Virus record (IMG/VR): IMGVR_UViG_3300038463_000730
Location: 62,001 to 126,000 of that record
Reading direction: 5' to 3' (one strand)
Length of the DNA: 64,000 bases
Position 1 is the stretch's first letter. The number at the start of each line of letters is the position of its first letter. The notes below the pieces were generated by a model. That model made no database searches, was not told the origin of the DNA, and worked only from the letters and a program-made list of their open reading frames with translations. Made by a program: the position numbers and the translations under genes. This document shows positions 1 through 64,000 of this stretch, piece by piece.

Positions 1-129
1 ATCAATCCTCTTCTGTTCAAGCTCGTGTCAGAAGAATCGACTTCATACACGAAAGGTGACATAACGGGTAAATTGATTCATGTACAGTATGAACGCATCG
101 ACGATACATTGGAAGCGTTTACTCATTGA
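1..129 (+). CDS. 3' end of hypothetical protein (partial, enters window)
   Basis: Frame 1 is open from base 1 (INPLLFKLVSEES...DTLEAFTH) to TGA at 127-129, overlapping the next start (TTGA). Confidence 0.6.
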   Translation: MNPLLFKLVSEESTSYTKGDITGKLIHVQYERIDDTLEAFTH

Positions 130-572
130 GCACTGTGATGTTGATCGGCCAGGCTGCTGTTGGGTATGATACCGGCATGCTGACTATGAACGTGAAGCTA
201 TGCTCAGTAATCATCGTGACCGATTCAATCTGTCAACTGATAGGTGAGCCGGATAACGTAACTATTCCAGGCCCACCGAGAACAATACTCGCTCATGGTG
301 ATGGTGGCGTCATTGCTGCGTTCTACGATGACGGTAGATTAGAACTGGTCGATACAGCAAGAGAAACCGGGCTTGCTTTGTATCGGCTAACGAAACAATT
401 CAAGATATCATCAATGAGTGAGAGCCCGGTTGTCATTCGTATCTCGATGGCTCAACACACCATCACGATCATGGATGACATGAAGCTAAGTTGGACTGGT
501 AACCAATCTCTAGAGTTAAAACTAGTACAAGATTACATGAAGCATTTTGCTAACGCGGAGGTGATGGCATGA
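126..572 (+). CDS. hypothetical protein
   Basis: 148-aa ORF, coupled by TTGA and ATGA overlaps on both sides. Confidence 0.7.
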   Translation: MSTVMLIGQAAVGYDTGMLTMNVKLCSVIIVTDSICQLIGEPDNVTIPGPPRTILAHGDGGVIAAFYDDGRLELVDTARETGLALYRLTKQFKISSMSESPVVIRISMAQHTITIMDDMKLSWTGNQSLELKLVQDYMKHFANAEVMA

Positions 573-1000
573 GCGCAAGTGAAACAGATGCGGCAAACGA
601 GGAAATCAAAGCTCTTCAGGCTCGGGTCATAGACTTGGAGACAAAGTATTCCTATGCGATCGAACAGATTCATGATCTAGGTGTTCGGTGCAAACTTAAC
701 CGAGACAATGATCATCCTTCGTTCAAGATCGATCCTGAACATGTCTTCAAAGTAGAAGAGGCGCTTACGAAGATCTATAAGGGACCGACCAGCCCGTCTC
801 GGTTCCGGCTTAGTCCAGAGGCCGAAGCGAAGGCCGGTGCATTCATTACGAAACATAACGAGTTGCACCGGGGTAAATACCAAGGCGCGATCGGCGGAGC
901 GCTAACATTTACTTTCACCGATACAAGCATCGGCCAGATCCAAAACGTCGAATGCTATTGTGGCGATAAAGAGTGCATCAACGCCGATGAGGTATGGTAA
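569..1000 (+). CDS. hypothetical protein (N-terminal coiled coil, C-terminal CxCG)
   Basis: 143-aa ORF with GGAGGTG RBS; GAIGGALTFTFTDTSIG...ECYCG tail. Confidence 0.75.
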   Translation: MSASETDAANEEIKALQARVIDLETKYSYAIEQIHDLGVRCKLNRDNDHPSFKIDPEHVFKVEEALTKIYKGPTSPSRFRLSPEAEAKAGAFITKHNELHRGKYQGAIGGALTFTFTDTSIGQIQNVECYCGDKECINADEVW

Positions 1001-1299
1001 TGGCTGCTAGAAAAACAGCCAAGCCTGAGAAACGGTATGTTGTAATATGTATGCATGATGGTGGATTGCGCCAGGTCTATACACAGAAGTCTTACGATTA
1101 CGCTATCGCCATTGCCGGGCTCTATTGGATGAGCCGTGACCTGATGTTCGATCCGAATTCAAAAGAAGTATTTTTAGTGGACCCAAAATACTTCGATCCT
1201 GACGATCTCGTTCTAACTCGTAAGAGAGGCAAAATCGCTTACGTATCTTACAGCGATACTCAGATCTGGATTGTTCAGGAAGGTAACCACTGCCTATGA
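1000..1299 (+). CDS. hypothetical protein
   Basis: TAATG overlap favours a start at 1000 rather than 994. Confidence 0.7.
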   Translation: MAARKTAKPEKRYVVICMHDGGLRQVYTQKSYDYAIAIAGLYWMSRDLMFDPNSKEVFLVDPKYFDPDDLVLTRKRGKIAYVSYSDTQIWIVQEGNHCL

Positions 1300-1724
1300 A
1301 GGCTACGTTTCATCCCAACGGTTTCTTCGTTCGTGTACTGCACCAGTTCAGTAACGGGATGCGACTTCGTCTACACACATGGCCCGCAGATCGCTCGGAC
1401 AGATCGGATCCACATGACCATCGCACGTGGTTCATATCACTCCCACTCTGTGGCAGATTCATTGAACATCGTTATCGGGAGGTTCCGGGCTCGATACCTA
1501 TTTACAAATGTCGCGTTACAACTGGAGCTGAACGATTGGATGTTCATCGTGATGGGCAGTCCGGTCTTGAACGTATCGAGACGAAAATTCGGTATCCCGG
1601 TATTCCGTATTATTGTTCGAAGGAAGTGATTCACTCGTACAGCCCAGCACGGAAGCGATTCGCTGCATCACTTGTGTTGTTTGGACCAACGATCGGAAAG
1701 ATACCGAAGGCTTGGATTATTTGA
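1296..1724 (+). CDS. cupin-fold metalloprotein (cysteine-dioxygenase-like)
   Basis: RLRLHTW...PHDHRTWFISLPLCGRFIEHRY...IHSY...SLVLFG: HxH plus distal His cupin motif. Confidence 0.7.
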   Translation: MKATFHPNGFFVRVLHQFSNGMRLRLHTWPADRSDRSDPHDHRTWFISLPLCGRFIEHRYREVPGSIPIYKCRVTTGAERLDVHRDGQSGLERIETKIRYPGIPYYCSKEVIHSYSPARKRFAASLVLFGPTIGKIPKAWII

Positions 1725-2029
1725 AACTTATTAGTTTTTCAATGCTTAGAAGGCTAGTTCGCGCACGTCTTAATGCATCATCAAATGAGATAGTATCTCA
1801 ACATTACAATGTCTCATTGAGCTAAATGTAATTGACGTGCTGTTGCCATGAATTTTGGCATGCTCCATCAGTCTATTTGTTGGTACGAACAATTGAATAG
1901 TTTCGTTAACTACGCTGGTCCCAAGCATAGTTACACAATATTCGCACTTTAAACATCCATAAAGTTTATATGGAGCGGGTAGCCAACTTCACTTAATTCT
2001 AACAAGCAACCTTTGCATCTTAACATCAT
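1717..2029 (-). pseudogene. frameshifted Zn-ribbon protein remnant
   Basis: Three consecutive frames read MMLRCKGCLLE.. / ..KLYGCLKCEYC.. / ..FDDALRRARTSLLSIEKLISFK*; adding two bases would give one ORF of about 104 aa. Confidence 0.4.
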
Positions 2030-2063
2030 ACCTATACGATGTTATTCTTCGTTTTGGAGCAGA

Positions 2064-2678
2064 TCATTCCGCATCCACATGGTGTAATTTGTACACAGCC
2101 GCAATCCAATCCAAGAACTCTTTTTGCGTTCGGTCTAGCTTGGCTTTGTTACAGTGAATACAGCATGGAACAACGTTATTTAGATTGTGTGGAAGCTTAC
2201 TATCGATCCGGTCGAGCCCATTGTATGTGAAGTAACCGGCCTCGATTCTTTCAGTTGTGTACCTGCTTTTACTCTTCCGTGTTTTATACACATTAGCTGT
2301 GTTACATAACACAGCACCGCAGTAATAGCACGGTAACTGAGATAGCCGCATGAAATCTTCGAACAACAAATCTCCGTCTGCATACCCTTTTCGATAGTGA
2401 ACAAAGGCCGTAACAATTCTTGGATGACGGACTTCATTTAATTTTGAATTGGCGTTCGAGGCAGATGGTATCTGTTTGATTGCGTTTTCGCGACGCATAC
2501 AGCCGCAACTACGCACCTCGCCCGCACGTAGTTTGTTGATGGAAGCTATTTTGGTCCCACCGCAGTCACATTGACACAAACATGTCTTGTTGCCGTGTTT
2601 GTCTTTGCCTGTAATCGTGAGTAATATCAATCGCCCAAACCGCTGGTTGATGGATTCTTCTATAGGCGTATGTTTCAT
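2064..2678 (-). CDS. HNH homing endonuclease
   Basis: N-terminal RFGRL..CQCDCG..L..G..RSCGC DNA-binding module; PCYYCG...NGLDRIDSKLPHNLNNVVPCCIHCNKAK HNH core. Confidence 0.9.
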   Translation of the reverse strand: MKHTPIEESINQRFGRLILLTITGKDKHGNKTCLCQCDCGGTKIASINKLRAGEVRSCGCMRRENAIKQIPSASNANSKLNEVRHPRIVTAFVHYRKGYADGDLLFEDFMRLSQLPCYYCGAVLCNTANVYKTRKSKSRYTTERIEAGYFTYNGLDRIDSKLPHNLNNVVPCCIHCNKAKLDRTQKEFLDWIAAVYKLHHVDAE

Positions 2679-2680
2679 CG

Positions 2681-3067
2681 TTATCTATAGGGGTTTTGTC
2701 TGCACGACCAACAAACCATAGTGGATTTGTCATCCTGGTTCGGCTCCGCATACTGGTAGAACTCATCGCAGCGCTGGCACTTCATGCCTGGCATACGATG
2801 GTACAACTTGACTATCCGGTCATCCTCGATGTAGCAAACATCACTGTCGATGAACCGGGATTCAAGGTTAAGCTTCTTCATGTTATGCTGGTAAACTCGG
2901 ATCGAATCCTGAATCAGGTCATCTTGAGGCACATAAACAAAATAGCCGCCATCATATGTGGCGACTATTTCAAACTTTACTAGTCTGTCGAAGTTGGTAG
3001 CGGCGCGGTCAACAATAACGTTGTCTCGGATCTTTACAACAACTTCATCAGCTATTTTGAAGTCCAT
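2681..3067 (-). CDS. hypothetical protein with C-terminal Zn ribbon
   Basis: CQRC-x17-CWSC. Confidence 0.75.
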   Translation of the reverse strand: MDFKIADEVVVKIRDNVIVDRAATNFDRLVKFEIVATYDGGYFVYVPQDDLIQDSIRVYQHNMKKLNLESRFIDSDVCYIEDDRIVKLYHRMPGMKCQRCDEFYQYAEPNQDDKSTMVCWSCRQNPYR

Positions 3068-3081
3068 TGTTGTATGCCGAT

Positions 3082-3261
3082 TTATTGACGGGTTACCGGA
3101 GTATCCTCTGAGTTCTCAAACTCGTACTTGCCCGATACCGAACGGTGTTTACCGTCATGCCCGTCTACCAGGCTACAAAGATAGTAGCCGTTGACCGTTG
3201 AACACATCGAGTGTAGCTCCGAGCATACAGAGCACTCGAACTTCGGGTAGCCTGGCCCCAT
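3082..3261 (-). CDS. small Cys/His Zn-binding protein (may extend to 3305 through a frameshift)
   Basis: MGPGYPKFECSVC...CSLVDGHDGKH; the 123-aa track ORF overlaps the upstream gene and is over-extended. Confidence 0.5.
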   Translation of the reverse strand: MGPGYPKFECSVCSELHSMCSTVNGYYLCSLVDGHDGKHRSVSGKYEFENSEDTPVTRQ

Positions 3262-3304
3262 AGAATATGATACGGATTGCTTGCGTATCCGTCGCACACA
3301 GGCA

Positions 3305-3820
3305 TTATTCCGCCTGAACGGGTGCCTGGTAGACGTACACCGACAAACCCTGATCAAGGAAGTGCTTCGTAGCAAGCGCCTCGAAGTTCGGGATGTCGAA
3401 GATCTCCGACGACACATGGATCGTCGCGCGCTCGTACTTGGCGAGTTCGGCAATCTTCTTCATGGCCTTCTCAATCGGTGGCTCTTTGCCCTTGCCGCCA
3501 TCCACATACGCTTCCTTCGGAACAGAGTTGTTCTCGTCGAACAGAAGTGTGTTGATGATCCACACGTCGCTCTGAACAGCAACCTGCTGAATCTCACCGA
3601 TTTTGAAGCCGGTACGATTCGCAAACCAGGAGCGGAACTCCGTGCGTGGCTTGGACCACTTCGTGTTGAGAAGCTTGTTCGTCTGTGTCTCGAACTTAGC
3701 CTTGATGTCAACAGGGTTGAGGACAAAACGAAGCCCAGAGTTCTCAGGAGTGAGAAGTGTACTCTGGGTCTTGCGGAATTTGCCTTTCGGCGTAAACTTG
3801 TTTGCTGGAAGAATATTCAT
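3305..3820 (-). CDS. macrodomain (Appr-1-p processing / Poa1p-like) homolog, degenerate
   Basis: KWSKPRTEFRSWF...FKIGEIQQVAVQSDVWIIN...IEKAMKKIAELAK...ATIHV...GLSVYVY follows the stand-alone macrodomain pattern, but the Gly-rich loops are missing. Confidence 0.65.
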   Translation of the reverse strand: MNILPANKFTPKGKFRKTQSTLLTPENSGLRFVLNPVDIKAKFETQTNKLLNTKWSKPRTEFRSWFANRTGFKIGEIQQVAVQSDVWIINTLLFDENNSVPKEAYVDGGKGKEPPIEKAMKKIAELAKYERATIHVSSEIFDIPNFEALATKHFLDQGLSVYVYQAPVQAE

Positions 3821-3847
3821 ACCAGCATATATAACGGCTGTTCGGAG

Positions 3848-4468
3848 TTAGTAACCAGGCAGTACATCTTTGTTAAGATCGTCCCAAATCTTATCCCAGA
3901 CACCGATGACCTGTTTTTCGGTCATGAGGGCTGTGTCGAGACAGCGGGCATCGAATCCGGCCCGAACACCAGCGCGAAGATTCTCGGGCCGGTCGTCCAC
4001 GTAGATTGCTCCATGGAACGCTTTGTTCATGGATAAGAACGATTGGTAGTACAGCATCGAAGGTTTCCGCTGTCCAACATCACAGCTCATGTGATGAAGG
4101 CAGCGGTTGATGTCTGGTCCTAGCACGTTCGGAATGTTCGAATAGTGCTCGTGTCCGATGTTGGAAAGGATCGCGATCCTAACTCCCGAATCAAGAAACT
4201 TCTTGAGGTAACCGAGCGATATTTGGTGAGGCGTGATTGCGTCGAACCAAGCCTGCAATACCTCCGTGCTATCCTCCGGTTTGATACCGAAGTGATAGTG
4301 AAGCTCGTTCCTCATGGTCGTGTGCCCGAGGTCTTGAAACGGTTGGATTCGATTCAAAAATAGCCAGGCGTCATCCGCTTCGACGCCGTGATTATCCTTC
4401 AGCTTTGCGAGCAATTTCGTAAAGTCAACATTACAAAGTACATTCCCAATATCTAAACAAAGATGCAT
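3848..4468 (-). CDS. HAD-superfamily phosphatase (YihX-like)
   Basis: Motif I LDIGNVL, motif II LSN, motif III RKP, motif IV YVDDRPEN. Confidence 0.9.
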   Translation of the reverse strand: MHLCLDIGNVLCNVDFTKLLAKLKDNHGVEADDAWLFLNRIQPFQDLGHTTMRNELHYHFGIKPEDSTEVLQAWFDAITPHQISLGYLKKFLDSGVRIAILSNIGHEHYSNIPNVLGPDINRCLHHMSCDVGQRKPSMLYYQSFLSMNKAFHGAIYVDDRPENLRAGVRAGFDARCLDTALMTEKQVIGVWDKIWDDLNKDVLPGY

Positions 4469-4475
4469 GTGTTCC

Positions 4476-5486
4476 TTAAATAAGTTCTTCTATATATTCG
4501 TGTAAATGTTTGATTTCTTGATTACGACGAATTGTAAATGGGGAATATCGAGAGGCCAATGTGTTAATCTGTTCGTAACTAGTTCGAGTCCGTAGCTTTT
4601 CTCCGATACCAAAATACTCGACAGCGTGACTGTTCACTACGGCCTCAGCACTCTCTAGATTCGGGAATACCAGCGAGAACTTGTTCGAATAATAGGCGTC
4701 CGAAACAAACGAAGTCTCACCTTCATGTATTGCCAAATAACAAGATCGTAAATCTTCCTCATAATGTTCATCATGGATATCACGGTGGACTAGTCCTTGA
4801 AAAGTTTCGTACGAATGTGGGCTATAAATCGATCCTCCCAATTGCTGTATCTGTTGAACAAGGGGCTTATCCAATCTAGAAAACACCCCAAGAAAGCCAG
4901 GATTTGGCTTCGGCTGTTCCGGTCCATAATCTCTGCTGATTTGCGAAGTATCGACATGATACGGCCTTACCCATTCAAATCCATTGGAGACATCGGGACC
5001 GATCGCGACATCTCCAAGATATGAATTGATTAGACGCCGCTCGGCGTTCTCAATCTGAAACTGATACCGATGAAAATTCTTCTGCCGAAACAGGACATGG
5101 CGATAATGCTGGCCAATCGCCAAGGCGTTCTTAAGTGCCGTAGACGCTGCGAAATAGAAGAGAAACGGACTGACGATCCAGTATGGAATGTCAATCTCCA
5201 GCGCTGCATAGCTAGAAAAGAATTCAAAGTCACTTATGATCAGGTCCGGATTGTATGTTGCTACTTCGTCTGTATATCGCTGCAACATTTTGTTGACAAC
5301 TGGTCCCGATCGATTCTTGCCATAATAATCAAATAGCGAATCAAGGGTATAATCGGCAGCAATACCGTTAAGATAGCCATTATAACCTGCAACCCGGACC
5401 TCGATTGTATTTGGTACGTACTGTAGAAAACGGTACAACTGTAAATACGAGTCAAACCCCTTATTTGCTGCGTACAGGATCTTCAT
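4476..5486 (-). CDS. GT-B glycosyltransferase homolog (MJ1255/VC2487-like)
   Basis: MKILYA start, NPDLIISDFEFFSSYAA, GETSFVSDAYY...EAVVNSHAVEYFGIG. Confidence 0.7.
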   Translation of the reverse strand: MKILYAANKGFDSYLQLYRFLQYVPNTIEVRVAGYNGYLNGIAADYTLDSLFDYYGKNRSGPVVNKMLQRYTDEVATYNPDLIISDFEFFSSYAALEIDIPYWIVSPFLFYFAASTALKNALAIGQHYRHVLFRQKNFHRYQFQIENAERRLINSYLGDVAIGPDVSNGFEWVRPYHVDTSQISRDYGPEQPKPNPGFLGVFSRLDKPLVQQIQQLGGSIYSPHSYETFQGLVHRDIHDEHYEEDLRSCYLAIHEGETSFVSDAYYSNKFSLVFPNLESAEAVVNSHAVEYFGIGEKLRTRTSYEQINTLASRYSPFTIRRNQEIKHLHEYIEELI

Positions 5487-6111
5487 TCGTAGTCAATTTT
5501 GAAATATCCACACCCGTCCCGAGTTTCTTCGCCATCTCGATGAGCTTGAAGAATAGGTCTTTTGTCATTCGTACATCGTTAGCGGCTCGGTGGGCTTTCT
5601 CTTTCTTTATCTCAAGGTCTTTAACCAACCCACCTAGGTGATAGCTCTGCCTTCCTATACCATTCACGTAATCCAAAAAGATCGCAATTTGCATCGTGTC
5701 GAGATACATTCGGCCGAATGGATACGTTTCGGCCTGGCCTTGACGAGCCCAGAGCTGAAGGAGGAAGCCCCGGTCGAAGTTGACGTTCTGCCCAACTAGA
5801 AAACGCTCCATCGCCGTGACGCAGTCCTCCATGAGGAACTGCTCGATCTGTACGAGAGCCTTCATAGGCTTCTGGTAGACAATCGTTTCTTTCGTCTCTT
5901 CATCCACAAAAAAGCCACGACGTAAATCTTCAATCTTATGACCATTGATTCGAAGAGCCGCTTCCTCGATCACATCGAAATTTGTCGGTTGAATGTAGAA
6001 TGTCTTCTGAACATCGTCATTGATTCGAGCCAACGATAGCTCGATGATTTCATTTACTCGTTCATCCAAGCCGGTGGTCTCAACGTCTGTTACGTATAAG
6101 GTAGGTGTCAT
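5461..6111 (-). CDS. DEDDh 3'-5' exonuclease (DnaQ-like)
   Basis: ExoI DVETTG, ExoII GQNVNFD, ExoIII AHRAANDV. Confidence 0.92.
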   Translation of the reverse strand: MTPTLYVTDVETTGLDERVNEIIELSLARINDDVQKTFYIQPTNFDVIEEAALRINGHKIEDLRRGFFVDEETKETIVYQKPMKALVQIEQFLMEDCVTAMERFLVGQNVNFDRGFLLQLWARQGQAETYPFGRMYLDTMQIAIFLDYVNGIGRQSYHLGGLVKDLEIKKEKAHRAANDVRMTKDLFFKLIEMAKKLGTGVDISKLTTNEDPVRSK

Positions 6112-6122
6112 AGGCTCCTAGA

Positions 6123-6140
6123 CCGATCCCGAAGGCTCGG
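6123..6140 (-). promoter_or_regulatory. C(UUCG)G tetraloop hairpin just upstream of the exonuclease RBS
   Basis: Minus strand reads CCGA-G-CC-TTCG-GG-A-TCGG, then TCTAGGAGCCT-ATG. Confidence 0.4.
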
Positions 6141-6161
6141 CTCGACAACCAACCGTACGAT

Positions 6162-6515
6162 CTATTTTATCTTGTCTTTTAATTGTAAACGAAAGTTGTT
6201 GAAGCTTTTCCATCCAGATTTGTAATAAGCCATAATGAATCGTATTCCATCGGCTCCGCGTAAAAACTCTCGTTCCTTCTGGCTTAGCTTGACACCTTCG
6301 ATTAGTTCGACGTTCTTTGAATCAACAAAGATTTTCCAGTTCTCACCTTTATTAGGCAACGATACTCGTTTGACCCTAACCATCGTGAGAGCAACATCTT
6401 CCTCTTCTTTGTACAGCTCTTGATCAATGTTGTTGAATGGATGCCGTGGCCCCTGATCCCGAAAGCTATCTTCTCCGCTGCTAATCGGTATGTATTCTGA
6501 AGTCTTTGTTTTCAC
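6162..6515 (-). CDS. hypothetical protein
   Basis: 117-aa ORF coupled by a GTGA overlap. Confidence 0.7.
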   Translation of the reverse strand: MKTKTSEYIPISSGEDSFRDQGPRHPFNNIDQELYKEEEDVALTMVRVKRVSLPNKGENWKIFVDSKNVELIEGVKLSQKEREFLRGADGIRFIMAYYKSGWKSFNNFRLQLKDKIK

Positions 6516-6961
6516 TTTAGTTCCTCAATATATCTAACAAATCCAGCATTGAACAAAGCTCCGGCTCTTCGTTCACGAACTTTGGCTACACATTCTGACC
6601 CAGACCACCCATGTAATTCACGAAGAGCCAGTGCAACAACCAATCCTGAACGATTACGACCTTGAGAACATGTCACGAGTGTACTGATATTGTTTCGAGC
6701 AGCATCGGCAACGGTTTGCGCAGCAAGAAGAGCGGTTGGAATATCCTCCGATAGAATCGTCTTCTGATCATCCGTCATCGGCGCTTCGTGAACACGAAAA
6801 GATCGGTTCCGGAACCGTTCCCAGTTAGCCTGGCCCTCACGATAACAGAGTACAAGTAGACCGACTTTACCTACCAGGACCGGATTGAGTACTGATTCGG
6901 GCTCACGTCCTTGCCAGATAAACTCATCGATTTGATCGCGGTTGTTCGGTATGTGGATCAT
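6512..6961 (-). CDS. dual-specificity / protein-tyrosine phosphatase family protein
   Basis: CX5R active site LVTCSQGRNRSG, followed by VRERRAGALFNAGF. Confidence 0.88.
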   Translation of the reverse strand: MIHIPNNRDQIDEFIWQGREPESVLNPVLVGKVGLLVLCYREGQANWERFRNRSFRVHEAPMTDDQKTILSEDIPTALLAAQTVADAARNNISTLVTCSQGRNRSGLVVALALRELHGWSGSECVAKVRERRAGALFNAGFVRYIEELK

Positions 6962-8169
6962 TTTAACATCGCTTCAGCTGCAACTGTTCCCATCACCGAA
7001 GCTGCCAACAATCCGACGACTCCCGCGCTCTCTCCAGCAACGTACATGTCATCAATCTCGGTGGACAACGTGTTACCAATCAACACCTTCGGTGGCATCG
7101 GTAAGATGGTCGGGATATGGAAATAACCCTTTGTCAAGATCTCTGGAACAACATGGCCAAACTGTGTTAATGCACCGGCTAACCAGTTGTATTCCGGGAT
7201 GACCGATATTTTACTTTTGTTACTCAATAACGTGCTGACTCGTTCTTTCAGGATACGATCGTTTGCCAGTACGAATGCTAGTTTACCTAGTCTGTTGGTT
7301 TGCTCGAAGCCGTTTCCATCGAATTTGCGGAACCCGATGAACTGAAACGACGCCTTATCTGTTTTCCATCGATTCTCATTCGAGCGAAACGCAGAGATCG
7401 CTAAGTCAAGATGGTCTTCCGGAATAATCGTGCCGGACCAAGAGACCGGGCCGATCTCTAGTTCACCGTTTGAAATAGTTACATTTGACTTATTGAAGTC
7501 TTTCAGATACGAAGCTGAAATTTCGATGTGAATACCATACGTGGCTGTATCGTTGCTATCAATGATTCCGAATGTCTTGTAGATCTCCGAGGCCCATCGC
7601 CAACCACTTCGACCTACCGCGATCAACAGTTTCTTTACGTTGTATTCTCCATCCTGAGTTTGGATGAGAAACGTGGATTTTTGTTTATGTATTTTGTAGA
7701 CTTCGTTATCAAAGCTGAAGTTTACGTTACCACAATGCTCAATATCATCTGCGATGTTCTTCGAGATGGCGTGTATGTCCCGTGGATAGAGCTGAATGTA
7801 ATCATTCAGGTGATAATCGAAGCCGTGCTTCTTTAGCCTTTTTTCCAGGTTAATATAGAGTGGTTTATCTTTGTGTGTTTTTAGTTCGACTACGTTGTTT
7901 AACGTGTTGAACACAGCAGTAGCGGCGGCTTTCGCCTTCCGCGTACCAGTAAGCTTAGAAACTTTATTGATATCATTCAGGTATAGCTTACCATCAGAAT
8001 TTGGAAAGACACCGAAAAATCCTTCCAATTGGCGACGACGTTTCCCGTGCGGACGCCCGAGGTCGAACACGACGGTCTTAACGTTCTTGTTCTCCTTCGC
8101 TATTTTACGCGCCGCAAAGATTCCTGCCGGACCACCGCCGATGATTCCGACATCATAAAGGTTACTCAT
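6958..8169 (-). CDS. FAD-dependent oxidoreductase (uncharacterised flavoprotein family)
   Basis: DVGIIGGGPAG Rossmann motif, SDGKL, IAVGRSG, MYVAGESAG. Confidence 0.88.
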   Translation of the reverse strand: MSNLYDVGIIGGGPAGIFAARKIAKENKNVKTVVFDLGRPHGKRRRQLEGFFGVFPNSDGKLYLNDINKVSKLTGTRKAKAAATAVFNTLNNVVELKTHKDKPLYINLEKRLKKHGFDYHLNDYIQLYPRDIHAISKNIADDIEHCGNVNFSFDNEVYKIHKQKSTFLIQTQDGEYNVKKLLIAVGRSGWRWASEIYKTFGIIDSNDTATYGIHIEISASYLKDFNKSNVTISNGELEIGPVSWSGTIIPEDHLDLAISAFRSNENRWKTDKASFQFIGFRKFDGNGFEQTNRLGKLAFVLANDRILKERVSTLLSNKSKISVIPEYNWLAGALTQFGHVVPEILTKGYFHIPTILPMPPKVLIGNTLSTEIDDMYVAGESAGVVGLLAASVMGTVAAEAMLK

Positions 8170-8192
8170 CGCATCGTAATATAACGACTTTA

Positions 8193-8837
8193 CTACAATT
8201 TTACGTTCATACTCAGTAATGTATCGATCATGTCATAGTACTCGGTTGAATAGAATGGCTTTTTACCCTGCTGGAATTGCGCAAGGGCATCGTTCATGTG
8301 AGCCTCCGGACCAGTAAACGGCCACATGTAATAGTAATCCGGTCCACTGAATTGACCGGCGTAAAATGAAATCGATTGATCGTACTTAATCTTATAGTTG
8401 AACATTTGGTTCATTCGATAAATTGCGTAGACCGAGAATGTATAGGCTTTCAGCTCGAAGTGCATTCGAAAGAACGCCGGGATCGGTGCGAGGAACAATA
8501 AGCAAAGGAGCCCGATCCACCAATGAAAGAAAAATAACGGGATCGATGCGATTGCAAGTATCTGAGGAAGAATGTAGAGCAGCCCAAAAAGTGGTAGCGT
8601 GAGCTTGGAAGCATCCTTAATGTGAATCAACTCATGGCACAGAACAAGTTTCGATGAGATCGGATGTGTTCTAGTATAGCTTTGACTAGGGAAATAAATC
8701 GTACTACCCAGGGTAGTCACATACTCCGTCATGAAGGTTGGATTGAAAAACATCAACTTAGCCAGTATCTTCATCAAGGTTGATTGGTCCTTGTAAGCGA
8801 CACTGTAGTTAGGGATCGTCGTCATCGCGGCCTCCAT
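8193..8837 (-). CDS. membrane-associated HExxH zincin-like protein
   Basis: TTLGSTIYFP...LCHELIH, two hydrophobic helices, distal Glu in RMHFELKAY. Confidence 0.65.
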   Translation of the reverse strand: MEAAMTTIPNYSVAYKDQSTLMKILAKLMFFNPTFMTEYVTTLGSTIYFPSQSYTRTHPISSKLVLCHELIHIKDASKLTLPLFGLLYILPQILAIASIPLFFFHWWIGLLCLLFLAPIPAFFRMHFELKAYTFSVYAIYRMNQMFNYKIKYDQSISFYAGQFSGPDYYYMWPFTGPEAHMNDALAQFQQGKKPFYSTEYYDMIDTLLSMNVKL

Positions 8838-8903
8838 TTCGGCACGTATTATTTCATAGTCAGTCCATGTATTTTGATGTGATAGTATTGCGTAGATCCG
8901 AGC

Positions 8904-10412
8904 TTAACCCGTGATGCCGCCCCAAATATTGTTCAAATAGTTGTACGTGTTTGTGAAGTCACTTGCGGTATGTATTTTGTTGTAGATCAGGATGTGAGTA
9001 ATATTCAAAGCACCGTTTGCACAATTGCTATTGAAACCGCCGCTCCACCAGTAAGGCTCGCCTCCTCCAAAACCACTAAAAGATAAGGGATATGGAGTTG
9101 TTACCGGTGCATCAATATTCGGAACTCCTACATTTATCGTTAGTGATGTATAGGCGTTGGTCGGACCATTTCCGGCACCTGGAAAGTTTCCGAAAGTGCC
9201 TCCTCCAGCCTCGCCATCTGGGTGTCCGTAAATTCGCAATTGTGGTGGATATGGAGAACCGTTTGGTGGAGTAAAATACCCATACATATCGTCTACGTTG
9301 AGAAAGTTAGGGCTCGGTATGCTGGGAGCACCGGTATCGATTGAGAACGCTGCTAAATTGAATGCACTACCTACTCCGGGCGTGAACTGATTTAGTGGAA
9401 ACGAAGCTCTGCCAGAAGAATATGGAAGCGTACTTGGTTCTCCGAATGGAAATCCAGGTAAAGCAGGCGGAGGCGTGCCCCACGTAATGAAATTGTACGG
9501 TACGGCTCCACCAGCGCTAGCAAAATAATAGACGTTCAACTCTACTTGAGTACCGCTTGCGCCACCGGTCATCATGATTTGGCCTCCCTCCCCACCTCCA
9601 CCGGGAAAACCAGTGGAAGGTTGTGTACTGGACCACAAAAAATACAGAGTGAATTGACTCGTTAGACCACCAAGCGGAAATGATGTTGTAAGAGCCATGT
9701 TAGTACCGGAAATTAAAACATTCCCTCCAGAAACAGAAGGAAATCCTGGAACGACTTGGGTAACAAGAGGGTAGTTGTATGGATTGTTTCCAAATCCTCC
9801 CACACCGTAAGCCCAGCCATTATCCAGACTGTTGACAAGAATCGGTGCAACTAGTCTTTGAACAGTAAAGTCTATCGAACCGTTGTTTACGTCCGGGCCA
9901 CTAAACGGAGTTGGTCCGATAATATTGTAGTTGAAAAATGTTATCTGATTTGAGGCCGGAACGGATTGAATAGTCCATGTGGCATTTTGCGAAGCCGTAC
10001 CGGCTCCCGTGATGGTGATCGATGCTCCGACAGCATTCGGTGAGAACACGGCGCCGGTTGCTGTTAGTGTCACGATTGAATACTGATAGTACTGATTACC
10101 GCTTCCAGTGTGTCCATTTGGCGTATTGATGTACGGACCAGTTACTAACGACGCCCCAGTACCGGATGGGTTGATTAGAAACCCATCTCCACCGGTTACG
10201 GGTGGAATTAGGTCCGGCCCCGAAACCTGATTTTTCCATTTCTTAACAGCTTGAATACCAGATGTATAACCTGGTACGGTCGTTACCCTGTCAGCACGCC
10301 ATTCACCAACAACATCTGCTCCGGCCCCGCCGCCTCCGCCACCTCCACCACTGGTTGTTGTTGAGGATGTGATTACGCTTTCCGGATATATGGCCTTGCC
10401 CATTCCAAACAT
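8904..10412 (-). CDS. virion protein with LamG/concanavalin-like beta-sandwich
   Basis: WRAD...WKNQVSG N-terminus and ITHILIYNKIH...YNYLNNIWG C-terminus, typical of phage LamG-like domains; G/T/P/N-rich. Confidence 0.6.
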   Translation of the reverse strand: MFGMGKAIYPESVITSSTTTSGGGGGGGGAGADVVGEWRADRVTTVPGYTSGIQAVKKWKNQVSGPDLIPPVTGGDGFLINPSGTGASLVTGPYINTPNGHTGSGNQYYQYSIVTLTATGAVFSPNAVGASITITGAGTASQNATWTIQSVPASNQITFFNYNIIGPTPFSGPDVNNGSIDFTVQRLVAPILVNSLDNGWAYGVGGFGNNPYNYPLVTQVVPGFPSVSGGNVLISGTNMALTTSFPLGGLTSQFTLYFLWSSTQPSTGFPGGGGEGGQIMMTGGASGTQVELNVYYFASAGGAVPYNFITWGTPPPALPGFPFGEPSTLPYSSGRASFPLNQFTPGVGSAFNLAAFSIDTGAPSIPSPNFLNVDDMYGYFTPPNGSPYPPQLRIYGHPDGEAGGGTFGNFPGAGNGPTNAYTSLTINVGVPNIDAPVTTPYPLSFSGFGGGEPYWWSGGFNSNCANGALNITHILIYNKIHTASDFTNTYNYLNNIWGGITG

Positions 10413-10413
10413 G

Positions 10414-11283
10414 TTACATCCTTGTCAGATCTTGTAGCCAAGCGCCCCACGCCACCGGGTTGCCACCCGTTCCGGTAAAGTTACGAACTTGAATTTGTAC
10501 CTGCCCACTTGTAAATATAGCTTGCGCAGAATAACTCGTGCTTGATCCGATATAAATCGGATTTATCAACGGGTACCCGGGAGGGGTCGGAATCGATCCG
10601 GGTGGCGCAGGAAACGTGATCGATGTTGCGTTGGCGTGGAAATCAAGATGCGTAGAAAATTCGTTACCAGCACCATCTTGGCCAACGATCGCTACCTGCC
10701 AACGTCCCGGTCCTTGTGGAGTACGTGCTAATATTGTGTGCCATGCGCTATCTGTCGTTGTAATCGTTCCAGCAGCCGATGATGCCGGGTACCCTGTACC
10801 ATAAGCCATGATCGTTTCGGTTGCGCCGATTTCAAGTTTGTTTCCTGCACCACCGTACTCGTTACTAGGGATACCACCTAGTCCACCAGTAATTGCCGTG
10901 ATACTTTCAGGAAACCAATACTGTCCTGCTTGACTCCATGCCAACACATAACCATCTGTCGGAACGGCATTTAGAATACTCCTGCCTTGAAGACCAATAA
11001 CAAGTTGGCTAACGCTGTTTCCAGATAGGTCTCCACCAAACACTACTGATCCGAACGGAGATTCGGTCCAACTAGTGTTTAACAGACTAGACCCTAGCTG
11101 CCATAGTGTCTGTTCATTTTGAGTATAGACAAGCATTCCTTCTTTTCTATTAAGCATCGGAATGCTATCACGATCGGTAGTATTGGTTCGAATCTGAAAT
11201 CCGCCGTATCCATCGATGTCATCGTACATCGGGAACTGGCCATTGTTTTGTGGCTTAATCTTGCTTATCAGAGGTATTGGCAT
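10414..11283 (-). CDS. virion/tail-fibre-associated protein
   Basis: True start MPIPLISKIKPQNNGQFP at a TAATG overlap; RDSIPMLNRKEGMLVY motif; one GGDLSG...GYVLAW shaft repeat. Confidence 0.7.
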   Translation of the reverse strand: MPIPLISKIKPQNNGQFPMYDDIDGYGGFQIRTNTTDRDSIPMLNRKEGMLVYTQNEQTLWQLGSSLLNTSWTESPFGSVVFGGDLSGNSVSQLVIGLQGRSILNAVPTDGYVLAWSQAGQYWFPESITAITGGLGGIPSNEYGGAGNKLEIGATETIMAYGTGYPASSAAGTITTTDSAWHTILARTPQGPGRWQVAIVGQDGAGNEFSTHLDFHANATSITFPAPPGSIPTPPGYPLINPIYIGSSTSYSAQAIFTSGQVQIQVRNFTGTGGNPVAWGAWLQDLTRM

Positions 11284-12308
11284 TATTCCACCGTCACCGT
11301 TGTTGCACCGAGCCCGACGTTGTCGCTGACCCACAGTTGATATGTATCGACGTAACCGAAAGCGTTGGTAACCGAGATGCTGTTCGATACTAACGAAAAG
11401 CCTCCCGCGAATCCTCCGACGATGAACGTTGGAGTTCCGTAAGCAGTACGACACGCAAAGTAAATATGCTGGGTTCCACTGGCTGTAGTTGTAAATTGAG
11501 TTGAGCGCGTGTTGGTTAAGAACTGTCCAGACAAACTTTGGATGAATGCTGCCGTGTTGCCACCAGCTACGCCGGGACCGTAAAATGTTCGCTGAACCCA
11601 TTCATAGGTTGTTTGTGATGATTTCGTAACGACTCCTCCGTTTGAGGTCAGCGTGAATGTTACCGTTCCACCAAACACAAACTGATCATACGTATGAATA
11701 CTAGAGAAAGATGTTGGTGTCAGAATAACATTCTGTGGTGGGTTACCGGCATTATCGGTCAACACAGCCGTTACGGGAGACGTAGAATACGATGCAGCAA
11801 ACGCCGGATGAACTACCGGTTGGCCAACTTCGGCAAACGTGCCACCAGATAATGACACGACATAGGCAGGTAAAATCATGTCTTGAGTCAACCTACTGAA
11901 CACCGGATTCCCAGCCGGGTTCTCAATCACGGCGGCATATAACTGATTGATAACCGGAGGAAGAGAAGTAGATAGAGAAGTTACGTATTGATTTTTTGTC
12001 GCATCCCACGTCAATGCCGCTTTATCTATCGGTGTCATCGGCGAGATCGGATTACCGTAGAGGCCAACTACTATCGGGTTTGGATAGGTTCCAGCCAGGT
12101 CGCCACCAGCGAGCCCGGTTGCAATTACGTTACCAGTTCCGATGATTGGAGTCGTGATAGTATAGTCGATTGTAGCTGGTAGACTCAGTTCACTAGGTGT
12201 GTAACTGGAGAACTCGGCTGTAAAATCTGGCGTATTTAGAGATGTCCAGTAGACGTGCATCGATGGATTTGCCACCAAAGCAGCCCACATAATGTATTGT
12301 GTAGTCAT
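11283..12308 (-). CDS. virion/tail-fibre-associated protein
   Basis: AGGDLAGTYPNPIV repeat shared with the 1956-aa fibre; beta-rich C-terminus. Confidence 0.7.
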   Translation of the reverse strand: MTTQYIMWAALVANPSMHVYWTSLNTPDFTAEFSSYTPSELSLPATIDYTITTPIIGTGNVIATGLAGGDLAGTYPNPIVVGLYGNPISPMTPIDKAALTWDATKNQYVTSLSTSLPPVINQLYAAVIENPAGNPVFSRLTQDMILPAYVVSLSGGTFAEVGQPVVHPAFAASYSTSPVTAVLTDNAGNPPQNVILTPTSFSSIHTYDQFVFGGTVTFTLTSNGGVVTKSSQTTYEWVQRTFYGPGVAGGNTAAFIQSLSGQFLTNTRSTQFTTTASGTQHIYFACRTAYGTPTFIVGGFAGGFSLVSNSISVTNAFGYVDTYQLWVSDNVGLGATTVTVE

Positions 12309-12384
12309 GATCCTGAACTAAATACGTGTTTATTAGTTACGCTTCGTTCCTTCTGCATATCCACGTATTTCATAAGGAAAACAT
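12309..12384. promoter_or_regulatory. divergent promoter region with 9-bp inverted repeat
   Basis: AAATACGTG (12320-12328) / CACGTATTT (12362-12370); the same element lies 11-14 nt before each divergent ATG; AAGGA RBS on the plus strand. Confidence 0.55.
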
Positions 12385-15300
12385 ATGGCAACGGTCTACC
12401 CAAATCAGTTAGACACCTTGTTAAGTCTCACAGGAAGTGTTCAAGGTGTTCGAGATAGCGTAACTCCAATAAGCGCTACAAATATCAACACGCTAGCTAG
12501 CGCGATGATTCAACTCGAAACCGTTCTAGGTAACGCACATGGACTAGGCGGTGCGCCCCAAAGTATTTACGGCACAGTCGCAAATCGGCTAAATATACTG
12601 GAACAGATCGTCAACCAGGAAAGTGGAGCTGGTAACGTCGTCGTGTTCGGATCTGCCGAAATTGGTCAGACAATCATCTGGAACGGCTCGGTATGGACGC
12701 CTGGAACGAACTTCATCAACCAGAACATCCAAACGTCTGGTGAGTTAGTCTCCGGCCCGGCACTCAGCACGGCCAACACGACCGGTTTGTCTCAGCTCAC
12801 AGGAAAGCTGATTCTTAACGCGATCACACCGTTGAAAATATCCGACCCTAATCAAGGTATCATCTACTTTGATCAGACAGCTGCCCAGTTCTTAGTTTCA
12901 CAAAACGGCGGCTCATACATCCCACTTGTAGCAGGTGGAGGTGGTAATGCGGGTGGAGACCTAGCAGGCCTGTATCCGAACCCTTCTGTAGTTCGACTCT
13001 CCGGCGCAAACGTTCCGATCGGGTCCAGCTTAACCACCGGAAACGTTCTCCAGGTAGACGGGTACAGCTCTCTTACGTACGGGCCAATCAATCTTGGTGG
13101 TGGCGATGGATATGTCGTAGGTATTCTTCCGGCTGAAAATCAGGGAGCACAGACACTAGGTGGTGACCTGTCCGGCACGACCGAAGCGGCATTCGTACTT
13201 GGGCTTCGCGGTATCCCTATCTCGCCAACCAGCCCAAATGCTGACCAAGTGCTTACGTACAACGGAACGTACTGGATTCCATCAGATATCCCGGTTCCAA
13301 CAATCTACCTTTCAGGAGATGTTGTTGGTCCTAACACGGCAACGGTCGTTGAGAACATTAACGGGGCATCTGTACCACCGGCAGGCGGACTTATTACTGG
13401 CAACGTTCTTCAAGTTACCGGATTCGGTAGTTTGGGATACGGCCCGCTCGATTTGAGTGGCGGCTCAGACTATATTACTGGTGTCCTCCCGGCAGCAAAC
13501 CAAGACGCACAATCCATGTTTGGTGATGTCCATGGCAGCACGAACAGTTCGACTGTTATTGCTATCCAAAACATTCCAGTTAACAGCGGCAGTGTTTCGG
13601 TTGGACAAGCGATGTTCGGAACATCATTCAACGAATGGGGTCCGGCAACAATTTCTGGTGACATTATCTCTAGCAACGTGACACCAGGTTTGCTCACGGT
13701 TGGATATTTGCAGGGCAACTATGTACCGGCTGGAGCACTAGTAGAGGGACAGTTTTTTGTTGCAACATCGACGAACAGCTGGGCACCTACTACAATTTCT
13801 GGAGATATCAGCCCTAGTAACACGACCCCTGGTCAGCTTTCTGTTACAGGTATCCAAGGTTACTCGTTCTCGTCCTTTGCTCCCACCAAAGGGCAATTCG
13901 TCGTCGCTACAACGGGCGCAGGTTATGGACCAGTTACAATCAGCGGTGACGTTTCGGAATCTGGCACGATTCCTGGCAAACTTACTGTCTCCGGTATCAC
14001 GGGTGTCACGATCAGCGGTTCTCCGTTAGCGGGTAACGCGATCGTCGCCACGTCCGGAACGGCAGCAAGTTGGTCCAATGTTACGAACATTGGCGGCGTT
14101 ACGATTAGCGGTACTCCGTCAGCCAATCAGGTCATCGTCGCAACATCTAGTACGGCAGCATCGTGGCAAATAAACAGCCCGACCATCAACGGTGTAACGA
14201 TCAGTGGTACTCCGACAACCGGGCAGGTATTGGTTGCACTTACCAGCACGACTGCTGATTGGCAAACCTTCGGTGGAGCGTTCGCTGCGGGCGGAGATTT
14301 GTCCGGCACCTCGTCGTCACAGACTGTTATCAAGATACAGGGCACACCGGTTGTCAACACGGCTCCGACATCAAATCAGTTACTTCAGTACAATGGAACA
14401 AACTGGACACCTACAACAATTACATTGGCTGGTGATGTCACGGGTGGTCTAGCTGCTACCACGGTAACAAAGATTCAGGGACATTCCGTTCTATCGACAG
14501 CACCGTCTACTGGACAGGTTCTAGAATGGAATGGTTCGGCCTGGTCACCATCGAATGTTACAGAGATCCAGGGCTTCCCGGTTTCATCCGCAACACCACA
14601 AAATCAATACACATTGATATGGGATGCAGCAGACGGATACTGGAAGCCAGAGAGTCCGCTCGGCGGACCGCCATCAGGCCCGGCAAGCGGAGACCTCAGT
14701 GGATTCTATCCATATCCGATCGTCACCGGACTTGACGGTTACCAAATTGCATTCGGCGATCTAGGCCCAGACGAACAAGGATGGGTTGTTACATGGTCGT
14801 ATATCGATGGGTACTTCATTCTCGCGACACCGTCAAGCGGACCTCCATCCGGAATGGCCGGTGGAGATCTGTCAAGTGCCTATCCTAATCCGACTGTATC
14901 AAAGATAAATGGCAGCTCCGTTCCAGCCGGTGGTGCGCTAATAACTGGTAACGTTCTACAGGTTACCGGTACATCCGCTCTTGGATATGCTCCGATCAAT
15001 TTGGCCGGTGGTGCAAATTACATCACCGGTCTACTGCCTACTGCTAGCCAAGCTCAACAGACAATGGGTGGTGACCTGACCGGCACGACCGGTAGTGCAA
15101 CGGTCGCCTCGATCCAAGGACACGTTTTCACAACGAGTGGAACGAGCCCTGGTTATTTCATCATCGCGAACTCAACGTTCGGATACCAACCAGTTCAAAT
15201 TACTGGTGATGTTGCGGCTTCTGTTTCGACAATCGGAAAACTATCCGTCAATGCACTTAAAGGAATCACGCTCGGTGGAACGACTCCATCTGCTGGATAC

Positions 15301-18255
15301 ATCCTAACCTCGACATCAAGTACCACGGCAGATTGGGTCAGCCCATCGTCTTTGGGAGGAAGCTTCACAGCCGGTGGAGACTTGAGTGGTAGTAACACGA
15401 GCCAAACGGTTATTGGTCTTCGTAGTCACTCTGTTTCTGCTACAGCTCCGACAACAAATCAAGCATTGATATGGAGCGGTTCGGCATGGACACCGACAAC
15501 GATCACTCTAGCTGGTGATGTTACTGGTGGAACGGGAGCAACAACCGTTACAGCCCTGCGTGGCAACACAATTCAACCTGGCACATTGTCATCTGTTAAC
15601 GATGGTTACGCACTAACTTGGGTTAATGCTGCGTCACAATGGCAACCAAAAGCGATAGTCACTTCGACTATTGATGGTGTATTGGTCAGCGGTGTACCGA
15701 CATTTGGTCAAGTTCTAACCGCAACATCGGCAACAACAGCAGACTGGGAGACTCCAGCATCGGGTGGTCCGGCCGGTGGTGACCTAACAAGCAATTATCC
15801 AAATCCAACAATAGCCAAGATACAGGGTAACGCTGTTCTTACAGGAACACTTGGCCCGGCTCAAGATGGCTATCTTCTCACGTGGGTCAGTGCGTTTAGC
15901 GAATGGCGTGCCGAGCCACCTCCTGGTTCGTTCGTTCCAAGTGGAACGGGCCTCGTACATATCGTCAGCGGAGTAGAGCAACCGGCAGCGTCACTTATTG
16001 TAAATGCTGATGTCGATCCATCTGCTGCGATTGCGTATAGCAAACTTAGTTTGACAGGGGATATCGTAAATAGCGATATCTCTTCTAGTGCCGCAATTGC
16101 GTACAGCAAACTAAATCTAACAGGCGACATCGTTAACACAGATATCGCTACTGCCGCAGCGATTGCAGGAACGAAGATCAATCCAGCTTTCGGTTCACAG
16201 AATATCAGCACGACCGGAACGATCAGTACTGGTTCGGCAACGTTCACAGCGATTAAAGACAGTGGACTCGGCACGGGTGTCGTTCACTCGGACAGCTTTG
16301 GTAACCTAAGCAGTTTTGCTGTCAACCTTTCTGGCAGTGATGTTACGAGCACATTGCCAGTAGAAAATCAGGCTCATCAGATAATGGGTCAGGATGTCAC
16401 CGGAACAACGGCAGCTGCAACGGTTGTCGCGCTTCAGACCAATCCAATTCAATCTGGGATACTCAGTTCGATTCAGGATGGTTATGTACTGACATGGAAC
16501 GGAACGGTGTGGTTGGCTTTGGCTCTTCCGGAGACAAGCGGACCTCCATCCGGACCAGCCGGTGGCGATTTGACCGGTACATATCCTAACCCGACCGTTC
16601 AAGCGATCCAAGGCAATATGATCGAGCCAGGATTATTAACCATTACGCAAGATGGTTATGTTTTGACCTGGAACCACATCGCAAATCAATGGCAACCACA
16701 AGCCATCACAGCTGGTTCAGTCACGTTGGCCGGAGATGTATCGGGACCAGCTACATCGAATACAGTTCACAGCATCAATGGCAGTTCGGTTCCGACCGGT
16801 GGTTCACTCACAATCGGAACATTACTTCAGGTTGTCGGTAGCTCGGCACTATCTTATGCAGCGCTCAATCTTGCCAACTCGAACTCTGTAACCGGCGTTC
16901 TACCAGCAGGTAATCAAGCTGCACAGACATTGACCGGTGACGTTACCGGTTCGACTGCTGCCGATACAATCTCGGCAATCCAGGGTAACCCGGTTCTACT
17001 CGGTACACTCGGGTCTGCCCAAGATGGTTACGTAGCTACATGGAATGGCACTGATATTGTCATGCTACCAGTAACAGCAACTTCTGTTACGATGGGTGGT
17101 GATATCACGGGACCATCAGAAACTAGTACGATATCTAGCATTCAATCGAATCCTGTAGCTTTTGGTACACTCGGACCAGCTCAAGATGGTTATGTTGCGA
17201 CATGGAACGGGACTGAGTTCGTTATGCTTCCGGCGAATGGACCGGAGCCAATCACGACAACCATTTTGAACAATGTTTCTGCTAATGGTGCGTACGGAAC
17301 TCCTCCAACAAACTGGAACGCGAGCTATACGTCTGGCGCAAACTCCGTTATCATCTATGCCGATGCCGGTGGTTATACTGCAAGTGTAGGCGAAGGGCTT
17401 ACACTTACTCTATTCATTGATGGTAGCCCGGTCGTTGCTTCATCTGGATTCTTCAATCAAAGTGGAATTCATGGAGCGTTCCCAAGCATTGCGTTCGGAA
17501 CGACTCTTACAGCCGGAACTCATACGTTCTCGCTTCAAATGACCGGTACTGGAGCGAGTGCCGATGTAAATGACTTTGCATCGATCACGATTACCGAATT
17601 CGTTGGTGGCGGTGTAACGGCTGAATCAGTCTTGTTGGCTGGTGATGTTTACGGTTATTCAAATGCAAATACAGTAAACCGAATCAACGGAGCGAATGTT
17701 CCGGCTGCTGGTTCGCTAACGACTGGTAATCTGTTGCAGGTTATCGGGCCATCCACTCTTACGTACGGCGCTCTCAATTTGGCAGGTGGCTCGAATTTCG
17801 TATCTGGAGTTTTGCCGAACACAAATCAGCAAGCTCAGACTGTCGGTGGAGATCTTAGCGGGACAACGAATGCTGCAACCGTTGCCGCACTTAGTGGCAA
17901 CCTACTTAATCTCGGTACTCTCGGGCCAAGCCAAGACGGATACGTTGTTACATGGAATAGCACCGATAATGCGCTCGAAGCCCTACCGTTGATCACCGGT
18001 AGTGCAACGTTGTTCGGTGACGTAACAGGCCCGATCGCTACAACATTGTTGTCTCAGATTCAAGGTAACCCGATCGACATCGGAATACTCGGACCTAGCG
18101 AAGATGGATACGCTTTGATTTGGAGTAATACTGACTCTATGTTTATCATGGCGCCAGTTACTAACGAGGCATTAGAGCTAGATGGCGATGTTTCAGGCAC
18201 ACTTGAGAATAATACTGTCGGGTTCCGCAAAATGTTCTTATTGATGGGTGCGTAA
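12385..18255 (+). CDS. very long repetitive tail-fibre shaft protein (1956 aa)
   Basis: About 25 G-D-[LVI]-x-G...TV..IQG...P..GQ/DGYVLTWNG..W.P repeats; three 22-aa IVNxDxxxxAAIAYSKL repeats; MATVYPNQLD N-terminal anchor; ends FLLMGA. Confidence 0.8.
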   Translation: MATVYPNQLDTLLSLTGSVQGVRDSVTPISATNINTLASAMIQLETVLGNAHGLGGAPQSIYGTVANRLNILEQIVNQESGAGNVVVFGSAEIGQTIIWNGSVWTPGTNFINQNIQTSGELVSGPALSTANTTGLSQLTGKLILNAITPLKISDPNQGIIYFDQTAAQFLVSQNGGSYIPLVAGGGGNAGGDLAGLYPNPSVVRLSGANVPIGSSLTTGNVLQVDGYSSLTYGPINLGGGDGYVVGILPAENQGAQTLGGDLSGTTEAAFVLGLRGIPISPTSPNADQVLTYNGTYWIPSDIPVPTIYLSGDVVGPNTATVVENINGASVPPAGGLITGNVLQVTGFGSLGYGPLDLSGGSDYITGVLPAANQDAQSMFGDVHGSTNSSTVIAIQNIPVNSGSVSVGQAMFGTSFNEWGPATISGDIISSNVTPGLLTVGYLQGNYVPAGALVEGQFFVATSTNSWAPTTISGDISPSNTTPGQLSVTGIQGYSFSSFAPTKGQFVVATTGAGYGPVTISGDVSESGTIPGKLTVSGITGVTISGSPLAGNAIVATSGTAASWSNVTNIGGVTISGTPSANQVIVATSSTAASWQINSPTINGVTISGTPTTGQVLVALTSTTADWQTFGGAFAAGGDLSGTSSSQTVIKIQGTPVVNTAPTSNQLLQYNGTNWTPTTITLAGDVTGGLAATTVTKIQGHSVLSTAPSTGQVLEWNGSAWSPSNVTEIQGFPVSSATPQNQYTLIWDAADGYWKPESPLGGPPSGPASGDLSGFYPYPIVTGLDGYQIAFGDLGPDEQGWVVTWSYIDGYFILATPSSGPPSGMAGGDLSSAYPNPTVSKINGSSVPAGGALITGNVLQVTGTSALGYAPINLAGGANYITGLLPTASQAQQTMGGDLTGTTGSATVASIQGHVFTTSGTSPGYFIIANSTFGYQPVQITGDVAASVSTIGKLSVNALKGITLGGTTPSAGYILTSTSSTTADWVSPSSLGGSFTAGGDLSGSNTSQTVIGLRSHSVSATAPTTNQALIWSGSAWTPTTITLAGDVTGGTGATTVTALRGNTIQPGTLSSVNDGYALTWVNAASQWQPKAIVTSTIDGVLVSGVPTFGQVLTATSATTADWETPASGGPAGGDLTSNYPNPTIAKIQGNAVLTGTLGPAQDGYLLTWVSAFSEWRAEPPPGSFVPSGTGLVHIVSGVEQPAASLIVNADVDPSAAIAYSKLSLTGDIVNSDISSSAAIAYSKLNLTGDIVNTDIATAAAIAGTKINPAFGSQNISTTGTISTGSATFTAIKDSGLGTGVVHSDSFGNLSSFAVNLSGSDVTSTLPVENQAHQIMGQDVTGTTAAATVVALQTNPIQSGILSSIQDGYVLTWNGTVWLALALPETSGPPSGPAGGDLTGTYPNPTVQAIQGNMIEPGLLTITQDGYVLTWNHIANQWQPQAITAGSVTLAGDVSGPATSNTVHSINGSSVPTGGSLTIGTLLQVVGSSALSYAALNLANSNSVTGVLPAGNQAAQTLTGDVTGSTAADTISAIQGNPVLLGTLGSAQDGYVATWNGTDIVMLPVTATSVTMGGDITGPSETSTISSIQSNPVAFGTLGPAQDGYVATWNGTEFVMLPANGPEPITTTILNNVSANGAYGTPPTNWNASYTSGANSVIIYADAGGYTASVGEGLTLTLFIDGSPVVASSGFFNQSGIHGAFPSIAFGTTLTAGTHTFSLQMTGTGASADVNDFASITITEFVGGGVTAESVLLAGDVYGYSNANTVNRINGANVPAAGSLTTGNLLQVIGPSTLTYGALNLAGGSNFVSGVLPNTNQQAQTVGGDLSGTTNAATVAALSGNLLNLGTLGPSQDGYVVTWNSTDNALEALPLITGSATLFGDVTGPIATTLLSQIQGNPIDIGILGPSEDGYALIWSNTDSMFIMAPVTNEALELDGDVSGTLENNTVGFRKMFLLMGA
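15997..16180 (+). repeat. three tandem 66-bp (22-aa) coding repeats
   Basis: IVNADVDPSAAIAYSKLSLTGD / IVNSDISSSAAIAYSKLNLTGD / IVNTDIATAAAIAGTKI. Confidence 0.8.
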
Positions 18256-18264
18256 AGGAATACA

Positions 18265-20895
18265 ATGGGTGAGATTCAAAGAGTATTGGGGCAATCTACT
18301 CCGACAGCAACAACGCTGACGGATTTGTATACCGTTCCATCAAATTATGCTGCTGTTATCAGTTCAATCACAATCTGTAACTCGAATCCTTCGACAACAA
18401 TTCTGTTTAGAATATCGATCGCGCAAACCGGAGCATCGGATAACCTACAGCAATACATCTACTACGATTTGCCTCTGGCTCCGAACGACACATTCATCGC
18501 AACGATCGGTATTTCGTTGGCCGAGACAGATGTCATCCGAATCCAGAGTAACACGGCAAACGTATCGTTCAACGTTCTAGGAGTTGAGATTACTCCCGGT
18601 GTCATCCCGGGACCACCGGTAAATGCCGCTGGAGGAGACCTTGACGGATATTATCCAAACCCAAGTGTCGTCGCGATCGATGGCGTAGCCGTTACAGGTA
18701 TTCCGTCGAATGGGCAAATCCTTACCGCTTCTGGTTCATCTGCTGCAACGTGGCAAACGTTAACATTCCCTGTTGCGGCGGTTATTTTCGAAGCTACCGT
18801 TGCAAGTAGTCCGGAAAATCTTACCTCCGCACGAACGTTTAATCAGTCACCAACTACGACACCGTCTAGTTTCCAAGGAATCGTTAATCTAAGTACCGAC
18901 ACAACCGGTCTAACGGTAGGAGCTAATGGTAATTTCGCTACCATTACCGGTGGTGACCAAAACTTCATCACTGGAGATTACTGTACAATTTCTGGTGGCC
19001 TGCAAAATAGCAGCACGTTCGGTGACCATAGTTTTATTGGTGGCGGATTAAGTAACAACGTAAACTATCATTATGCGGTAGTGGTCGGTGGTCAAAGTAA
19101 CTCTTCCACTGGAGAGTGGGATTTCGTCGGTGGTGGTGGAGGGAACACGGCAGGATTCAACTATTCAGCTGTAGTTGGTGGTAACAATAACCTCACAGCT
19201 GGTAGTTATAACTTCATCGGCGCCGGATCTTCAATTGTTGTCGGATCTGGCGGTACGGGGCAATATTCTTCTATCGTAGGCGGAAGTTCCAATTTAATTG
19301 GAGCAGACTATTGTTTCATTGGTGGTGGTTCTGGAAACCAAATAGATGATTCAGCAACTAACACAGCAGTATACGGTGCAATAGCTGGTGGACAAGGAAA
19401 CGTCATTGACGCGAATGCCGGTCTATCCACAATCAGTGGAGGCTTCGAAAACACAATAACCGGCTCTGGACCTTGGGGTACAATAGGTGGCGGTAATAGT
19501 AACACTGTCGCTGGGAATTACGGATTTGTTGGTGGCGGAATCAATAATACCGTAAACGATCAATATGGCGCAATAACTGGCGGAAATAGCAACATTGTTT
19601 ACTATGGCGGCTTTGTTGGCGGTGGATCTAGCAACCTATCTGGTTCTACTTGGGGAGTGATAGCTGGCGGTTATGGTCACACCATTGCTGCCACGTCAGA
19701 CTACGGATTCATCGGTGGTGGATTATCCAACACAATCCTTGGAGGTGCCAGCACAAAATCAGCTATCGTTGGTGGAGAAATTAACTCGATCGGAGTAGCA
19801 TCGGGTGATTGTTTCATCGGTGGTGGTGACACGAACGTAATTGGAGATAATGCTGGATGGAACTTGATCGGTGGCGGACAGAATAACTCACTTGGAGTTA
19901 CAAGTGGAACGGGAGTTGGCTGGTCGGTTATTGCTGGAGGCTTTACCAATACGATTAGCGACACGTTCAGCTATAGTGCCATTGTTGGCGGTAGTACTAA
20001 CACGGTAGGCTCGAATTATAGTTCTGTTGGTGGTGGTTTTACCAACAATGTTCAAACAGATTATAGCGTTGTTGCCGGTGGTAGACAGAACACTGTTAGC
20101 AGTGCATACGGTGGGCAATATAACACTGTCAGCGGCGGATACTTCAATACATCGCAAGGCGGGTACTCAACAATAATTGGTGGCGCATTTAATACGTCAT
20201 ATTATTACTGTACTGTTGGTGGTTATAACAACTCAGCTAACGCGCAGTATGTTACACTGTTAGGTACTGGTCATACCGGTAGTGGAAGCTATTCTACAGC
20301 ACTCGGAGCATTTAACACTTGTAGCGGAGAAGCGTCTACTGTTATCAACAGTTTGAATGCCGCAAATGGTGAAAATTCATTTGCAGCAGGCTTCAATAGT
20401 AATGCGGAAAGAAATGGACAGTTTTCGCTCTCTTCTTCGGGTGGAAATATTACAGGTGGCCAAGGCGATGCTCAAAATGGTAACTTGGTGTATTCTGGTA
20501 AAACAGCTACACTTGGAACAGCATTCGTTCTAACAAGTTCATCAGCATTCAGCCCTGCTTCAGAAGAATTCGCTCTCGATACGGGCAAATACTACATCAT
20601 CACAATTAACATGGTTGGTTCAGCCAATAATGCGGCTGTTGGGCCGGTGTACAGCACAATTGTTGTCATGGCACACGTTGCTGCCGGAATCGCAATTATA
20701 GACAACACAGCTTCTTATGATGGACTTGTTGGTTATATTCCAGATCCACACGCAACGGGTTGGATATTTAGCGTCACAGTAGATGGAACGACAAATCTAC
20801 TACACATCAATGTTGACCCGAATGGTGATTCGACCAACACAATCAATGCTGTGGCAGATATCCGATGGGCAGAAGTCGCCGGGTTCTCTCAGTAA
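18265..20895 (+). CDS. tail fibre/adhesin with Gly-rich beta-roll (YadA-head-like) repeats, paralog 1
   Basis: N-terminal VLGQSTPTATTLTDLYTVP domain; about 14-aa xIxGGxxN repeats; conserved C-terminal domain ending ADIRWAEVAGFSQ. Confidence 0.75.
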   Translation: MGEIQRVLGQSTPTATTLTDLYTVPSNYAAVISSITICNSNPSTTILFRISIAQTGASDNLQQYIYYDLPLAPNDTFIATIGISLAETDVIRIQSNTANVSFNVLGVEITPGVIPGPPVNAAGGDLDGYYPNPSVVAIDGVAVTGIPSNGQILTASGSSAATWQTLTFPVAAVIFEATVASSPENLTSARTFNQSPTTTPSSFQGIVNLSTDTTGLTVGANGNFATITGGDQNFITGDYCTISGGLQNSSTFGDHSFIGGGLSNNVNYHYAVVVGGQSNSSTGEWDFVGGGGGNTAGFNYSAVVGGNNNLTAGSYNFIGAGSSIVVGSGGTGQYSSIVGGSSNLIGADYCFIGGGSGNQIDDSATNTAVYGAIAGGQGNVIDANAGLSTISGGFENTITGSGPWGTIGGGNSNTVAGNYGFVGGGINNTVNDQYGAITGGNSNIVYYGGFVGGGSSNLSGSTWGVIAGGYGHTIAATSDYGFIGGGLSNTILGGASTKSAIVGGEINSIGVASGDCFIGGGDTNVIGDNAGWNLIGGGQNNSLGVTSGTGVGWSVIAGGFTNTISDTFSYSAIVGGSTNTVGSNYSSVGGGFTNNVQTDYSVVAGGRQNTVSSAYGGQYNTVSGGYFNTSQGGYSTIIGGAFNTSYYYCTVGGYNNSANAQYVTLLGTGHTGSGSYSTALGAFNTCSGEASTVINSLNAANGENSFAAGFNSNAERNGQFSLSSSGGNITGGQGDAQNGNLVYSGKTATLGTAFVLTSSSAFSPASEEFALDTGKYYIITINMVGSANNAAVGPVYSTIVVMAHVAAGIAIIDNTASYDGLVGYIPDPHATGWIFSVTVDGTTNLLHINVDPNGDSTNTINAVADIRWAEVAGFSQ

Positions 20896-20903
20896 AGGAA
20901 ATA

Positions 20904-23795
20904 ATGAGCCAAGGTAATGCAAAACGTAGCGTAGTAACTGGAATTAACGGAGTAGCAGTCAGTGGTACACCGTCGAGCGGACAAGCACTTGTTGCTACAT
21001 CTTCCACTGCGGCTACCTGGCAGTCTATCGCGGTTGAGTTCGAGGCAACGCTAGCTAGCAGCCCTCAGAACATAACATCAGCACGAACGATCCATCAGTC
21101 ACCAACAACAGCACCATCGACATGGAAAGGGATCGTTAACCTCAGTTCAGACACGAGCGGAACGACACTTGGAGCTGATGGTAATTTCGTTACCATTGTA
21201 GGTGGAGATCAAAACACAATCCAAGATGACTATGGTTTTATAGGTGGCGGTTTAGAAAACTCTATTGCGTCTGGTTGCACATATGCGGTAATTGGCGGTG
21301 GTTCAGGTAACTCTATAACGGATAGCGGAATAGGTGATCATGGACTTATTTGTGGTGGATTCTCTAACACTGTAAATAACAACGGATCATCAACTGTAGT
21401 TGGTGGTCATGCTAACATCGTATCTGGAGCTAATTCTTCTATAGTTGGAGGATACAATAATACATTGTCTAATGACAATGCATTCATTGGTGGTGGCGCT
21501 AGCAATACCGTTACTGGAGAATACTCTGTCGTTGTCGGTGGAGATATTAATGATGCAGTTGGGAGCTACTCTTTCATCGGCGGTGGATACGCAGGTCTTA
21601 CCTATGCAAATTATTCAAGTATTCTTGGTGGAAACTCAAACTACATTTACAATCCATATTCTGCCATAGTTGGCGGTTTCAACAACACTATCTTCAGTCA
21701 ATTTAGCGTCGTTACAAACGGTCAGTGGAACTCGATAAGCCAAGCTACTCTGACCGGTACAACAGCTTCGGTTGCACTAAATTCTGACAGTAATCTAACG
21801 GCTGCTTCTGTCACAATCAGTGTGTCAGGCGCAACGGCAACGGTCACCGGTTTCACCGGGATCACCGCTGCTGTAATTGGCGAAACGATCACAATCACAG
21901 GTTCGCCCGTTTCTGAGAACAATGGAAACTGGATTATCATTGGAATTACCAATGGCGCAACAGTCGTGATACTATCATACGGTGCTTCTGGTAATGTCGG
22001 TACTGATATGAGTGGATCAGCCTCCGTAGTAGGCTTCGGTGTCCAGGTTTCTGGATTAGCAGGAAATGCCGTAGCAACGATGGTTGGCGGAGCGATTACA
22101 TTATCAAATTCCGGCTCAAACAATAACGGCACATTCTTTATTGTTAGCTTTATTGATTCGAACAATATCACGATAGCCACTGCATACCCGGCCGTAGAGG
22201 GTGGTACTTTACATTTTGAGTTCGCAGGAAGCCAGTTGACCACTATCAATGGTCAATACAATCAGATCGATGGTAGTTCATCTGGAGTTTTATCTGGTTC
22301 ATTCGGAGCTATCAGCGGAAACGCCTCTGTGATTGCGGGTGGTTCACAGAACATAGTAAACAGCAACTATACTTTCATTGGTGGTGGTGCGCAAAACATC
22401 AGCTATTCTGATAACAACTTCATCGGTGCCGGTTATCAGAATACTATTAGCGGAAACTCCGTTCCAGGATATGCAACAATCGTTGCCGGATCGGGTAACA
22501 CGATCGGTTATTCTTCTGGTCTGACGTTCATCGGCGGCGGTCAGGGCAATTTTATCGGTACGACCAGTTCAACAGGCTGGGGTTCCGTGGTTGGTGGTCA
22601 AGGTAACTCAGTCAACTCGAACTATGGTTTCGTCGGTGGTGGAGCGAGTAACAGTGTCGGGACGATGTTTAGTTTTATCGGTGCTGGCTCCAACAATATC
22701 ATCTCTTCTGATCCTTCAAATACTTTTTCTGAAAACTGTGTAATAACAGGTGGCGCTAATAACTCGATCAGTACGCTTTCACAAGGAGCAGCGATCGGTG
22801 GTGGATATAATAACACCATCCAAATTTCATCCGGCTACACTGTTATCGCTGGTGGAACCTCGAATACAATTCAAGGATATGCTGGATTCGCTACGATCAG
22901 TGGTGGCAGCTCAAACTCAGTAGATTCTTCATGGGGCGGTGTTGGGGCCGGAAACCTTAATTCATGTTCTGGAGGTTACAGTTACATTGGTGGCGGACAA
23001 AACAATGCGACTTACGGAAACTACAGCATTGTCGCCGGAGGATATCAGAGTAGTGCGGCTGGTGCGTATGCTACTGTTTCTGGAGGTTACCTTTGCGAAG
23101 CAAATGCAAACTGTTCTGTTTCTATAGGTGGACAAGCCGCTATCTCGAATGGCTCTAACGCTATTGCTGGTGGATATTATTGCGTCGCAAACGGAGACTT
23201 CTCCGTTGCCATTGGAGACAACAATACTTCAACCGGGATCGGTTCAGTCGCACTCGGCACTTCTTCGAATCCGGCACGGTTCGGTCAAATGTCACTGTCT
23301 TCATCAGGAAATAACGTTACACAGAACTATGTTGCCGGTGTCGGTGCCGGTGACACGCAGAATGGTAACGTTGTTTACGGTAATAGACAGCCAACAGTCG
23401 GATCAGCATTCGTATTGACTGATGGCAGTGGTTCGTATACCGGTGCCGAATTTGCTTTGTTGGGTAACTCGGTATCGAGCCTGAACCAGTATTATTCACT
23501 CAATATTCGAATCGTATTGTACGCGAACAACGCCGCTGTTGGTCCGGCAACATGGGTATATGAAGTTTTGGCTCACGTAGCCGGTGGCATCGCGATCATT
23601 GATCACCAAGCAGAAGTATTGGTACAACTTGGTTTCCCAAATGATCCGAACGGTACTGGTTGGCTCACATCGATCACGGTGGATGGCACGACCAATATCT
23701 TGCATATCAACGTTGATCCAAATGGTGACGTAACCAATACAATCAATGCATCAGCAGATATTAGATGGGTTGAGGTTTCAGGATTTGCTCAGTAA
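20904..23795 (+). CDS. tail fibre/adhesin with Gly-rich beta-roll repeats, paralog 2
   Basis: AAGGA RBS gives start MSQGNAK at 20904; same neck and repeats; ends ADIRWVEVSGFAQ. Confidence 0.75.
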   Translation: MSQGNAKRSVVTGINGVAVSGTPSSGQALVATSSTAATWQSIAVEFEATLASSPQNITSARTIHQSPTTAPSTWKGIVNLSSDTSGTTLGADGNFVTIVGGDQNTIQDDYGFIGGGLENSIASGCTYAVIGGGSGNSITDSGIGDHGLICGGFSNTVNNNGSSTVVGGHANIVSGANSSIVGGYNNTLSNDNAFIGGGASNTVTGEYSVVVGGDINDAVGSYSFIGGGYAGLTYANYSSILGGNSNYIYNPYSAIVGGFNNTIFSQFSVVTNGQWNSISQATLTGTTASVALNSDSNLTAASVTISVSGATATVTGFTGITAAVIGETITITGSPVSENNGNWIIIGITNGATVVILSYGASGNVGTDMSGSASVVGFGVQVSGLAGNAVATMVGGAITLSNSGSNNNGTFFIVSFIDSNNITIATAYPAVEGGTLHFEFAGSQLTTINGQYNQIDGSSSGVLSGSFGAISGNASVIAGGSQNIVNSNYTFIGGGAQNISYSDNNFIGAGYQNTISGNSVPGYATIVAGSGNTIGYSSGLTFIGGGQGNFIGTTSSTGWGSVVGGQGNSVNSNYGFVGGGASNSVGTMFSFIGAGSNNIISSDPSNTFSENCVITGGANNSISTLSQGAAIGGGYNNTIQISSGYTVIAGGTSNTIQGYAGFATISGGSSNSVDSSWGGVGAGNLNSCSGGYSYIGGGQNNATYGNYSIVAGGYQSSAAGAYATVSGGYLCEANANCSVSIGGQAAISNGSNAIAGGYYCVANGDFSVAIGDNNTSTGIGSVALGTSSNPARFGQMSLSSSGNNVTQNYVAGVGAGDTQNGNVVYGNRQPTVGSAFVLTDGSGSYTGAEFALLGNSVSSLNQYYSLNIRIVLYANNAAVGPATWVYEVLAHVAGGIAIIDHQAEVLVQLGFPNDPNGTGWLTSITVDGTTNILHINVDPNGDVTNTINASADIRWVEVSGFAQ

Positions 23796-23805
23796 TGGAG
23801 AATAA

Positions 23806-25659
23806 GTGAGTCAAAATAGCGCAAAAAATGCATCAGTTCCAGCCGGGCCAGCTGGTGGCGATCTTGGTGGTGATTATCCAGATCCATCAGTAAACGCAAT
23901 CAATGGAGTCGTCGTTACTGGTACTCCGACTGCTGGCCAAGTTCTTAAGGCAACATCTTCAAGCGCAGCAGATTGGCAAACGCTCGCTACAAATACATTG
24001 CCGATTACATTTCAGCCATCCGGCACAGCTCATAGTAATGTGTTTGTAACCGAGGCAGCTCTCAATACAGCTGTGTTAGCAACGTTCGGGGCTCAAACAG
24101 TCTACGTCGATTTGAACCAGTGCAGCGGCGCCTATACTACAACAACAGCACTTAATATTGGTGAGTTTCTAATCGGTGTACCGTTTGCAAACAACGGACT
24201 AACTCCAGTTTTAACCCTTGGTAACACGGTCACGATCTATAACTTTGGTAACAATACATACAACAATGACGCGGTCGAAATTCGTGACATTCGACTTAAA
24301 CAACAGAGTGGTCCTAACTTCGCTCCGTTGCAATTCTTACGATTGACTGGTGACACGGTCATTTACAGCAATGATTCGAGCGGGTTGTATAACGTTCCAC
24401 CGATAGGCGGAGGCAGCTATGCTGTATTGGAAGCTTTCGATCAATCAGTAATAGGAGAAGGTTTACCTGTTATAAATGTTGGTTCGGCTACCCTTAATAT
24501 CTACCTAAATGGCAGCTCCACATTGAATGCTGGCGCCTTGACAATATCAGGCGGAACAGTAAACATCTATGTTAATTCGGCTTCAGCAACGGTTGACACG
24601 AGTTATATCGGTATGTCAGGTATCGCGGTTTACTTCAATAGCTCGGTTGTTTTTAATGGTGGAGCATCGGGTGTAGCGAACATCATGGCCGGGAGACCGA
24701 CAAATCAATCGCCTATCACGGCAGCCGGTACACTTGAAGGCGTAGTTAATTTTGGAAGCGATACGACAGGAATAACAACTGGAGCTAGTGCCAATTTCGC
24801 CACAATTAGTGGCGGAGATCAAAATGTTGTTAGTGGCATCTATGGCGTTATTGGTGGCGGAATTCTAAATAACGTGTCTGGCCAATATAGTTCTGTTGTT
24901 GGTGGAGACTCAAATATCGCAAATGGTAACGAAGCGTTTGTTGGCGGAGGCGTTACCAACTATGCCAGTGGTCAATACTCTGTTGTATGCGGTGGCCAAG
25001 CCAACGTCGCCGGAGGTTACCAATCTGCCATTGGTGGTGGCTTTGGTAATATTGCAGATGGACAAGCATCAGCTTGTTTCGGTTATGGTAATAACGTAAC
25101 TTCTTATGCATTTGCTACAGGAAGCTATAATGATGTAAGTGGTGCATGGGGAGTAGCTCATGGCTACGGTTCCCTAGTTCCAAGATTTGGTCAATTCGGA
25201 CTAACATCGTCAGGTACTAACCTGTATAATATCGGTGACTCTCAATCTAACGTAATGACATTGGCTAACGTACAGTCTACTGTCGGTTCACCATTTTATT
25301 TGCTAACTGCCGGGTTTACAGAGTTTAGCGCTGTTAATCAAGTTGCCAGTGCCAATCAATATTACTCAATGAATATTCGAATAATCGCAATGGCTCGCAA
25401 CGCAGCGGTCGGGCCGGTAACATTCGTTTGGGAAGTGCTGATGCACACCGCTTCAGGTAACGTCGTAATCGACTCGGCTGTGCAAATGCTGGCTAGCCCG
25501 GCCCAGACTGATCCGTACGGAACAGGCTGGACATCATCGATCACGGCTCCAGGTGGGATGACATTACGAATCAGTATCGACCCAGGTGCAGACGCGACAA
25601 ATACGCTTAACGGTATGGCTGAATTAAAATGGGCCGAGATTTCTGGCTTTCAACAATAA
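23806..25659 (+). CDS. tail fibre/adhesin with Gly-rich beta-roll repeats, paralog 3
   Basis: GGAG RBS with GTG start; AGGDLGGDYPDP repeat; shorter repeat block; ends AELKWAEISGFQQ. Confidence 0.75.
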   Translation: MSQNSAKNASVPAGPAGGDLGGDYPDPSVNAINGVVVTGTPTAGQVLKATSSSAADWQTLATNTLPITFQPSGTAHSNVFVTEAALNTAVLATFGAQTVYVDLNQCSGAYTTTTALNIGEFLIGVPFANNGLTPVLTLGNTVTIYNFGNNTYNNDAVEIRDIRLKQQSGPNFAPLQFLRLTGDTVIYSNDSSGLYNVPPIGGGSYAVLEAFDQSVIGEGLPVINVGSATLNIYLNGSSTLNAGALTISGGTVNIYVNSASATVDTSYIGMSGIAVYFNSSVVFNGGASGVANIMAGRPTNQSPITAAGTLEGVVNFGSDTTGITTGASANFATISGGDQNVVSGIYGVIGGGILNNVSGQYSSVVGGDSNIANGNEAFVGGGVTNYASGQYSVVCGGQANVAGGYQSAIGGGFGNIADGQASACFGYGNNVTSYAFATGSYNDVSGAWGVAHGYGSLVPRFGQFGLTSSGTNLYNIGDSQSNVMTLANVQSTVGSPFYLLTAGFTEFSAVNQVASANQYYSMNIRIIAMARNAAVGPVTFVWEVLMHTASGNVVIDSAVQMLASPAQTDPYGTGWTSSITAPGGMTLRISIDPGADATNTLNGMAELKWAEISGFQQ

Positions 25660-25688
25660 TGCAATAACGAGATATATAAAGGAACATC

Positions 25689-25979
25689 ATGATTACAGTT
25701 ACATCGACAACCAACGCTCCCGGTACAACAATTCGGGTTCACTCTATCTGTTTGAACTTCACGTTGGCCGATTCCTTCGTAAACCTGTCCGTCAGATTGC
25801 TTGATGGATACGGGCAGCTCATTCGTCTGCCTCAGCCTGTACGTCAGATGACGCCAACTGAGACAAACGCACTGATGGCACTCGGAGCCAACGCAAGCGA
25901 AACACTATCACAGTTTGTCGCACGCGCAGCCGCTCCGTACATCGAAGCTGTCTACGGCATTACGTACACTACTGTATAA
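25689..25979 (+). CDS. small protein closing the fibre cassette (possible fibre chaperone/accessory)
   Basis: 96 aa with AAGGA RBS; role inferred from position only. Confidence 0.55.
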   Translation: MITVTSTTNAPGTTIRVHSICLNFTLADSFVNLSVRLLDGYGQLIRLPQPVRQMTPTETNALMALGANASETLSQFVARAAAPYIEAVYGITYTTV

Positions 25980-25988
25980 TCCGGGCCG

Positions 25989-26540
25989 TTACAGCATAAT
26001 CGTATAACGTTCGGCGCGATCGAGGACGGAGAGGACTTCCTTTTCCGTCTTTCCGCCTATGTAGACCGGGCCAGATTCGATCGATTTGAGTTGTGGCACG
26101 GACGGATTCGATCTAGGCGCGAGACCGGTGATTGGAAATGTTGCGTGCAAATTGATTGCAGGAGTCACGATCTGGTTCAGTACAGAGAAACCACGAAGCT
26201 GACTCGGTATGAATCCTGTTTGTGGACTGACCGAAAACGATTGAGATCCACCAAAGAAGATATTCGCCCGTGAAGGCGCCATACGTTGTGGCCTGATACT
26301 ACAATAGGCGTAGAACACTTTCGGGTAATCAAGGAATAGTTCGTTGATTAGATGATTGTCACGAACATAATTAGGCTCATCTTCGCGCCCGGTATAGTTC
26401 CAGCTTCGCTCGACAATCACGATACGTGACCCGTACATCTTTTTCAAATGCTCGAAGTCAAAGATACAATTCTGTATCTTCTTTTCTAGTTTTTTAGAAC
26501 GAATCAGTGCCTTCGGTTTCGCCGATTTTACCGATTTCAC
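25989..26540 (-). CDS. hypothetical protein
   Basis: 183-aa ORF, GTGA overlap. Confidence 0.65.
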   Translation of the reverse strand: MKSVKSAKPKALIRSKKLEKKIQNCIFDFEHLKKMYGSRIVIVERSWNYTGREDEPNYVRDNHLINELFLDYPKVFYAYCSIRPQRMAPSRANIFFGGSQSFSVSPQTGFIPSQLRGFSVLNQIVTPAINLHATFPITGLAPRSNPSVPQLKSIESGPVYIGGKTEKEVLSVLDRAERYTIML

Positions 26541-26710
26541 CGGACCGACTCCACAAGTTGCTTGAGTTGGTCGATCGTGATCTCAACCGAATTGGCAATC
26601 GTTTTCAGCGCATTCAGATGGTCTTTGGCCGAGATGGTTAGGATAATCTTGCCCGGCACAGGCGAATGACCGATTTCGATGTAGCTCTTGTCTTCAAACT
26701 GAATTTTCAT
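26537..26710 (-). CDS. small hypothetical protein (57 aa, not in ORF track)
   Basis: MKIQFEDKSYIEIGHSPVPGKIILTISAKDHLNALKTIANSVEITIDQLKQLVESVR*, coupled by ATGA/GTGA overlaps at both ends. Confidence 0.75.
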   Translation of the reverse strand: MKIQFEDKSYIEIGHSPVPGKIILTISAKDHLNALKTIANSVEITIDQLKQLVESVR

Positions 26711-27087
26711 CGACGGAGTCCCATTTTCTGCAACCGAGTTAAAGCGCTTCTTAGCTCAGGAAGCACTTCTTCTATCTGAGTCTGCGTATCCTTCTCGTGC
26801 TTTGCGGCAAGAATAGCGTTGTGCAGGTTTGTAAAATCAGAGTAACGCAGCCCAGAAAAGATAATTTTCTCTTCGAGTAAAGATAGAGGGAGTTTGATAC
26901 TTTGATGTGAAGCGTTGATAAATCCTTCAAAAAATTCCGGATCAATATCTTCACAATCGAGGAAGTCCAATTCTATAACGCTATGGTTTGCAATGTCTTC
27001 GTAGACACAGATAAACAGATCTCGGCCCTGTTGTTCAGTCGTCAGGGTTTTGGCAATTTTACGCGCGACCTCAAAATGATACGCCAT
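26707..27087 (-). CDS. STAS-like (DUF4325-type) domain protein
   Basis: LTTEQQGRDLF...VIELDFLDCEDIDPEFFEGFI...KIIFSGL. Confidence 0.55.
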   Translation of the reverse strand: MAYHFEVARKIAKTLTTEQQGRDLFICVYEDIANHSVIELDFLDCEDIDPEFFEGFINASHQSIKLPLSLLEEKIIFSGLRYSDFTNLHNAILAAKHEKDTQTQIEEVLPELRSALTRLQKMGLRR

Positions 27088-27089
27088 GA

Positions 27090-27914
27090 TCAGAACTTAA
27101 GTTCTCGTCCGATCGTATCGTCATTGCGTAAAGTCATGATTTCGACGTGGTCTTCGTGAATCATAATGGTATGCTCGAAGTGCGCCCCGATATCATCCGT
27201 CGTGATCGTCCAACCATCCCGGCCTACATGCGTTCGTGGAACACCGGCTGTCAGCATCGGCTCGATAGCCAGCGTCATCCCGGTTTGCATCACGACACCC
27301 TCTTCGATCCCGGCACGATTCGGAACGAACGGTGCAGCGTGTGGCTTATTCTCCTCCAGGCCATGTCCGCCGTATTCCGTAATGACTCCGAATCCGGCAT
27401 CACGAGCGTATCGGTAAATTGCGTTCCCAATCACGCCAATACGACGTCCAGGAGCTACCATCTGTATTCCTGCATAAAGCGAAAGACGAGCCACGGAAAC
27501 AAGCTTCCTTTCTTCTTCTTTCCTCGGTTGTCCGAAGATAGCCGTACAAGCAGAGTCAGCAATCGCCGCCATGAAGGTCGCCCCAAGATCGAATTTAACG
27601 ACGTCTCCCTCTTGAAGCCTATAATCTTTAGGAATCCCATGTACAATCTCCTTGTTAATAGAAATACAAACGGCTTCAGGAAAGCCTTTGTAGTTCTTAA
27701 AGGTAGGTGTACACTTGTTATCTAGGATGATCTGCTCAGCCTCACGACTGAGTTCGAGCATCGTTTTAGTTGTTCCGGACTCAACTCGTTTCAAAAGATG
27801 AGTCAAGGTATCGGCTACGACTTTTCCGGCGTGACGTTGATTCTGGATCCAATCCGCCCCTTTCAAAACGATAAGTGATGATTGGGGCGTTCGTGATTGG
27901 CTTACGACTTTCAT
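27090..27914 (-). CDS. map: type I methionine aminopeptidase
   Basis: CISINKEIVHGIP, KFDLGA...ADSA, YGGHG, AIEPM, AHFEHT: all metal ligands present. Confidence 0.95.
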   Translation of the reverse strand: MKVVSQSRTPQSSLIVLKGADWIQNQRHAGKVVADTLTHLLKRVESGTTKTMLELSREAEQIILDNKCTPTFKNYKGFPEAVCISINKEIVHGIPKDYRLQEGDVVKFDLGATFMAAIADSACTAIFGQPRKEEERKLVSVARLSLYAGIQMVAPGRRIGVIGNAIYRYARDAGFGVITEYGGHGLEENKPHAAPFVPNRAGIEEGVVMQTGMTLAIEPMLTAGVPRTHVGRDGWTITTDDIGAHFEHTIMIHEDHVEIMTLRNDDTIGRELKF

Positions 27915-27934
27915 GCCTAACCTGTGGTTCAGAC

Positions 27935-28654
27935 TTACGGAGTCGAGCTACGGGACACAACTCCACGACGTTTCTTCGCGATAATGATTCCGGTTGGCTC
28001 GGCCGCTGGTGCCTCGGCCTCGGCTGCCTGAGCCGCTTGCAATTCAGCAACTTCGGCCTGCAACTTTGCTTGCTTCGCAGCGCGCATTGCATCGACCAAT
28101 GCATTTGGTAGCTCGTGTTCGCTATCCAAATCCAATCCATCGCCCTGGCCATCATCTTCGCCAATTTGTGTATCGTCACCGACCGATTGCGTGAAATCAT
28201 GAGGACGATTCAGTTCCGTAGCGAACGTTTCTCCCGAGATCACGACCGAACCATTACGGTTCACAATCGGTGCTGGTCCGGCATTAGGTTTAGGTCCCTG
28301 AAGCAATCCGGCCTTACGAGCAGCCTCGATGATTGCTAAGCTCTTCGTATAGTCATCCTCTGATGAGCTAACCGTCATCGAACGAGTCGATTCATTTGAG
28401 ACACTCTTGATCGGCTGTGGACGTGATACTGGTTTTACCATTGTTTCGGCAACAGTCTTTCCAACTGAAAAATTGTGGATTTGCTCCACTGCGCCACTCG
28501 CATTTGACACGATCAATACATCGATCTTTGCTACAAGGGCATTAACCTCTCGAATCTGATCCTTACGGATACCGGCAAAGAACCCATTGGAAGCATCGAA
28601 CAAATATCGACGCAATGTGATCAGATTATTAAGCTCACTTAGTGGGATTGACAT
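27935..28654 (-). CDS. hypothetical protein, largely disordered C-terminus
   Basis: 239-aa ORF in the operon. Confidence 0.7.
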   Translation of the reverse strand: MSIPLSELNNLITLRRYLFDASNGFFAGIRKDQIREVNALVAKIDVLIVSNASGAVEQIHNFSVGKTVAETMVKPVSRPQPIKSVSNESTRSMTVSSSEDDYTKSLAIIEAARKAGLLQGPKPNAGPAPIVNRNGSVVISGETFATELNRPHDFTQSVGDDTQIGEDDGQGDGLDLDSEHELPNALVDAMRAAKQAKLQAEVAELQAAQAAEAEAPAAEPTGIIIAKKRRGVVSRSSTP

Positions 28655-28997
28655 TTACATTTCCTCTTACGATGGCGCCTTCTTGGCTAATTGAATCAGA
28701 TTTGGTTAGACCATACTGCATGAATAGCTGCATGATCAGGTTCTTATACTGCAACTCCGCAACCTCAGCATCGGAGGTTGCCTTATCAGCAATAGCCTTT
28801 GCTAAGTTACGTTTGTTGTTCTGACGCTCCAACATCTGAACCTCAGCATCACTCAATCTCGAAGGCAGATCGGTAGGCGTGACGGTTGGACTGGGCGCTG
28901 GCGGCGGGACGGTCGAAACTGTTGGGACGGGCGCCGGTACGACACTTGGTGTCGGTGCTGGCGCGCTTGGTGGAACACTCTGAACTGGATCACTCAT
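28635..28997 (-). CDS. hypothetical protein (Pro-rich N-terminus, coiled coil)
   Basis: 120-aa ORF with GGAG RBS. Confidence 0.75.
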   Translation of the reverse strand: MSDPVQSVPPSAPAPTPSVVPAPVPTVSTVPPPAPSPTVTPTDLPSRLSDAEVQMLERQNNKRNLAKAIADKATSDAEVAELQYKNLIMQLFMQYGLTKSDSISQEGAIVRGNVNVNPTK

Positions 28998-29040
28998 GTT
29001 GTTAACTCCGTTGAATCTTCATATAACGGAGTTAACAACA
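28997..29040 (-). promoter_or_regulatory. perfect 16-bp inverted repeat sequestering the RBS
   Basis: TGTTGTTAACTCCGTT (28997-29012) / AACGGAGTTAACAACA (29025-29040), 12-nt loop. Confidence 0.8.
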
Positions 29041-29054
29041 GTTGATACGAATTC

Positions 29055-30350
29055 TTACAAAATCGTAGCGGCTTCCGTTGCCAATGGTGATCTTTCACCC
29101 TTGCTGAATGTAACATGCCCTGACAATTCTGACTTTCTGAACTTCTCAACAACGTATGTTAATCCGTTATTTATTGCGTCTAGGTTTTGGGAGTCGATCT
29201 GCTCGATATCTCCCGTTAACACAATCTTTGTCCCATGACCGGCTCTCGTCAAAATAGTCTTTACTTCATCCTTAGAAAGGTTCTGGCATTCATCGATGAT
29301 AATCATCGCGTTCGGAATTGAACGACCACGAATGTACGTAAGAGCATTCATCTCGATACGTCCTTTTTCGCAGTACATGTCCATCATAACTTGCCATTTC
29401 TCTTTTGACTTCGAGCTGAACAAATACTCAAAGCTGTCCATCACGGCTCCCATCCATGGCTCAAGCTTTTCGCTCAATGAACCAGGAAGATAACCGATAT
29501 CATTCCCCATCGGTTGAATCGGGCGGTACACAATCAGCTTGTCGAACTTCTTGCGCTCTAGCACCATTTCTAGTGCCGCTCCGACGCTGATCAATGTCTT
29601 GCCCGAACCTGCCAAACCGATCAGGCTGACTAATGGTAGCTTCGGATCTAAAAGCATATTGATGGCGTACGATTGCTCACGGTTACGAGCCTCCAGACCC
29701 CATGGATTCTGGTTCTGAATGACGCGCAAACGGTCGCCGATGCGGCGTCCAATCGCGATGCCGAGGCCCGATTCATCGTTGATCTGAACACATTCATTTG
29801 GCTGAATCTGGAGCTTACTTCCTTGCAAGTCAAAGAAGCCCGTGTCTCGTAACGTAACACCCATCTTCGTATCGACGATAGTCTGGTAGCCAGTATACAG
29901 ATCGGTAAGGTTTGATGAACCCTTCTCGTAGTTTTGCGAACCCAATCCGATTGCTTTCGCACGGATTCGCAGGTTAATGTCGCGGCTTACCAATACGGTT
30001 TCGCGATCTTTGAATTTCAATCGATACGCTTGGGCACATGCCAAGATCTTGTTATCACCGTAGCTCGCGTCATCTCCAACACGTACAACGTGTGTCTTGG
30101 AGTCGATGCGAAGGTTGATATTTCCGTCCAAACGAATTGGCTTCGTGACGTTTGCTGTGGCGCAGATCGCGTCTAGCAAACGAATTGTCACACGAGCATT
30201 TTTGCCAGCGGCATTCGATAGCTTTTTAATCTTATCGAGTTCGTCTAGGACCGTGATCGGTATGATCACGTCCGACCCCTTGAATTCCTTGATGGCTTGT
30301 GGGTCATGTGCGAAAACAGATGTATCGATTACGTAATTTTTTCTAGGCAT
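29055..30350 (-). CDS. phoH: PIN-PhoH (PhoH2/YlaK-type) ATPase
   Basis: PIN: VIDTSVF, ELD, DNKIL, VSRDINLR; PhoH: GLAGSGKT, GYLPG, YIRGRS, IIDECQN, LTGDIEQID. Confidence 0.93.
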   Translation of the reverse strand: MPRKNYVIDTSVFAHDPQAIKEFKGSDVIIPITVLDELDKIKKLSNAAGKNARVTIRLLDAICATANVTKPIRLDGNINLRIDSKTHVVRVGDDASYGDNKILACAQAYRLKFKDRETVLVSRDINLRIRAKAIGLGSQNYEKGSSNLTDLYTGYQTIVDTKMGVTLRDTGFFDLQGSKLQIQPNECVQINDESGLGIAIGRRIGDRLRVIQNQNPWGLEARNREQSYAINMLLDPKLPLVSLIGLAGSGKTLISVGAALEMVLERKKFDKLIVYRPIQPMGNDIGYLPGSLSEKLEPWMGAVMDSFEYLFSSKSKEKWQVMMDMYCEKGRIEMNALTYIRGRSIPNAMIIIDECQNLSKDEVKTILTRAGHGTKIVLTGDIEQIDSQNLDAINNGLTYVVEKFRKSELSGHVTFSKGERSPLATEAATIL

Positions 30351-30368
30351 TAGTTTCCTGTCTGAAGA

Positions 30369-30752
30369 TTACTTCAGATCGGGGTTTCCATTAGGTTCTT
30401 CAAAAACAGAAGAACATGTGACGCGCATTTCTAAATAGATTTTCTTTCTCGGATCGACCTGTGAAGCGTCGATCTTTCGAACATATTTCGGTTTACTCCA
30501 TTCTGCGATCTTTTTTCGCGCTGAATATATCTCTAACGCACCATCGACGGACTCGACAATAATCAACTCTTGCTCAAGCAGTAATGCTCGCAGTTTGATC
30601 TTTGTTTCTACTGACAGTATCGATTCCTCAGGTGGCCAGAATTCCGGATGAATATCCATTGCTTCTAATATTGATCGAATGAATTCTGCTTTTTGCTCAC
30701 CTTCACATTGCTTTAAGTCAGCAGTGGAATCGAGTAAGACTGTATACGTCAT
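30369..30752 (-). CDS. hypothetical protein
   Basis: 127-aa ORF. Confidence 0.7.
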   Translation of the reverse strand: MTYTVLLDSTADLKQCEGEQKAEFIRSILEAMDIHPEFWPPEESILSVETKIKLRALLLEQELIIVESVDGALEIYSARKKIAEWSKPKYVRKIDASQVDPRKKIYLEMRVTCSSVFEEPNGNPDLK

Positions 30753-30788
30753 CTAAAAGGTATGTCAGAAAATGGATACGTAAGCCCG

Positions 30789-30815
30789 AAAAACAAAAAG
30801 CCCGCATAAGCGGGC
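30789..30815 (-). terminator. rho-independent terminator
   Basis: Minus strand GCCCGC-TTAT-GCGGGC followed by TTTTTGTTTTT, 4 nt after the stop of 30820..31164. Confidence 0.85.
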
Positions 30816-30819
30816 CGGT

Positions 30820-31164
30820 CTAAACCATAATACGATATCTTTTGCAATATAAGGCAGCTGGGCACTTCTCTTGCGAATACGAAGGGTATGTATTAAATTC
30901 ATGATCAAACAATGCTATGCCCCACTGTCCCGCTAAGAATGCAAAAATAGCTTTCCCATTACGATTAACTTTGTTGATACAGAATGTTGTCCCACAATCT
31001 TTACATGTATAGATTAGGTTGGCTACGGCCGAATCAATCGATCTTGATCTAGTATGCCATTGGTCTTCAGTTAGATGTTTGAGGCGTTTTAGTATTTTGT
31101 TTGCCTCAGCTATTATCCTAGGTTGCTCGGAGTCAAAGATAATGTTCCCACCATCAATACTCAT
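30820..31164 (-). CDS. hypothetical protein (CKDC motif)
   Basis: 114-aa ORF, ATGA overlap. Confidence 0.65.
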   Translation of the reverse strand: MSIDGGNIIFDSEQPRIIAEANKILKRLKHLTEDQWHTRSRSIDSAVANLIYTCKDCGTTFCINKVNRNGKAIFAFLAGQWGIALFDHEFNTYPSYSQEKCPAALYCKRYRIMV

Positions 31165-31571
31165 GCCATTACTTGGAGCTTCCTACAGACAACGATTGGG
31201 TCGATCCGATCTGTTCCCGTCAGCGCCATCAAGTGACGATCGAATCGGACCGTTTGAATCGTTCGACATCCGAGCCAAAGGCAATACGTTCCACTAGCTT
31301 CATTGATATCGAACCGCATCTTGCATTGTGGATCGGTACAGTCGATAGAAAAGGCGTCAACAAACGATGCTACTGGTAATAGCGTGCCATCTTTGAAATT
31401 TTGATGATGGCTCACATCATACCAGTCCCGGTCGAAGTGATGCCGGTAAGTCTTTTCCAACACTTAAGTCTTTTCCAACACTTCGCGACAATGCTGTTTC
31501 AACCTATTCGTTTCAGGGCTACCTTTAATCATGTAGCCAGCTACAACTACATCATTTGCCTCTATCGACAT
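31161..31571 (-). pseudogene. hypothetical gene interrupted by an in-frame TAA created by an 18-bp tandem duplication
   Basis: Starts at a TAATG overlap with nrdJ: MSIEAND...CREVLEKT*VLEKTYRHHFDRDW...; removing one repeat unit restores a 130-aa ORF. Confidence 0.7.
31447..31482. repeat. exact 18-bp tandem duplication
   Basis: (TAAGTCTTTTCCAACACT)x2. Confidence 0.95.
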
Positions 31572-34072
31572 TACCCGCATTTACTATAGCCGCAATTGAC
31601 ACACTTCAGGCATCCCTCCTGATAGATAATTGCGTCCTTCTGACAAGTCGGACAAACCTTGTCCGATGCGGACTTCGTCCCATCCGTAATGTACGATTTC
31701 AGGACTCGTCCCATGACTCGCGAGAAGCTGGTCATGTCGGAAAACTTGTCCTTCTGGAGTTGCTCCATAACGAATTGTGGCGGGCAACCATGACGAAGAG
31801 CCAGCGAAATGGTTCGCGTAAAAGCTCCGTAGTTAGCATTCTCGAAAACGCTCGCAATGTTCTTGATAACCATCTCGTCGTCATCTTGACCTACCACCAA
31901 GTTGTAGGATGTCACTCCATCAACCTTGCCATTCTTCACAATTCTACCGTGTTTGTACTTGTTCGGGATATCGACATACTTCGACAACCCTCCGAATACC
32001 TCGTACGGTCGTCCGTTCAGCATCCCGACAAAAATGGTCCAACCTTCGCCCTGTACTTTTGCCTTCTTGATATCGCAAGGAAGCTCGACCGGGCGTTTCG
32101 GAGCCATCATGATTTCGACATCGGTGGGCCTGATCATCGGATCTCGGGCTTGCTGTTTCTTGTGCTGATCTTCGCTGACCAATACACCGGAGCGACAACC
32201 ATCACGGTAAACTGTAAAGCCTTTGCATCCCTGCTCCCACGCCATCATGTAAACGTCCTTGACAACATCTACAGTCGTGTCAGCCGGAAGATTACATGTC
32301 TTCGAGATCGAGTGACAAATCCACTTTTGCGCCGCTCCCTGAAGTTTGGCCGAGGCAACCCAATCGATCTCGTTCGACGTCGCTCCGTAATAGGGTGATT
32401 TCGAAATATCGGTCTCACCTGTCACGTCCATCCACTGTTTCACTCCGGGATGGTAAACAGTAAACTCCTGCCACGAATCACCCATCGCATCAACGAAGTC
32501 CGTTCTGGCATTCTTGTCGTTCGGATTGATCTTCTTCCGACGAACATACGACAGAAGATACGGCGGTTCAATTCCGGAGGTTGTTTGGGTCAATGTACTG
32601 ACCGACCCAGCCGGAGCGGTCGTGGTCAGGGCGATATTCCGACGTCCATTCTTCTTGTAAAGCTCATAGACCTCCGGTGCAGCATCCCAAATACGCTGAA
32701 GGAACGGGTGGTCCTTTTCCAAAGCATGATCAAAGATCGGGAATGCTCCACGCTCGCCAGCCAGGATACACGTCGAACGATACGCATTGACCGCCAATCC
32801 CTTGTAAATCTCTTCTGTAACCCGGATCGACTCATCGGAGCCATAACGGATGCCGAGGGCTGCTAGGGCGTCTCCAAGCGCCGTAATGCCTAATCCTGTG
32901 CGTCTACCGCTCAAGCAGGCCTTCTTGATACGTTCCCAGAGTTCAACCTCCAGACGTTTGATATTGGCAGGCTCGGGATCTGCATGGATCTTGGCCAGAA
33001 TCCGATCGACACATTCGGTTTCCAAATCAATAATATCATCCATCAATCGTTGAGCCTGAACAACCACTTCACCGTACTTCTTGTAATCGAAACTTGCTTT
33101 GTCAGTAAACGGATGTTTCACGAACCCCATTAAATTAACCAGCAATAGACGACACGAGTCATCTGGTGAAAGAATAATCTCTCCGCACGGATTCGTGCTC
33201 GTGCTGCGGAAGCCGAAGTCCTTGTAGATATCGGCAGGGCTGTACTTCTCGGCTGTGGACCAGAACAAGATTCCGGGCTCGGCCGAGGCATGCGCGCATT
33301 CGATCAATTGATCCCAAACTTCACGGGCACGCACTTTTTTCGAAACCAATGGATCAGAAGAATCGACTGGCCAACGTTGTTCGTATTCCTGATCGTCTTT
33401 AACTGCCTGCATAAATTCATCCGAGACACGAACCGACACGTTCGCTCCGGTGACTTTCTTCTTGTTCTGTTTGATCTTGATGAATGTTAAGATCTCAGGA
33501 TGGTGAATCGAAATGGTCAGCATCAACGCGCCACGACGACCGTTCTGAGCGACCTCGCGACATGTAGCACTGTACCGTTCCATAAAGATACCGATGCCAT
33601 CGGTTGTCTTCGCGGCATTCTTGGTCGGAAGCCCTTTCGGGCGAATATTCGACAGGTCGAAACCGACTCCTCCACGACGTCGCATGATATGAGCTTGCTC
33701 TTGATCCGTTTGCATGATCCCGGCATAGCTATCAAGCGGTGAGTTCAGCACGAAACAGTTCGAGATCGACATAATCTGATACGGATTACCAATCCCGGCC
33801 ATAGGAGATCCCTGCGGCACAACATAGCGGAAATCCTTGAGTAGATCGTAGATCGCCTGCTTTGATAACGGATTGGCATAGTTCGACTCGATGCGATGGA
33901 ATTCACTCGCTAGACGCCAATGCATATCGTCCGGAGTCAATTCGTCATAGACGCCATCTTCCGCAGTCAATGCGTACTTATCAGGAAACAACTTTGCGGC
34001 GAATTCATCGCCTCCAAAGTAGGTTAGTGAGGCATCTAGGACTTGTTGATAATTGTATTTTGATTTTGTCAT
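31571..34072 (-). CDS. nrdJ: class II (adenosylcobalamin-dependent) ribonucleotide reductase
   Basis: SNCFV, GGVG, TNPCGEI, RRTGLG, TTAPAGS, SISKTCN, KGFTVYRDGCR; C-terminal TSCPD-like region and CPTC..EGCLKCVNCGYSKCG; no beta-subunit gene nearby. Confidence 0.92.
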   Translation of the reverse strand: MTKSKYNYQQVLDASLTYFGGDEFAAKLFPDKYALTAEDGVYDELTPDDMHWRLASEFHRIESNYANPLSKQAIYDLLKDFRYVVPQGSPMAGIGNPYQIMSISNCFVLNSPLDSYAGIMQTDQEQAHIMRRRGGVGFDLSNIRPKGLPTKNAAKTTDGIGIFMERYSATCREVAQNGRRGALMLTISIHHPEILTFIKIKQNKKKVTGANVSVRVSDEFMQAVKDDQEYEQRWPVDSSDPLVSKKVRAREVWDQLIECAHASAEPGILFWSTAEKYSPADIYKDFGFRSTSTNPCGEIILSPDDSCRLLLVNLMGFVKHPFTDKASFDYKKYGEVVVQAQRLMDDIIDLETECVDRILAKIHADPEPANIKRLEVELWERIKKACLSGRRTGLGITALGDALAALGIRYGSDESIRVTEEIYKGLAVNAYRSTCILAGERGAFPIFDHALEKDHPFLQRIWDAAPEVYELYKKNGRRNIALTTTAPAGSVSTLTQTTSGIEPPYLLSYVRRKKINPNDKNARTDFVDAMGDSWQEFTVYHPGVKQWMDVTGETDISKSPYYGATSNEIDWVASAKLQGAAQKWICHSISKTCNLPADTTVDVVKDVYMMAWEQGCKGFTVYRDGCRSGVLVSEDQHKKQQARDPMIRPTDVEIMMAPKRPVELPCDIKKAKVQGEGWTIFVGMLNGRPYEVFGGLSKYVDIPNKYKHGRIVKNGKVDGVTSYNLVVGQDDDEMVIKNIASVFENANYGAFTRTISLALRHGCPPQFVMEQLQKDKFSDMTSFSRVMGRVLKSYITDGTKSASDKVCPTCQKDAIIYQEGCLKCVNCGYSKCG

Positions 34073-34156
34073 TCTGAACCTTTAGATAAGAACTATCCCG
34101 TCACGACACGAGGTAGTATCGAGTAAGTTAGTGCCAATACACTGAGCGTTAGCTAG

Positions 34157-34780
34157 TTATAGTTTGATATTCTCCCGGATAACGCCAAGTGCCGAGTTGA
34201 TCGTCTTCATGCACGATGGCCGGGAGAGATTCTTACGTTTGCAGATCTTGTTTATCGACAAGGGCTTGTCCCCTGTAAAACCGAAAGCGAGTGACACGAC
34301 CTCGCGCTGATCTGTACTGAGATCCTTCATGGCGATCTCGACTGCCCGCTTGAGTTGGTCGTCCTCCAAGATTACATCCGGATTGAAACGCGGCTCGATC
34401 ATAATCGGCATAGTCGATTCTTTATGAGGAGGAGTATTCTTCGCGAACTTCAAAGGATACCGAATTGTTGTATGTAGATTAGCTGACCGACTAATCCTCG
34501 TGTCAATATATTTGTGGACCCACCAAAAGAAATTACCTTTGTTGGGATTGTAATTATTCATCGCTTTCAACAACGCCTCATAACCCTCCTGCATTAAGTC
34601 TTCGTGATTACTGAAACCTTTGTACTTGTTCGTACGCATCGTAACGAGGTACCGGAACTTCTCCATACATAGTGTTTCTAGCCTTTGTAGCTCAAATTTG
34701 CATTTTGGGTCTGACTTCGCTTTTTTTCTGAGTCGAACAAACTCAGACATTAATTGTTGGGCTTCCTGATGTGATATCAT
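34157..34780 (-). CDS. sigma-70-family RNA polymerase sigma factor
   Basis: Region 2 EDLMQEGYEALLKAMNNYNPNKG.F.WW; region 4 LSTDQREVVSLAFG...HTH. Confidence 0.9.
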   Translation of the reverse strand: MISHQEAQQLMSEFVRLRKKAKSDPKCKFELQRLETLCMEKFRYLVTMRTNKYKGFSNHEDLMQEGYEALLKAMNNYNPNKGNFFWWVHKYIDTRISRSANLHTTIRYPLKFAKNTPPHKESTMPIMIEPRFNPDVILEDDQLKRAVEIAMKDLSTDQREVVSLAFGFTGDKPLSINKICKRKNLSRPSCMKTINSALGVIRENIKL

Positions 34781-34799
34781 ATTTTCCTATCGTGAAATA

Positions 34800-34989
34800 T
34801 TGACACTAGAAATGCAAAAACTGCCAGACGGTTAAGCGTGGTGGCAGAATTAGATTGCACCATATGTTCGATATCCCGCGTTTGCGGGCTTATCGTCATT
34901 ATGCCAACTTTCTTGATAAACTTCATCTAATGTCAACGTGTATCTCTTTGTAACGTATAGTTAATAGCTCAATATTCCTATACTGCACG
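34800..34989 (-). ncRNA. candidate structured RNA (five-way junction plus abutting hairpin) upstream of the sigma factor
   Basis: 11-bp closing stem 34800-34810/34926-34936 enclosing four nearly abutting helices; the irregular pairs read as G-U on the minus strand; family not recognised. Confidence 0.55.
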
Positions 34990-35023
34990 ATACTTCCGCG
35001 ACACTTCCGTAACAGGCCCAAAA

Positions 35024-35185
35024 CTACTTGTTTATAAGCTTTTCAGAGCGTTTCGACTCCTCGTCTTCGAGGTTGTCGATGACTTGTTCGATGGTCGATT
35101 TGATGAGTTCGACATCATCCAGAGAAAGCAAAAACTTCAATACTTTGATCGAGCGCTTCAGTCCTTGTTTGGTGTCTCCGGCCAT
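35024..35185 (-). CDS. small hypothetical protein (53 aa, not in ORF track)
   Basis: MAGDTKQGLKRSIKVLKFLLSLDDVELIKSTIEQVIDNLEDEESKRSEKLINK*, starting 2 nt after the upstream stop. Confidence 0.65.
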   Translation of the reverse strand: MAGDTKQGLKRSIKVLKFLLSLDDVELIKSTIEQVIDNLEDEESKRSEKLINK

Positions 35186-35187
35186 GG

Positions 35188-35475
35188 CTATTTACCGTAG
35201 TTGTCCCGGGCCCAGCCACCGCCCACTAGCTGAAAAGATGTCTTACTGATTAGTCTGTCTGGCTTGGCAAAAACGGGCGAACCTAGCTCATGTTGCGTGC
35301 AATAGATGCAGTACGTAATCCCCTCTTCGTGGATAAATACGGCTTTGCAAGCCTCACACGTGTACTCCAACTTCTTTTCCTCGATACACTGAGGACAATT
35401 GATCATCCGTTCGTTCATCTTATGAACGGCTTCGAACACACCGTGTTCCTTACAAGAGTACTCGTATATCGGCAT
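35188..35475 (-). CDS. FmdB-family zinc-ribbon protein with an extra Zn ribbon
   Basis: MPIYEYSCKEHG.FE...CPQC...CEAC..CIYC...RLISKTSFQLVGGGW. Confidence 0.85.
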   Translation of the reverse strand: MPIYEYSCKEHGVFEAVHKMNERMINCPQCIEEKKLEYTCEACKAVFIHEEGITYCIYCTQHELGSPVFAKPDRLISKTSFQLVGGGWARDNYGK

Positions 35476-35501
35476 CAAACCTCTACTAATAGTCCTAAGT
35501 A

Positions 35502-35792
35502 TTAGTCCCTGCTGGTAACATTTTTGTTGTAGCGTTCTTCGCCAACCAAGTTGGCCCGATAGTTCACATCAGTGTTCATTCGGTGCTTCATATCTCGGAC
35601 GTCAGCCTTAACCTTGTTTTTGAGGTCTTGACCAGTAAGCTCAACAATACCCCGCCCGCTACCACCCGAAATAAGCCTCTGTGCCTCGGATCCACACGTC
35701 GGACAAACTGGTACAGGCGCCGTAATAGAATAGAAATCTTCAAACTCGTGGTTACATTCTTCATTCTTACATTTGTGTTCATAACTGGGCAT
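35502..35792 (-). CDS. FmdB-family zinc-ribbon protein
   Basis: MPSYEHKCKNEECNHEFE...CPTCGS..QRLIS. Confidence 0.85.
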   Translation of the reverse strand: MPSYEHKCKNEECNHEFEDFYSITAPVPVCPTCGSEAQRLISGGSGRGIVELTGQDLKNKVKADVRDMKHRMNTDVNYRANLVGEERYNKNVTSRD

Positions 35793-36183
35793 CACGTGCT
35801 TCCTTTGCTTTACGTTGTTTTATATAGAAAGATTCGGTAAGATTCTTCAGACCCTCTGCTGATTGCATGGCATTTTTGATCATCGGATCAGCCGTAACAC
35901 CAATCTTCGAGACTGGTATTTCGAACATAACACCATCCGATGTATGGTAGCACCAACGGCTTTCTTCCATATCAATCTTGGATGATGTACGTGGCTTAAA
36001 ATCTTGATCAAAGACAATTGATAACGTCTCATCACTTTGTACATAGCGTATGAAATGCACTAGCTCGACCGTTACATCAAGATGAGTCCCTAAATGATTC
36101 ACAAGGTCTCGACCGAGCTTCATGAAGTCATCGTACTTCTTGGTCTCGGTAATTGGTTTCATTTCTCCAACAGTGCGCAACAT
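35779..36183 (-). CDS. hypothetical protein
   Basis: 134-aa ORF in the operon. Confidence 0.65.
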   Translation of the reverse strand: MLRTVGEMKPITETKKYDDFMKLGRDLVNHLGTHLDVTVELVHFIRYVQSDETLSIVFDQDFKPRTSSKIDMEESRWCYHTSDGVMFEIPVSKIGVTADPMIKNAMQSAEGLKNLTESFYIKQRKAKEARDAQL

Positions 36184-36184
36184 A

Positions 36185-36367
36185 TCATTCCTTGAATAGA
36201 ACTAGTTTCTTATTGATTATACGGAATGATATATCTCCGGTCCAGTTTTGTTTGATGAACTGTTTGTAACGAGTATCCTGTACCTTGAAGACAATGTACA
36301 ATTCATCCGTGTTTTCGTCATATTCTACGCGCACGGCCTCAGCTACTTCTTCGAAATCTTCTTTCAT
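36185..36367 (-). CDS. small hypothetical protein
   Basis: Likely start MKEDFEEVAE, after the upstream stop. Confidence 0.6.
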   Translation of the reverse strand: MKEDFEEVAEAVRVEYDENTDELYIVFKVQDTRYKQFIKQNWTGDISFRIINKKLVLFKE

Positions 36368-36378
36368 CTGGTCCGTTT

Positions 36379-36873
36379 CTACATCATCACCATGTACGCT
36401 CGTGACTTCCGAACGCACTCATTGACTATCTGTATAGTCTGCTCCAACGTGACAAACCCTTTGTTGTCAATATACGTAGCCTCGAAACAGTCGCCAAGTT
36501 CCAGGGTTTTGAATAGTTCGCCAGGATTGATACCGCGACGCTTGCCAGGGAAATGCTTCATCATATCTGCTTGATAACAGACCTCAATGGATAGCTTCTG
36601 AACCATAGTCCAGTCTTGAAAGGGCTCGAACATGAATGCTGGTGACGAGAACACCTGGCTCTTTGTGTGACCGATGACTAACTTGATAGAGAAAACCTTC
36701 GTGTTCAACACAACGTACGTGAAGTTATCGTTGTCGTTTTTGGTCGTCAGGATTCGAGACCTATAAATCGTTTGCAGCAATTCATTTTCGTTATCAAGTT
36801 TTCCGGTAATATAGTCTTTTTGTCCATACGACGTGTTCGACCCCGGAGCAAGTGTATTAGGAAGAGTGATCAT
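36379..36873 (-). CDS. hypothetical protein
   Basis: Likely start MITLPNTLAPG; the track start overlaps the upstream gene too far. Confidence 0.6.
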   Translation of the reverse strand: MITLPNTLAPGSNTSYGQKDYITGKLDNENELLQTIYRSRILTTKNDNDNFTYVVLNTKVFSIKLVIGHTKSQVFSSPAFMFEPFQDWTMVQKLSIEVCYQADMMKHFPGKRRGINPGELFKTLELGDCFEATYIDNKGFVTLEQTIQIVNECVRKSRAYMVMM

Positions 36874-37306
36874 TGAAGTATCCCGCGTTTTTGTGCGCAC
36901 GATACGTCTCGTGCTGCATCCATCCACGTTCGGTCTGGTAGCCCCAGTCCCACGTTTCCCCGCTAACAAAGACCAACGACCAAACCTGGGGAGTGGTTAG
37001 CGTAAGTTTATGCGCGTCGGTATGATCATGCCGAACCAACGAGCCTGCCGTGACATACCTCTCCTTAATGTCCGACCAATAAGGTGACGCAGCCCAGTCC
37101 TCACGATAACCACCGCGCAGAATGAAACTAGTGAAGTTAAAAGGATGGTCATGCATGTGTTTATCTTGGTCGCTTTGTAAAATATGATGTAAATACACTT
37201 TGAACCACGGCGTCTTTAGTAATTGGTATCTACGAAAATGCAGGACACCAAGTTTACTACGAATCTCTTTTATTAGAAAGAGTTTATCAATCAGTCTCTT
37301 TAGCAT
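36857..37306 (-). CDS. cupin-fold protein
   Basis: VYLHHILQSDQDKHMHDHPFNFTSFILRGGYRE...AHKL...WSLVF..WGY; GAGG RBS before MLKRLIDK. Confidence 0.75.
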   Translation of the reverse strand: MLKRLIDKLFLIKEIRSKLGVLHFRRYQLLKTPWFKVYLHHILQSDQDKHMHDHPFNFTSFILRGGYREDWAASPYWSDIKERYVTAGSLVRHDHTDAHKLTLTTPQVWSLVFVSGETWDWGYQTERGWMQHETYRAHKNAGYFNDHSS

Positions 37307-37785
37307 GATTTCCTCGCCATCGAAGGTTCGTATTTGATACCGTTCTTTCCAGCCCACGTTTTGACAGCGTGACAAACGGCACAACGAACAACACACTTGC
37401 CTGATTCAATTTCGGCAATAATTCTTTCCTTAGACGATCTCAAATCAGATATGGTTGCTGTCTTCGGGCCGTTATGATCTATTTGAAGCGCAGCAGCATG
37501 CTTATTGTAACCACAATCAATACAGCCGCGTTCTGTTTTGTATTCAGCCAACCAAGATCTAACAACCTTGGCTGAACTGCGGCCTTGTGAAAGATGTGTG
37601 GCATATCTTTCAGGATTATCCTTGATTCTTATGTAACTACGCTTCCGTTGCGATTGCTTAATTGCCTTTGGTAACCTGAGTGCCGCAGCCTTGTTTCTGC
37701 ATTTCTTTGAACAATACTTAGCGTTGTAGCCTTTGTCTTTCGGCGTAAAATCGTGTCCGCAGTTTTGGCAAGGTAACTGATTCAC
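37300..37785 (-). CDS. HNH endonuclease
   Basis: CQNCG...YCSKKC Zn finger; GCIDCGY...LQIDH...CVVRCAVCHAVKT. Confidence 0.85.
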   Translation of the reverse strand: MNQLPCQNCGHDFTPKDKGYNAKYCSKKCRNKAAALRLPKAIKQSQRKRSYIRIKDNPERYATHLSQGRSSAKVVRSWLAEYKTERGCIDCGYNKHAAALQIDHNGPKTATISDLRSSKERIIAEIESGKCVVRCAVCHAVKTWAGKNGIKYEPSMARKSC

Positions 37786-39206
37786 ACTTCTCCTAGTTGC
37801 TTCAATCTATCTGAGATATCTTCGCTGTTGTCGTTGCCAACAATGTCCGCACCGTAGTCGTTTAGCAATGCACAGTTCGCAAAGTTTTTGAGCAATCGGC
37901 CCTTTACCATTTCTCCATCACGATTCTTGATGAAGTGAACCAACATATCATTGTGCATACCCTCATCGAGACGCTTCTCGATCTGCATAGCAATGTTCGC
38001 GTTCTGAATGATCAAAGCGGAACGTCCGATGCGGTGCTGACCGATGGCTTCTTGACCCGCGTCTTTTGACTTTGCCATACGGTTCAACTGGACAGCTGAA
38101 AGAACGCACACGTTGAAGATACGAGCGAACTCATGAAGCTTTTCGGAGATCTTCCCGAGCTTCAACCAGTCGTCCATTTCCCCTTCGTATTCCATCAACC
38201 CGAGGTAATCTACAACGACAACATCGGGAGTGAACTTAAGCTTCGTATCGTTGAAGATAAGCTCAAGTTGTTCGGCCGTAGCCCCACGCGGGATATCGAC
38301 GATCTCGAATTCAAACGGATAGTCTTTGACGAACTTCAGTCCTTGTTGAAGTTTAGCGAAATTGTCCTCGCGCACCGTTCCATCACGAATGCTCTTGTAC
38401 GGAACATCTGCTACTCTGGACAATACACGGTTCAGACATTGTTCGTACGGCATTTCAAGGGAGAAATACAGCACATTGCATCCCTTCTTATATTCCGCTG
38501 GAACATAAGCAGGATTGCCTTTCATGGTCTTCGGAATAAACTCAGGCTTGTTCGACTGAAGCCACATTTGAATGGCCATATTCATCAGCAACATCGACTT
38601 GCCCGAGCCTGATTCTCCGGCAACAAGAAACAGCTCGGCGGGACGCAGACCGTTGGTCTGGTAATCTATGAAGTTGTAGCCCGTCAGAATTCCACGGCCG
38701 AAATTCGGGTCAGTAATCTTCGCTCTGAGTCTGGTCTGAAATTCAGGGATCGAATCCTTCAGCGTTTTCTGGTCGTAAACTTTGTTCTTGTAGAGACCAC
38801 GAACTCGTTCGACCACATTCTGAATCGATTGAATGCTTTTCTTTACGTCCGTGCTGCTTAAGTCTTCCCCTCGAAGACCTTCGATCAGGCTTTTCGCGTA
38901 TCGTTCCTTTAGTAAATTGAGGTTGTGTTTGAACTCTCGATCGTTCAGCGCACTTTTATCAATTTCATCACAAGTCTGATCGATGTACTTTCCCAACGAA
39001 TCGTTGTTCTTGGCATAGACATCCTTCAAGACTTTTCGGGTCGGAACCTCTTTGTAAACTTTGATGTAGTCAATCACCAGTTTACCGAAGCGCCACAAAT
39101 CATTTGTGAATACGCGCTCTTCACATTCAGAAGAGAACTCCAAAGCGTATTTCTTGTTGTCGAGAATTACTTTAAGTACCGCAATATCAAGCTCTGTAAA
39201 CGTCAT
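37782..39206 (-). CDS. dnaB: DnaB-like replicative helicase
   Basis: AGESGSGKS, YFSLEM, VVDYLGLM, SAVQLNR, IKNRDG; start MTFTELD just after the dnaC stop. Confidence 0.92.
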   Translation of the reverse strand: MTFTELDIAVLKVILDNKKYALEFSSECEERVFTNDLWRFGKLVIDYIKVYKEVPTRKVLKDVYAKNNDSLGKYIDQTCDEIDKSALNDREFKHNLNLLKERYAKSLIEGLRGEDLSSTDVKKSIQSIQNVVERVRGLYKNKVYDQKTLKDSIPEFQTRLRAKITDPNFGRGILTGYNFIDYQTNGLRPAELFLVAGESGSGKSMLLMNMAIQMWLQSNKPEFIPKTMKGNPAYVPAEYKKGCNVLYFSLEMPYEQCLNRVLSRVADVPYKSIRDGTVREDNFAKLQQGLKFVKDYPFEFEIVDIPRGATAEQLELIFNDTKLKFTPDVVVVDYLGLMEYEGEMDDWLKLGKISEKLHEFARIFNVCVLSAVQLNRMAKSKDAGQEAIGQHRIGRSALIIQNANIAMQIEKRLDEGMHNDMLVHFIKNRDGEMVKGRLLKNFANCALLNDYGADIVGNDNSEDISDRLKQLGEV

Positions 39207-39207
39207 A

Positions 39208-39969
39208 TCAACCCTTCTTGCCGATCTTGCGGAAGTCGTCACCGATCACGATCACGTTTTTCACGTACCCCTTCATTAGTGAGGAGAGTGAATCCTTGAT
39301 AGAACCTTGAAAAGCCTCAGAAATGTTAGGACTGTTCGTACAGAAAAAGGTGGGGAGACGGTTCTGTGATCTTGTTCGAAACACGCCTTCCACTGTGCGT
39401 CCGAAAAGGTCCGAAGCCTGTTCAGAAGCCATAAATCGAGTGTCGAATTCATCAATGACAAGATAGTCAACATTGATCAGCTCCTTCCTGGCAATGTATT
39501 TATCATCGATCTCATTAGATAGTAGGATACTTACGATATCACTGAGAGTCGTATACAAACATAGAAAGCCCTTGATGCTGGCAATCTTGATTATATTCGT
39601 CACAGTCATAGTTTTGCCACAGCCATGTGTACCAGCCAGGCAGATGCTCATCCCCTTACTTGATACACCTTGTAAGTCGCTAGCAACCGAATCATAGATC
39701 TCTTTCAACCTAGGAGCGCCGCGGAAGTCATTCATTCCAAGGTCCCAATACTCAACCGGCACATTGCTCTCCGCATAACGACGGATTGCAATAGAACGAA
39801 TCGAGCAGGCTTCGCAGATACCGTCAGCGAGGTTGTCGGTTATGCGGGGTTTGCGACCACTGCACGTTGGGCACGCCTTGACGAGTTCGAAGATTCGTTC
39901 TTGGAGCTTGCGGGGCGGAATGCTGTTGAGACCCTCGCTCCTCGGTAGCCTGGGGGACATTGAATACAT
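39208..39969 (-). CDS. DnaC/IstB-like AAA+ helicase loader
   Basis: N-terminal CPTC..CEAC; Walker A GTHGCGKT; Walker B LVIDE; PTFFCTN; GDDFR. Confidence 0.88.
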   Translation of the reverse strand: MYSMSPRLPRSEGLNSIPPRKLQERIFELVKACPTCSGRKPRITDNLADGICEACSIRSIAIRRYAESNVPVEYWDLGMNDFRGAPRLKEIYDSVASDLQGVSSKGMSICLAGTHGCGKTMTVTNIIKIASIKGFLCLYTTLSDIVSILLSNEIDDKYIARKELINVDYLVIDEFDTRFMASEQASDLFGRTVEGVFRTRSQNRLPTFFCTNSPNISEAFQGSIKDSLSSLMKGYVKNVIVIGDDFRKIGKKG

Positions 39970-40324
39970 GATATTGCACCGGTTGAATCTGCCCCAACTC
40001 ATGGGACGTAGCTTGGTTGAAGAATGCTTCTCGTTCTTGCCTGTTGAGTTCTGTGCGCAACTCGGCAAGTTTCTTTATGTTATTTTGATCCCGAGGTAGC
40101 GCTCGTACATCTTCAAATTCCTTTTGGGCAATCGACGTGTGTCGATAACCAGGAAAAATCTTAATAGCGAGAACTGAATTCTCTGTGTTCTGAATAACGA
40201 AAAAGCTATCCTGAGCTTCAGTCTCAAGAACAGATTTATGATCTGACCAAGAACGAACAAATCCCTCCGCCGCCGTGCCATTATTGAAAAGCACTTTAAC
40301 ATAATTACCTGGTTCGGGATTCAT
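39824..40324 (-). CDS. hypothetical protein (Sm/SH3-like beta N-terminus, coiled coil)
   Basis: 166-aa ORF; its 3' end overlaps the helicase-loader gene. Confidence 0.65.
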   Translation of the reverse strand: MNPEPGNYVKVLFNNGTAAEGFVRSWSDHKSVLETEAQDSFFVIQNTENSVLAIKIFPGYRHTSIAQKEFEDVRALPRDQNNIKKLAELRTELNRQEREAFFNQATSHELGQIQPVQYHVFNVPQATEERGSQQHSAPQAPRTNLRTRQGVPNVQWSQTPHNRQPR

Positions 40325-40341
40325 TCGGCCTTCCTGGAAGG

Positions 40342-40956
40342 CTACTTAACCTTCTTCAGAGAAGATATATCGAACCCTACCTCGATCAGCTTATTAAACG
40401 GCTCCTCATACGACTCTTCACCGCCATCCAATGCGCCTTTCATAAAGGCCAAATCTCCGTACGTAACGACATTTTTAATCCCGAAATCTTCCAGGATCTT
40501 GATGATCGTCGGGGTCAAAATAGTAGACCGACTAATCTCCAAACTGCGCACCCGATTCATCTTGAACTCTGTTACGAAACTCTCGTTCGCCATGAATCCA
40601 ATGACGCGGAACTTGGCTTGGTTAACCTTCTTGTCGAAGACCCAATCGATGTATTCTTTGACGTTCGCGCCCCCGTTGTTCGGCGCCAACATCCGCACAA
40701 AACGCTTGGCCTGAAACGTCTCGTACGACTTCGACGGAACACGATCGAGCTTGAAAGTATACTTCACCCCAAAGTGCTTCTCGAAGCGATATACAAAGTA
40801 CCCAATGATCTGAGGCAACGACCACGTCTGAGGCTCAGACGTTTCGACGCCTTTCATCTTGGCGAAAAAATTGTCGTAGAGTTTGCTGCTCGTATCGATC
40901 AAATCTGCCTGAAGCAAAGCTTGCTGTTGCATTGGTGTCTTCTTTCTCGTGGCCAT
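40342..40956 (-). CDS. hypothetical protein, putative replication initiator/organiser
   Basis: VKEYIDWVF helical motif; lies upstream of the DnaC/DnaB pair (positional inference). Confidence 0.55.
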   Translation of the reverse strand: MATRKKTPMQQQALLQADLIDTSSKLYDNFFAKMKGVETSEPQTWSLPQIIGYFVYRFEKHFGVKYTFKLDRVPSKSYETFQAKRFVRMLAPNNGGANVKEYIDWVFDKKVNQAKFRVIGFMANESFVTEFKMNRVRSLEISRSTILTPTIIKILEDFGIKNVVTYGDLAFMKGALDGGEESYEEPFNKLIEVGFDISSLKKVK

Positions 40957-40985
40957 TATCGTTCCCCGCCCACACTGTAATACCT

Positions 40986-41023
40986 GATCCGGTCACGGTC
41001 TCGACACCGAGACGAACGGATCA
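40986..41023 (-). other. intergenic stem-loop without a U-tract
   Basis: TGATCCG/CGGATCA outer stem and GTCTCG-ACAC-CGAGAC inner stem, starting at the helicase stop. Confidence 0.45.
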
Positions 41024-42514
41024 TTTTCGCCTCTTTCTTTTCACCCAGGTCACTTCGAATCCGTCTTCCGATTCATAAATCTTTTTCCGGATCTTTGAAT
41101 GCTTGTCCAAAAATTTTACGTTATCGGCGAAGTCAACAATCGCTGCGACTTTCTTTCCAGGGTACTTCCGAATGACTCGACCAATTCTTTGGATCGCCTT
41201 AACCGTAGACTTTCCTCCACACGCCACGACGAGGCCGGATAGAGATGGGATATCGACACCGATGTCGAATATCTTACTCGCCAGGACACACTTTAGTTCG
41301 CCAGAGGCTAGGCGTTCTTTTACGCTATCTCGTGTTTTCTGATCGTTCGAACCGTTCAGGATTTCGCAGGGGATTTCGTCTTTGAGCAAATTGTAGAGAA
41401 TTTCACCGTGGGCCAAACTGTTAAACAATACGAGCGTCTGATAACCTTGCGCAACAATTGCCTTTGCCGCTTTTACGACGAGAGCATTTCGTTGTGGATT
41501 TTCTACGACATAGGCCTTGTATGTAGATTGATAGTTGTTTGGCGGTGGCTCATCAAGAGCCGGGACAGCCACAAATTTGATAATCGGTTTAGCGAGAAAA
41601 TCGCGAGCTATCAGATATGACGCCGGAATATCAACAATATAGCGACCCAAAATACCTTCGATAAGGAGATCGGCGTTATCGTCCCGCCAAGGCGAACCCG
41701 ACAACCCATATATACGTTCTGCCGAGTCGAAAGTTTTATAGATACTCTGGATTGTTTCACAGGCTGCCATATGACATTCGTCAATAATATGCAATTTGGC
41801 GTCCGCAACGAGCTTCTGGATCTCCTCGTCCCGCCCCTTAAGTTCAGTTTCTCCATCATCCGAATCAAGTAAGATCTCCGCATTCTTCATTCCAAACGCT
41901 TTGCCTACAGTCCAGATCGAAGCAATGTTGATATCTCCGATCGTACATTGTCCGTCGCCGATCAAACCAACTTTCTTGCCAAAAATAGACGTGAACAAAT
42001 CATGGAACTGGTAAAGAAGATCCTTGCCGATAACATAGATGATCGTTTTCTTACCATACGCAGCGGCCAACATCGCGGCAATTAAGCTCTTGCCACCACC
42101 CGTAGCTAGCTTGATAATTCCACGTTCATGTTTCTTGGCTTCCACGACCGCATCAACCTGATAGGGATACGGGACCTTGTTCAGTTGCTTTAACCTGGCT
42201 TCGATATCGATCGGTGTTGCCGGACCGAACGACTCTCGTTCATCAACGATGTCGAGTTTCTTGTGATGATCACGAAAGAAGTTCTCGATCCGAGGAATCA
42301 ACCCGGTAGGAAAGACCAACGTACTGGTCATGATCTTTCGCGTTCCATCCCAACGCTGGAAGTTTCCCTTCTTATCTTGCCACCCCCGAAACGCTTTCGT
42401 ATACTGCGCTCCCGGAACAACGAAAGAAAGATGCTGATCCAATACGGATAAGAATTCGAAATCTGTCTCTTCAATAATCTGGGAGAAGTTTCCCATTAAT
42501 CTGATCTTTGCCAT
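41021..42514 (-). CDS. superfamily 2 DExH helicase (UvsW/Rad25-like)
   Basis: PYQ, ATGGGKS, IDECH, GLSGSP, IGVDIP, IQRIGRVIR. Confidence 0.93.
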   Translation of the reverse strand: MAKIRLMGNFSQIIEETDFEFLSVLDQHLSFVVPGAQYTKAFRGWQDKKGNFQRWDGTRKIMTSTLVFPTGLIPRIENFFRDHHKKLDIVDERESFGPATPIDIEARLKQLNKVPYPYQVDAVVEAKKHERGIIKLATGGGKSLIAAMLAAAYGKKTIIYVIGKDLLYQFHDLFTSIFGKKVGLIGDGQCTIGDINIASIWTVGKAFGMKNAEILLDSDDGETELKGRDEEIQKLVADAKLHIIDECHMAACETIQSIYKTFDSAERIYGLSGSPWRDDNADLLIEGILGRYIVDIPASYLIARDFLAKPIIKFVAVPALDEPPPNNYQSTYKAYVVENPQRNALVVKAAKAIVAQGYQTLVLFNSLAHGEILYNLLKDEIPCEILNGSNDQKTRDSVKERLASGELKCVLASKIFDIGVDIPSLSGLVVACGGKSTVKAIQRIGRVIRKYPGKKVAAIVDFADNVKFLDKHSKIRKKIYESEDGFEVTWVKRKRRK

Positions 42515-42568
42515 ACCCTAATCTATATCGATTGGGTTGGAAAGCATCGTCATATCACCAGATATAGG

Positions 42569-42901
42569 TTATCCGTTTCGACCACGATTTCGTTGACTAT
42601 TCGCAAGCTTTATGTGAACGCGCCCGTGCTGTTTCGAGATCCATTGGATCTGCCTGGTAAATGCCTCGTGAGTCATCAAGGCTTCAACGGTGAAGTATTG
42701 CCTCTCAAGTTCTTTATTAGAGAAGAACGCATGGATTGTCCGATGACAATCCCGACATAGTGTTTTCGTAACCTTGCCTCCTCGCGTTTTAGGAACCATA
42801 TGATGATCAGTCGGATGGTAATTTGGCCGAACGCAGAGTGGGCACGGATCGGGATCAGCATTTTTTAGATCCGCAATCGTTGGTTTATTCTGGCTCGTCA
42901 T
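42569..42901 (-). CDS. small HNH protein (YisB-like)
   Basis: CPLC...TDHHMVPKTRGG...LCRDCHRTIH.FFSNKEL. Confidence 0.85.
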   Translation of the reverse strand: MTSQNKPTIADLKNADPDPCPLCVRPNYHPTDHHMVPKTRGGKVTKTLCRDCHRTIHAFFSNKELERQYFTVEALMTHEAFTRQIQWISKQHGRVHIKLANSQRNRGRNG

Positions 42902-43964
42902 CCGAGACTTCTATATCAATTGGTGGAATCGTAATTGGTTGCGGTGCCGGAACGGGCGCCGGAACGTTGAGTGGCTTCGACGGAGTCACGGGTCGCGATA
43001 ACGGGCCATAGCTCGGTGGTAATCCGGCCTTCATCTTTGCTGCTGCCATTGCTGGCGGCACGGGCGTGATATGAGACTGGGAAGCCCGAAGCTTAGCCTG
43101 GTGTGCTGCAACCAACGATTGTGCCTTGGCAAGCTCCTCAGGCGTCGGAATGGGCTGGTTCGGGTCAAGTGACTCGGTAACCGGTTCATCTACTCGATCC
43201 TGATCTAGGTCCCCAAGATCATGCATATCACTAATAGCCTCGAAGACCTTCGGCCCAGCACCGTCCCAAGCATAGAGTGATGGGTATGATCCACGATAGC
43301 GTTTGATGAATGTTCGCATGTCCTCCGTGCTGAACAGACCCTTCACATTATGATAACCTTTGCCATAGGCAGACCCGATTGGGTAGATAGGCTTTACAGC
43401 GTCGGTATAGGCCTTCGCCATGTCTTTCATTCCCTTGTCCATCAAGTCCGCTGCCTGAAGCATCGGTTGATTCTGCTCGGTCCAGTAAAGTTGGGGAAAT
43501 ACGGCATCGCAGTAGCGACCAAATTGGCCGTACGGAAATGTTCCGTGAAAGTTGTAGAAGGCGAACGTGCTGTAACCTAAGAACTTGTCTTTCCCGATCT
43601 TCTTACGAAGTTGTGATAGATAGAGTTCCGCGTCACTTTGAAACCCTTCCCATTCGGATTCCCCGTCAATGATATGACCATCGACTCCTTCTTCGAATAA
43701 CGAATGGATATGGTGAGTTTCAGGAGCCCACGTCGTAGGCTTTGAATAGTTCCACGTAAGGACGAGAAGCCCAGCATCATGTGCCTGCTTGATCATATCT
43801 GGAGCAATCTTGCTGCTCCATTGATTGTTTCGGTACGCATCTCCGCTTTTGACAGCGAGCCACGACACCCCGGCAAGAGAAGCTTTCTTTACGATCGCTT
43901 CCCACGATCCGCTTTCACACGCAGAAATCTTCCAAATGAAAAGTCCGATACCGTCTAAATTCAT
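42885..43964 (-). CDS. GH25-like TIM-barrel muramidase, candidate endolysin, with Pro-rich tail
   Basis: GVSWLAVKSGD, HDAGLLVLTWNY, IIDGE (DxE), PQLYW. Confidence 0.7.
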   Translation of the reverse strand: MNLDGIGLFIWKISACESGSWEAIVKKASLAGVSWLAVKSGDAYRNNQWSSKIAPDMIKQAHDAGLLVLTWNYSKPTTWAPETHHIHSLFEEGVDGHIIDGESEWEGFQSDAELYLSQLRKKIGKDKFLGYSTFAFYNFHGTFPYGQFGRYCDAVFPQLYWTEQNQPMLQAADLMDKGMKDMAKAYTDAVKPIYPIGSAYGKGYHNVKGLFSTEDMRTFIKRYRGSYPSLYAWDGAGPKVFEAISDMHDLGDLDQDRVDEPVTESLDPNQPIPTPEELAKAQSLVAAHQAKLRASQSHITPVPPAMAAAKMKAGLPPSYGPLSRPVTPSKPLNVPAPVPAPQPITIPPIDIEVSDDEPE

Positions 43965-44001
43965 ACCAACCTATATAACGAACCGTTGCTTCCGTTACTC
44001 G

Positions 44002-44241
44002 CTACTTGAAGTAACGTGAGGAAAATCGTTTAGGTGGAGGATTGTATGAATTCGACCAAATTCCAGGGTCGTCCCATCGAAGATTCGAGATATCTTCAGC
44101 TCTCAACGACGCTAATGCTTCCCGAACCTCTTTTGGCAAACTACCCACAAGCTGTCCCGGCCCAAACGAAGAGCCTCTTCGAGTAAACCTTGGAATATGT
44201 AACCTACCCATCGCAATTTCGAGCGCATCTTTCGGACTCAT
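44002..44241 (-). CDS. small hypothetical protein
   Basis: 79-aa ORF, ATGA overlap. Confidence 0.55.
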   Translation of the reverse strand: MSPKDALEIAMGRLHIPRFTRRGSSFGPGQLVGSLPKEVREALASLRAEDISNLRWDDPGIWSNSYNPPPKRFSSRYFK

Positions 44242-44933
44242 TTCAATACTCGCAATCTTCGATCAACGAACAACTTGGCTAAGAAATACGCCATCTCGAT
44301 TTCTTTGTTCATTTGTTCGGCCAGTTGAGCAAGTCTTCCCTTTGCTTGGTCATCGTAGGTTGGGCCATCGACCGGAGCCTGAGGAGGACTCATGGGAAAA
44401 TTCTTACTTGGCCATGTCTTCGGAGCGATCGGGCTGCCAGGATATACACCAGGATAGCCACCCTTAATTGTAGCAATCTTACGCATCATTTCTTCCATGC
44501 GTTTCTGCTTATCAAACGTACTCGGATCATAACCAACTCGACGAGAATAGGGCGAGGTCGATACACCGGAACTACCCCAATAGTCCTGACGTTCCCGATC
44601 GCGTTCACGTTCACGTTTCATCAGTTCTTCCAAAGGTTTGAAAATAAAGTCTTCATCATTGTCCCCTTCATACTGGAGGGGAACCTTTAGGCTTTCCTCG
44701 TACTCTGCTTTGGCCTTCTCATAGACCTGCTTACGATATTCTCGTTCTTTCGCTTCTTTACTTCGAATGAGTTGCTTTTCATCCGAAGAAATGAATAAAT
44801 CAAGATAAGCCTTGAGTTCCTCATTCGAGGCGCAACGACCTGTAAAGATCGCCATGGCAATCTCGGTCATTCGAGCTTGTTTGTCCGAGACTACCGACTC
44901 AACCTCTTCGACGTTTTCTTTCTTATCAGTCAT
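44238..44933 (-). CDS. hypothetical protein, paralog of 44941..45360
   Basis: Shared IFxxRC..N..L...L..FISS.EK and LAQL....KE.E...FLAK.FVDRRL.VLK. Confidence 0.75.
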   Translation of the reverse strand: MTDKKENVEEVESVVSDKQARMTEIAMAIFTGRCASNEELKAYLDLFISSDEKQLIRSKEAKEREYRKQVYEKAKAEYEESLKVPLQYEGDNDEDFIFKPLEELMKRERERDRERQDYWGSSGVSTSPYSRRVGYDPSTFDKQKRMEEMMRKIATIKGGYPGVYPGSPIAPKTWPSKNFPMSPPQAPVDGPTYDDQAKGRLAQLAEQMNKEIEMAYFLAKLFVDRRLRVLK

Positions 44934-44940
44934 CTTTTCC

Positions 44941-45360
44941 TTACTTCAGGACCTTCAAACGGCGGTCCACGAATCTCTTTGCTAAAAAGAAAGATAACTC
45001 GACCTCTTTATCGACAAGAGTCCCTAGCTGAGCTAATGCAGATTTTTCACGTTCCTCGTACGTGTCCTCCGAAAACGGGTCATTCGTGTACATGTAACTC
45101 TTTGCACTTGTCCAAGGATCATTTGGGTCGTCAGTACCGACCCAACTAGGCGCCATACTATGATAGGAATTAGCAGTATGGCTTTGGTACTGACGATTCA
45201 ATTCCTCAGCTTTGATTACCTCAGCTTTCTCTTCAGAAGAAATGAACCAACCTAGAAAATCATCAAGGTCTTTGTTTTGACCACAACGCTCGGCAAATAT
45301 CTGCTTCGCTAGCTGCGTTACCTGAGCTGATTTCGAGACTGCCTCATCGTCTTTTGTCAT
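44941..45360 (-). CDS. hypothetical protein, paralog of 44238..44933
   Basis: Same two conserved blocks flanking a shorter middle. Confidence 0.75.
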   Translation of the reverse strand: MTKDDEAVSKSAQVTQLAKQIFAERCGQNKDLDDFLGWFISSEEKAEVIKAEELNRQYQSHTANSYHSMAPSWVGTDDPNDPWTSAKSYMYTNDPFSEDTYEEREKSALAQLGTLVDKEVELSFFLAKRFVDRRLKVLK

Positions 45361-45362
45361 AC

Positions 45363-46718
45363 TTATCCTTTTCGTTTATCAATTACGTTATTCATCAGCT
45401 TACCAAATGATGAACGATTAGCTGCAACCTTCTCACGAATCTTTTGAGCTTCGTTAATAGTGTCATGAACGCCTGTGTCTAGATTCAATGTCAGATTACG
45501 AGCTGCGTCTTTTGTTCGGACGTTTTCGCTCAACGATTTGGATTCGTTCTTTAGTTGGGTGACACGTGACTCAGGAAGCCCGAGTCCGGCAAACCAACTG
45601 TAGATCTTGACTTCATCCGTACCATCTTCGATCGTATAGATACCCTTGAAAACGCCTTTCGGGTTTCCACACTGCTCGTTCACCATCGCCAACGCATAAT
45701 TCGTATGCATTGATGGAATCCGATCCCATACTGCCTTGGGAGCAGTCAAAATCACTCCGACATAACGCGATTGCGTCAAATCGAATCCTCCAGCTAACAA
45801 GTTTCCGTTCAGATTTTCCATAACAGCCTCAGCCAGAGCCGTTTCACCAACATAATTCTTGACAACCATCTCACCGTATACCGACAAACCTTCTCCATCC
45901 GTAAGCAACTTTCCCCACTCCATCGGATCCAAACCTTTTACGTCCGAAGGCATCGAACTAAGCGTGTTGAACATATCGACCGGCTCAACAATCGCACGGT
46001 TTGCTACCTTGTAGAAATCCAACTGGCTAACGTTCGAATAGATCGATTCGATCTTCGCATTATCCACTACGATTAGATTGTTGATCTTTTTCGTTTGTGC
46101 AAATTTCGAAAGCTTGGCCAGAGTCTCCAGAGCATTGTGTTTTGTCTGGGCGTCCTCGGCATTCATCGGTAGCGCCGCCATAACAGCGAGCGGCTTCCCC
46201 GTGCTGCTGAGAATATCGACCATAGTCTCGCAAGAACCAGCTCCAGAACCGCCACCCAAACTGATACATAGTAGGTTGACTTGTGCAGAATCCAGTTTCG
46301 CCGAAATAAGCTCGGCAATCGAATCTTTATGTGCTTCGGCAGCAGCATGACCAATCGAAAGTTCTTTGGCGGCTCCACCAAGACCGTAGTCTAATAAGAG
46401 TTTATTAGATTCTGGGACATCGATGAACTTCAAATCCTGTGTAGCCGTGTTGATAACGATCGTGTCATAACCGTTCTTGTAAAACGCCTCGGCTAGTCTT
46501 GATCCGGCTTGGCCAGAGCCAACCACTCCTATTCTGATCGATCGCGTTTTCTTTTCTACTACTTTGGCTGCCATATCTGCTTTCTGAGCAAGCTTAGCCT
46601 TCAATGCTGCTAGTTTGGTTGGGTCGAGTGCTTCACTATCTGTGTTTGTTTTGTCTTTTAAGTCGTCCACTAATTCCTCACGAATGTTTTCTGTTGTTAC
46701 TGACTTCGCACTCATCAT
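45363..46718 (-). CDS. tubulin/FtsZ-family GTPase (PhuZ/TubZ-like)
   Basis: GSGQAGSRLA, INTA..D, GGAAK, signature GGGSGAG, VVDN, T7-loop-like LDPME; start uncertain (46718, 46715 or 46574). Confidence 0.9.
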   Translation of the reverse strand: MMSAKSVTTENIREELVDDLKDKTNTDSEALDPTKLAALKAKLAQKADMAAKVVEKKTRSIRIGVVGSGQAGSRLAEAFYKNGYDTIVINTATQDLKFIDVPESNKLLLDYGLGGAAKELSIGHAAAEAHKDSIAELISAKLDSAQVNLLCISLGGGSGAGSCETMVDILSSTGKPLAVMAALPMNAEDAQTKHNALETLAKLSKFAQTKKINNLIVVDNAKIESIYSNVSQLDFYKVANRAIVEPVDMFNTLSSMPSDVKGLDPMEWGKLLTDGEGLSVYGEMVVKNYVGETALAEAVMENLNGNLLAGGFDLTQSRYVGVILTAPKAVWDRIPSMHTNYALAMVNEQCGNPKGVFKGIYTIEDGTDEVKIYSWFAGLGLPESRVTQLKNESKSLSENVRTKDAARNLTLNLDTGVHDTINEAQKIREKVAANRSSFGKLMNNVIDKRKG

Positions 46719-46732
46719 ATATCGCTTAATTC

Positions 46733-47695
46733 TCAGAGATTTAGGTAGAATTTGTTGTTTTGATACCACTCAATTGTGTTGGCAATTCCGTTCCGGAATT
46801 TGATTCCAGGGGTCCATCCCAGGTTCTTAATTTTCGTTGTATCGACAGCATATCTAAAGTCATGGCCGGGGCGATCTTTGACAAACGAGATCAAATCATG
46901 TCCCGCTCCCATTACTTTGCAAACCTCATGAACAACCTCAATATTGGAGAACTCCTGGCAAGCCGATACGTTGTACGTTTCGTTCGGCGGAGCTGACTTC
47001 ATGATCGTCAAAATGGCTGCACAGTTATCGAACACGTGGGTCCAATCACGCAACTGCAACCCTTGCCCGTAAACAGGGATCGGTGTCTTATCCATGATGC
47101 ACTTGACAATCTTGGGAATGAACTTCTCCGGCGTCTGGCGTGGTCCGTAATTGTTTGACGGTCTAACAATGTTAAAGGGTAAATCAAATGTTGCCGAGGC
47201 CGCTCGCACGAGCAGTTCGCCGGATGCCTTCGATGCTGAATACGGATTCCGAGGACCAAGTGGGTTGTCTTCGCTCCACGGCGCCTCGCCATCAGCAAGT
47301 TGACCATAGACCTCATCCGTGCTGATGTAGATCAGTCTACCAACCTTGTGTTTGACACATGCGTTGATGACATTCTGGGTGCCTAGAATGTTGTTCTTAA
47401 CGAAGATGTTCGGGTTCTCAATCGATGTATCAACGAATGTTTCGGCAGCACCGTGGATGACTATATCTGGATTTTCAATAGAAAATACGTTGTCCATAAT
47501 ATGGTCGTCGCAAACATCCACAATATAGAATTGGTGATTCTTGTTTGCGTAGACTGAGTTGAGGTGATTCTTTCGAGATACCCGATCAATACTAGTGAAA
47601 GTGTACGGATGCTTTTCGTAAATAGCCTTGCGTAGAAAATTCGAAAAGATGAAACCAAGCGAACCGGTGACCAATACTTTTTGTCTATCACTCAT
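46733..47695 (-). CDS. rfbB: dTDP-glucose 4,6-dehydratase
   Basis: VTGSLGFI, HGAAETFVD.SI, ISTDEVYG, PYSASK, SNNYGPRQ.PEK.IP, RDW, DRPGHDFRYA. Confidence 0.92.
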   Translation of the reverse strand: MSDRQKVLVTGSLGFIFSNFLRKAIYEKHPYTFTSIDRVSRKNHLNSVYANKNHQFYIVDVCDDHIMDNVFSIENPDIVIHGAAETFVDTSIENPNIFVKNNILGTQNVINACVKHKVGRLIYISTDEVYGQLADGEAPWSEDNPLGPRNPYSASKASGELLVRAASATFDLPFNIVRPSNNYGPRQTPEKFIPKIVKCIMDKTPIPVYGQGLQLRDWTHVFDNCAAILTIMKSAPPNETYNVSACQEFSNIEVVHEVCKVMGAGHDLISFVKDRPGHDFRYAVDTTKIKNLGWTPGIKFRNGIANTIEWYQNNKFYLNL

Positions 47696-47702
47696 ATCTT
47701 CC

Positions 47703-48032
47703 TTACATCCTGCTGAAAATTCTAAGCACTATGTCCAGCTGTTCATACAGTTTGTCGTACGTATCACAATAGATTTGCATGACAGATGACTCCTGCCATC
47801 CTTTTCCAGTAAACACATTGATCACGATGACATGCTCACCATAGTATCCAACGTCGATTGTATATCGGCCATTATGAACAGCCATCATGTCTTGCGACAG
47901 ATATTGATCTTCCATCCGTTTCGATTCGTCGATGTTCATGTTAGAATAGAACACCTCCACGAAACCTCTAAGGTCAATAGGTCTTGAATAGCTGTACGGA
48001 ACGGTCATGTCGTATGGGTTGGCACGAAACAT
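47703..48032 (-). CDS. hypothetical protein
   Basis: 109-aa ORF, TAATG overlap. Confidence 0.65.
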   Translation of the reverse strand: MFRANPYDMTVPYSYSRPIDLRGFVEVFYSNMNIDESKRMEDQYLSQDMMAVHNGRYTIDVGYYGEHVIVINVFTGKGWQESSVMQIYCDTYDKLYEQLDIVLRIFSRM

Positions 48033-48367
48033 TACTTCTTTTTTGGATACGTAACGTTCGCCACTGTAATACAGATCGATTTCTCAACATCCGGGCTACA
48101 ACAACCATCGCCGCACCCGCTGTAAGCTTCGGCTTCAGCCGTGAAGCAGATATCTTTTGTTCCAAACAATTTGGATAGTTTCGTTAGATGCTCAAACGTA
48201 ACCGTTTCGTCAAGACTGAACTCAAGACACTTCTGTTTCTCCATCCACTTTATGCCAGAGCTGTTTATGTAGCGAGCAAAAATACCCTCTAATTCTACGC
48301 TAAGTTGATGTTGAATTGTTCGTTGAGGCGACAATGTTTTCGTGGCTGGTTTTTTCTTGGAGGCCAT
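48032..48367 (-). CDS. hypothetical protein
   Basis: Likely start MASKKKP; YSGCGDGC motif. Confidence 0.65.
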   Translation of the reverse strand: MASKKKPATKTLSPQRTIQHQLSVELEGIFARYINSSGIKWMEKQKCLEFSLDETVTFEHLTKLSKLFGTKDICFTAEAEAYSGCGDGCCSPDVEKSICITVANVTYPKKK

Positions 48368-49178
48368 AGTTCGGATCCTTTTCATATGATTCACTATCGA
48401 CAATGTATTTATCTGCCCATTTGCTACGAAAATGTTTCACGTTGGATGACATGAATAAACGGTTTACCGGATTCTTGAGAAGCGTAACGGATTCGGCATG
48501 CAGGATATTAGTAGCCCCACAATAGATGACATTCTTAGCTGTCGCCTTCCTGATGGCCAGGCACAGATCAATATCCTCAAACGCCCACTGATATTTCTCG
48601 TCCATACCCCCGATACCACTCTTATTTTGAGTCCAAACATTACGATAGTCTCCGGCTCGTGTCATCAACACGGCTCCCGTTACGGACTGGAAGTAGCGAT
48701 TCTGTTTGGCATGATCATCTACCGTCTCACCGGCACGAAAATGCCACGGCATCCCACCCTTATGCGTAGGAAAATAGACTCCAGCATGTTGCAGTTTCTT
48801 CGGTTCATTGGTAAACATCAGTCGAGCCCCGACGACGCACGTTCGGTCATCAAGGCAATCAAGCATCGCCTGAATTGACCCGGTGTCTTGTAGAACAACA
48901 TCGTTGTTCAATAGCATGACGACATCGTTGTCTTCCGGAGCGGCTTGGTTGAAGATGTAGTTCATGCCTTCGGCGAAGTTCTGACGGTTGTTAGGATACT
49001 CATAGACACGGACATTAGGGCCCCAGGTCCGGGCTTCCTGAACCGTGCCATCTTCCGAACCGTTGTCTTTGATATGCCAGGTATGCTCGATACCTTCCAG
49101 AGCAGGCATGAGCGAGACCTTGAGGGTTCGTAACATACTGAGCCCGTTCCATGTCAGTGTCATCAGATGTAGCATCAT
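48300..49178 (-). CDS. GT2-family glycosyltransferase (rhamnosyltransferase-like)
   Basis: DNGSEDGT, NFAEGMN, LLNND, QHAG, VTGAVLM, FEDIDLC, HAES. Confidence 0.9.
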   Translation of the reverse strand: MMLHLMTLTWNGLSMLRTLKVSLMPALEGIEHTWHIKDNGSEDGTVQEARTWGPNVRVYEYPNNRQNFAEGMNYIFNQAAPEDNDVVMLLNNDVVLQDTGSIQAMLDCLDDRTCVVGARLMFTNEPKKLQHAGVYFPTHKGGMPWHFRAGETVDDHAKQNRYFQSVTGAVLMTRAGDYRNVWTQNKSGIGGMDEKYQWAFEDIDLCLAIRKATAKNVIYCGATNILHAESVTLLKNPVNRLFMSSNVKHFRSKWADKYIVDSESYEKDPNYGLQEKTSHENIVASTNNSTST

Positions 49179-49618
49179 TGTCCTTTTATCCAAGAGAGTT
49201 CCGAAGTTAGATCATTTCTCTTAGCCTGTAACTGTTCCATTTCATTTCGATAGATATCCTTTAGTTCTTCACGCTGGTTATCTATATCGAGGATCTTCTT
49301 TTCAAGTGCCGCGACACGCTCGGCACCACGTAACTTGTTCTCTTCGTAATACTCTTGCATCAACAACATATCTTCGTTTCCATCCTCGTCACGAGGAGGA
49401 AGAACGGTTACACATACATTACGATCCTTCACCACCATCCGGACTTCCGGGCGATGACCCGAGGCATAGATGATATCACCCGCGCGAGTCCGGCCAACCT
49501 TCTTAGCCGTGCTCATCAAAGCATGAAGGTCTTGCTCGGCGTGCCACGCTGCATGATCAGGTAGCCATCGACTAGCGAATTGTTCTACCGCATGATTAGT
49601 TAAGGTAAACTGTTTCAT
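49175..49618 (-). CDS. hypothetical protein (LTNHA..F..R N-terminus, C-terminal coiled coil)
   Basis: 147-aa ORF; N-terminal half resembles small RelE-like folds (weak). Confidence 0.6.
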   Translation of the reverse strand: MKQFTLTNHAVEQFASRWLPDHAAWHAEQDLHALMSTAKKVGRTRAGDIIYASGHRPEVRMVVKDRNVCVTVLPPRDEDGNEDMLLMQEYYEENKLRGAERVAALEKKILDIDNQREELKDIYRNEMEQLQAKRNDLTSELSWIKGQ

Positions 49619-49619
49619 G

Positions 49620-50627
49620 TTACAACCCCACAGTTAGTGTTCCAAGGAACAACCAATTAGCTCCAGTATCGAACCCGAGTGTAGGACCGAGATACAGGTT
49701 CTTCATCAACGGGAAATGCTGTCCGATGTTGTAACTAACCGGTGTCACAAGTAAGGCCAGATTACGGTTAACCACCGCATAACCAATACCAACATCCAAG
49801 AAAGTCCAATCCGGCGTCGTCTTCGACTCCCCGTAGGACATAAGTGAAACTGCCAACGATGGCACAACGTCAAAGTTATGAGCTGGTAGTGCGAGGCCAC
49901 CGCTGATACCCATGTAGAGACGTGGGTTCCAGAAAGACCACGAAGCAGCGGGAACTTGTTGTTCAAATCTTGAGGAGTCGATCGGAACGGCATATGTTTT
50001 CCCATCTGAGTCGATCATCATCTTGTTGTAGACATAGTCGCGATCATTCGCATCTTTGCCAATCACCGTAACCACGGTATACTTGCGTGGATAAACCTGG
50101 TAATCCCATGGAGTCGGGCTCCATGAAGAAAAAGATACTTGGCCGATCGGAATCGGAACCCCACCATCGGATACATCTTCATTAAGTTTAAGCTCTGGAG
50201 CTGTCTTGGCGTAGCCATAAGGGTCCGGACACGCCACAGACTTTCCATCACAGATAATCGACGGAGGAGGACCGGCATCGACATTTGTATCGGTACCGGT
50301 TGACTTGGCGTTCGTAACATTTTGACCAATTGTCGAAACCGAAACAACATTGATGCCATCTACTTTTGCCCCAAGCCCGTTTAGGTTATCCTGGATAGTT
50401 TTCAAGTTGACATCGTTTGCCGTAGCAAGACTAGCTATGTCCGCTTTTGTAGCGTAGCTGTCCTGGGCACGAATGACGTTGTTTGCTAACTGCTGAGTAG
50501 CGACGTTTTGATCCTGAATTGCTTTCTGTTGCTTGGCCAGATCAGTTTGCTTGACGATGATGAACACGATGCCTGCACTTAACAGGATCGCGATCAGATA
50601 AATTAACGCTCGTTCTTTTAGGCTCAT
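49620..50627 (-). CDS. membrane protein: N-terminal TM anchor, coiled coil, C-terminal amphipathic beta strands
   Basis: LIYLIAILLSAGIVFIIV; C-terminal alternating strands ending WLFLGTLTVGL. Confidence 0.7.
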   Translation of the reverse strand: MSLKERALIYLIAILLSAGIVFIIVKQTDLAKQQKAIQDQNVATQQLANNVIRAQDSYATKADIASLATANDVNLKTIQDNLNGLGAKVDGINVVSVSTIGQNVTNAKSTGTDTNVDAGPPPSIICDGKSVACPDPYGYAKTAPELKLNEDVSDGGVPIPIGQVSFSSWSPTPWDYQVYPRKYTVVTVIGKDANDRDYVYNKMMIDSDGKTYAVPIDSSRFEQQVPAASWSFWNPRLYMGISGGLALPAHNFDVVPSLAVSLMSYGESKTTPDWTFLDVGIGYAVVNRNLALLVTPVSYNIGQHFPLMKNLYLGPTLGFDTGANWLFLGTLTVGL

Positions 50628-51454
50628 ACTGCACCCCATTTAATGTGAAGATTGGCATCCCAAACTAGTTTGTCTGCCCATTTCTTTGTGAAGATCTGGC
50701 GTGCCTTCGTATACAAAGAAGCTGTATCGAGCGCCTTACTTGTCATCTTGCCGAAATGGGTGACCGGCACAGGAACAGTAGACATCGCTATTCCAGCGCT
50801 CATGGCTCGCATAGACAGGTCGGTGTCCTCAAAGTAAGCAAGGCCGAACTCACTAGAGAACGGCCCTTCATCACCAGGCAGGACCAACTTGTCGAAGACC
50901 TTCTTCGAACCTACCAAACACCAGCCAGACAAGTAGTCTACCAACGTGCCATCACCAAACACTCCGTCCTCTCGAACGAAGTTCAGAGCGGGGTTGAGGT
51001 GACCTACGGTTGGTCCGGCCAGTTCCCCTCGCATCGCTGCCTGAAACAGCGGCACGGTCCAGTTGTGGTGGTCCGAGCGAACTCGAATATCATTGTTTAG
51101 GAACAGGACATTCGGAGCTGAAGCCAACTTGTAGCCGCGATTGCATGCTTGAGCAAAACCGCGGTTCTCCGGAAGCCGGTGGTAGACAGGAGGATTGGCT
51201 GTCGCGATGAGCTTCAATTGACCAAGTTGGTCGTTGTTTATTTCTCGCCGATCTCGTCTATAACAAGCTTCCTCGTATTCACTCATCAAATCTTGATGAA
51301 ACGATGTCAGCTTCTCTTGCGTCTCGTCCGTGCTTCCGTTGTCCACGACAATGATTTCGTTGTCGGAACCAAGCCGGACAAGATCACGGAGGCAATCGCG
51401 AGTGAAATTGTATTTGTTCCAAACCGGAATGACGATGCTTAGGTTAAAATCCAT
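50624..51454 (-). CDS. GT2-family glycosyltransferase
   Basis: SIVIPVWN, VVDNGSTD, NRGFAQACN, FLNND, YFEDTDLS. Confidence 0.92.
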   Translation of the reverse strand: MDFNLSIVIPVWNKYNFTRDCLRDLVRLGSDNEIIVVDNGSTDETQEKLTSFHQDLMSEYEEACYRRDRREINNDQLGQLKLIATANPPVYHRLPENRGFAQACNRGYKLASAPNVLFLNNDIRVRSDHHNWTVPLFQAAMRGELAGPTVGHLNPALNFVREDGVFGDGTLVDYLSGWCLVGSKKVFDKLVLPGDEGPFSSEFGLAYFEDTDLSMRAMSAGIAMSTVPVPVTHFGKMTSKALDTASLYTKARQIFTKKWADKLVWDANLHIKWGAV

Positions 51455-51496
51455 AACCCGTCATGAACGAACGAGTGCCCGTATCGTCACGAACGA

Positions 51497-52582
51497 TTAG
51501 ACGCACAATTTCATGATTTTATCGGTAACGATTCGCCAATCGTATTGCTCGATAATTTGCGCGCTTGCTGCATTGTGATTCTTTTTGATCTCAGTGAAAT
51601 TCTCGTACAAATGACGCAGCTTCGAAACCGCATCGTCTACCGATGGGTAGAAATAACTCGTATTGATTTTTGACTCCCAATACAGAGCTTTTCTCGGAGC
51701 GTAATCTTCCTTGCCATCGATCAAGATCGAGTTATCCAGGCTCAAATAATCAAGCTGCCCGCCGAAGTTCGGCGCGACCACGACCAGGCCCGCGGCCAGG
51801 GCTTCGAGCCCAGGGAAGAAGAATCCTTCGGCGTGTGTCATCGTGAACAAAGCATCGCAGCTACGGTACAAGTCCTGAATGTCAGTGATAAACTCATTGA
51901 CGATCCGAACCTCAGCCTTTTTGTACGTCTGCCGAAACGTATCGTAAATGTCGTTGAACGAAACCTCAAACTGTTGCTCTGGTTTCTTATTCACAACCTT
52001 TAGGACGAGACAGACATCCTCATTTTTATCGAAGGCCTTTCCGAAAACCTCCAACAAGCCTGGAAGATTTTTCCTTACATGTGGCTGAGCGATATTGGCA
52101 AGGATCCTGAATTTACCCTTGGTCTTTAACGGATACGGTTTTGCATTTCGATATCGGTCCAGATCAATTCCATGAGGAACCATGGTCATGATGTTTTCCG
52201 GGACACCCGACTCACGAAAGATCTCGTACGCATATCGAGATGGCGGAATTAACCGGTCACAGTATTTGTAGAACTTGGTGAAACCTTCTGGTAGGGCGTT
52301 CTTACCTTTGAACTCGAAACACCAGATAGCTAGCCTGTTCTTCGCTCCATTAGCCAAGTAACGAGGAAAATTACCAGGAGCAGTATAGGTAAGCTGCGCA
52401 TCGTACTGGCCCGTTGGAACCTGTTTCAAAAAAGGCTTCAGATCTTCCGGAAGAGTCTTCTCTCCATCGGTACTAACCAGCTCTACATCGTGTTCCTTGC
52501 GGACTAATTCACGACTGATACTTTGTGCTACATGTGCCCAAGAATGGTTCTTACCGAGATAGCCTTGCCACTTTATTCTCAT
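51497..52582 (-). CDS. GT4-family (GT-B) glycosyltransferase
   Basis: VPHGID, RKNL, EGFFFPGLEALAAG (EX7E), GGQLDY. Confidence 0.92.
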   Translation of the reverse strand: MRIKWQGYLGKNHSWAHVAQSISRELVRKEHDVELVSTDGEKTLPEDLKPFLKQVPTGQYDAQLTYTAPGNFPRYLANGAKNRLAIWCFEFKGKNALPEGFTKFYKYCDRLIPPSRYAYEIFRESGVPENIMTMVPHGIDLDRYRNAKPYPLKTKGKFRILANIAQPHVRKNLPGLLEVFGKAFDKNEDVCLVLKVVNKKPEQQFEVSFNDIYDTFRQTYKKAEVRIVNEFITDIQDLYRSCDALFTMTHAEGFFFPGLEALAAGLVVVAPNFGGQLDYLSLDNSILIDGKEDYAPRKALYWESKINTSYFYPSVDDAVSKLRHLYENFTEIKKNHNAASAQIIEQYDWRIVTDKIMKLCV

Positions 52583-52606
52583 GCACGAACATATATCAGT
52601 TCCAGA

Positions 52607-53302
52607 TCAGGTCCACATCGTTCCTCGAACTTTGATCAAACGAATCAACATTTCATCTTCCATGTTCTTCATCTGATCACGCGCCTGTGACCAATCCTGA
52701 ACGAGCTTATGTCGCTCCTGAGATGTCGTAGCTTTCTCGCTCAAGTCGAACAAGCCATCGACACGATCCTCTTCGGTATGACGATCTAGTGTCCACCATC
52801 GATACAACGCCATAACCTCATCATAGGCGTCTTGTTGAGACCGAGCACCCATCGCATCGATCTCTTCCTCCGTGTGGTATTCACGAAGACTCGATGGTTT
52901 CTCTTTCTCTACGAAATCTCGCAGAATGGCAAAGTTCGCCAAAAGCATCCGGCCATCCGAGTCAATCCATCCGAATCGATAAGAATGTCGGGATGATTTA
53001 GTTTCACGGATATCGACGATGTGAAATTTGTAAGAGGGCAACGTGTGACACTGGACCCAATACCAAACGCGACCCATTCGATAGCCAATGCGACGAATCG
53101 GTCGGAATAATTTCGGAAGTGTTTTATTGAAGAACCATCGCACTGGAAATCGAACACGAACTTCTTTTTCCCAGTCTTCCCAACAGTACTCACTCGGGCT
53201 GATGAACGGATCAAAGTCTCGCATCTGCAACGCATTGCTATCGTGGCCAAGTGCTTTCGGCAACGGGAGCGCGAAATGTTTCTTAAAGAACCGAGACAGC
53301 AT
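52607..53302 (-). CDS. hypothetical protein
   Basis: 231-aa Trp-rich ORF. Confidence 0.7.
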   Translation of the reverse strand: MLSRFFKKHFALPLPKALGHDSNALQMRDFDPFISPSEYCWEDWEKEVRVRFPVRWFFNKTLPKLFRPIRRIGYRMGRVWYWVQCHTLPSYKFHIVDIRETKSSRHSYRFGWIDSDGRMLLANFAILRDFVEKEKPSSLREYHTEEEIDAMGARSQQDAYDEVMALYRWWTLDRHTEEDRVDGLFDLSEKATTSQERHKLVQDWSQARDQMKNMEDEMLIRLIKVRGTMWT

Positions 53303-53337
53303 AAAAGCTAACCGAGACTAAAACGGTCGTATCGTCA

Positions 53338-56300
53338 TTACGGCAGTCCGAGAATATTCGCGAGCTGTGTCGAATTGAGCAACAGAACATTGTTGTTGAA
53401 TCCGGCCTTCTTCAGTAGAACGGTCACCTGAACCTTCGTATTCAACGTCTGAAGAATATTGTCTTCCTGAAGATGCGTAAAGTTCAACGTTAAGAGTCCG
53501 GTCGTGTAATCGATGTATACACCGATCGTGTCGTCTACAATGACTCCGGAGTAACCGTCTGTCGAGATTCCGGCCAAGTTTGGATAGAACGATTGCAACG
53601 ATACACTGAACCGGCACTGATTCAATTCCAACCCTGATGGATTACGAATGAATGTTCCGTCAGCGAATCGCATCGCCGGATAACCAAGACGAGTCGTACC
53701 GTTGCCATAGAAATCGGATACACAATCAGTGAAAATGTTGATCGTGTGTTCTTTGGCAAAGTCGATCGGTGGTATCTCAAGAACGATGGTTCCAACCTCG
53801 TAGTCAACTTTGAAGTAGTCACCATTCGGTACTACTAGTTGACCACCAACAACTATGTTTGATGGGGCAAAGAAGTCGTTCCGCCCCGGATCCACCGGAG
53901 TAGTAACCGGATATTGAACGAAGCCGTTCTCCGGTGGCAGAGGCGGAGGAGGAGGCGACGTCAAGTACGAGAACGTAGCCGGAACCGCTTTTGCGTTCGA
54001 TGTGCAGGCTACCAAGCTTGGCTGCCATGTCAACTGTCGAACTACCGTGTACGGGATCGGCGAGGCAACGAAATTGTAGCTTGCCAACGATGAATCATCC
54101 GTCATCAAATCTGGAGTCTGGTGTAAGATCGAATTACGATTTCCAGCTGTGCCGGTGTAGTAATCGTCATAACGTTCGTCATACTCTTCCAATGTCAATT
54201 CGACAATCTGGAATGTTGTCCCGACAATATTGCCAGGCTGACCGATGGAGTAACCATCGGCATAACTACTGATTGCGTTTACGTCTTGCAAATCGATAAT
54301 GAAATTGCTATTCACATCAGCTCGCATGAACGCGCGAATGTAGTTATCATCGACGATTGTTTTTTCGATCGCGATTGTGTGCAGATCAATTACTGATCCA
54401 ATCACGAATGTTCCGCTGTTTGTCGGATTGCTGACATCAGTCAACACAATCGGGTAGCCGGTGATATTCGGAATAGAAGTAAAGTCGAACGCGATGTCGT
54501 TCAATGTTGCGACAGATGCAGTATATCCATCTGTCAGCGCAACAGCAGCCGGTGCCAACATACCAACACCGCTGTATCCGTCAATCGTGAACTGAATAAC
54601 ATTCGAGGTAACGAATGGAGTCGTGTTAACTAGATACTGTTGGTACGTAGGTGAGGATACGAGTGACTGCCCGAGTAACACGGATCCAGCGACCGAGGCG
54701 TCCTCCTGGGTAACCGTTCCGTCGCCATCGACGTCCCCGTAAATCTCGGTGAACAACTGAGCCGAACCGACTCGATAGGTAGGAGAAGATGTTGGTGTCG
54801 TATTGACAGTGAACTTCGCATTTGTAAAGCTGCCGTTCAAAAGCGCTGTCACGAGCGCAACGTTATTGTACCCGTCAAGTGGATTGTTATCTACCTTGAT
54901 CAGTACTTTGTTCTTGTAGATACCGAAGTGGTAAAGCAAGAACGAAGATGGTATCGGATGGCCACCGAGCGTGGCCTGGCTGGAGTTCAATACCTTGACG
55001 TTGAAGTCCTGGATCGTTCCAACAATGAACGGTTCGGTTGTCTCCTGAAGCGCGGTAACGGTCTGGTCGAGCATCAAACTCAACTTCGGCACATACTGCT
55101 GCTTAGAGAACACTGGTTGACCGGTCGTCTGATTGTCCTGCTTGTTCGTCTGACTCAATACAGCTTGCATGACAGCTGTGTATTGCTGTGTAGTCGTGAA
55201 CGGTATGTTCCGTACGATGTTATCGATCGTAGCGCCGGTATTCGGATCGCTCGTTGTCTTTGGCAGAACCATTCCTTGCCCGGCATCGTAACCCTGACCG
55301 TCTGTAATCTTTGCTGCATCGTTGTAGATGCGGTACCACAACGTCTCGCCAGGAATATCTGTCCAACTTGTACCGTTGAACAACGTGTCCCTAGTATTGC
55401 TATTGGTTGGCTGGCCGGTTGGCATGACGAAATCGAACTGTTCACTCGTTGCACCGGAACGTTTCAATGTAAAAGCATAGTACGAACCAACAGTCAATGC
55501 TCCAGAGCCAACCGTCGTATTACTCAATACAAAATCTACCGGCTGTAGATATCCGTCCAATGTGATGCCGGTTGCCTGAAGTGAATTGAAACTGTAGCTA
55601 ATCTGTGCAAGGATGATGTTCGATGGGTCGTAGTCAATTGCAAGCTGAGGAACGATCTGACTTGAGTTCGAAACAGATGATTGCAACTGATAGAGTGTCA
55701 AAACAAGATTGTCATCAAAAGTATTGCTTGTTGACGTTAACTGCGGGGCACCGGGTGCTGGGTTTTGGTTCCAAATACCACCAGCCAACAGCACAGTTAT
55801 TTTCTGAATGTTGTTTGTTGTTGCCTGGAACTTAACTCCAAGCTGTGTCGTTACATCATTTGATAGAAGAGGACGTAGCTGAGTATACCCGGTCGAGATA
55901 TTGAGACTCGTAATATCGTAGCCCTGGCAACAAGCTGATAGCAATACACCGAGAGTAACGTAAGCTGGATCTAGATATAAATCGCGAAAGAATAGATTGG
56001 GCGATTGGTCTTGGGCAACACCAAGAATGTCACGAGAGATCGTGAACGCCGGGGCCTCGTCGATGATCAACGTCCCACCAAGATTAAACGACGTTCCGAC
56101 AATGCCACGCATATCGTTGAACAGAACGGATAGAACGTTGGCAAAATGCTTCGTACTAACCTGGACCTCATTGTTCCTGAAATAGAACGTCTCGTATTGT
56201 AAGTTACCTGCGAAGTCTAACCCGAACACGGCTACCTTGATCGCTCGGCGATCGAATGCCGCAGAGTTGGTCATGTTCAATCGTAACTGGACACCATTAA

Positions 56301-56547
56301 TCAGATCACTCGGCTGTGTTGCCGTGACAATCGGTTTGCCATCCAAGTTACCAACGACACTATCCGTGTTGAGTAGGATGTTGGGCGTGAGAGTGTTGAG
56401 CAGTACACCGGACCCGAAATGGTTGTTGACTACCGCAGTTACGGCTCCATCGTTGTGAGCCTGTTCCACCGTCATATTCTGAGCAGAGACCTGCTGAGAA
56501 TCAAACCATATGTTTTCTAACGTACTTACTGGTTGTCTTTGGGTCAT
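53338..56547 (-). CDS. large virion (baseplate/tail) protein with split dockerin-like Ca-binding repeats
   Basis: WFDSQQVSAQNMTVEQ N-terminus; GDVDGDGTVTQEDA and ADVNSNFIIDLQDV; follows the baseplate genes. Confidence 0.7.
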   Translation of the reverse strand: MTQRQPVSTLENIWFDSQQVSAQNMTVEQAHNDGAVTAVVNNHFGSGVLLNTLTPNILLNTDSVVGNLDGKPIVTATQPSDLINGVQLRLNMTNSAAFDRRAIKVAVFGLDFAGNLQYETFYFRNNEVQVSTKHFANVLSVLFNDMRGIVGTSFNLGGTLIIDEAPAFTISRDILGVAQDQSPNLFFRDLYLDPAYVTLGVLLSACCQGYDITSLNISTGYTQLRPLLSNDVTTQLGVKFQATTNNIQKITVLLAGGIWNQNPAPGAPQLTSTSNTFDDNLVLTLYQLQSSVSNSSQIVPQLAIDYDPSNIILAQISYSFNSLQATGITLDGYLQPVDFVLSNTTVGSGALTVGSYYAFTLKRSGATSEQFDFVMPTGQPTNSNTRDTLFNGTSWTDIPGETLWYRIYNDAAKITDGQGYDAGQGMVLPKTTSDPNTGATIDNIVRNIPFTTTQQYTAVMQAVLSQTNKQDNQTTGQPVFSKQQYVPKLSLMLDQTVTALQETTEPFIVGTIQDFNVKVLNSSQATLGGHPIPSSFLLYHFGIYKNKVLIKVDNNPLDGYNNVALVTALLNGSFTNAKFTVNTTPTSSPTYRVGSAQLFTEIYGDVDGDGTVTQEDASVAGSVLLGQSLVSSPTYQQYLVNTTPFVTSNVIQFTIDGYSGVGMLAPAAVALTDGYTASVATLNDIAFDFTSIPNITGYPIVLTDVSNPTNSGTFVIGSVIDLHTIAIEKTIVDDNYIRAFMRADVNSNFIIDLQDVNAISSYADGYSIGQPGNIVGTTFQIVELTLEEYDERYDDYYTGTAGNRNSILHQTPDLMTDDSSLASYNFVASPIPYTVVRQLTWQPSLVACTSNAKAVPATFSYLTSPPPPPLPPENGFVQYPVTTPVDPGRNDFFAPSNIVVGGQLVVPNGDYFKVDYEVGTIVLEIPPIDFAKEHTINIFTDCVSDFYGNGTTRLGYPAMRFADGTFIRNPSGLELNQCRFSVSLQSFYPNLAGISTDGYSGVIVDDTIGVYIDYTTGLLTLNFTHLQEDNILQTLNTKVQVTVLLKKAGFNNNVLLLNSTQLANILGLP

Positions 56548-56550
56548 TGT

Positions 56551-59500
56551 TTAGGGTTCCTCATATGTAATCGTAGCTCGCGAAACGGCTGGCTTTAGGG
56601 TATTTATCAGTGTTTCTAGAACAGATTGCACATCTTTGCTTCCACTAACAATGCCAAATGAATCAATGATATTGATCGAAAAATCGAAGATGCCGAAATT
56701 CTCGTTTTTGAGCAAAGCGTAGTTTGTATTTAGCTTCTGCACGGTATTGAAATCCAGCAAATAGGTCGTATAAAGGTCCGTTGTGACCGGGAATGTCGCG
56801 GCAACGTTCGCGTTATAGTTGACATCAATCGGTACGCCGAACGCTATGAATGGCTGTCTCATGATATCGCTAATGCGTAAATTATCGATTAAACAGTTAC
56901 CAATATTCTTCCCATTATAGTCTGATCCAATATTGAACTGGTTTACTTGATCAGTTGTTTTGATCGATGTAAAGATGGCGCTCTGGCCAACGAAAGACTG
57001 GCCAAAAACGATATTCTGACCGAATAGCAATCCCTGACCGTACAACACGTTTCCATGCTCAAACCCATCTACAAAGAGGTGGATCTGGTCATTCGTGCCG
57101 CCTGAGTTGACGGTCCAAGTTGCCTTGACGCGGTGCCATGTTCCGGCTTGCCAGAAAATAGGAGTCCTGACCTGATAGTCATTGCCAGCTCCACGAATAT
57201 CGAACGTCAAATACCCGTACGGGTCCTTGTAGATGCTGAGTCGATCGCCTTTCAATCCGTTCGGAATGTAAGTTACGATCACAGGAGTCTGCTCATTTGG
57301 CAGCGGGTCGGACAGATTGATTGTCTGCAAGTCAGAACTGACCGAACCTTGTCCACCGTAGTAGTTGTAGCTCTGATTTCCGTACTGAAGAGTGACCGAC
57401 ACAACCGTTCCGATCAATCCGGCAACCTGCACGGTCGCACGGTTCGTGCTGCTAACCTGTTCCGTTATGATACCTGAGGCATCGAAATAGAATCGGTAGA
57501 CTGGGTCGTTGTATGTATCGATGAACGGATTGGCCCAGAACTCGATCGAGCCTGGAGTTCTGGTGTTCAGAAGGCCGAGGTTGTCCACGGTCATCGGTTG
57601 TTTATCCAAGATCACGCTCTGACCGAAATTCGGATTCACACTGGAACCATACTGAAGCAACGAACGATCTGCGTTGATGTAGAACGGAGCCGAGTTGGCA
57701 GCCGTGGCATCATTCATTGTCAACAACGTGAGTGTGTTTTTCGAAATCGGCGGAGGATTGATCGAGTTGAACAGTTGGGTGACCGAGCCAGTCATCGGGT
57801 TGACCGCTTCACCGACACGGGTATCGGACAACATGATCGAATCGATCCGTACCTGGTCAACAATCGCATTGATCTGGTGGCTTCCAGACAAGTCCGAACC
57901 AATATAGGTTGACTTCATCAACGGATCGAACTTTGCAGCAAGATACGTTGCATAGGTGAACTGATACGTTCCCTGTGTCAACAGGTACGGTTGTCCAGGT
58001 GTTGGTGCGTTTTCGAAGAAGAACGTTCCGTTCTGAAGTCCGTTTCGAACAGTGGTTGTGTTGAGGATTTCGTATGGAATAGCGTTTGGGTATGCCGGTG
58101 GACTAGCCTTTGTTCCAAGGAATGTTGCTGGGAATGGCGTAGCAACGGTCAAGTTGTTATTGTCCTGCACAGATACAATTTTGTAGTATCCAGCGGCAGC
58201 ACCAGCATTCATCCCTGGAAAAATGTGAATGTAATTTCCAACATCAATCGGAGTAAACAATGCATTAGTATCAGTAAAGGTTGTCTGCCCGATCGTTCCT
58301 TCTGGAGTATTGCCCCAGAAGACCTGGTAGCTGTATTGGATGACAGGATAGTTTGGGCTCGATTCCGACACGGTCAAGTAATCTGTTTCGAACACAGTCA
58401 ACACGAATGCATTCTGATTCAGGTTGATCGGATTGTACTCGGCTGTGATCGAACTGACGCAGAGGAACATCGTTCCGGTATCGAGTGTCTCTTCACCAGT
58501 GAAGGTGAGTGGCACGGATTCATAACCCGTCGATGTTAATCCATCGATCGTAACGGTTACAGGGAATGTGACATTCGTTCCAGCCAGCCGTACTGATAGT
58601 TTCCGGCCCGGATCTCCACGTCCAACGTTCGAACAGCTTGTGTACCCATCGAAGTTTGTTGCGGTCCACAAATAGTAACCGTCATTAACCGACTGCGATG
58701 GATAGACTGCGGTCTCGGTCATGAGAAACTTCGTAATCTTGACATCCGACAAACTCACCGGAGGTGGCAACACGGTCTGCAAGAAATTCTGACAGTTGCC
58801 CCAAGCGTAGTAACGCTGGGTCACGTATTTGAAGTTCAATCCGAGCGGCTTGATCAGTAATGTATCTCCGGCCTCGGCGCCATTCGATAGAATAATCTGG
58901 TTGTAGCCATCACTTTCCGTAATCTCGTAATACGGAAACAATGCGCGGGGTCCAGGGATCTCCGTTTCAACTCCAGAGCGCAGAACCGTAACAGCAATGT
59001 TTTTGTAAAGATCAATTCTGGTCTTTACATCAATCGTGAGCTGGTTCACAGAGTAGTTTACCGATGTCAAACTCAATGGCATCGAGGCACTCAAAGTCAG
59101 TTGGTTACCATTTACGTTAGTAATGGTGTAGTATGTATCGAAGCCAATCTCCTGAATGTACAGTTTATCATTGACCTCAATTCCAGCGGCATCGAAGCTC
59201 TGTCCTGCCGTTACGATGGCCGAGCCAGCAATCGTGACCATGTCATCGCCTGCTGTGATGGGGCGCGTAATGACTGAGACAATTTCCTCCGGGTTCGGCG
59301 TGCGGAACCGCTGTCCGAAATTGATCGGAATCTTCGTTCCATAACGAATGAGATTCGGAACCTCCAACCCGTCGATAAACAGGTGGATCTCGTCCTGGCT
59401 TGACTGAGAGTTCAAGGTCCACGATGTTGCAACGAAGTGAGGTTGGTTCGATATCCAATTGCTTACGTCCGCGCTGACCTGGTATTGAGCCCGATTGTTA

Positions 59501-62500
59501 TCGATGACGCGGAAGTTGAGGTACCCTGCCGGGTCCTTGTAAATCGAGATTCGGTTACGATCCGGGACATCTCCCACATCGAGCAAGTAGTGGAAGTAGT
59601 CAGCAACGAAACAAAATCCCTGATGAACCGATGTATCGTTGAACACGGCTCGGTTACCAGCGCTGGTAATAGAAGCGTACCCATCACTCGGGTACATATA
59701 CTTCGCATCAAACAACTCACCATCGGTTGTCATCGTGATAGAGTACGCAAGATCGGTATCGTTGACCACGTCAACGTACCAGCGATTATAGCTACCGTAG
59801 CCATCAGGGCACAGGTAGATGAACACGCCTTCTTTATGTTTGTTCGGTTTACCAAGTGGCGAAATTGGTCCACGTTTCGAAACAGTGAAGAACTGATTTC
59901 CAAGTGTATCTGTCTTGTAAACAGGGTGAACTTCGCCCGCACCAATAAAGACCCGGCTCTCGTTGACGAATGCCCCGTTTGCACGAATGATGAATGTCAG
60001 TTCTGAATCATTGTCGATTCCGTTCCATTGAGGAAGAATCCACGATGAGAACGTTCCTTCATCGATACTGATACGCGAACATGTTGGAACGACGACGTTC
60101 TGTCCCGGCCCCTGCAAGAGCAGTCCGTTGTCGTACTTGGCAGGCAACACTTGCGGGTTGTTGTTGACCTGTGGAGGCTCGGGATACAGGAATGCGCTAC
60201 CGAGTGACCATAGCTCGAAGATGCTTTCTTCAATCTGTGGCGGCACCTGTGTGATGGTCTGAACCATGTTAGTCATCGCACCGATCGTCGGTCCCTTCGG
60301 GAGCGACCCCATCGCCGCAATTAAACAGTTACGATAGTTCTCGCGGTCAAACGTATCATCGAATACGCTGAGCAATGGAATGTTGATCAGGGTTCCGAAG
60401 TTCTTCAGCAACGCATCACGCAATGCTCCAACCTTGTACGTAACGTAGTATTGGTCGCCTGCCGATATCGAAGCTGAGTTACGGAAGTCTAGATAGTTGT
60501 CTCCGTACTCGTAGTCAACGATGATCTGATCTGCCAGGTAAGTGTAGTCGAGGTAGTAACCGCCCTTGTCGTAGTCCAGCACGACACGGGAACCTGATGT
60601 AATTGTTGCCGTTACGGTCACGATCACGTTGTCACCGTTCTGCGGAGAACCGGTTCCGGCCAGTGTCAACACAATCGGATTGCCAATAGCATACGAACTG
60701 TAACCTAGTACAGCGTTGTCAGATAGCCTGGTCAACGTGAACGTCAACGAGATGTTCGGAGACAAGTAAGTCAGATCGAACCCAGTGTTCAAGAAGTATT
60801 GGCTACCTACCTTGTTGACCACTTGCAAACTCGATACAACCAACGGGCTCATATTGACCGAGTGATCAAGGAACGTTGTTGCCGAAGCGAAATTGATCGG
60901 GCTAGGATTAAACAGAAGGTCGTTGAACTCGAAGGCTGAGCGCATAGCTCCGACCGAGCTGGAGATACCTGGAGTAAACACGGCGTTCATGAAGACACCG
61001 ACTGCTCCACCGACCAAGAAGTATGGGAAAAGCGGATTGTTGTTCAGAATCTTCTCGTCTGACAAGTCGAACGTCGATGGAAGAATCGAACCATCGGTAA
61101 AGCTTGTATACGTAAAGGTCTCGTTCGCCGGTTGAGACATACTGATCTTGTAATAGATATTGAGTGGCGCGATAACATGTGGGAACTGTGGAATTATCTC
61201 TGGCCCACGGTACGAAACAGTCCCTATATCTTGGCTCTGGTCCGTGGTAACGGCGACATAAATAACACCGTCAACATAATCAACCATGTACTGGCCAACA
61301 GCTGTCAATCGAACAAGATTGTTTACCTGTGTATCATCCGCATCGAAATAGACTTCGCGCTGGAAGACCGATGACATCGATGGAACCAAACTCGTGTTGA
61401 CAGATGACCCGATACAGTCTTCCGTAGCCGAAATGATATTGTTGTTTTGCAGATCGATCTGGAAAATAGTCTGACCGTTGTTTATCGTTTGATTGATAAA
61501 CAGTGTTTCATTTAGGATTTGCTGAAACGCGGCGCGTTCTTCAGTCTGGGTCGGAATATCGGGTGGTGAAGGGAAGGTGAAGAAGACGAGGTCATTCTCC
61601 CAGCGAGTAACGGTGTAGGCCTGGCCCTGTGTTTCGTTGAAGATACGGAACACATCCGTGACCGGGCTATTCTGGACACGCAATGCATTCAAGTTTGGAA
61701 TAATCTGGTTGTTGATATTCTCAGCCAACACCTCAACGTGAACGTCAGCAACGTAGTCAATGTTCGGCACGAACACATCTTCAAAAGCAAATGCGATGTT
61801 CGCGCCCGTTCCGATCAACTGACTTGTTGGGAGCGCTACCAAATCAGCCGTATCGGTCGCGTAGACGTAATCGATAAGAGGTTGGAACGTATAGAGATAG
61901 TTGTACGTGGCTAACGGAGGGAAGGGACCGGTGCCATTGTTTGAACGGTCTGCACCATAGACGTAAACTGTTCCAGTGGTGTAATCGACCGAGTACTCTC
62001 CTGGATTGGAAGGAAGTTCTTGAAACGAAAACTGTAGTTCGGTCTTGAACGCCGGGTGAACGGCCGAGAGCGCCGGATTGGCATTTGGATCAAGGAACTG
62101 AACGCCTTTCAATGTCAGCGCATTTCCATTCTGATCAACAATTGGAGAATTTTTGAGGTTGAAAATGTTCTCGATCGATGGAACGACTTCTCGTACCGAT
62201 GGAATCACTTTCGTTACCGTTACAGAGACCGGGTTGACGTTTCTCCCTAGATTCTTGTACTCATAGTTCGCTACGATGTACGCAATGTTCGTAATGCTAA
62301 AGTTCGCATCTGTCAAAACGATATCGTTCAAACGAAACTGATTGCTGGCTAACGTTGCATACGGCGACGCATCCTGCGTATCGTATCTGGCATCAAGAAC
62401 TTGGTATCCCAAACCAGCTAGGTTGTACTGGTAGAACGTGCTACCATTTGGCAGAAGCCCATTGTAGAAGAACGTCAAACTTGTCAGTACAATTACGTTC

Positions 62501-63246
62501 GGGTTTTGAACGGTCAAAATCAAATCATTGGTATTGAATGTACCGACCTGATCGGTTGACCCGGCTTCAAGTCGTTCATCAACAATGCTGATCTGTCGTA
62601 ACGAAACAAGTGACGTATCGAAATCGGAAATGGTTATCGCGTTGTTTGCCGTGTACCCGGTTGGGTTTGGCGCGACACGGAGAACTTCGTACGTTCCTTC
62701 TTGACCAAGGCGATCGTACGGGCCTGTTCCACGAGTATGAACCTCATCCACGATGCTCTTCGTCAGGTAGTTCTCGTTCCCCATCTGGAGAATTGAGTAG
62801 TAGGCCTGAGACAAAAAGAACGCGGCAGTCTGGAGGTAGTTGTAGATGACCGACCCAGGCTCTAGGTTGTAGATGTTGTTTCTTAGATAGTTCGTAAAAT
62901 TGGTGAAGACCGGGTTGGCAGGATCATCCGGGCCCAGTACGAGAGTCGAGTTGTTACGCCCGTCCTCGATGAGGAACTGGGTCGCATTGATATCAGAGAA
63001 TCGAGTTGTGGATGTCGAGACGAACGTTACCGTGTACACACCAAGAGGCGTGAGCGGCTGGACCGTAAGCGTCAGTGTCGGACCACTGATACTTGCGAAA
63101 AGTACCGTAGGTACCGGCACAGTTGTTGACTGTGGCGCAATCTGAATGTTTGCAATACCGATCTCTGGATTGAGGTCAGCTGAAAACTTGCACACAATTT
63201 GTGTGCTCGATGGCGTCGTAAGCTGAATGAGCCTTAGATTTCCCAT
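56551..63246 (-). CDS. giant baseplate-wedge-like virion protein with LamG-type domains (2231 aa)
   Basis: Central ALLKNFGTLI...DRENYRNCLIAAMGSLPKGPT (tail-protein-I-like); two GT/SxxxWxxP...HxVxxTW...IHLFxDG...IDxxRI LamG-like units; ends LKPAVSRATITY. Confidence 0.7.
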   Translation of the reverse strand: MGNLRLIQLTTPSSTQIVCKFSADLNPEIGIANIQIAPQSTTVPVPTVLFASISGPTLTLTVQPLTPLGVYTVTFVSTSTTRFSDINATQFLIEDGRNNSTLVLGPDDPANPVFTNFTNYLRNNIYNLEPGSVIYNYLQTAAFFLSQAYYSILQMGNENYLTKSIVDEVHTRGTGPYDRLGQEGTYEVLRVAPNPTGYTANNAITISDFDTSLVSLRQISIVDERLEAGSTDQVGTFNTNDLILTVQNPNVIVLTSLTFFYNGLLPNGSTFYQYNLAGLGYQVLDARYDTQDASPYATLASNQFRLNDIVLTDANFSITNIAYIVANYEYKNLGRNVNPVSVTVTKVIPSVREVVPSIENIFNLKNSPIVDQNGNALTLKGVQFLDPNANPALSAVHPAFKTELQFSFQELPSNPGEYSVDYTTGTVYVYGADRSNNGTGPFPPLATYNYLYTFQPLIDYVYATDTADLVALPTSQLIGTGANIAFAFEDVFVPNIDYVADVHVEVLAENINNQIIPNLNALRVQNSPVTDVFRIFNETQGQAYTVTRWENDLVFFTFPSPPDIPTQTEERAAFQQILNETLFINQTINNGQTIFQIDLQNNNIISATEDCIGSSVNTSLVPSMSSVFQREVYFDADDTQVNNLVRLTAVGQYMVDYVDGVIYVAVTTDQSQDIGTVSYRGPEIIPQFPHVIAPLNIYYKISMSQPANETFTYTSFTDGSILPSTFDLSDEKILNNNPLFPYFLVGGAVGVFMNAVFTPGISSSVGAMRSAFEFNDLLFNPSPINFASATTFLDHSVNMSPLVVSSLQVVNKVGSQYFLNTGFDLTYLSPNISLTFTLTRLSDNAVLGYSSYAIGNPIVLTLAGTGSPQNGDNVIVTVTATITSGSRVVLDYDKGGYYLDYTYLADQIIVDYEYGDNYLDFRNSASISAGDQYYVTYKVGALRDALLKNFGTLINIPLLSVFDDTFDRENYRNCLIAAMGSLPKGPTIGAMTNMVQTITQVPPQIEESIFELWSLGSAFLYPEPPQVNNNPQVLPAKYDNGLLLQGPGQNVVVPTCSRISIDEGTFSSWILPQWNGIDNDSELTFIIRANGAFVNESRVFIGAGEVHPVYKTDTLGNQFFTVSKRGPISPLGKPNKHKEGVFIYLCPDGYGSYNRWYVDVVNDTDLAYSITMTTDGELFDAKYMYPSDGYASITSAGNRAVFNDTSVHQGFCFVADYFHYLLDVGDVPDRNRISIYKDPAGYLNFRVIDNNRAQYQVSADVSNWISNQPHFVATSWTLNSQSSQDEIHLFIDGLEVPNLIRYGTKIPINFGQRFRTPNPEEIVSVITRPITAGDDMVTIAGSAIVTAGQSFDAAGIEVNDKLYIQEIGFDTYYTITNVNGNQLTLSASMPLSLTSVNYSVNQLTIDVKTRIDLYKNIAVTVLRSGVETEIPGPRALFPYYEITESDGYNQIILSNGAEAGDTLLIKPLGLNFKYVTQRYYAWGNCQNFLQTVLPPPVSLSDVKITKFLMTETAVYPSQSVNDGYYLWTATNFDGYTSCSNVGRGDPGRKLSVRLAGTNVTFPVTVTIDGLTSTGYESVPLTFTGEETLDTGTMFLCVSSITAEYNPINLNQNAFVLTVFETDYLTVSESSPNYPVIQYSYQVFWGNTPEGTIGQTTFTDTNALFTPIDVGNYIHIFPGMNAGAAAGYYKIVSVQDNNNLTVATPFPATFLGTKASPPAYPNAIPYEILNTTTVRNGLQNGTFFFENAPTPGQPYLLTQGTYQFTYATYLAAKFDPLMKSTYIGSDLSGSHQINAIVDQVRIDSIMLSDTRVGEAVNPMTGSVTQLFNSINPPPISKNTLTLLTMNDATAANSAPFYINADRSLLQYGSSVNPNFGQSVILDKQPMTVDNLGLLNTRTPGSIEFWANPFIDTYNDPVYRFYFDASGIITEQVSSTNRATVQVAGLIGTVVSVTLQYGNQSYNYYGGQGSVSSDLQTINLSDPLPNEQTPVIVTYIPNGLKGDRLSIYKDPYGYLTFDIRGAGNDYQVRTPIFWQAGTWHRVKATWTVNSGGTNDQIHLFVDGFEHGNVLYGQGLLFGQNIVFGQSFVGQSAIFTSIKTTDQVNQFNIGSDYNGKNIGNCLIDNLRISDIMRQPFIAFGVPIDVNYNANVAATFPVTTDLYTTYLLDFNTVQKLNTNYALLKNENFGIFDFSINIIDSFGIVSGSKDVQSVLETLINTLKPAVSRATITYEEP

Positions 63247-63270
63247 ACAATGATATCCTAATAACCACGA

Positions 63271-64000
63271 TTAGGATGAACCTGAAGGCACGACCGACAC
63301 ACTATTTGCAACGAAATATTGATTTTCTTGCGCTGTCAATGTCAGAACTTGACCTACAACCCCATCCAAATTAAATGCTGTAACCTGAACGCTGCTAACT
63401 CCAGCAACTCCCTGGGCGACAGCTACCAATGACGATGAACTTAACGTACCTCCAAGTGTATTTGTATTTATAGCAGCAGTTACGGCATTGTTCACGTTTT
63501 GTAGCACGACAGCTGAACCATTAGCATATGTCGAATTAACAACTATTGCCAATGTGATATCAACAAGCAATTCGGTAGCAGCTTTAATCAAAACATCTGC
63601 ACTAATCGGGCGATTTGGTTCCAATGCAACAGTGGATGTTCCGATCAATCCATTGTAATTGAAGTTGATCGTTATTCTCTCGTTTGGTTGAGGTCCGAGG
63701 TAGTTATACGTGGCCAAATATCGTGAGCTGACAACCGGCTGATTCATAGTCGCAACAGTCAATTTCCCAGTGCTGGTCGTATTGAAACCGCTGCTTACAT
63801 AGATCTGATCGATCAGTGCCCAGCCTTTGTTTCCATAGACTGTTCCATTTCGAGTGAAATAGAGGTTCTCCTGGTCACCAATTGTCGCGATATAGAACGT
63901 CGCCTGCAATGTCTGACCAAGTACGATCGGTGTATTCTGGTTGTTTGTTGTTGCTGGCAACCTGATCTGAAGAGGCCCGAGCGCCGGATTCTCGATTGCT
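63271..64000 (-). CDS. baseplate J-like protein, C-terminal part (partial)
   Basis: Frame stays open beyond the window edge; RPISADVLIKAA...VDITLAIVV...VNNAVTAAIN..LGGTL..S.LV.VAQGVAGV matches the baseplate-J C-terminal pattern. Confidence 0.7.
   Translation of the reverse strand, partial: AIENPALGPLQIRLPATTNNQNTPIVLGQTLQATFYIATIGDQENLYFTRNGTVYGNKGWALIDQIYVSSGFNTTSTGKLTVATMNQPVVSSRYLATYNYLGPQPNERITINFNYNGLIGTSTVALEPNRPISADVLIKAATELLVDITLAIVVNSTYANGSAVVLQNVNNAVTAAINTNTLGGTLSSSSLVAVAQGVAGVSSVQVTAFNLDGVVGQVLTLTAQENQYFVANSVSVVPSGSS

What the first reader, a model, noticed from the sequence alone, without database searches (positions are those of the whole stretch)
126..36873. Shared C-terminal tag ([IV]-M-[LVAM]-stop) on unrelated small hypothetical proteins
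The C-termini are RAERYTIML (25989-26540), CKRYRIMV (30820-31164), CRKLQVMA (31161-31571), KSRAYMVMM (36379-36873) and FANAEVMA (126-572). The proteins share nothing else, and no recognisable enzyme or virion protein here ends this way. Inference: a C-terminal sorting or recognition signal, such as a degron, a capsid-packaging/ejection tag, or a docking motif for a common hub. Caveat: the 126-572 ending overlaps the next gene's RBS and may be incidental.
Basis: partly seen in the sequence, partly recalled or inferred. Interest (0 to 1): 0.65.

Follow-up and report, generated by a model that had tools for sequence, protein, structure and literature searches.

The report
Shared C-terminal tail on phage proteins
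About one in eight proteins of this 435-kb phage, drawn from dozens of unrelated small-protein lineages, end in the same six-residue tail, which looks like an address label for a common partner that has not been identified.

Summary
All five endings are in the sequence, and the pattern is far beyond chance. Across the 434,688-bp genome, [IV]-M-[LVAM]-stop occurs 13-17 times against 0.4 expected. Met at position -2 occurs 47-55 times against 13 expected.

The real motif is broader: [KR]-hydrophobic-x-x-[M/F/L/W]-x-COOH. It ends 79 of 624 predicted proteins against 4 expected (p about 1e-73).

Two of the five proteins (30820-31164 and 31161-31463) are not unrelated. They belong to a family of about 32 small H/CxxC/C zinc-type proteins. 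The 126-572 ending is incidental, because it is the Shine-Dalgarno sequence plus the ATGA overlap of the next gene.

The tail also ends a second family with a different predicted fold, and about 35 further lineages with no detectable similarity. Several observations point to selection on the protein:
- It is locked to the true C-terminus.
- It is encoded by varied synonymous codons.
- It is kept in orthologues of 27-74% identity.
- It is missing from the internal domain of two-domain family members.
- It is absent from the 110-250 kb block of large genes, and 1 of 84 T4 genes has it.

Best reading: a C-terminal docking or recognition peptide for one shared partner. That partner may be Clp-type proteolysis, since the phage encodes three ClpP genes. 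No partner was shown. The main rival is a recurring structural cap helix.

The parts
25989..26540 (-). 183-aa ORFan ending R-Y-T-I-M-L-stop (tail codons 25992-26009). It fits the full motif. It is convergent with 25689-25979(+), so no downstream RBS is involved.
   Evidence: No homologue outside its own genome cluster. No Pfam or PHROG hit.
30820..31164 (-). 114-aa member of zinc-type family C (H30, C54, C57, C107) ending C-K-R-Y-R-I-M-V-stop (tail 30823-30846). A terminator-like hairpin follows it.
   Evidence: AF2 model: pLDDT 75; C-terminal helix 108-113 with pLDDT about 90.
31161..31463 (-). 100-aa family C member ending C-R-K-L-Q-V-M-A-stop (tail 31164-31187). Its stop overlaps the start of 30820-31164 (ATGA), with no Shine-Dalgarno match in the tail.
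31447..31482 (-). Exact 18-nt tandem duplication (two copies of AGTGTTGGAAAAGACTTA). Its junction creates TAA at 31464-31466 and cuts off the 35-codon N-terminal part (31467-31571) of the family C gene.
   Evidence: translation
36379..36873 (-). 164-aa ORFan (a longer start at 36969 is possible) ending A-Y-M-V-M-M-stop. It has the V-M-x core, but position -6 is A rather than K/R, so it is a near fit only.
126..572 (+). 148-aa ORF ending A-E-V-M-A-stop. The last codons are GAG GTG ATG GCA TGA, which form the Shine-Dalgarno sequence (GGAGGTGAT) and the ATGA start overlap of gene 569-1000. It does not fit the extended motif and is judged incidental.
44238..44933 (-). 231-aa protein ending R-R-L-R-V-L-K-stop.
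   Evidence: No Pfam family.
44941..45360 (-). 139-aa paralogue ending R-R-L-K-V-L-K-stop.

Best explanation
The endings are one protein-level short linear motif with consensus [KR](-6)-[L/F/Y](-5)-x-[V/I/N/A](-3)-[M/F/L](-2)-x(-1)-COOH. V-M-x is its commonest form.

Shown:
- The motif is predicted to form a helix of about 1.5 turns directly after the last core element of the domain.
- It is appended to at least 37 lineages with no detectable sequence similarity. These are small (median 120 aa), soluble, rather basic accessory proteins of this huge phage and of its relatives.
- Two of the lineages are large expanded families with different predicted folds.

Inferred:
- The tail is a docking or recognition peptide. 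Its two hydrophobic anchors (-5 and -2) and the free carboxylate would plug into one common partner, putting a large and diverse set of accessory proteins under one shared control.

Favoured but unproven partner:
- Clp-type proteolytic machinery. The phage encodes a tandem ClpP pair, a third ClpP and a Cdc48/YjoB-like AAA+ ATPase, but no ClpX. On this reading the tail would be a shared degron or tether that times the removal of these proteins.
- Docking of DNA-binding proteins to RNA polymerase or a clamp, and loading into the capsid, remain open alternatives for the partner.
For: 1. Enrichment and register: 79/624 against 4.05 expected. The same pattern ending 1-5 residues before the end occurs only 2-12 times.
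2. Independent carriers:
- Family C has about 32 members and family B has 14. Their predicted folds differ: a helix, four strands and a Zn site, against six strands, a helix and a strand.
- hhalign aligns only the last 10 columns of the two families.
- The other 37 carriers form 35 clusters with no link to B or C once the tails are cut off. That is 37 observed against 3.7 expected.
3. Selection acts on the protein, not the nucleotides:
- 8 K/R codons are used at -6, at least 14 codons at -5 and 10 codons at -2.
- In orthologue pairs, tail codons are 29 identical, 29 synonymous and 38 non-synonymous, and the pattern is kept.
- Paralogues swap M, F, L and W at -2.
4. Conservation: relatives L016, L014 and L005 keep the tail in every orthologue of a tail bearer at 27-74% identity, while the C-termini of tail-less proteins drift.
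5. The fold does not need the tail:
- In two-domain family C proteins (g35749, P0031, P0042) the family profile matches the first domain only up to the CxxC region. The Cys-led stretches that follow carry no basic-hydrophobic tail. Only the true C-terminus has one.
- Tail-less truncated members are conserved.
- In family B the last 4 residues drop to pLDDT 68, against 92-96 for the domain.
6. Gene-class restriction: 32 of 60 genes at 20-50 kb carry the tail and 0 of about 130 at 110-250 kb. M(-2) is found in proteins under 200 aa almost exclusively.
7. Candidate machinery: three ClpP genes and an AAA+ ATPase, but no ClpX. ClpP in jumbo phages has been proposed to be deployed against the host (PMC7824862).
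8. Precedents for C-terminal tethering peptides:
- The XB peptide, the 10 C-terminal residues of SspB, binds the ClpX N-domain (PMC3983244).
- SspB and RssB share a C-terminal XBR motif (PMC7226468).
Against: - No partner was found. The single complex prediction (E. coli ClpX residues 1-60 in two copies, plus a family B member) scored 0.11 against a mark of 0.32. That is no verdict either way.
- In family C the tail starts one residue after an invariant Zn-ligand Cys and is modelled as a confident helix (pLDDT about 90). This fits a structural role equally well.
- 42 of the 79 carriers are explained by descent within two families.
- The host is unknown.
- Expression timing is unknown; 'early' is only inferred from gene size and position.
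- A weak nucleotide bias exists: GTG at V(-3) in 13/27 against 17% genome-wide, and G before it in 25/55. Some tails therefore also carry Shine-Dalgarno-like sequence.
- The gene calls are my own crude ones.
Confidence: 0.45

Rival explanations
1. Structural cap. The tail is a short C-terminal amphipathic helix that packs on the protein's own domain, or closes the Zn site. It recurs because most carriers descend from a few expanded families whose other residues have diverged beyond detection. It is not a signal.
For: - AF2 models a helix in both families, and in family C with pLDDT about 90.
- The invariant Cys at -8 ties the tail to the Zn site.
- Upstream positions (-8, -11, -14/-15) are also hydrophobic in the singletons, which suggests a longer amphipathic helix.
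- 42/79 carriers lie in two families.
- ORFans diverge fast, so failure of jackhmmer does not prove independent origin.
Against: - The two families have different predicted folds and align only in the tail.
- The register is locked to exactly one residue after the last hydrophobic anchor.
- The internal domain of two-domain members, and some truncated members, lack the tail.
- The strong preference for the rare residue Met (33/79, against 2.1% background) is unusual for simple core packing.
- pLDDT drops at the tail in family B.
Confidence: 0.28
2. Self-association. The tails mediate homo- or hetero-oligomerisation among the tail-bearing proteins themselves, for example by helix swapping. This would build mixed assemblies of DNA-binding-like small proteins.
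For: - The tail is hydrophobic and amphipathic.
- The carriers are small, basic proteins (median pI 9.0).
- There are weak fold resemblances to DNA-binding domains, which commonly act as dimers: AP2/ERF for family B (Z 6.0, rmsd 2.5, 58 aligned) and T4 MotA C-terminal domain for family C (Z 5.3).
Against: Nothing was tested directly. A 6-residue helix is a small interface. The strict C-terminal register is not needed for helix packing.
Confidence: 0.1
3. Nucleotide-level cause. The endings are by-products of the next gene's Shine-Dalgarno sequence or start overlap, or of another RNA or DNA signal at gene ends.
For: - 126-572 ends in GGAGGTGATGGCATGA.
- 15 of 55 M(-2) genes overlap the next start by ATGA.
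- GTG and a preceding G are over-used before the ATG.
Against: - M(-2) is enriched 3.5-fold even with no nearby downstream start.
- All five M(-2) genes in L005 lack close downstream starts.
- Codons at every tail position vary freely, and M, F, L and W interchange at -2.
- The genome's usual ribosome-binding site is AAGGA/AGGAG, not GGTGAT.
Confidence: 0.03

Closest known systems
ClpX-tethering peptides: the XB peptide of SspB and the XBR motif shared by SspB and RssB
   Same: - A short peptide at the extreme C-terminus of otherwise unrelated proteins docks them to one hub, the ClpX N-domain (PMC3983244, PMC7226468).
- As I recall the XB sequence (…L-R-V-V-K, from memory and not verified here), it has hydrophobic residues at -5 and -2, V at -3 and K at -1. 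That is the spacing of this tail; compare R-L-R-V-L-K at 44238-44933.
   Different: - XB sits on a long flexible linker and is reported to work regardless of its position in the chain (PMC12373786). This tail abuts the folded domain and is locked to the C-terminus.
- K/R at -6 and the Met preference are not XB features.
- Known XB carriers are a few adaptors, not 13% of a proteome.
- The complex prediction with E. coli ClpX 1-60 gave no verdict.
HbYX motif (hydrophobic-Tyr-X-COOH) of proteasomal ATPases and activators (general knowledge)
   Same: The logic is the same: a conserved penultimate hydrophobic residue, a free choice of last residue, and a need for the free carboxylate at the true C-terminus.
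   Different: - The penultimate residue here is M, F, L or W and never Y.
- The carriers are small ORFans, not AAA+ rings.
- No 20S proteasome is known for this system.
Lineage-specific expansion of about 35 Zn-ribbon proteins in Bacillus phage G (Iyer et al. 2021, PMC7824862)
   Same: A huge phage with some 30 or more tandem paralogues of a small Zn-binding protein, proposed there to be specific transcription factors or DNA-binding proteins. Family C here has about 32 copies, mostly tandem at genome 26-42 kb.
   Different: - The family C profile finds nothing in phage G.
- The ligand pattern here is H…CxxC…C with a C-terminal tail.
- That paper, as far as I read it, does not report a shared C-terminal tail crossing family boundaries.
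C-terminal hub-docking modules on diversified viral families: PRANC/F-box ends of poxvirus ankyrin proteins, and the C-terminal clamp-binding tails of T4 gp33, gp55 and gp43 (general knowledge)
   Same: Variable N-terminal parts carry one common C-terminal element that plugs into a single hub (Skp1; the gp45 clamp).
   Different: - PRANC is a domain of about 50 aa in a eukaryotic virus.
- The T4 tails are acidic-aromatic and are found on a handful of proteins.
- No clamp gene was detected in this phage.
Destabilising non-polar C-termini, and the ssrA-like or MuA-like C-terminal ClpX degrons (general knowledge)
   Same: The signal is C-terminal, apolar and preceded by basic residues. Normal C-termini in this genome favour K, R and E, so the tail is atypical in the direction of instability.
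   Different: The last residue is often K, R or E, which does not fit an ssrA-type LAA end. No degradation data exist.

Membership tests
XB/XBR ClpX-tethering motif | The peptide binds the ClpX N-terminal zinc-binding domain. | tested here: inconclusive
   Complex prediction with CLPX_ECOLI 1-60 (two copies) and a family B member scored 0.11 and 0.07 against a mark of 0.32, which is no verdict. The host ClpX is unknown.
XB/XBR ClpX-tethering motif | The peptide is tethered by a flexible linker and functions independently of its position. | tested here: not met
   The tail follows the last core element directly, with the Zn-ligand Cys at -8 in family C. It is register-locked to the C-terminus. 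XB is reported to be position-independent (PMC12373786).
ssrA-type C-motif-1 degron | The extreme C-terminus ends in small apolar residues (…LAA-COOH). | tested here: not met
   Position -1 is L, K, V, R, E or A in varying proportion. Position -2 is M, F or L.
HbYX motif | Penultimate Tyr after a hydrophobic residue, on a ring ATPase or activator. | tested here: not met
   Codons at -2 are ATG 33, TTY 22, Leu codons 22 and TGG 2; none encodes Tyr. The carriers are small ORFans.
RBS or start-overlap artefact | The ending coincides with the Shine-Dalgarno sequence and start of the next gene, and is not enriched otherwise. | tested here: not met
   Met only by 126-572. M(-2) is 7.4% against 2.1% without a nearby start. 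Tail codons vary freely.
Single paralogous family (all carriers homologous) | Detectable similarity outside the tail. | tested here: not met
   True within family C (32 members) and family B (14 members). Between the two families hhalign aligns only the last 10 columns. 35 further clusters have no link. The AF2 folds differ. Undetectable deep homology cannot be excluded.
Phage G Zn-ribbon expansion (PMC7824862) | Homology to the phage G family. | tested here: not met
   The family C profile finds no match in JN638751.1. The tool notes that an empty answer is weak evidence.
Zinc-binding small-protein family (family C) | Four invariant metal ligands in all members. | tested here: met
   H30, C54, C57 and C107 are invariant in 25 aligned paralogues and are kept in external homologues. 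Metal binding itself was not tested.
AP2/ERF-like DNA-binding domain (family B) | Fold and sequence match to AP2. | tested here: inconclusive
   VIA-align gives Z 6.0, rmsd 2.5 and 58/63 residues aligned to 2gcc_A, with other AP2 entries at Z 3.7-4.8. This is below the tool's level of trust. No Pfam hit and no PDB profile hit.
Capsid-targeting or cargo-loading peptides (T4 CTS, encapsulin CLP) | Tagged proteins are present inside the particle. | not testable with these tools
   This needs virion proteomics. The T4 CTS is N-terminal (general knowledge), unlike this tail.

The most novel reading that the evidence does not exclude
A proteome-scale C-terminal address system in a huge phage. About 80 accessory proteins of unrelated folds, many of them looking like DNA-binding factors, would carry one 6-residue tail. 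A dedicated machine would read that tail to destroy, load or recruit the whole set together. Candidates for the machine are the phage's own ClpP1/ClpP2 with its AAA+ or FtsK/HerA-like ATPase, or host ClpX. This would be a viral counterpart of degron or cargo-tag systems, evolved by repeated acquisition of the tail.
Probability: 0.3. Interest if true: 0.85.

Novelty: new variant of a known kind. Interest (0 to 1): 0.72.

Why it matters
Huge phages carry hundreds of small ORFans with no known role. A single short tail that marks about 13% of the proteome and crosses family and fold boundaries has several uses:
- It gives a handle to sort these proteins into a functional class.
- It allows the common partner to be fished out with a synthetic peptide.
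- It allows a test of whether phages control or traffic sets of accessory proteins through one shared tag.
- If the partner is a Clp-type protease, it would explain why such phages carry ClpP genes without an unfoldase.
- It could supply a portable tag for use in that host.

Tried and rejected
- BLASTP clustering with tails removed: no M(-2) proteins clustered at E<1e-4. HMM iteration was needed to find families C and B.
- Megablast of 12 kb of the window against phages: no match.
- Relatives search with the UvsW-like helicase: only two short IMG/VR contigs.
- IMPDH query in IMG/VR and the A3 query in JGI metagenomes: nothing.
- Alignment A1 was too divergent for the search for related loci.
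- ClpP query in genome contigs: only a 34% identical Kangiella match, so no host clue.
- Homologue searches for 30820-31164 and 25989-26540: each protein itself or a 99%-identical cluster only.
- Pfam, PHROGs and Atlas for the tail bearers: nothing. The one exception is a patatin-like phospholipase that also ends in a broad-motif tail.
- Foldseek against the PDB for both models: no match at E<=0.001.
- Complex prediction with ClpX N-domain and a family B member: no verdict.
- Searches of the genome itself found no S41 tail-specific protease, ClpX zinc finger, AAA_2 domain, beta-clamp, PCNA or T4 gp45.
- The cGATATATAg upstream motif precedes tail genes in proportion to their share of all genes (4/28), so it does not set them apart.
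- Chance, non-coding ORFs and composition were rejected by the controls.


Full report
SETTING
The window is bases 62001-126000 of a single 434,688-bp virus record. The genes identified are those of a huge tailed phage. They include a PhoH-PIN fusion, a ribonucleotide reductase, DnaB- and UvsW-like helicases, a tubulin/TubZ-like protein and a glycosyltransferase. No near relative is in the phage collection. No gene finder was available, so I built two crude gene sets for the whole genome: one greedy by codon usage (604 genes) and one greedy by length with start trimming (624 genes, 92% coding). For C-terminal statistics only the choice of stop codon matters.

OBSERVATION
All five endings read as reported. 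Two corrections are needed.
- 31161-31571 is not one open frame. An exact 18-nt tandem duplication at 31447-31482 creates a TAA, and the intact ORF is 31161-31463.
- The ending of 126-572 is encoded by GAG GTG ATG GCA TGA.

ENRICHMENT
- [IV]M[LVAM]-stop occurs 13 and 17 times in the two gene sets, against 0.39 and 0.40 expected from the interior frequency of the same tripeptide.
- Met at -2 occurs 47 and 55 times against 13 expected (p 1e-13 and 2e-18). No other of the last eight positions has excess Met.
- C at -8, K/R at -6, L at -5 and V at -3 are also enriched.
- Among the M(-2) proteins, 42/55 have V, I or L at -3, 38/55 have a hydrophobic residue at -5, and 37/55 have K or R at -6.

THE RBS OR OVERLAP EXPLANATION
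M(-2) is 12.9% where the next start overlaps, 10.1% where it lies within 15 nt, 5.5% at 16-60 nt and 7.4% where none is near. The background is 2.1%. The genome's usual ribosome-binding words are AAGGA, AGGAA and AGGAG, not GGTGA. There is a real but secondary nucleotide bias: GTG for V(-3) in 13/27 against 17% genome-wide, and G as the preceding base in 25/55. Overlap therefore contributes in some genes but is not the cause.

A LARGE FAMILY BEHIND TWO OF THE FIVE
The 13 proteins ending C-x-[KR]-phi-x-[IV]-M-x align with a conserved G-H and a CxxC. HMM iteration brings in 32 members of 90-300 aa. Most lie in tandem at genome 26-42 kb on the + strand, and two are in the window (30820-31164 and 31161-31463).
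- In 25 aligned members the only invariant residues besides M1 are H30, C54, C57 and C107, which is a zinc-type ligand set.
- In paralogues position -2 is M, F, L or W. V-M is therefore one flavour of a hydrophobic anchor.
- A profile search of 1.84 billion representatives finds about 30 small proteins. Some come from other metagenome contigs, and every one ends C-x-[KRE]-phi-x-x-phi-x.

THE MOTIF GOES BEYOND THAT FAMILY
- Without family C, M(-2) is still 42 against 12.5 expected. [IVL]M.-stop is 29 against 2.6. [KR]phi.[IVL]M.-stop is 13 against 0.09.
- The excess is confined to proteins under 200 aa: 39/369 against 3/223.
- A second family (B, 14 members) has its own conserved residues (an invariant P-W) and the same kind of ending.
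- Redefined as [KR]-phi-x-x-[MFLW]-x-COOH, the tail ends 79 of 624 proteins against 4.05 expected (p 2e-73). Without families B and C it ends 37 against 3.7 (p 5e-25).
- The same pattern ending 1-5 residues before the C-terminus occurs 11, 8, 12, 6 and 2 times.
- Controls: 1.6% of 2,194 non-gene ORFs carry it. Shuffling the last ten residues gives 8.6 +/- 3.0 (maximum 21). The other gene set gives 70. Annotated T4 genes in the first 50 kb give 1/84, with M(-2) in 2/84.
- With tails cut off, jackhmmer groups the 37 non-family carriers into 35 clusters, none linked to B or C.
- The free positions show the same tastes in all three groups: V, I, N or A at -3, and L, K, V or R at -1.

PROTEIN-LEVEL SELECTION
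Every tail position uses many codons: 8 K/R codons at -6, at least 14 codons at -5 and 10 at -2. In 16 orthologue pairs the tail codons are 29 identical, 29 synonymous and 38 non-synonymous, and the pattern is retained. Contigs from related phages carry the same phenomenon:
- L005 has M(-2) in 5 of 20 genes, none with a close downstream start.
- L016, syntenic with genome 38-50 kb, has 10 tails in 21 genes.
- L014 has 7 tails in 8 genes.
Orthologues of 27-74% identity always keep the tail, for example K-L-L-V-M-L against R-L-L-N-L-L. The C-termini of tail-less proteins drift freely.

ANATOMY
- Family C: the AF2 model (pLDDT 75) is a helix, a four-stranded sheet and a variable loop. C107 follows, and then a short helix at 108-113 with pLDDT about 90.
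- Family B: the AF2 model (pLDDT 90.6) is six strands, a helix, a strand and a short helix at 88-93. Its last four residues fall to pLDDT 68.
- The two profiles align only over their last ten columns.
- Neither model has a convincing PDB match by Foldseek.
- With VIA-align the best hits are T4 MotA C-terminal domain for C (Z 5.3) and the AP2/ERF GCC-box domain for B (Z 6.0, rmsd 2.5, 58 of 63 residues). Both are below the tool's level of trust, and both are DNA-binding domains.
- Three two-domain family C proteins (g35749 in this genome, P0031 and P0042 elsewhere) give a natural experiment. The family profile matches their first domain only up to the CxxC region. The Cys-led stretches that follow carry no basic-hydrophobic tail. 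Only the true C-terminus has one.
- Some truncated members end just after the last Cys, and their orthologue does too.
- Tail bearers are soluble (5% have a TM-like segment) and basic (median pI 9.0, against 7.9 for other small proteins).

DISTRIBUTION ALONG THE GENOME
Tail genes make up 32 of 60 genes at 20-50 kb and are scattered at 80-110 kb and 250-410 kb. They are absent from about 130 genes at 110-250 kb, where the large proteins lie. Only one carrier has a known domain, a patatin-like phospholipase.

WHAT IT MOST LIKELY IS
The strict C-terminal register points to a terminal recognition peptide whose carboxylate matters. So do:
- the free last residue
- the two fixed hydrophobic anchors
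- the spread over different folds
- the dispensability of the tail for the fold
- the restriction to one class of genes.
This is the logic of the SspB/RssB ClpX-tethering peptides (PMC3983244, PMC7226468) and of HbYX tails (general knowledge).

The phage encodes a tandem ClpP pair and a third ClpP. It also encodes a Cdc48/YjoB-like AAA+ protein (P0044) and an FtsK/HerA-like ATPase close to the ClpP pair, but no ClpX. ClpP in jumbo phages has been suggested to act on host or target proteins (PMC7824862).

I therefore favour a shared degron or tether. This step is inference. The only test I could run, E. coli ClpX N-domain with a family B member, returned no verdict. No clamp gene or PDZ protease was found. 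The main rival is a recurrent structural cap helix. It is supported by the Zn-ligand Cys at -8 and the confident helix in family C.

COMPARISON AND NOVELTY
Expansions of small Zn-binding proteins in huge phages are known; phage G has about 35 Zn-ribbons (PMC7824862). The family C profile finds nothing in phage G. C-terminal docking peptides and degrons are also known. I did not find a report of one tail shared across families and folds by an eighth of a phage proteome in the papers searched. I rate it a new variant of a known kind. The function is unproven.

LIMITS
- The gene calls are my own.
- The host is unknown.
- Only fragments of relatives were available.
- The XB sequence comparison rests on my memory of the SspB C-terminus.

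Noticed in passing
window 31447-31482 (-): An exact 18-nt tandem duplication creates a TAA inside a family C gene. A 35-codon N-terminal piece (31467-31571) is left, and the ORF restarts at GTG 31463. This could be a recent pseudogenisation, a split gene or an assembly error.
   Followed up: partly
window 10414-25659: Five paralogous large proteins (395, 1956, 876, 976 and 617 aa). Three of them end in nearly the same sequence, [RK]-W-[AV]-E-[VI]-[AS]-G-F-x-Q. The 617-aa one has no Pfam hit. They may be fibre- or receptor-binding-like.
   Followed up: no
genome-wide; in the window at about 25672, before 25689-25979 (+): The motif cGATATATAg lies 10-20 nt upstream of about 28 start codons, many of them in the large-gene block at 120-240 kb. 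It resembles a T4-late-type promoter box.
   Followed up: partly
G000 245-259 kb (L006) and 330.3-330.9 kb: A tandem pair of ClpP genes and a third ClpP; a 443-aa Cdc48/YjoB-like AAA+ protein ending …NIGRGRKNIGLGRNSQKD; an FtsK/HerA-like ATPase; and a type IA topoisomerase. No ClpX was found.
   Followed up: partly
window 45363-46769 (-): A tubulin/TubZ-like GTPase. Its only phage-collection match is Bacillus phage G gp138, at 23% identity.
   Followed up: no
G000 49.3-50.6 kb (L004) and L016 9054-9858: A tandem family of 87-90-aa proteins ending G-H-[VIAP]-[ML]-E, conserved in a related contig. It is a second kind of ending with a hydrophobic residue at -2.
   Followed up: partly
window 42569-42901 (-): A 110-aa protein with CPLC…HH…CRDCH. 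It looks like an HNH-type nuclease and was a false hit of the family C profile.
   Followed up: no
window 29055-30350 (-) and 31571-34072 (-): A PIN-PhoH fusion protein, and a ribonucleotide reductase large subunit with a C-terminal TSCPD domain. They flank the two family C genes.
   Followed up: no
G000 46775-47308 (L004:1775-2305): This tail-bearing 177-aa protein starts with a hydrophobic, TM-like segment, unlike most carriers. Its orthologue in L016 keeps both that segment and the tail.
   Followed up: no

Follow-up and report, generated by a model that had tools for sequence, protein, structure and literature searches.

Tail, baseplate and fibre proteins of a widespread clade of 0.4–0.5 Mb phages carry far more Asp-Gly-Tyr (DGY) tripeptides than expected, and these tripeptides are gained and lost in loops in the manner of a modification tag. 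This can suggest that phage enzymes attach sugars to tyrosine on the virion, although the evidence for such a modification is at present circumstantial and comes from sequence alone. The motif was first noticed in a 64,000-nucleotide stretch of DNA (hereafter, the window; positions 62,001 to 126,000 of IMG/VR record IMGVR_UViG_3300038463_000730) belonging to a 435-kb genome.

DGY in the window and in the whole genome

Our independent ORF translation of the window recovered exactly 28 DGY, as counted in the first-pass annotation, and the observation proved to be real and stronger than initially described. Specifically, 28 of 57 DG dipeptides in virion ORFs were followed by Y, compared with 0 of 52 in all other ORFs (Fisher p = 2e-10). 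When the fibre was excluded, the figures were 15 of 41 against 0 of 52 (p = 8e-7). The ORFs that contain DGY, together with the neighbouring genes considered below, are as follows.

12385..18255 (+), 1956-aa repetitive tail fibre, with 13 DGY in 16 DG, of which 8 sit in the repeat G.L....DGY.LTW
10414..11601 (-), 395-aa ORF (start uncertain), with 2 DGY, one of them in the fibre-type repeat
18265..20895 (+), 876-aa Gly-rich fibre protein, with 1 DGY inside the motif GGDL.G.YPNPSVV that it shares with the 1956-aa fibre
25689..25979 (+), 96-aa ORF at the end of the fibre gene block, with 1 DGY
53338..56547 (-), 1069-aa baseplate-module protein without internal repeats, with 6 DGY in 12 DG (residues 331, 558, 656, 673, 764 and 997)
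56551..63246 (-), 2231-aa baseplate-module protein with two LamG/ConA-like domains, with 5 DGY in 12 DG
63271..64000 (-), C-terminal part of a 1271-aa gp6-like baseplate wedge protein that runs out of the window, and whose 2 DGY lie beyond the window
52607..53302 (-), 231-aa protein of unknown function between the baseplate gene and the GT4 gene, present in part of the clade
51497..52582 (-), GT4/GT1-family (GT-B) glycosyltransferase with no TM helix, the inferred candidate initiating enzyme
50624..51454 (-), GT2 glycosyltransferase, soluble-type
49620..50639 (-), 339-aa virus-only protein of unknown function with an N-terminal TM segment, conserved between the GT genes
48300..49193 (-), second GT2 glycosyltransferase, soluble-type
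46733..47695 (-), dTDP-glucose 4,6-dehydratase (RmlB-like; TIGR01181, 345 bits against a curated cut-off of 365)
4476..5486 (-), GT-B homolog (Glyco_trans_1_3), belonging to a second module (GT-B, 216-aa protein, FAD oxidoreductase) that a divergent relative keeps
6512..6961 (-), dual-specificity (CX5R, DSPc) phosphatase

Several details of the first-pass annotation needed correction. Nine of the 28 DGY in the window (8 in the fibre and 1 in the 395-aa ORF) come from the single repeat G.L....DGY.LTW. The gene it placed at 10414–11283 is an ORF that runs to 11601 and overlaps another ORF, hence the uncertain start, but both DGY also lie in the shorter version. Its statement that DGY is restricted to virion proteins holds for the window only: genome-wide, 18 DGY lie outside the structural block, at near-background frequency (18 of 308 DG). 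The glycosyltransferases, the RmlB, the GT-B homolog and the CX5R phosphatase that it listed were all confirmed.

Enrichment was then computed over the whole genome and its relatives, as had been proposed beforehand. DGY was the most over-represented tripeptide of the 435-kb genome (72 observed against 22.9 expected; p = 2e-16), and in the 72–182 kb block it accounted for 54 of 219 DG. It was also the top genome-wide tripeptide in a relative with 35% GC (p = 2e-23), compared with 48% GC here. The nine-base codon combinations encoding DGY were mixed, so that the signal is at the protein level, and 72 of 102 nucleotide matches were in frame. Our ORF sets are crude greedy calls.

Only the ordered D-G-Y was enriched. 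In virion ORFs outside the fibre, 41 of 203 DG were followed by Y, compared with 4 of 197 for NGY, 1 of 71 for EGY and 3 of 284 for SGY. DGF was not enriched, and the permutations DYG, GDY, GYD, YDG and YGD were at background.

Distribution of DGY among related and unrelated phages

Across 82 related loci, 1048 of 2896 DG (36%) in baseplate proteins were followed by Y, compared with 29 of 730 (4%) in the adjacent enzymes. This differs from T4-like baseplate ORFs, where the figure was 78 of 1014 (7.7%), and DGY was unremarkable in the T4-like gp7, gp6 and gp10 families. Phage G, whose major capsid protein is 52% identical, showed only 9 of 276 (3%) in its first 260 kb and has no GT4 homolog. 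Nonetheless, a mild 1.7-fold excess of Y after DG exists both in T4-like baseplates and in the non-virion ORFs of this genome, so part of the signal is structural.

With regard to the fibre, DGY behaved as a switch-like lineage trait. Among 120 fibre homologs, 41 had 0 DGY in 498 DG, while the other 79 had 643 DGY in 1087 DG. Ten of the 41 that were picked by bacterial source name or by a very long contig were all DGY-free, and one was confirmed to sit in a bacterial chromosome. The same repeat slot is xGQ (T/S/N/D-G-Q in cellular copies) in the first group and DGY (the phage copies) in the second. The fibre genes themselves are not conserved between clade members, yet the motif is.

DGY was not found throughout the virion. 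The major capsid protein has no DGY, a 1246-aa fibre-like protein has 0 of 16 DG followed by Y, and the 1613-aa protein that we take to be the tape measure (by size alone) has 0 of 4.

Positional turnover and structural context

DGY occupied more alignment columns than any other tripeptide in two baseplate families that lack internal repeats. In 120 homologs of the 1069-aa protein there were 583 DGY in 1549 DG (24.6 DGY expected), distributed over 57 columns. In 71 homologs of the 2231-aa protein there were 442 DGY against 37.6 expected over 102 columns, and DGY ranked 1 of 6366 tripeptides. Some columns of the 1069-aa family were well conserved (101, 72 and 62 of 120 sequences), but positions turn over, and the query protein lacks three of the family's common sites and has three rare ones. 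The count per protein was under-dispersed (mean 4.9, variance 3.7).

The Tyr of the motif was almost never exchanged for Phe. Phe made up 0.4% and 1.8% of the alternatives at DGY Tyr columns, compared with 29% and 26% at other Tyr columns, which indicates that the hydroxyl matters. The usual alternatives were gaps, S, N, T, V and D.

To evaluate where the sites lie, we used an AF2 model of the 1069-aa protein (pLDDT 85.9), the one family modelled. Sites 656 and 673 are predicted two-residue hairpin turns, with Y starting the next strand, and the other four are loops. Of the 57 family columns, 47 lie in loops or in insertions relative to the modelled protein. The tight hairpin turns are a structural context that an enzyme might reach poorly after folding.

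Candidate modification genes

The only GT2 (two) and GT1/GT4 (one) genes of the 435-kb genome lie next to the baseplate genes, and they have no TM helices. The GT4 was found downstream of the baseplate gene in every related locus with downstream sequence. An RmlA-like gene lies elsewhere in the genome, whereas no RmlC was found. No Pkinase, Sulfotransfer_3, GT8 or Wzy_C (O-oligosaccharyltransferase) gene was detected in the genome. The GT-B, 216-aa protein and FAD oxidoreductase module is conserved in a divergent relative (G002) that keeps the DGY signature, but the DSP phosphatase was not detected in the 400 kb of this relative that we examined, which weakens the alternative based on the phosphatase.

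Interpretation of the motif

The interpretation offered in the first-pass annotation, a convergently acquired recognition motif for a phage-encoded modification and most simply O-glycosylation of Tyr, is partly supported by our results. Its core, that DGY is a convergently acquired recognition motif rather than a product of repeat expansion or composition, is well supported by the specificity for the ordered tripeptide, its appearance at 57 and 102 different columns in two non-repetitive families, its location mostly in loops or insertions of the modelled family, the near absence of exchange for Phe, and its clade specificity with respect to T4-like phages, phage G and cellular fibre homologs. 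The chemistry is only circumstantially favoured, and the wording "glycan-coated virion" is not supported, given that the capsid protein has no DGY.

In our preferred reading, DGY is a short linear motif kept at high density, with positional turnover, in loops and turns of tail, baseplate and fibre proteins of an uncultured clade of phage-G-like huge phages, where some clade-specific trans-acting factor reads it. The most likely reader would be a soluble phage glycosyltransferase acting in the cytoplasm on the Tyr hydroxyl, with the Asp at position -2 and the Gly at -1 as recognition elements. The conserved GT4 would initiate and the two GT2 enzymes would extend, using a sugar derived from dTDP-4-keto-6-deoxyglucose made by the phage's RmlA-like and RmlB genes. 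The product would be a glycan decoration of the host-contacting end of the virion. What our analysis establishes are the motif statistics, the evolutionary behaviour of the motif, the gene content and the synteny, whereas we infer that the motif is modified at all, that Tyr is the acceptor and that these glycosyltransferases are the writers. There is no chemical evidence of any modification, and we consider this reading tentative, with a probability of roughly 0.4.

These arguments need to be interpreted with caution. To our knowledge, no GT4 or GT2 enzyme is known to glycosylate Tyr, and the closest solved structures are only remote. The GT cluster is universal in the clade, so its co-occurrence with DGY cannot be separated from shared ancestry, and the available contrasts are one cultured outgroup (phage G) and cellular fibre homologs. 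It is also possible that the glycosyltransferases serve another purpose, such as envelope or DNA glycosylation, or Ser/Thr glycosylation of the Gly-rich fibres.

Among the alternatives, the one that survives best, though we regard it as unlikely, is a non-covalent functional motif. In this view, Asp carboxylate and Tyr hydroxyl would form a small surface patch that binds host glycans or metal ions, or that docks a decoration or assembly protein, multiplied over the tail tip for avidity. This would be consistent with the enrichment in host-contacting parts (baseplate, fibres) and absence from the capsid protein, and the loop location and preference for Tyr over Phe fit a hydrogen-bonding ligand contact. 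Loops rich in Asp, Gly, Tyr and Ser are typical of binding surfaces. However, a tripeptide in about 160 unrelated structural contexts is unlikely to form one defined binding geometry, and only one of the six residue orders is enriched. The all-or-none distribution across lineages of homologous fibres fits the presence or absence of a reader better than binding to varied hosts, and the motif is conserved where the fibre genes are not.

Less likely still is a sequon for a different covalent chemistry at Tyr or Asp, such as phosphorylation, sulfation, nucleotidylation, oxidation to DOPA, a cross-link, or modification by a host enzyme, in which case the writer would not be among the recognised genes. 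The same motif statistics apply to this reading. In addition, the DSPc phosphatase and an FAD-dependent oxidoreductase of unknown substrate lie next to the fibre genes, the module containing the oxidoreductase is conserved in G002, and basic residues are depleted around the motif. That no Pkinase or Sulfotransfer_3 gene was found in the genome and no DSP phosphatase in the 400 kb examined of G002 argues against it, and no positive evidence points to any particular chemistry.

We consider it similarly unlikely that DGY is purely a structural idiom of this lineage, with an Asp-Gly turn followed by a strand-initiating Tyr that would stabilise beta-hairpins and loops in very large virion proteins. 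The two hairpin sites in the model, the well-conserved columns, the mild excess in T4-like virion proteins (with contexts such as DGYVLYG and DGYVWEY) and the conserved fibre repeat are in line with this view. Nonetheless, Asn-Gly is at least as good a turn former as Asp-Gly but is not similarly followed by Y (4 of 197), Phe hardly ever substitutes, and the alternatives at the Tyr column are polar residues, beta-branched V/I or gaps. Furthermore, positions turn over, many sites lie in lineage-specific insertions, homologous fibre repeats elsewhere use xGQ at the same slot, and phage G and T4-like phages lack the signal.

The nine DGY from one fibre repeat and the crude ORF calls would fit an artefactual pattern. 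However, an artefact of chance, amino-acid composition, repeat expansion, a DNA-level signal or ORF calling is contradicted by the probabilities in two genomes of different GC, the persistence of the signal without the fibre and in repeat-free families, the codon and reading-frame data, and the controls in adjacent enzymes, T4-like phages and phage G, while a maturation-protease site is improbable because, by inference, five to thirteen such sites would shred each structural protein.

Comparison with known systems

Short acid-anchored glycosylation sequons occur in bacteria, namely D/E-X-N-X-S/T of Campylobacter PglB and the Bacteroidota O-glycosylation motif D-(S/T)-(A/I/L/V/M/T). These are likewise motifs of three to five residues with an Asp or Glu close to the acceptor, scattered over many unrelated surface proteins, and in DGY the Asp is at -2 from the putative acceptor, as in the PglB sequon. 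Those systems transfer lipid-linked glycans in the periplasm through membrane oligosaccharyltransferases onto Asn or Ser/Thr, whereas here no Wzy_C-type transferase was found, the glycosyltransferases are soluble-type, the putative acceptor is Tyr, and the targets are cytoplasmically assembled virion proteins.

Tyrosine O-glycosylation is established on S-layer proteins (Paenibacillus alvei SpaA, Thermoanaerobacter species), where an O-glycosidic linkage to Tyr on a self-assembling surface protein is often made through a rhamnose-containing adaptor that needs the dTDP-sugar pathway (PMC2943079). The phage encodes RmlB-like and RmlA-like enzymes, but no RmlC was found. The S-layer glycan is built on a lipid carrier and transferred outside the cytoplasm by an O-oligosaccharyltransferase at a few specific tyrosines, and the review uses neither "consensus" nor "sequon" (PMC2943079).

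Phage-encoded glycosyltransferases that modify virion proteins, with a proposed role in shielding, are reported for mycobacteriophages (Freeman et al. 2023, as described in PMC12619734). In those phages the glycans sit at the C-termini of the capsid and tail-tube subunits, with no tripeptide motif reported, whereas DGY is dispersed in loops of baseplate and fibre proteins.

Bacillus phage G (Donellivirus gee), the nearest cultured relative, has no homolog of the 1069-aa baseplate protein. Besides the capsid protein, it shares a similar genome size class (498 kb) and a distantly related tail sheath.

The evolutionary behaviour of DGY resembles sequon turnover in the glycan shields of enveloped animal viruses (N-X-S/T in HIV Env and influenza HA), where the density of a short motif is maintained while individual positions are gained and lost in surface loops and insertions. 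Those viruses use the host's ER machinery and an Asn acceptor, whereas here the motif, the putative enzymes and the cytoplasmic setting would all belong to the phage.

Occurrence of DGY in the window and across the genome

Translation of a greedy, non-overlapping ORF set showed that the window contains exactly 28 DGY tripeptides, distributed over six ORFs as 13, 6, 5, 2, 1 and 1, and the observation made in the first-pass annotation therefore held. Virion ORFs contained 28 DGY in 57 DG, whereas all other ORFs of the window contained 0 in 52 (Fisher p = 2e-10); without the fibre, the figures were 15 of 41 against 0 of 52 (p = 8e-7). Eight of the fibre sites and one site in the 395-aa ORF belong to a single repeat (G.L....DGY.LTW), while the remaining sites were in unrelated contexts. 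The 395-aa ORF (10414-11601, -) overlaps a second long ORF on the same strand (11283-12308, -) by 318 nt in a different frame, so that either its true start is uncertain or a frameshift or programmed shift is involved. The nine-base codon combinations that encode DGY were mixed, and 72 of the 102 GAYGGNTAY matches in the genome were in frame, so selection acts on the protein and a DNA-level signal can be rejected.

The window corresponds to bases 62001-126000 of a single 434,688-bp IMG/VR record (G000 hereafter), which CheckV rated as 100% complete. IMG/VR labels this record as 'provirus', which looks like a classification artefact. In the whole genome (626 ORFs), DGY was the most over-represented of all tripeptides, with 72 occurrences in 527 DG against 22.9 expected (p = 2e-16). 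The structural block (72-182 kb; Tyr frequency 3.75%) accounted for 54 DGY in 219 DG, and the rest of the genome for 18 in 308, which is near background. GGG, PPP and P-x-P tripeptides were also over-represented genome-wide. PHROGs confirmed that the block is structural, as it holds a gp6-like baseplate wedge protein, a tail sheath, a major capsid protein and a fibre-like protein. However, the motif was not found everywhere in the virion. The following proteins were exceptions:

G000 180137-181153 (outside the window; 17137-18153, -, in L005, our numbering of a stretch of this record): major capsid protein (338 aa, phrog_2522), with 1 DG and 0 DGY
G000 170346-174086 (outside the window; L005 7346-11086, -): 1246-aa fibre-like protein (phrog_1980), with 16 DG and no DGY, a striking exception inside a DGY-rich block
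A 1613-aa protein, taken to be the tape measure on size alone, with 0 DGY in 4 DG

Specificity of the motif

In virion ORFs outside the fibre, only the ordered D-G-Y was enriched. DGY accounted for 41 of 203 DG, compared with 4 of 197 for NGY, 1 of 71 for EGY and 3 of 284 for SGY, and DAY and DSY were at background. The other five orderings of D, G and Y were not enriched. The residue after Y was often small (G, S, T, A), and Lys and Arg were depleted on both sides of the motif. Composition alone is rejected as an explanation, because the permutations were not enriched and a relative with 35% GC showed the same signal (see below).

DGY in related loci and in control phages

DNA and protein searches of the 1069-aa baseplate-module gene against cultured phages, as well as a pattern scan of IMG/VR, returned no match. 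In contrast, a search of metagenomic proteins and an alignment-based scan recovered hundreds of homologs at 31-50% identity, on contigs of up to about 0.5 Mb. Among 120 of these homologs we counted 583 DGY in 1549 DG, with only 9 DGF and 1 DGW. Across 82 related loci, the three baseplate proteins had 1048 DGY in 2896 DG (36%; Tyr frequency 4.6%), whereas the genes immediately downstream had 29 in 730 (4.0%; Tyr frequency 4.2%), and every locus showed this contrast. A complete, divergent relative (435,004 bp, of which 400 kb was examined; 35.5% GC against 48% here) again had DGY as its top tripeptide, with 101 occurrences against 30.9 expected (p = 2e-23), concentrated in its structural block.

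The baseplate ORFs of T4-like phages (31 loci) had 78 DGY in 1014 DG (7.7%) and 34 DGF. The T4 Seg GIY-YIG homing endonucleases (phage T4 1253-1918, 10196-10618, 36561-37235 and 42057-42674) all share DGYMGSG or DGYLGSG, which inflates naive DGY counts in T4, and they were excluded from this control. In alignments of the T4-like gp7, gp6 and gp10 families, DGY ranked 850 of 3773, was absent, and ranked 1795 of 3019, respectively. Bacillus phage G, the nearest cultured relative, had 9 DGY in 276 DG in its first 260 kb (rank 6613) and no GT4 homolog. The major capsid protein of G000 is 52% identical to gp27 of phage G and 80-83% identical among clade members. The clade is an uncultured sister group of the largest cultured phage, with different baseplate proteins. 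The DGY excess is therefore not a general property of myovirus baseplates or of huge phages, although there is a mild generic excess of about 1.7-fold.

Evolutionary turnover and predicted structural context

In the 1069-aa family, DGY occupied 57 different alignment columns, the most of any tripeptide, and composition predicted only 24.6 occurrences against the 583 observed. In the family of the 2231-aa baseplate-module protein, it ranked first of 6366 tripeptides, with 102 columns. Self-BLAST of 100-aa segments (whole-protein comparisons hid internal repeats) showed that neither protein has internal repeats carrying DGY, in contrast to the eight fibre sites and the one site in the 395-aa ORF that are copies of one repeat. 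A few columns were widely conserved (101, 72 and 62 of 120 sequences), but most were sporadic, and many lay in lineage-specific insertions. The protein of the window lacks three of the common sites and has three rare ones. Copies per protein were under-dispersed (mean 4.9, variance 3.7), although relatedness of the sequences limits what this shows. At DGY Tyr columns, the alternatives in other sequences were gaps, S, N, T, V, I and D, and Phe made up 0.4% and 1.8% of them in the two families, compared with 29% and 26% at the other variable Tyr columns of the same alignments. The motif is therefore gained and lost as a unit, and the hydroxyl appears indispensable.

An AF2 prediction from the 120-sequence alignment gave a confident model of the 1069-aa protein (pLDDT 85.9, pTM 0.80), whereas the prediction from the single sequence was uninformative (pLDDT 31). 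Foldseek against the PDB returned no significant fold match for this protein. Of the 57 DGY columns, 28 mapped to loops, 19 to insertions relative to the model and 10 to secondary-structure elements; accessibility is inferred only from secondary-structure class and substitution patterns. Among the six sites of the protein in the window, 656 and 673 are predicted two-residue beta-hairpin turns with Tyr starting the next strand, and the other four are in longer loops. Three further features of the two baseplate-module proteins are:

About 54688-54741 (-), residues 603-620 of the 1069-aa protein: a dockerin/EF-hand-like calcium-binding loop, predicted from sequence (YGDVDGDGTVTQEDA); many homologs are pre-annotated with PF00404 (Dockerin_1)
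About 59347-59556 and 57043-57246 (-), residues 1231-1300 and 2001-2068 of the 2231-aa protein: two copies of a LamG/ConA-like segment (44% identical to each other) with the motif IHLF[IV]DG[LF]E; they hold the only DGF or DGL-type DG sites of that kind, and neither carries DGY
About 58612-58620 (-): an RGD tripeptide ten residues after a DGY in the 2231-aa protein (NFDGYTSCSNVGRGDPG), which is probably there by chance

A natural contrast in the fibre repeat

Among 120 homologs of the repeat region of the fibre, the distribution of DGY was bimodal. A DGY-free group of 41 proteins had 0 DGY in 498 DG, and the residues before hydrophobic-x-T-W were most often T/S/N/D-G-Q. A DGY-rich group of 79 proteins had 643 DGY in 1087 DG, with D-G-Y at this position in 180 of 314 cases. 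Ten proteins that we picked by bacterial source name (Bacteroidota, Kapabacteria, Ignavibacteria, Planctomycetota) or very long contig were all DGY-free. One of the DGY-free proteins, a DUF5907 protein (gene 8810-12742 of a contig of NCBI GCA_006365095.1), is cellular, as it lies among housekeeping genes (EF-G, formyltransferase, HtrA) and T9SS cargo (Por_Secre_tail) proteins, which hints at an FCB-group origin or host for the fibre module. At least seven DGY-rich homologs lie on the same contigs as members of the 1069-aa family, as inferred from contigs of matching size. The trait behaves as an all-or-none property of a lineage, which is what a trans-acting reader would produce.

The fibre (12385-18255, +) and the 876-aa protein (18265-20895, +) share the motif GGDL.G.YPNPSVV. 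The Gly-rich fibre proteins (14-17% Gly) are not collagen-like, as they have no long G-X-Y runs, and the 976-aa protein had weak YadA-head and ice-binding beta-roll hits.

Candidate readers of the motif

Directly downstream of the baseplate genes lie, in order, a 231-aa protein without an assigned function, a GT4, a GT2, a 339-aa TM-anchored protein, a 147-aa ORF, a second GT2, two small ORFs, a dTDP-glucose 4,6-dehydratase (RmlB-like) and a tubulin/TubZ homolog, followed later by a UvsW-like helicase. The 339-aa protein belongs to a virus-only family, has an N-terminal TM segment and matched no annotated family. The gene order is syntenic in relatives, and the GT4 was present in every related locus that has downstream sequence, including the 31-37% identity subclade. 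These are the only GT2 and GT1/GT4 genes detected in the 435-kb genome, and the GTs lack TM helices; their substrate can only be inferred. An RmlA-like gene lies elsewhere in the genome, and no RmlC was found. No Pkinase, Sulfotransfer_3, GT8 or Wzy_C gene was detected in the genome. The tubulin/TubZ-family gene and a second enzyme module are located as follows:

45363-46769 (-): tubulin/TubZ-family gene (PF00091, E = 4e-15), just downstream of the GT and RmlB genes and kept in synteny in most relatives at 39-70% identity
4476-8169 (-): second enzyme module next to the fibre genes, comprising a GT-B homolog (336 aa), a 216-aa protein, a 117-aa ORF, a DSPc phosphatase (149 aa) and an FAD-dependent oxidoreductase with an FAD-depend_C-type fold (403 aa)

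In the second module, the GT-B homolog, the 216-aa protein and the oxidoreductase are also adjacent in the divergent relative, but the phosphatase was not found there. The tubulin/TubZ homolog suggests that this huge-phage clade may use a PhuZ/TubZ-like cytoskeleton.

Interpretation of the DGY signature

The interpretation offered by the first-pass annotation, in which DGY is a recognition motif for a phage-encoded modification of Tyr on a glycan-coated virion, is partly supported. In our judgement, it is about 85% likely that DGY is a selected short linear motif read by something specific to this clade. The counts, the turnover of sites and the gene content and synteny are direct results of our comparisons, whereas the attachment of a glycan at the motif, the role of Tyr as acceptor and the activity of the adjacent GTs on it are inferred from sequence. 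We put Tyr O-glycosylation by these soluble GTs at a probability of about 0.4. This reading needs to be interpreted with caution considering that there is no chemical evidence for it, that GT4 and GT2 enzymes are not known to act on Tyr, and that the GT cluster is universal in the clade (the best GT4 hits were all clade members), so its co-occurrence with DGY is confounded with ancestry. In addition, the absence of the motif from the capsid protein means that a 'glycan-coated virion' should be narrowed to the tail, baseplate and fibre apparatus.

A more specific, and more tentative, version of this hypothesis is that a globally distributed clade of 0.4-0.5 Mb phage-G-like phages encodes a cytoplasmic, sequon-directed protein glycosylation system with Tyr as acceptor. 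In this view, D-G-Y would be the sequon, a soluble GT4 the writer, GT2 enzymes the extenders and a dTDP-derived deoxysugar the sugar, and the system would decorate the baseplate, the fibres and other tail-associated proteins, with sequons evolving by gain and loss as in the glycan shields of enveloped animal viruses.

Among the alternatives, a non-covalent binding or docking role appears unlikely but survives best. Another covalent modification is slightly less likely. A purely structural idiom is about equally doubtful: for a generic type I' beta-turn, Asn-Gly should behave like Asp-Gly and aromatic residues should be interchangeable after the turn, but NGY was rare (4 of 197 against 41 of 203 for DGY), DGF occurred 9 times against 583 DGY in the 120 homologs, and the Phe share at DGY Tyr columns was only 0.4-1.8%. 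An artefact or a protease site can be all but dismissed.

The proposed system would work most like acid-anchored bacterial sequons and like sequon turnover in viral glycan shields. It shares its putative acceptor residue with S-layer Tyr O-glycosylation (PMC2943079). That process is en bloc and depends on an O-oligosaccharyltransferase and a lipid-carrier pathway, and neither is indicated here, as no Wzy_C match was found in the genome and the GTs lack TM helices. The proposed system shares phage-encoded GTs with mycobacteriophage virion glycosylation (as cited in PMC12619734), in which glycans are on the C-termini of the major capsid and tail-tube subunits; here, the DGY pattern is dispersed rather than C-terminal and is not on the capsid. 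Literature searches on DGY in phages, tyrosine glycosylation in phages and glycosylated tail fibres found no report of such a signature, and the 'moraphage' paper describes a different lineage of at most 307 kb.

If DGY marks a modification site, this would be the first sequon-type code for protein modification in a phage, as well as the first case of Tyr-directed glycosylation by soluble viral enzymes. It would show that huge phages can decorate their host-recognition apparatus with their own glycans, which bears on host range, on evasion of receptor-mimicking or antibody-like defences and on particle stability, and it would supply a three-residue tag and cognate enzymes of possible use in glycoengineering. 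Even if the chemistry differs, the statistical signature is exceptionally clean, being the top tripeptide in two genomes of different GC content, all-or-none between lineages and with Tyr very rarely replaced by Phe, and it therefore points to an undescribed trans-acting reader of virion proteins.

Other genes in the window

A separate stretch of the window (27090-34072, -) holds the following genes:

27090-27914 (-): M24 methionine aminopeptidase
29055-30350 (-): PIN-PhoH fusion
31571-34072 (-): ribonucleotide reductase large subunit with a C-terminal TSCPD domain

What the first reader, a model, noticed from the sequence alone, without database searches (positions are those of the whole stretch)
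28997..29040. Perfect 16-bp hairpin hides the RBS, with the promoter-like motif at its loop: a transcript-dependent translation switch
On read-through mRNA from phoH, the stem pairs the GGAG RBS and the A of the ATG of gene 28635-28997. CGTTATAT lies at the 5'-arm/loop boundary, so a transcript started from it would lack the 5' arm and expose the RBS. Established: T4 uses this logic for genes such as e, soc and I-TevI. It implies that the unknown 120-aa product must be tightly timed.
Basis: partly seen in the sequence, partly recalled or inferred. Interest (0 to 1): 0.65.

Follow-up and report, generated by a model that had tools for sequence, protein, structure and literature searches.

The report
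Promoter-in-hairpin translation switch, huge phage
In a 435-kb uncultivated peat phage, a conserved RNA hairpin after the phoH gene buries the ribosome-binding site of the next gene, and a promoter-like motif inside the hairpin would make a shorter, translatable message, which is the trick phage T4 uses for its lysozyme gene.

Summary
On the minus strand, 29040-29025 pairs perfectly (16 bp, 12-nt loop) with 29012-28997, covering GGAG and the A of the ATG. It is the longest perfect hairpin in the 434,688-bp genome (0.002 expected by chance).

- **Structure.** On read-through RNA the ribosome site costs about 22 kcal/mol to open. On RNA started in the loop it costs about 4.
- **Motif.** CGTTATAT belongs to a genome-wide motif, YGWTATAT. 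Forty of 61 copies lie 5-45 nt upstream of an ORF start on the same strand, 23 of them at 7-9 nt. Permuted controls give 31 of 313 and 3. Several copies directly follow intrinsic terminators. The phage encodes its own sigma factor.
- **Conservation.** Eight syntenic relatives (PhoH 58-88% identical where measured) all keep GTTATAT and GGAG. Five of them also keep a strong stem around an anti-SD:SD core, with compensatory changes, sense-strand G-U wobbles and loops of 12 to 58 nt. In every one the motif lies 3' of the anti-SD.

The T4-type switch is therefore well supported by sequence and comparison. No start site or translation data exist, because no RNA runs were found. It is a new member of a known kind. 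The regulated protein, conserved in all nine lineages, has no recognisable function.

The parts
29055..30350 (-). Upstream gene: PIN + PhoH (PhoH2-type) protein, 431 aa. Its transcript would read into the hairpin.
   Evidence: Pfam PIN_4 4.5e-29 and PhoH 2.7e-45. No terminator-like site lies between its stop and the next gene.
29025..29040 (-). 5' arm of the hairpin. It contains the anti-SD CTCC at 29031-29028.
   Evidence: Sequence, fold. The core CTCCG is invariant in six lineages.
29021..29028 (-). Promoter-like motif CGTTATAT, a member of the genome-wide YGWTATAT family resembling an extended -10. It straddles the arm/loop boundary.
   Evidence: GTTATAT is kept at this position in all eight syntenic relatives.
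29013..29024 (-). Loop, 12 nt. Its 3' part differs between relatives.
29012..29016 (-). Predicted transcription start zone, 5-9 nt after TATAT. This is an inference and has not been mapped.
   Evidence: Inferred from the fixed 8-nt spacing between TATAT and ATG at 19 other genes, with a G-rich position 6-7.
28997..29012 (-). 3' arm of the hairpin. It contains the Shine-Dalgarno GGAG (29009-29006) and the A of the start codon.
   Evidence: GGAG lies 7-9 nt before the ATG in the six strong-stem lineages.
28635..28997 (-). Regulated gene, 120 aa. The protein has a disordered Pro-rich N-terminus, one long helix (residues 50-95) and a small beta hairpin. Function unknown.
   Evidence: ORF. Orthologues in nine lineages. 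AF2 model mean pLDDT 74. No Pfam or PHROG family.
27935..28654 (-). Next gene, 239 aa, unknown. It overlaps the end of the 120-aa gene by 20 nt and is probably translationally coupled.
   Evidence: The order small gene, second gene, M24 peptidase is kept in relatives.
27090..27914 (-). M24 metallopeptidase (methionine aminopeptidase type), in the same tightly packed gene string.
   Evidence: Pfam Peptidase_M24 8.2e-37.
30799..30816 (-). Intrinsic terminator (GC-rich stem plus T-run) that marks the upstream boundary of the phoH transcription unit.
34157..34780 (-). Phage-encoded sigma factor, 207 aa. It is a candidate reader of the TATAT promoters, but this link is not shown.
   Evidence: PF04542 27.6 bits, over the cut-off. 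phrog_351 1.1e-16. Weak region 4 match.

Best explanation
This is a transcript-dependent translational switch of the T4 gene e / I-TevI type.

RNA that starts upstream, in the unit bounded by the terminator at 30816-30799 that carries gene 30369-30752 and phoH, runs past the phoH stop with no terminator in the way. It folds the 16-bp hairpin. The anti-SD CTCC(G) in the 5' arm pairs with the GGAG of the 120-aa gene, and the stem closes over the A of the AUG. Ribosomes therefore cannot start on this long RNA.

A -10-type promoter element (CGTTATAT, family YGWTATAT) sits at the arm/loop boundary. RNA polymerase starting there is expected to begin about 5-9 nt downstream, around 29016-29012. That gives a leader of roughly 15-19 nt that keeps the 3' arm with the SD but none of the anti-SD, and is therefore translatable. 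The 120-aa protein would then be made only when that promoter fires. The tightly packed genes behind it would probably follow through coupling.

Shown: the structure, its uniqueness in the genome, the gene-start association of the motif, and conservation with covariation.
Inferred: the start site, read-through, the translational effect, and which sigma reads the motif.
For: **Structure**
- Perfect 16-bp stem covering the SD and the A of the AUG.
- Opening the ribosome site costs 22.2-22.7 kcal/mol on long leaders and 4.2-4.3 on leaders starting at 29016 or 29012.
- It ranks 2nd of 526 SD-bearing candidate starts (median 7.2, 95th percentile 13.9). The 1st is a spurious start inside a terminator.

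**Promoter**
- TATAT lies exactly 8 nt before an ORF-opening ATG at 19 genes, against about 2.1 at other spacings (Poisson 1.6e-12). The consensus is YCGWTATAT, with G at -2 in 18 of 19, and there is no -35 element.
- Of 61 YGWTATAT sites, 40 lie 5-45 nt upstream of an ORF start on the same strand. Nine permuted-core controls give 31 of 313.
- Several copies directly follow GC-rich, T-run terminators.
- Leadered copies with an SD also exist.
- The phage has its own sigma factor.

**Read-through**
- No terminator-like site lies between phoH and the stem, and no T-run follows the stem.

**Conservation**
- Eight syntenic relatives, with PhoH 58-88% identical in the seven where it could be measured, all keep GTTATAT and the SD.
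- Six lineages, counting the window, keep the core CTCCG paired with C/U-GGAG and covarying outer pairs: AT/GC, TA/AT, GC/TA/AT.
- There are 7 G-U wobbles and no A-C inside the helices, read from the table.
- Loops are 12 nt in four lineages and much longer in L006 and L008 (58 nt between the paired cores, against 16 in the others).
- The motif always lies 3' of the anti-SD.
- The long leader costs more to open than the short one in 9 of 9 lineages, and by 6-21 kcal/mol in seven.

**Precedent**: PMC3014915 and PMC2988022.
Against: - There is no RNA evidence at all. No RNA run holds this phage, and the contigs that were laid gave no ends or variants.
- The promoter role of the motif rests on position statistics. 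Its reader (host sigma-70 with an extended -10, or the phage sigma) and its timing are unknown.
- Genes carrying the motif include a glycosyltransferase and an oxidoreductase-like protein. It cannot be called a 'late' promoter.
- The promoter of the phoH unit was not identified.
- Three more distant relatives (L010-L012) keep the motif and the SD but only weak stems, with a cost difference of 1.5-8 kcal/mol. Strong sequestration is therefore a trait of part of the lineage.
- This is the only such hairpin in the genome, unlike T4 where the device recurs.
Confidence: 0.62

Rival explanations
1. The hairpin is an RNA processing or stability element. It is cut by host RNase III or another double-strand nuclease, or it serves as a 3' protective stem for phoH mRNA. 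Translation of the 120-aa gene is then unlocked by cleavage rather than by a second start site. The TATAT motif inside it is either incidental or a second, independent feature.
For: The stem directly follows the phoH stop. Stems in L006 and L008 are longer and carry extra internal structure, which resembles phage intercistronic processing sites. Cleavage in the loop or stem would also free the SD.
Against: Sixteen base pairs is short for a classical RNase III substrate (general knowledge). No phage RNase III gene was found. The conserved core of the stem is specifically anti-SD:SD, not any stable helix. GTTATAT is invariant at this site in all nine lineages, including those with weak stems, and behaves as a promoter elsewhere in the genome.
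Confidence: 0.13
2. The hairpin is a constitutive translational damper. It simply keeps output of the 120-aa gene low on all transcripts. The motif is not an active promoter at this site.
For: The structure alone explains strong repression. As an 8-mer the motif is not enriched. Two of its 14 genomic copies fall in tRNA genes and three inside ORFs.
Against: A stem costing 22 kcal/mol would nearly silence a gene that is conserved in nine lineages. The motif is invariant while the rest of the loop drifts. In L006 the motif has moved away from the arm yet is retained 3' of it. That is expected for a promoter but not for a passive stem.
Confidence: 0.1
3. The element acts at the DNA level. The inverted repeat is an operator for a dimeric repressor that overlaps the promoter, or it forms a cruciform. 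It is not an RNA structure.
For: A perfect palindrome flanks a promoter-like motif. Symmetric half-sites could also evolve together.
Against: Across lineages there are seven G-T pairs and no A-C pairs inside the helices. This keeps pairing only in sense-strand RNA and breaks DNA symmetry. The gap between the arms ranges from 12 nt to several times that in L006 and L008 (58 nt between the paired cores, against 16 in the others), which a dimer operator would not tolerate. L001 has a one-base bulge. The arm always contains the SD.
Confidence: 0.05
4. The hairpin is a cis substrate of the neighbouring PIN-PhoH protein, an RNA helicase fused to an RNase. That protein unwinds or cuts the stem and so licenses translation of the downstream genes once PhoH2 has accumulated.
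For: The PhoH2 gene and the structured junction stay adjacent in all nine lineages. Mycobacterial PhoH2 unwinds and degrades structured RNA (PMC7390352).
Against: There is no direct evidence. The published preferred pentamer occurs at the ATG in only three of six strong-stem lineages (window, L001, L004), read by eye from the sequences, which is compatible with chance. Adjacency is explained as well by simple operon order. The embedded promoter already explains how the gene is expressed.
Confidence: 0.05

Closest known systems
T4 gene e (lysozyme) leader: early read-through RNA sequesters the RBS, and late promoters inside the structure give translatable RNA
   Same: A stem buries the SD and AUG on long transcripts. 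A -10-only promoter lies in the DNA that encodes the 5' strand or loop, so the short transcript lacks the inhibitory arm. The arrangement is conserved in relatives (PMC3014915; here).
   Different: The phage lineage is unrelated: a 435-kb peat phage with no DNA match and no 120-aa protein match in the phage collection. The motif differs, YGWTATAT instead of TATAAATA. The regulated gene is a small helical protein of unknown function, not a lysin. It occurs once in the genome. Nothing here has been tested experimentally.
T4 I-TevI / I-TevII / I-TevIII, segB and Aeh1 mobE hairpins (homing endonuclease genes)
   Same: The architecture is the same: an RBS about 8 nt from the AUG sequestered by a very stable stem, with a late promoter placed so that late RNA cannot form it (PMC2988022).
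   Different: Those genes are mobile endonucleases embedded in host genes or introns. Here the gene is a conserved syntenic core gene between phoH and an M24 peptidase, with no nuclease domain.
Intrinsic (rho-independent) terminators of this same genome
   Same: It is an intergenic stem-loop just after a stop codon, and a TATAT promoter is associated with it.
   Different: The genome's terminators are GC-rich 11-15-bp stems with short loops followed by a T-run, and the promoter lies after them. This stem is 38% GC, has no T-run, contains the promoter and overlaps the next gene's SD and AUG.

Membership tests
T4-type promoter-within-hairpin translational switch | A stable RNA helix sequesters the Shine-Dalgarno sequence and/or the start codon of the regulated gene | tested here: met
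   A 16-bp perfect stem covers GGAG and the A of the AUG. P(unpaired) of the SD is 0.000 on long leaders and the opening cost is about 22 kcal/mol.
T4-type promoter-within-hairpin translational switch | A promoter lies within or after the 5' strand, so its transcript cannot form the helix | tested here: inconclusive
   The motif position is met. CGTTATAT is at 29028-29021, and its family is gene-start associated (40 of 61 against 31 of 313 for controls) with a fixed 8-nt spacing at 19 genes. The start site itself could not be mapped because no RNA runs were found.
T4-type promoter-within-hairpin translational switch | Longer transcripts from upstream promoters run through the region | tested here: inconclusive
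   No terminator-like site lies between the terminator at 30816-30799 and the hairpin, and no T-run follows the stem. There is no RNA evidence.
T4-type promoter-within-hairpin translational switch | Translation differs between long and short transcripts | not testable with these tools
   Only predicted energies are available: 22 against 4 kcal/mol here, and the long leader costs more in 9 of 9 lineages.
Conserved structured RNA (covariation criterion) | Base pairs are kept through compensatory changes in relatives | tested here: met
   Six lineages were compared in a manual register. Outer pairs vary as AT/GC, AT/GC/GT, TA/AT, TA/GT/AT and GC/TA/AT. There are 7 G-U and 0 A-C inside the helices. 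RNAalifold found 4 of 14 pairs with double changes despite a partly misaligned row. The sample is small, so no formal significance is claimed.
Intrinsic terminator | A GC-rich stem immediately followed by a U-tract | tested here: not met
   The stem has 6 GC pairs of 16. The downstream sequence is the coding start with no T-run. The terminator scan did not call it.
Any Rfam family | A match at the gathering score | tested here: not met
   The best matches are 19.5 and 15.5 bits, against gathering scores of 93 and 117.
Sigma-70-type extended -10 promoter | A TGn plus TATAAT-like hexamer, with transcription starting 6-8 nt downstream | tested here: inconclusive
   The consensus YCGWTATAT has G at -2 in 18 of 19 sites, so it is TGn-like only in part because C is commoner than T. 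There is no -35 element. The spacing fits a start at or just before the ATG. The polymerase and sigma are unknown.

The most novel reading that the evidence does not exclude
The hairpin is more than a passive switch. It is the dedicated cis substrate of the adjacent PIN-PhoH RNA helicase/RNase. The pairing of phoH2 with the structured junction, conserved in nine huge-phage lineages, would then be a self-timed relay: PhoH2 made from the long RNA opens or cuts the stem and licenses the downstream operon. This would give phage PhoH, a very common phage gene with no assigned role, its first defined RNA target.
Probability: 0.05. Interest if true: 0.75.

Novelty: new member of a known kind. Interest (0 to 1): 0.45.

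Why it matters
The T4 device of a promoter inside an RBS-sequestering hairpin appears to have arisen, or been kept, in a very distant lineage of uncultivated huge phages from peat. Its conservation with covariation there argues that it is selected.

Checking it also yields a working promoter consensus for this phage, YGWTATAT with no -35 element. About 40 candidate promoters fit it, and more than half sit 7-9 nt from the ATG, which implies leaderless or nearly leaderless mRNAs. It also supplies a corrected start for a conserved small gene. Both are useful for annotating genomes of this kind.

The regulatory logic itself is not new.

Tried and rejected
**Searches that found nothing**
- Megablast of the region and tblastn of the 120-aa protein against the phage collection.
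- The search for related loci with the protein or its alignment in viral and metagenome contigs, and a DNA pattern scan of metagenome contigs. Relatives came instead from the word-indexed protein search and contig look-ups.
- The genome search 'relatives' and 'handles' are not available for this virus record or for L006.
- Sequencing runs: only DNA contigs from peat metagenomes, none recorded as RNA. Laying four of them gave identical low-depth fragments with no variants, ends or joints.
- Pfam, PHROGs and the Atlas feature and structure look-alikes gave no family for the 120-aa protein. I did not run a fold search on what is essentially a single-helix model.
- No RNase III, multisubunit RNAP or T7-like RNAP gene was found. 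The T7-like control rang nowhere, so that negative result is uninformative.

**Methods that did not work**
- MAFFT-based RNAalifold misaligned the long-loop relatives. I counted pairs in a manual register anchored on the conserved core instead.

**Ideas rejected**
- The two motif copies next to or inside tRNA genes are most likely chance, because the tRNA 5' ends overlap the motif.
- Translational coupling through a ribosome terminating at the phoH stop. The stop-to-stem gap is 14 nt here and differs widely among relatives (sequences), so this is not a conserved feature.
- The PhoH2 preferred pentamer at the ATG is not conserved across lineages.

Full report
**1. The observation**

Read on the minus strand, 29040-29025 is the exact reverse complement of 29012-28997, giving a 16-bp stem with a 12-nt loop (29024-29013). 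GGAG lies at 29009-29006, 8 nt before the ATG at 28997-28995, and the A of the ATG is the last paired base. CGTTATAT (29028-29021) straddles the boundary between the 5' arm and the loop. The stop codon of the upstream PIN+PhoH gene is at 29057-29055.

- The isolated hairpin folds at -22.7 kcal/mol.
- A 96-nt context folds at -29.9 kcal/mol with z = -4.75, and none of 200 shuffles folds as well.
- In the whole 434,688-bp genome it is the only perfect stem of 16 bp or more with a loop of 3-20 nt. About 0.0018 are expected by chance.
- It is not a repeat element, because no 12-mer of it recurs.
- It matches no Rfam family.

**2. The genome**

The record is a complete-looking 435-kb virus genome from peat metagenomes. 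It has 48% GC, 24 tRNA genes and no close relative in the phage collection. It encodes a sigma factor at window 34157-34780 (PF04542 over the cut-off; phrog_351 1.1e-16). No multisubunit RNA polymerase was found.

**3. Is CGTTATAT promoter-like?**

As a bare 8-mer it is not enriched: 14 copies in the genome and 4 in the window against 2 expected. Its placement is striking, though.

- Eight of the 14 copies sit 8-9 nt upstream of an ATG that opens a long ORF on the same strand. Two more, this one included, sit 20-23 nt upstream of an ATG preceded by an SD.
- More generally, TATAT lies exactly 8 nt before an ORF-opening ATG at 19 genes. Other spacings give about 2.1 (Poisson 1.6e-12).
- The aligned sites give YCGWTATAT, then five variable bases, then GGY, then ATG. 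G is present at -2 in 18 of 19 sites, and no -35 box appears.
- Of 61 YGWTATAT sites, 40 lie 5-45 nt upstream of an ORF start on the same strand, 23 of them at 7-9 nt. Nine controls with permuted cores give 31 of 313 and 3.
- Several copies directly follow textbook GC-rich, T-run terminators, for example at genome positions 291091, 220496 and 299032. A new start of transcription is needed at such places.

I therefore read the motif as a -10-type promoter element, partly resembling an extended -10. The start site is expected about 5-9 nt downstream. Most of its genes would then have leaderless or nearly leaderless mRNAs, and a minority, this one included, a short leader with an SD. Whether host sigma-70 or the phage sigma reads it, and when, is unknown. 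The motif-bearing genes I checked include a glycosyltransferase and an oxidoreductase-like protein, so I do not call it 'late'.

**4. Consequence for this gene**

No terminator-like site lies between the strong terminator at 30816-30799 and the hairpin, and the stem is not followed by a T-run. RNA of the unit carrying gene 30369-30752 and phoH should therefore run into the hairpin.

- On such RNA the SD is paired with probability 1.000. Opening 29012-28991 costs 22.2-22.7 kcal/mol.
- On RNA starting at 29016 or 29012 the cost is 4.2-4.3 kcal/mol.
- Among 526 SD-bearing candidate starts in the genome, this is the second most sequestered (22.8; median 7.2; 95th percentile 13.9). The first is a false start inside a terminator.

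The device is thus unique in this genome.

**5. Relatives**

The 120-aa protein has two close homologues (60-70% identity). The PhoH protein led to six further syntenic lineages. The gene order PhoH, small gene, second gene, M24 peptidase is kept in every relative whose contig reaches that far.

All eight relatives keep GTTATAT upstream of the small gene, together with an SD. The window and five relatives (L001, L002, L004, L006, L008) keep a strong stem. Its invariant core is CTCCG paired with CGGAG, or UGGAG in L001. The flanks covary:

- first outer pair: AT or GC
- second: AT, GC or GU
- third: TA or AT
- fourth: TA, GU or AT
- fifth: GC, TA or AT

Inside the helices there are 7 G-U pairs and no A-C. 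L001 has a one-base bulge. In L006 and L008 the loop is much longer (58 nt between the paired cores, against 16 nt in the other four, whose loops proper are 12 nt). These features fit a sense-strand RNA helix. They do not fit a DNA operator or a cruciform.

In L006 the motif has separated from the arm and lies in the loop. In L008 it is inside the 5' arm. In every case it lies 3' of the anti-SD, so RNA started from it lacks CTCC.

| Locus | Long-leader cost (kcal/mol) | Short-leader cost (kcal/mol) |
|---|---|---|
| window | 21.6 | 4.3 |
| L001 | 22.6 | 3.4 |
| L002 | 21.9 | 3.3 |
| L004 | 12.0 | 5.9 |
| L006 | 17.7 | 7.6 |
| L008 | 23.3 | 2.1 |
| L010 | 7.6 | 6.1 |
| L011 | 9.9 | 2.0 |
| L012 | 8.1 | 3.7 |

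The promoter and the SD are the oldest parts of the arrangement. Strong sequestration characterises the closer part of the lineage. With six strong-stem lineages the covariation is clear to the eye, but the sample is too small for a formal test. MAFFT and RNAalifold misplace the long-loop sequences.

**6. The regulated gene**

The ATG at 28997 is the true start. It carries the conserved SD and stem in all lineages, and the variable N-terminal part stays open, with indels that keep the frame. A public gene call starts at Met55 and gives only 66 aa.

The protein has a disordered Pro/Ser/Thr/Val-rich N-terminus, one long confident helix (residues 50-95, pLDDT above 90) and a small beta hairpin. 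No Pfam or PHROG family matches, and the Atlas look-alikes were not informative. Its end overlaps the next gene by 20 nt, and the following genes are tightly packed. The switch may therefore gate a small operon.

**7. Comparison with what is known**

The logic is that of T4 genes e, soc, 49 and I-TevI. On early read-through RNA the SD and/or the AUG sit in a helix. Late promoters just upstream of the RBS give RNA that lacks the 5' strand (PMC3014915). The same applies to I-TevII, I-TevIII, segB and Aeh1 mobE (PMC2988022).

The differences here are the phage lineage, the promoter motif, the kind of gene regulated, the single occurrence in the genome and the complete lack of experiments.

[quoted passage not shown] 'Must be tightly timed' is therefore a hypothesis and does not follow from the structure.

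**8. Rivals**

- A processing or stability stem.
- A constitutive damper.
- A DNA operator.
- A substrate for the neighbouring PIN-PhoH helicase/RNase, whose mycobacterial relatives unwind and degrade structured RNA (PMC7390352).

The invariance of the motif, the anti-SD:SD core, the G-U pattern and the variable loop length favour the switch. None of the rivals is excluded without RNA data.

**9. Verdict**

It is a new member of a known kind. My confidence in the full mechanism is about 0.6. Confidence that the stem is a selected RNA structure sequestering the RBS is higher, about 0.85. Confidence that the motif is a promoter element is about 0.75.

Noticed in passing
Genome-wide. In the window: 3829-3836, 8179-8186, 43973-43980 and 52591-52598, all on the minus strand: The promoter-like motif YGWTATAT sits a fixed 7-9 nt before the ATG of about 23 genes, with GGY just before the ATG and no Shine-Dalgarno sequence. 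This implies leaderless or 1-3-nt-leader mRNAs in a 435-kb phage. About 17 further copies have short leaders with an SD.
   Followed up: partly
window 34157-34780 (-): A phage-encoded sigma factor of 207 aa, with region 2 over the Pfam cut-off, a weak region 4 match and phrog_351. A second ORF containing region 4 lies at genome 216260-216355 and has its own TATAT-N9-ATG promoter.
   Followed up: partly
window 28635-28997 (-): A public gene call for this ORF starts at Met55 and gives 66 aa. The conserved SD, stem and ATG in nine lineages indicate the 120-aa start.
   Followed up: yes
window 30369-30752 (-): A conserved small gene of 123-130 aa with no family always lies directly upstream of the PIN-PhoH gene. 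This recalls the short phoAT gene co-transcribed with mycobacterial phoH2. Homology was not tested.
   Followed up: no
genome 374731-374804 and 373599-374678 (outside the window): ARAGORN calls a tRNA with anticodon CUA, the amber-suppressor type, which it labels Pyl. It also calls three odd tRNA-like genes with two-base anticodon calls. ORFs in the window are long under table 11, so no recoding is evident.
   Followed up: no
L001:1-3821 and L006:5929-6618: Mobile elements differ between relatives. The ribonucleotide reductase of L001 carries an intein with an HNH domain and is 1289 aa, against 833 aa in the window. L006 and L007 have a LAGLIDADG endonuclease gene inserted after the M24 peptidase gene.
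   Followed up: no
L013:3871-3925: In a non-syntenic phage contig with a more distant PhoH (59% identical), the gene after phoH is also preceded by a long stem that buries GGAGG and the ATG. No TATAT motif is present.
   Followed up: no
window 12385-18255 (+) and 56551-63246 (-): Giant ORFs of 1956 and 2231 aa with almost no family matches. The only hit is a sub-threshold Laminin_G_3 match near the C-terminus of the larger one.
   Followed up: no
whole record: The same sequence lies in a 502,994-bp public metagenome contig, while the virus record is 434,688 bp and is classed as a 'provirus'. The extra ~68 kb was not examined.
   Followed up: no
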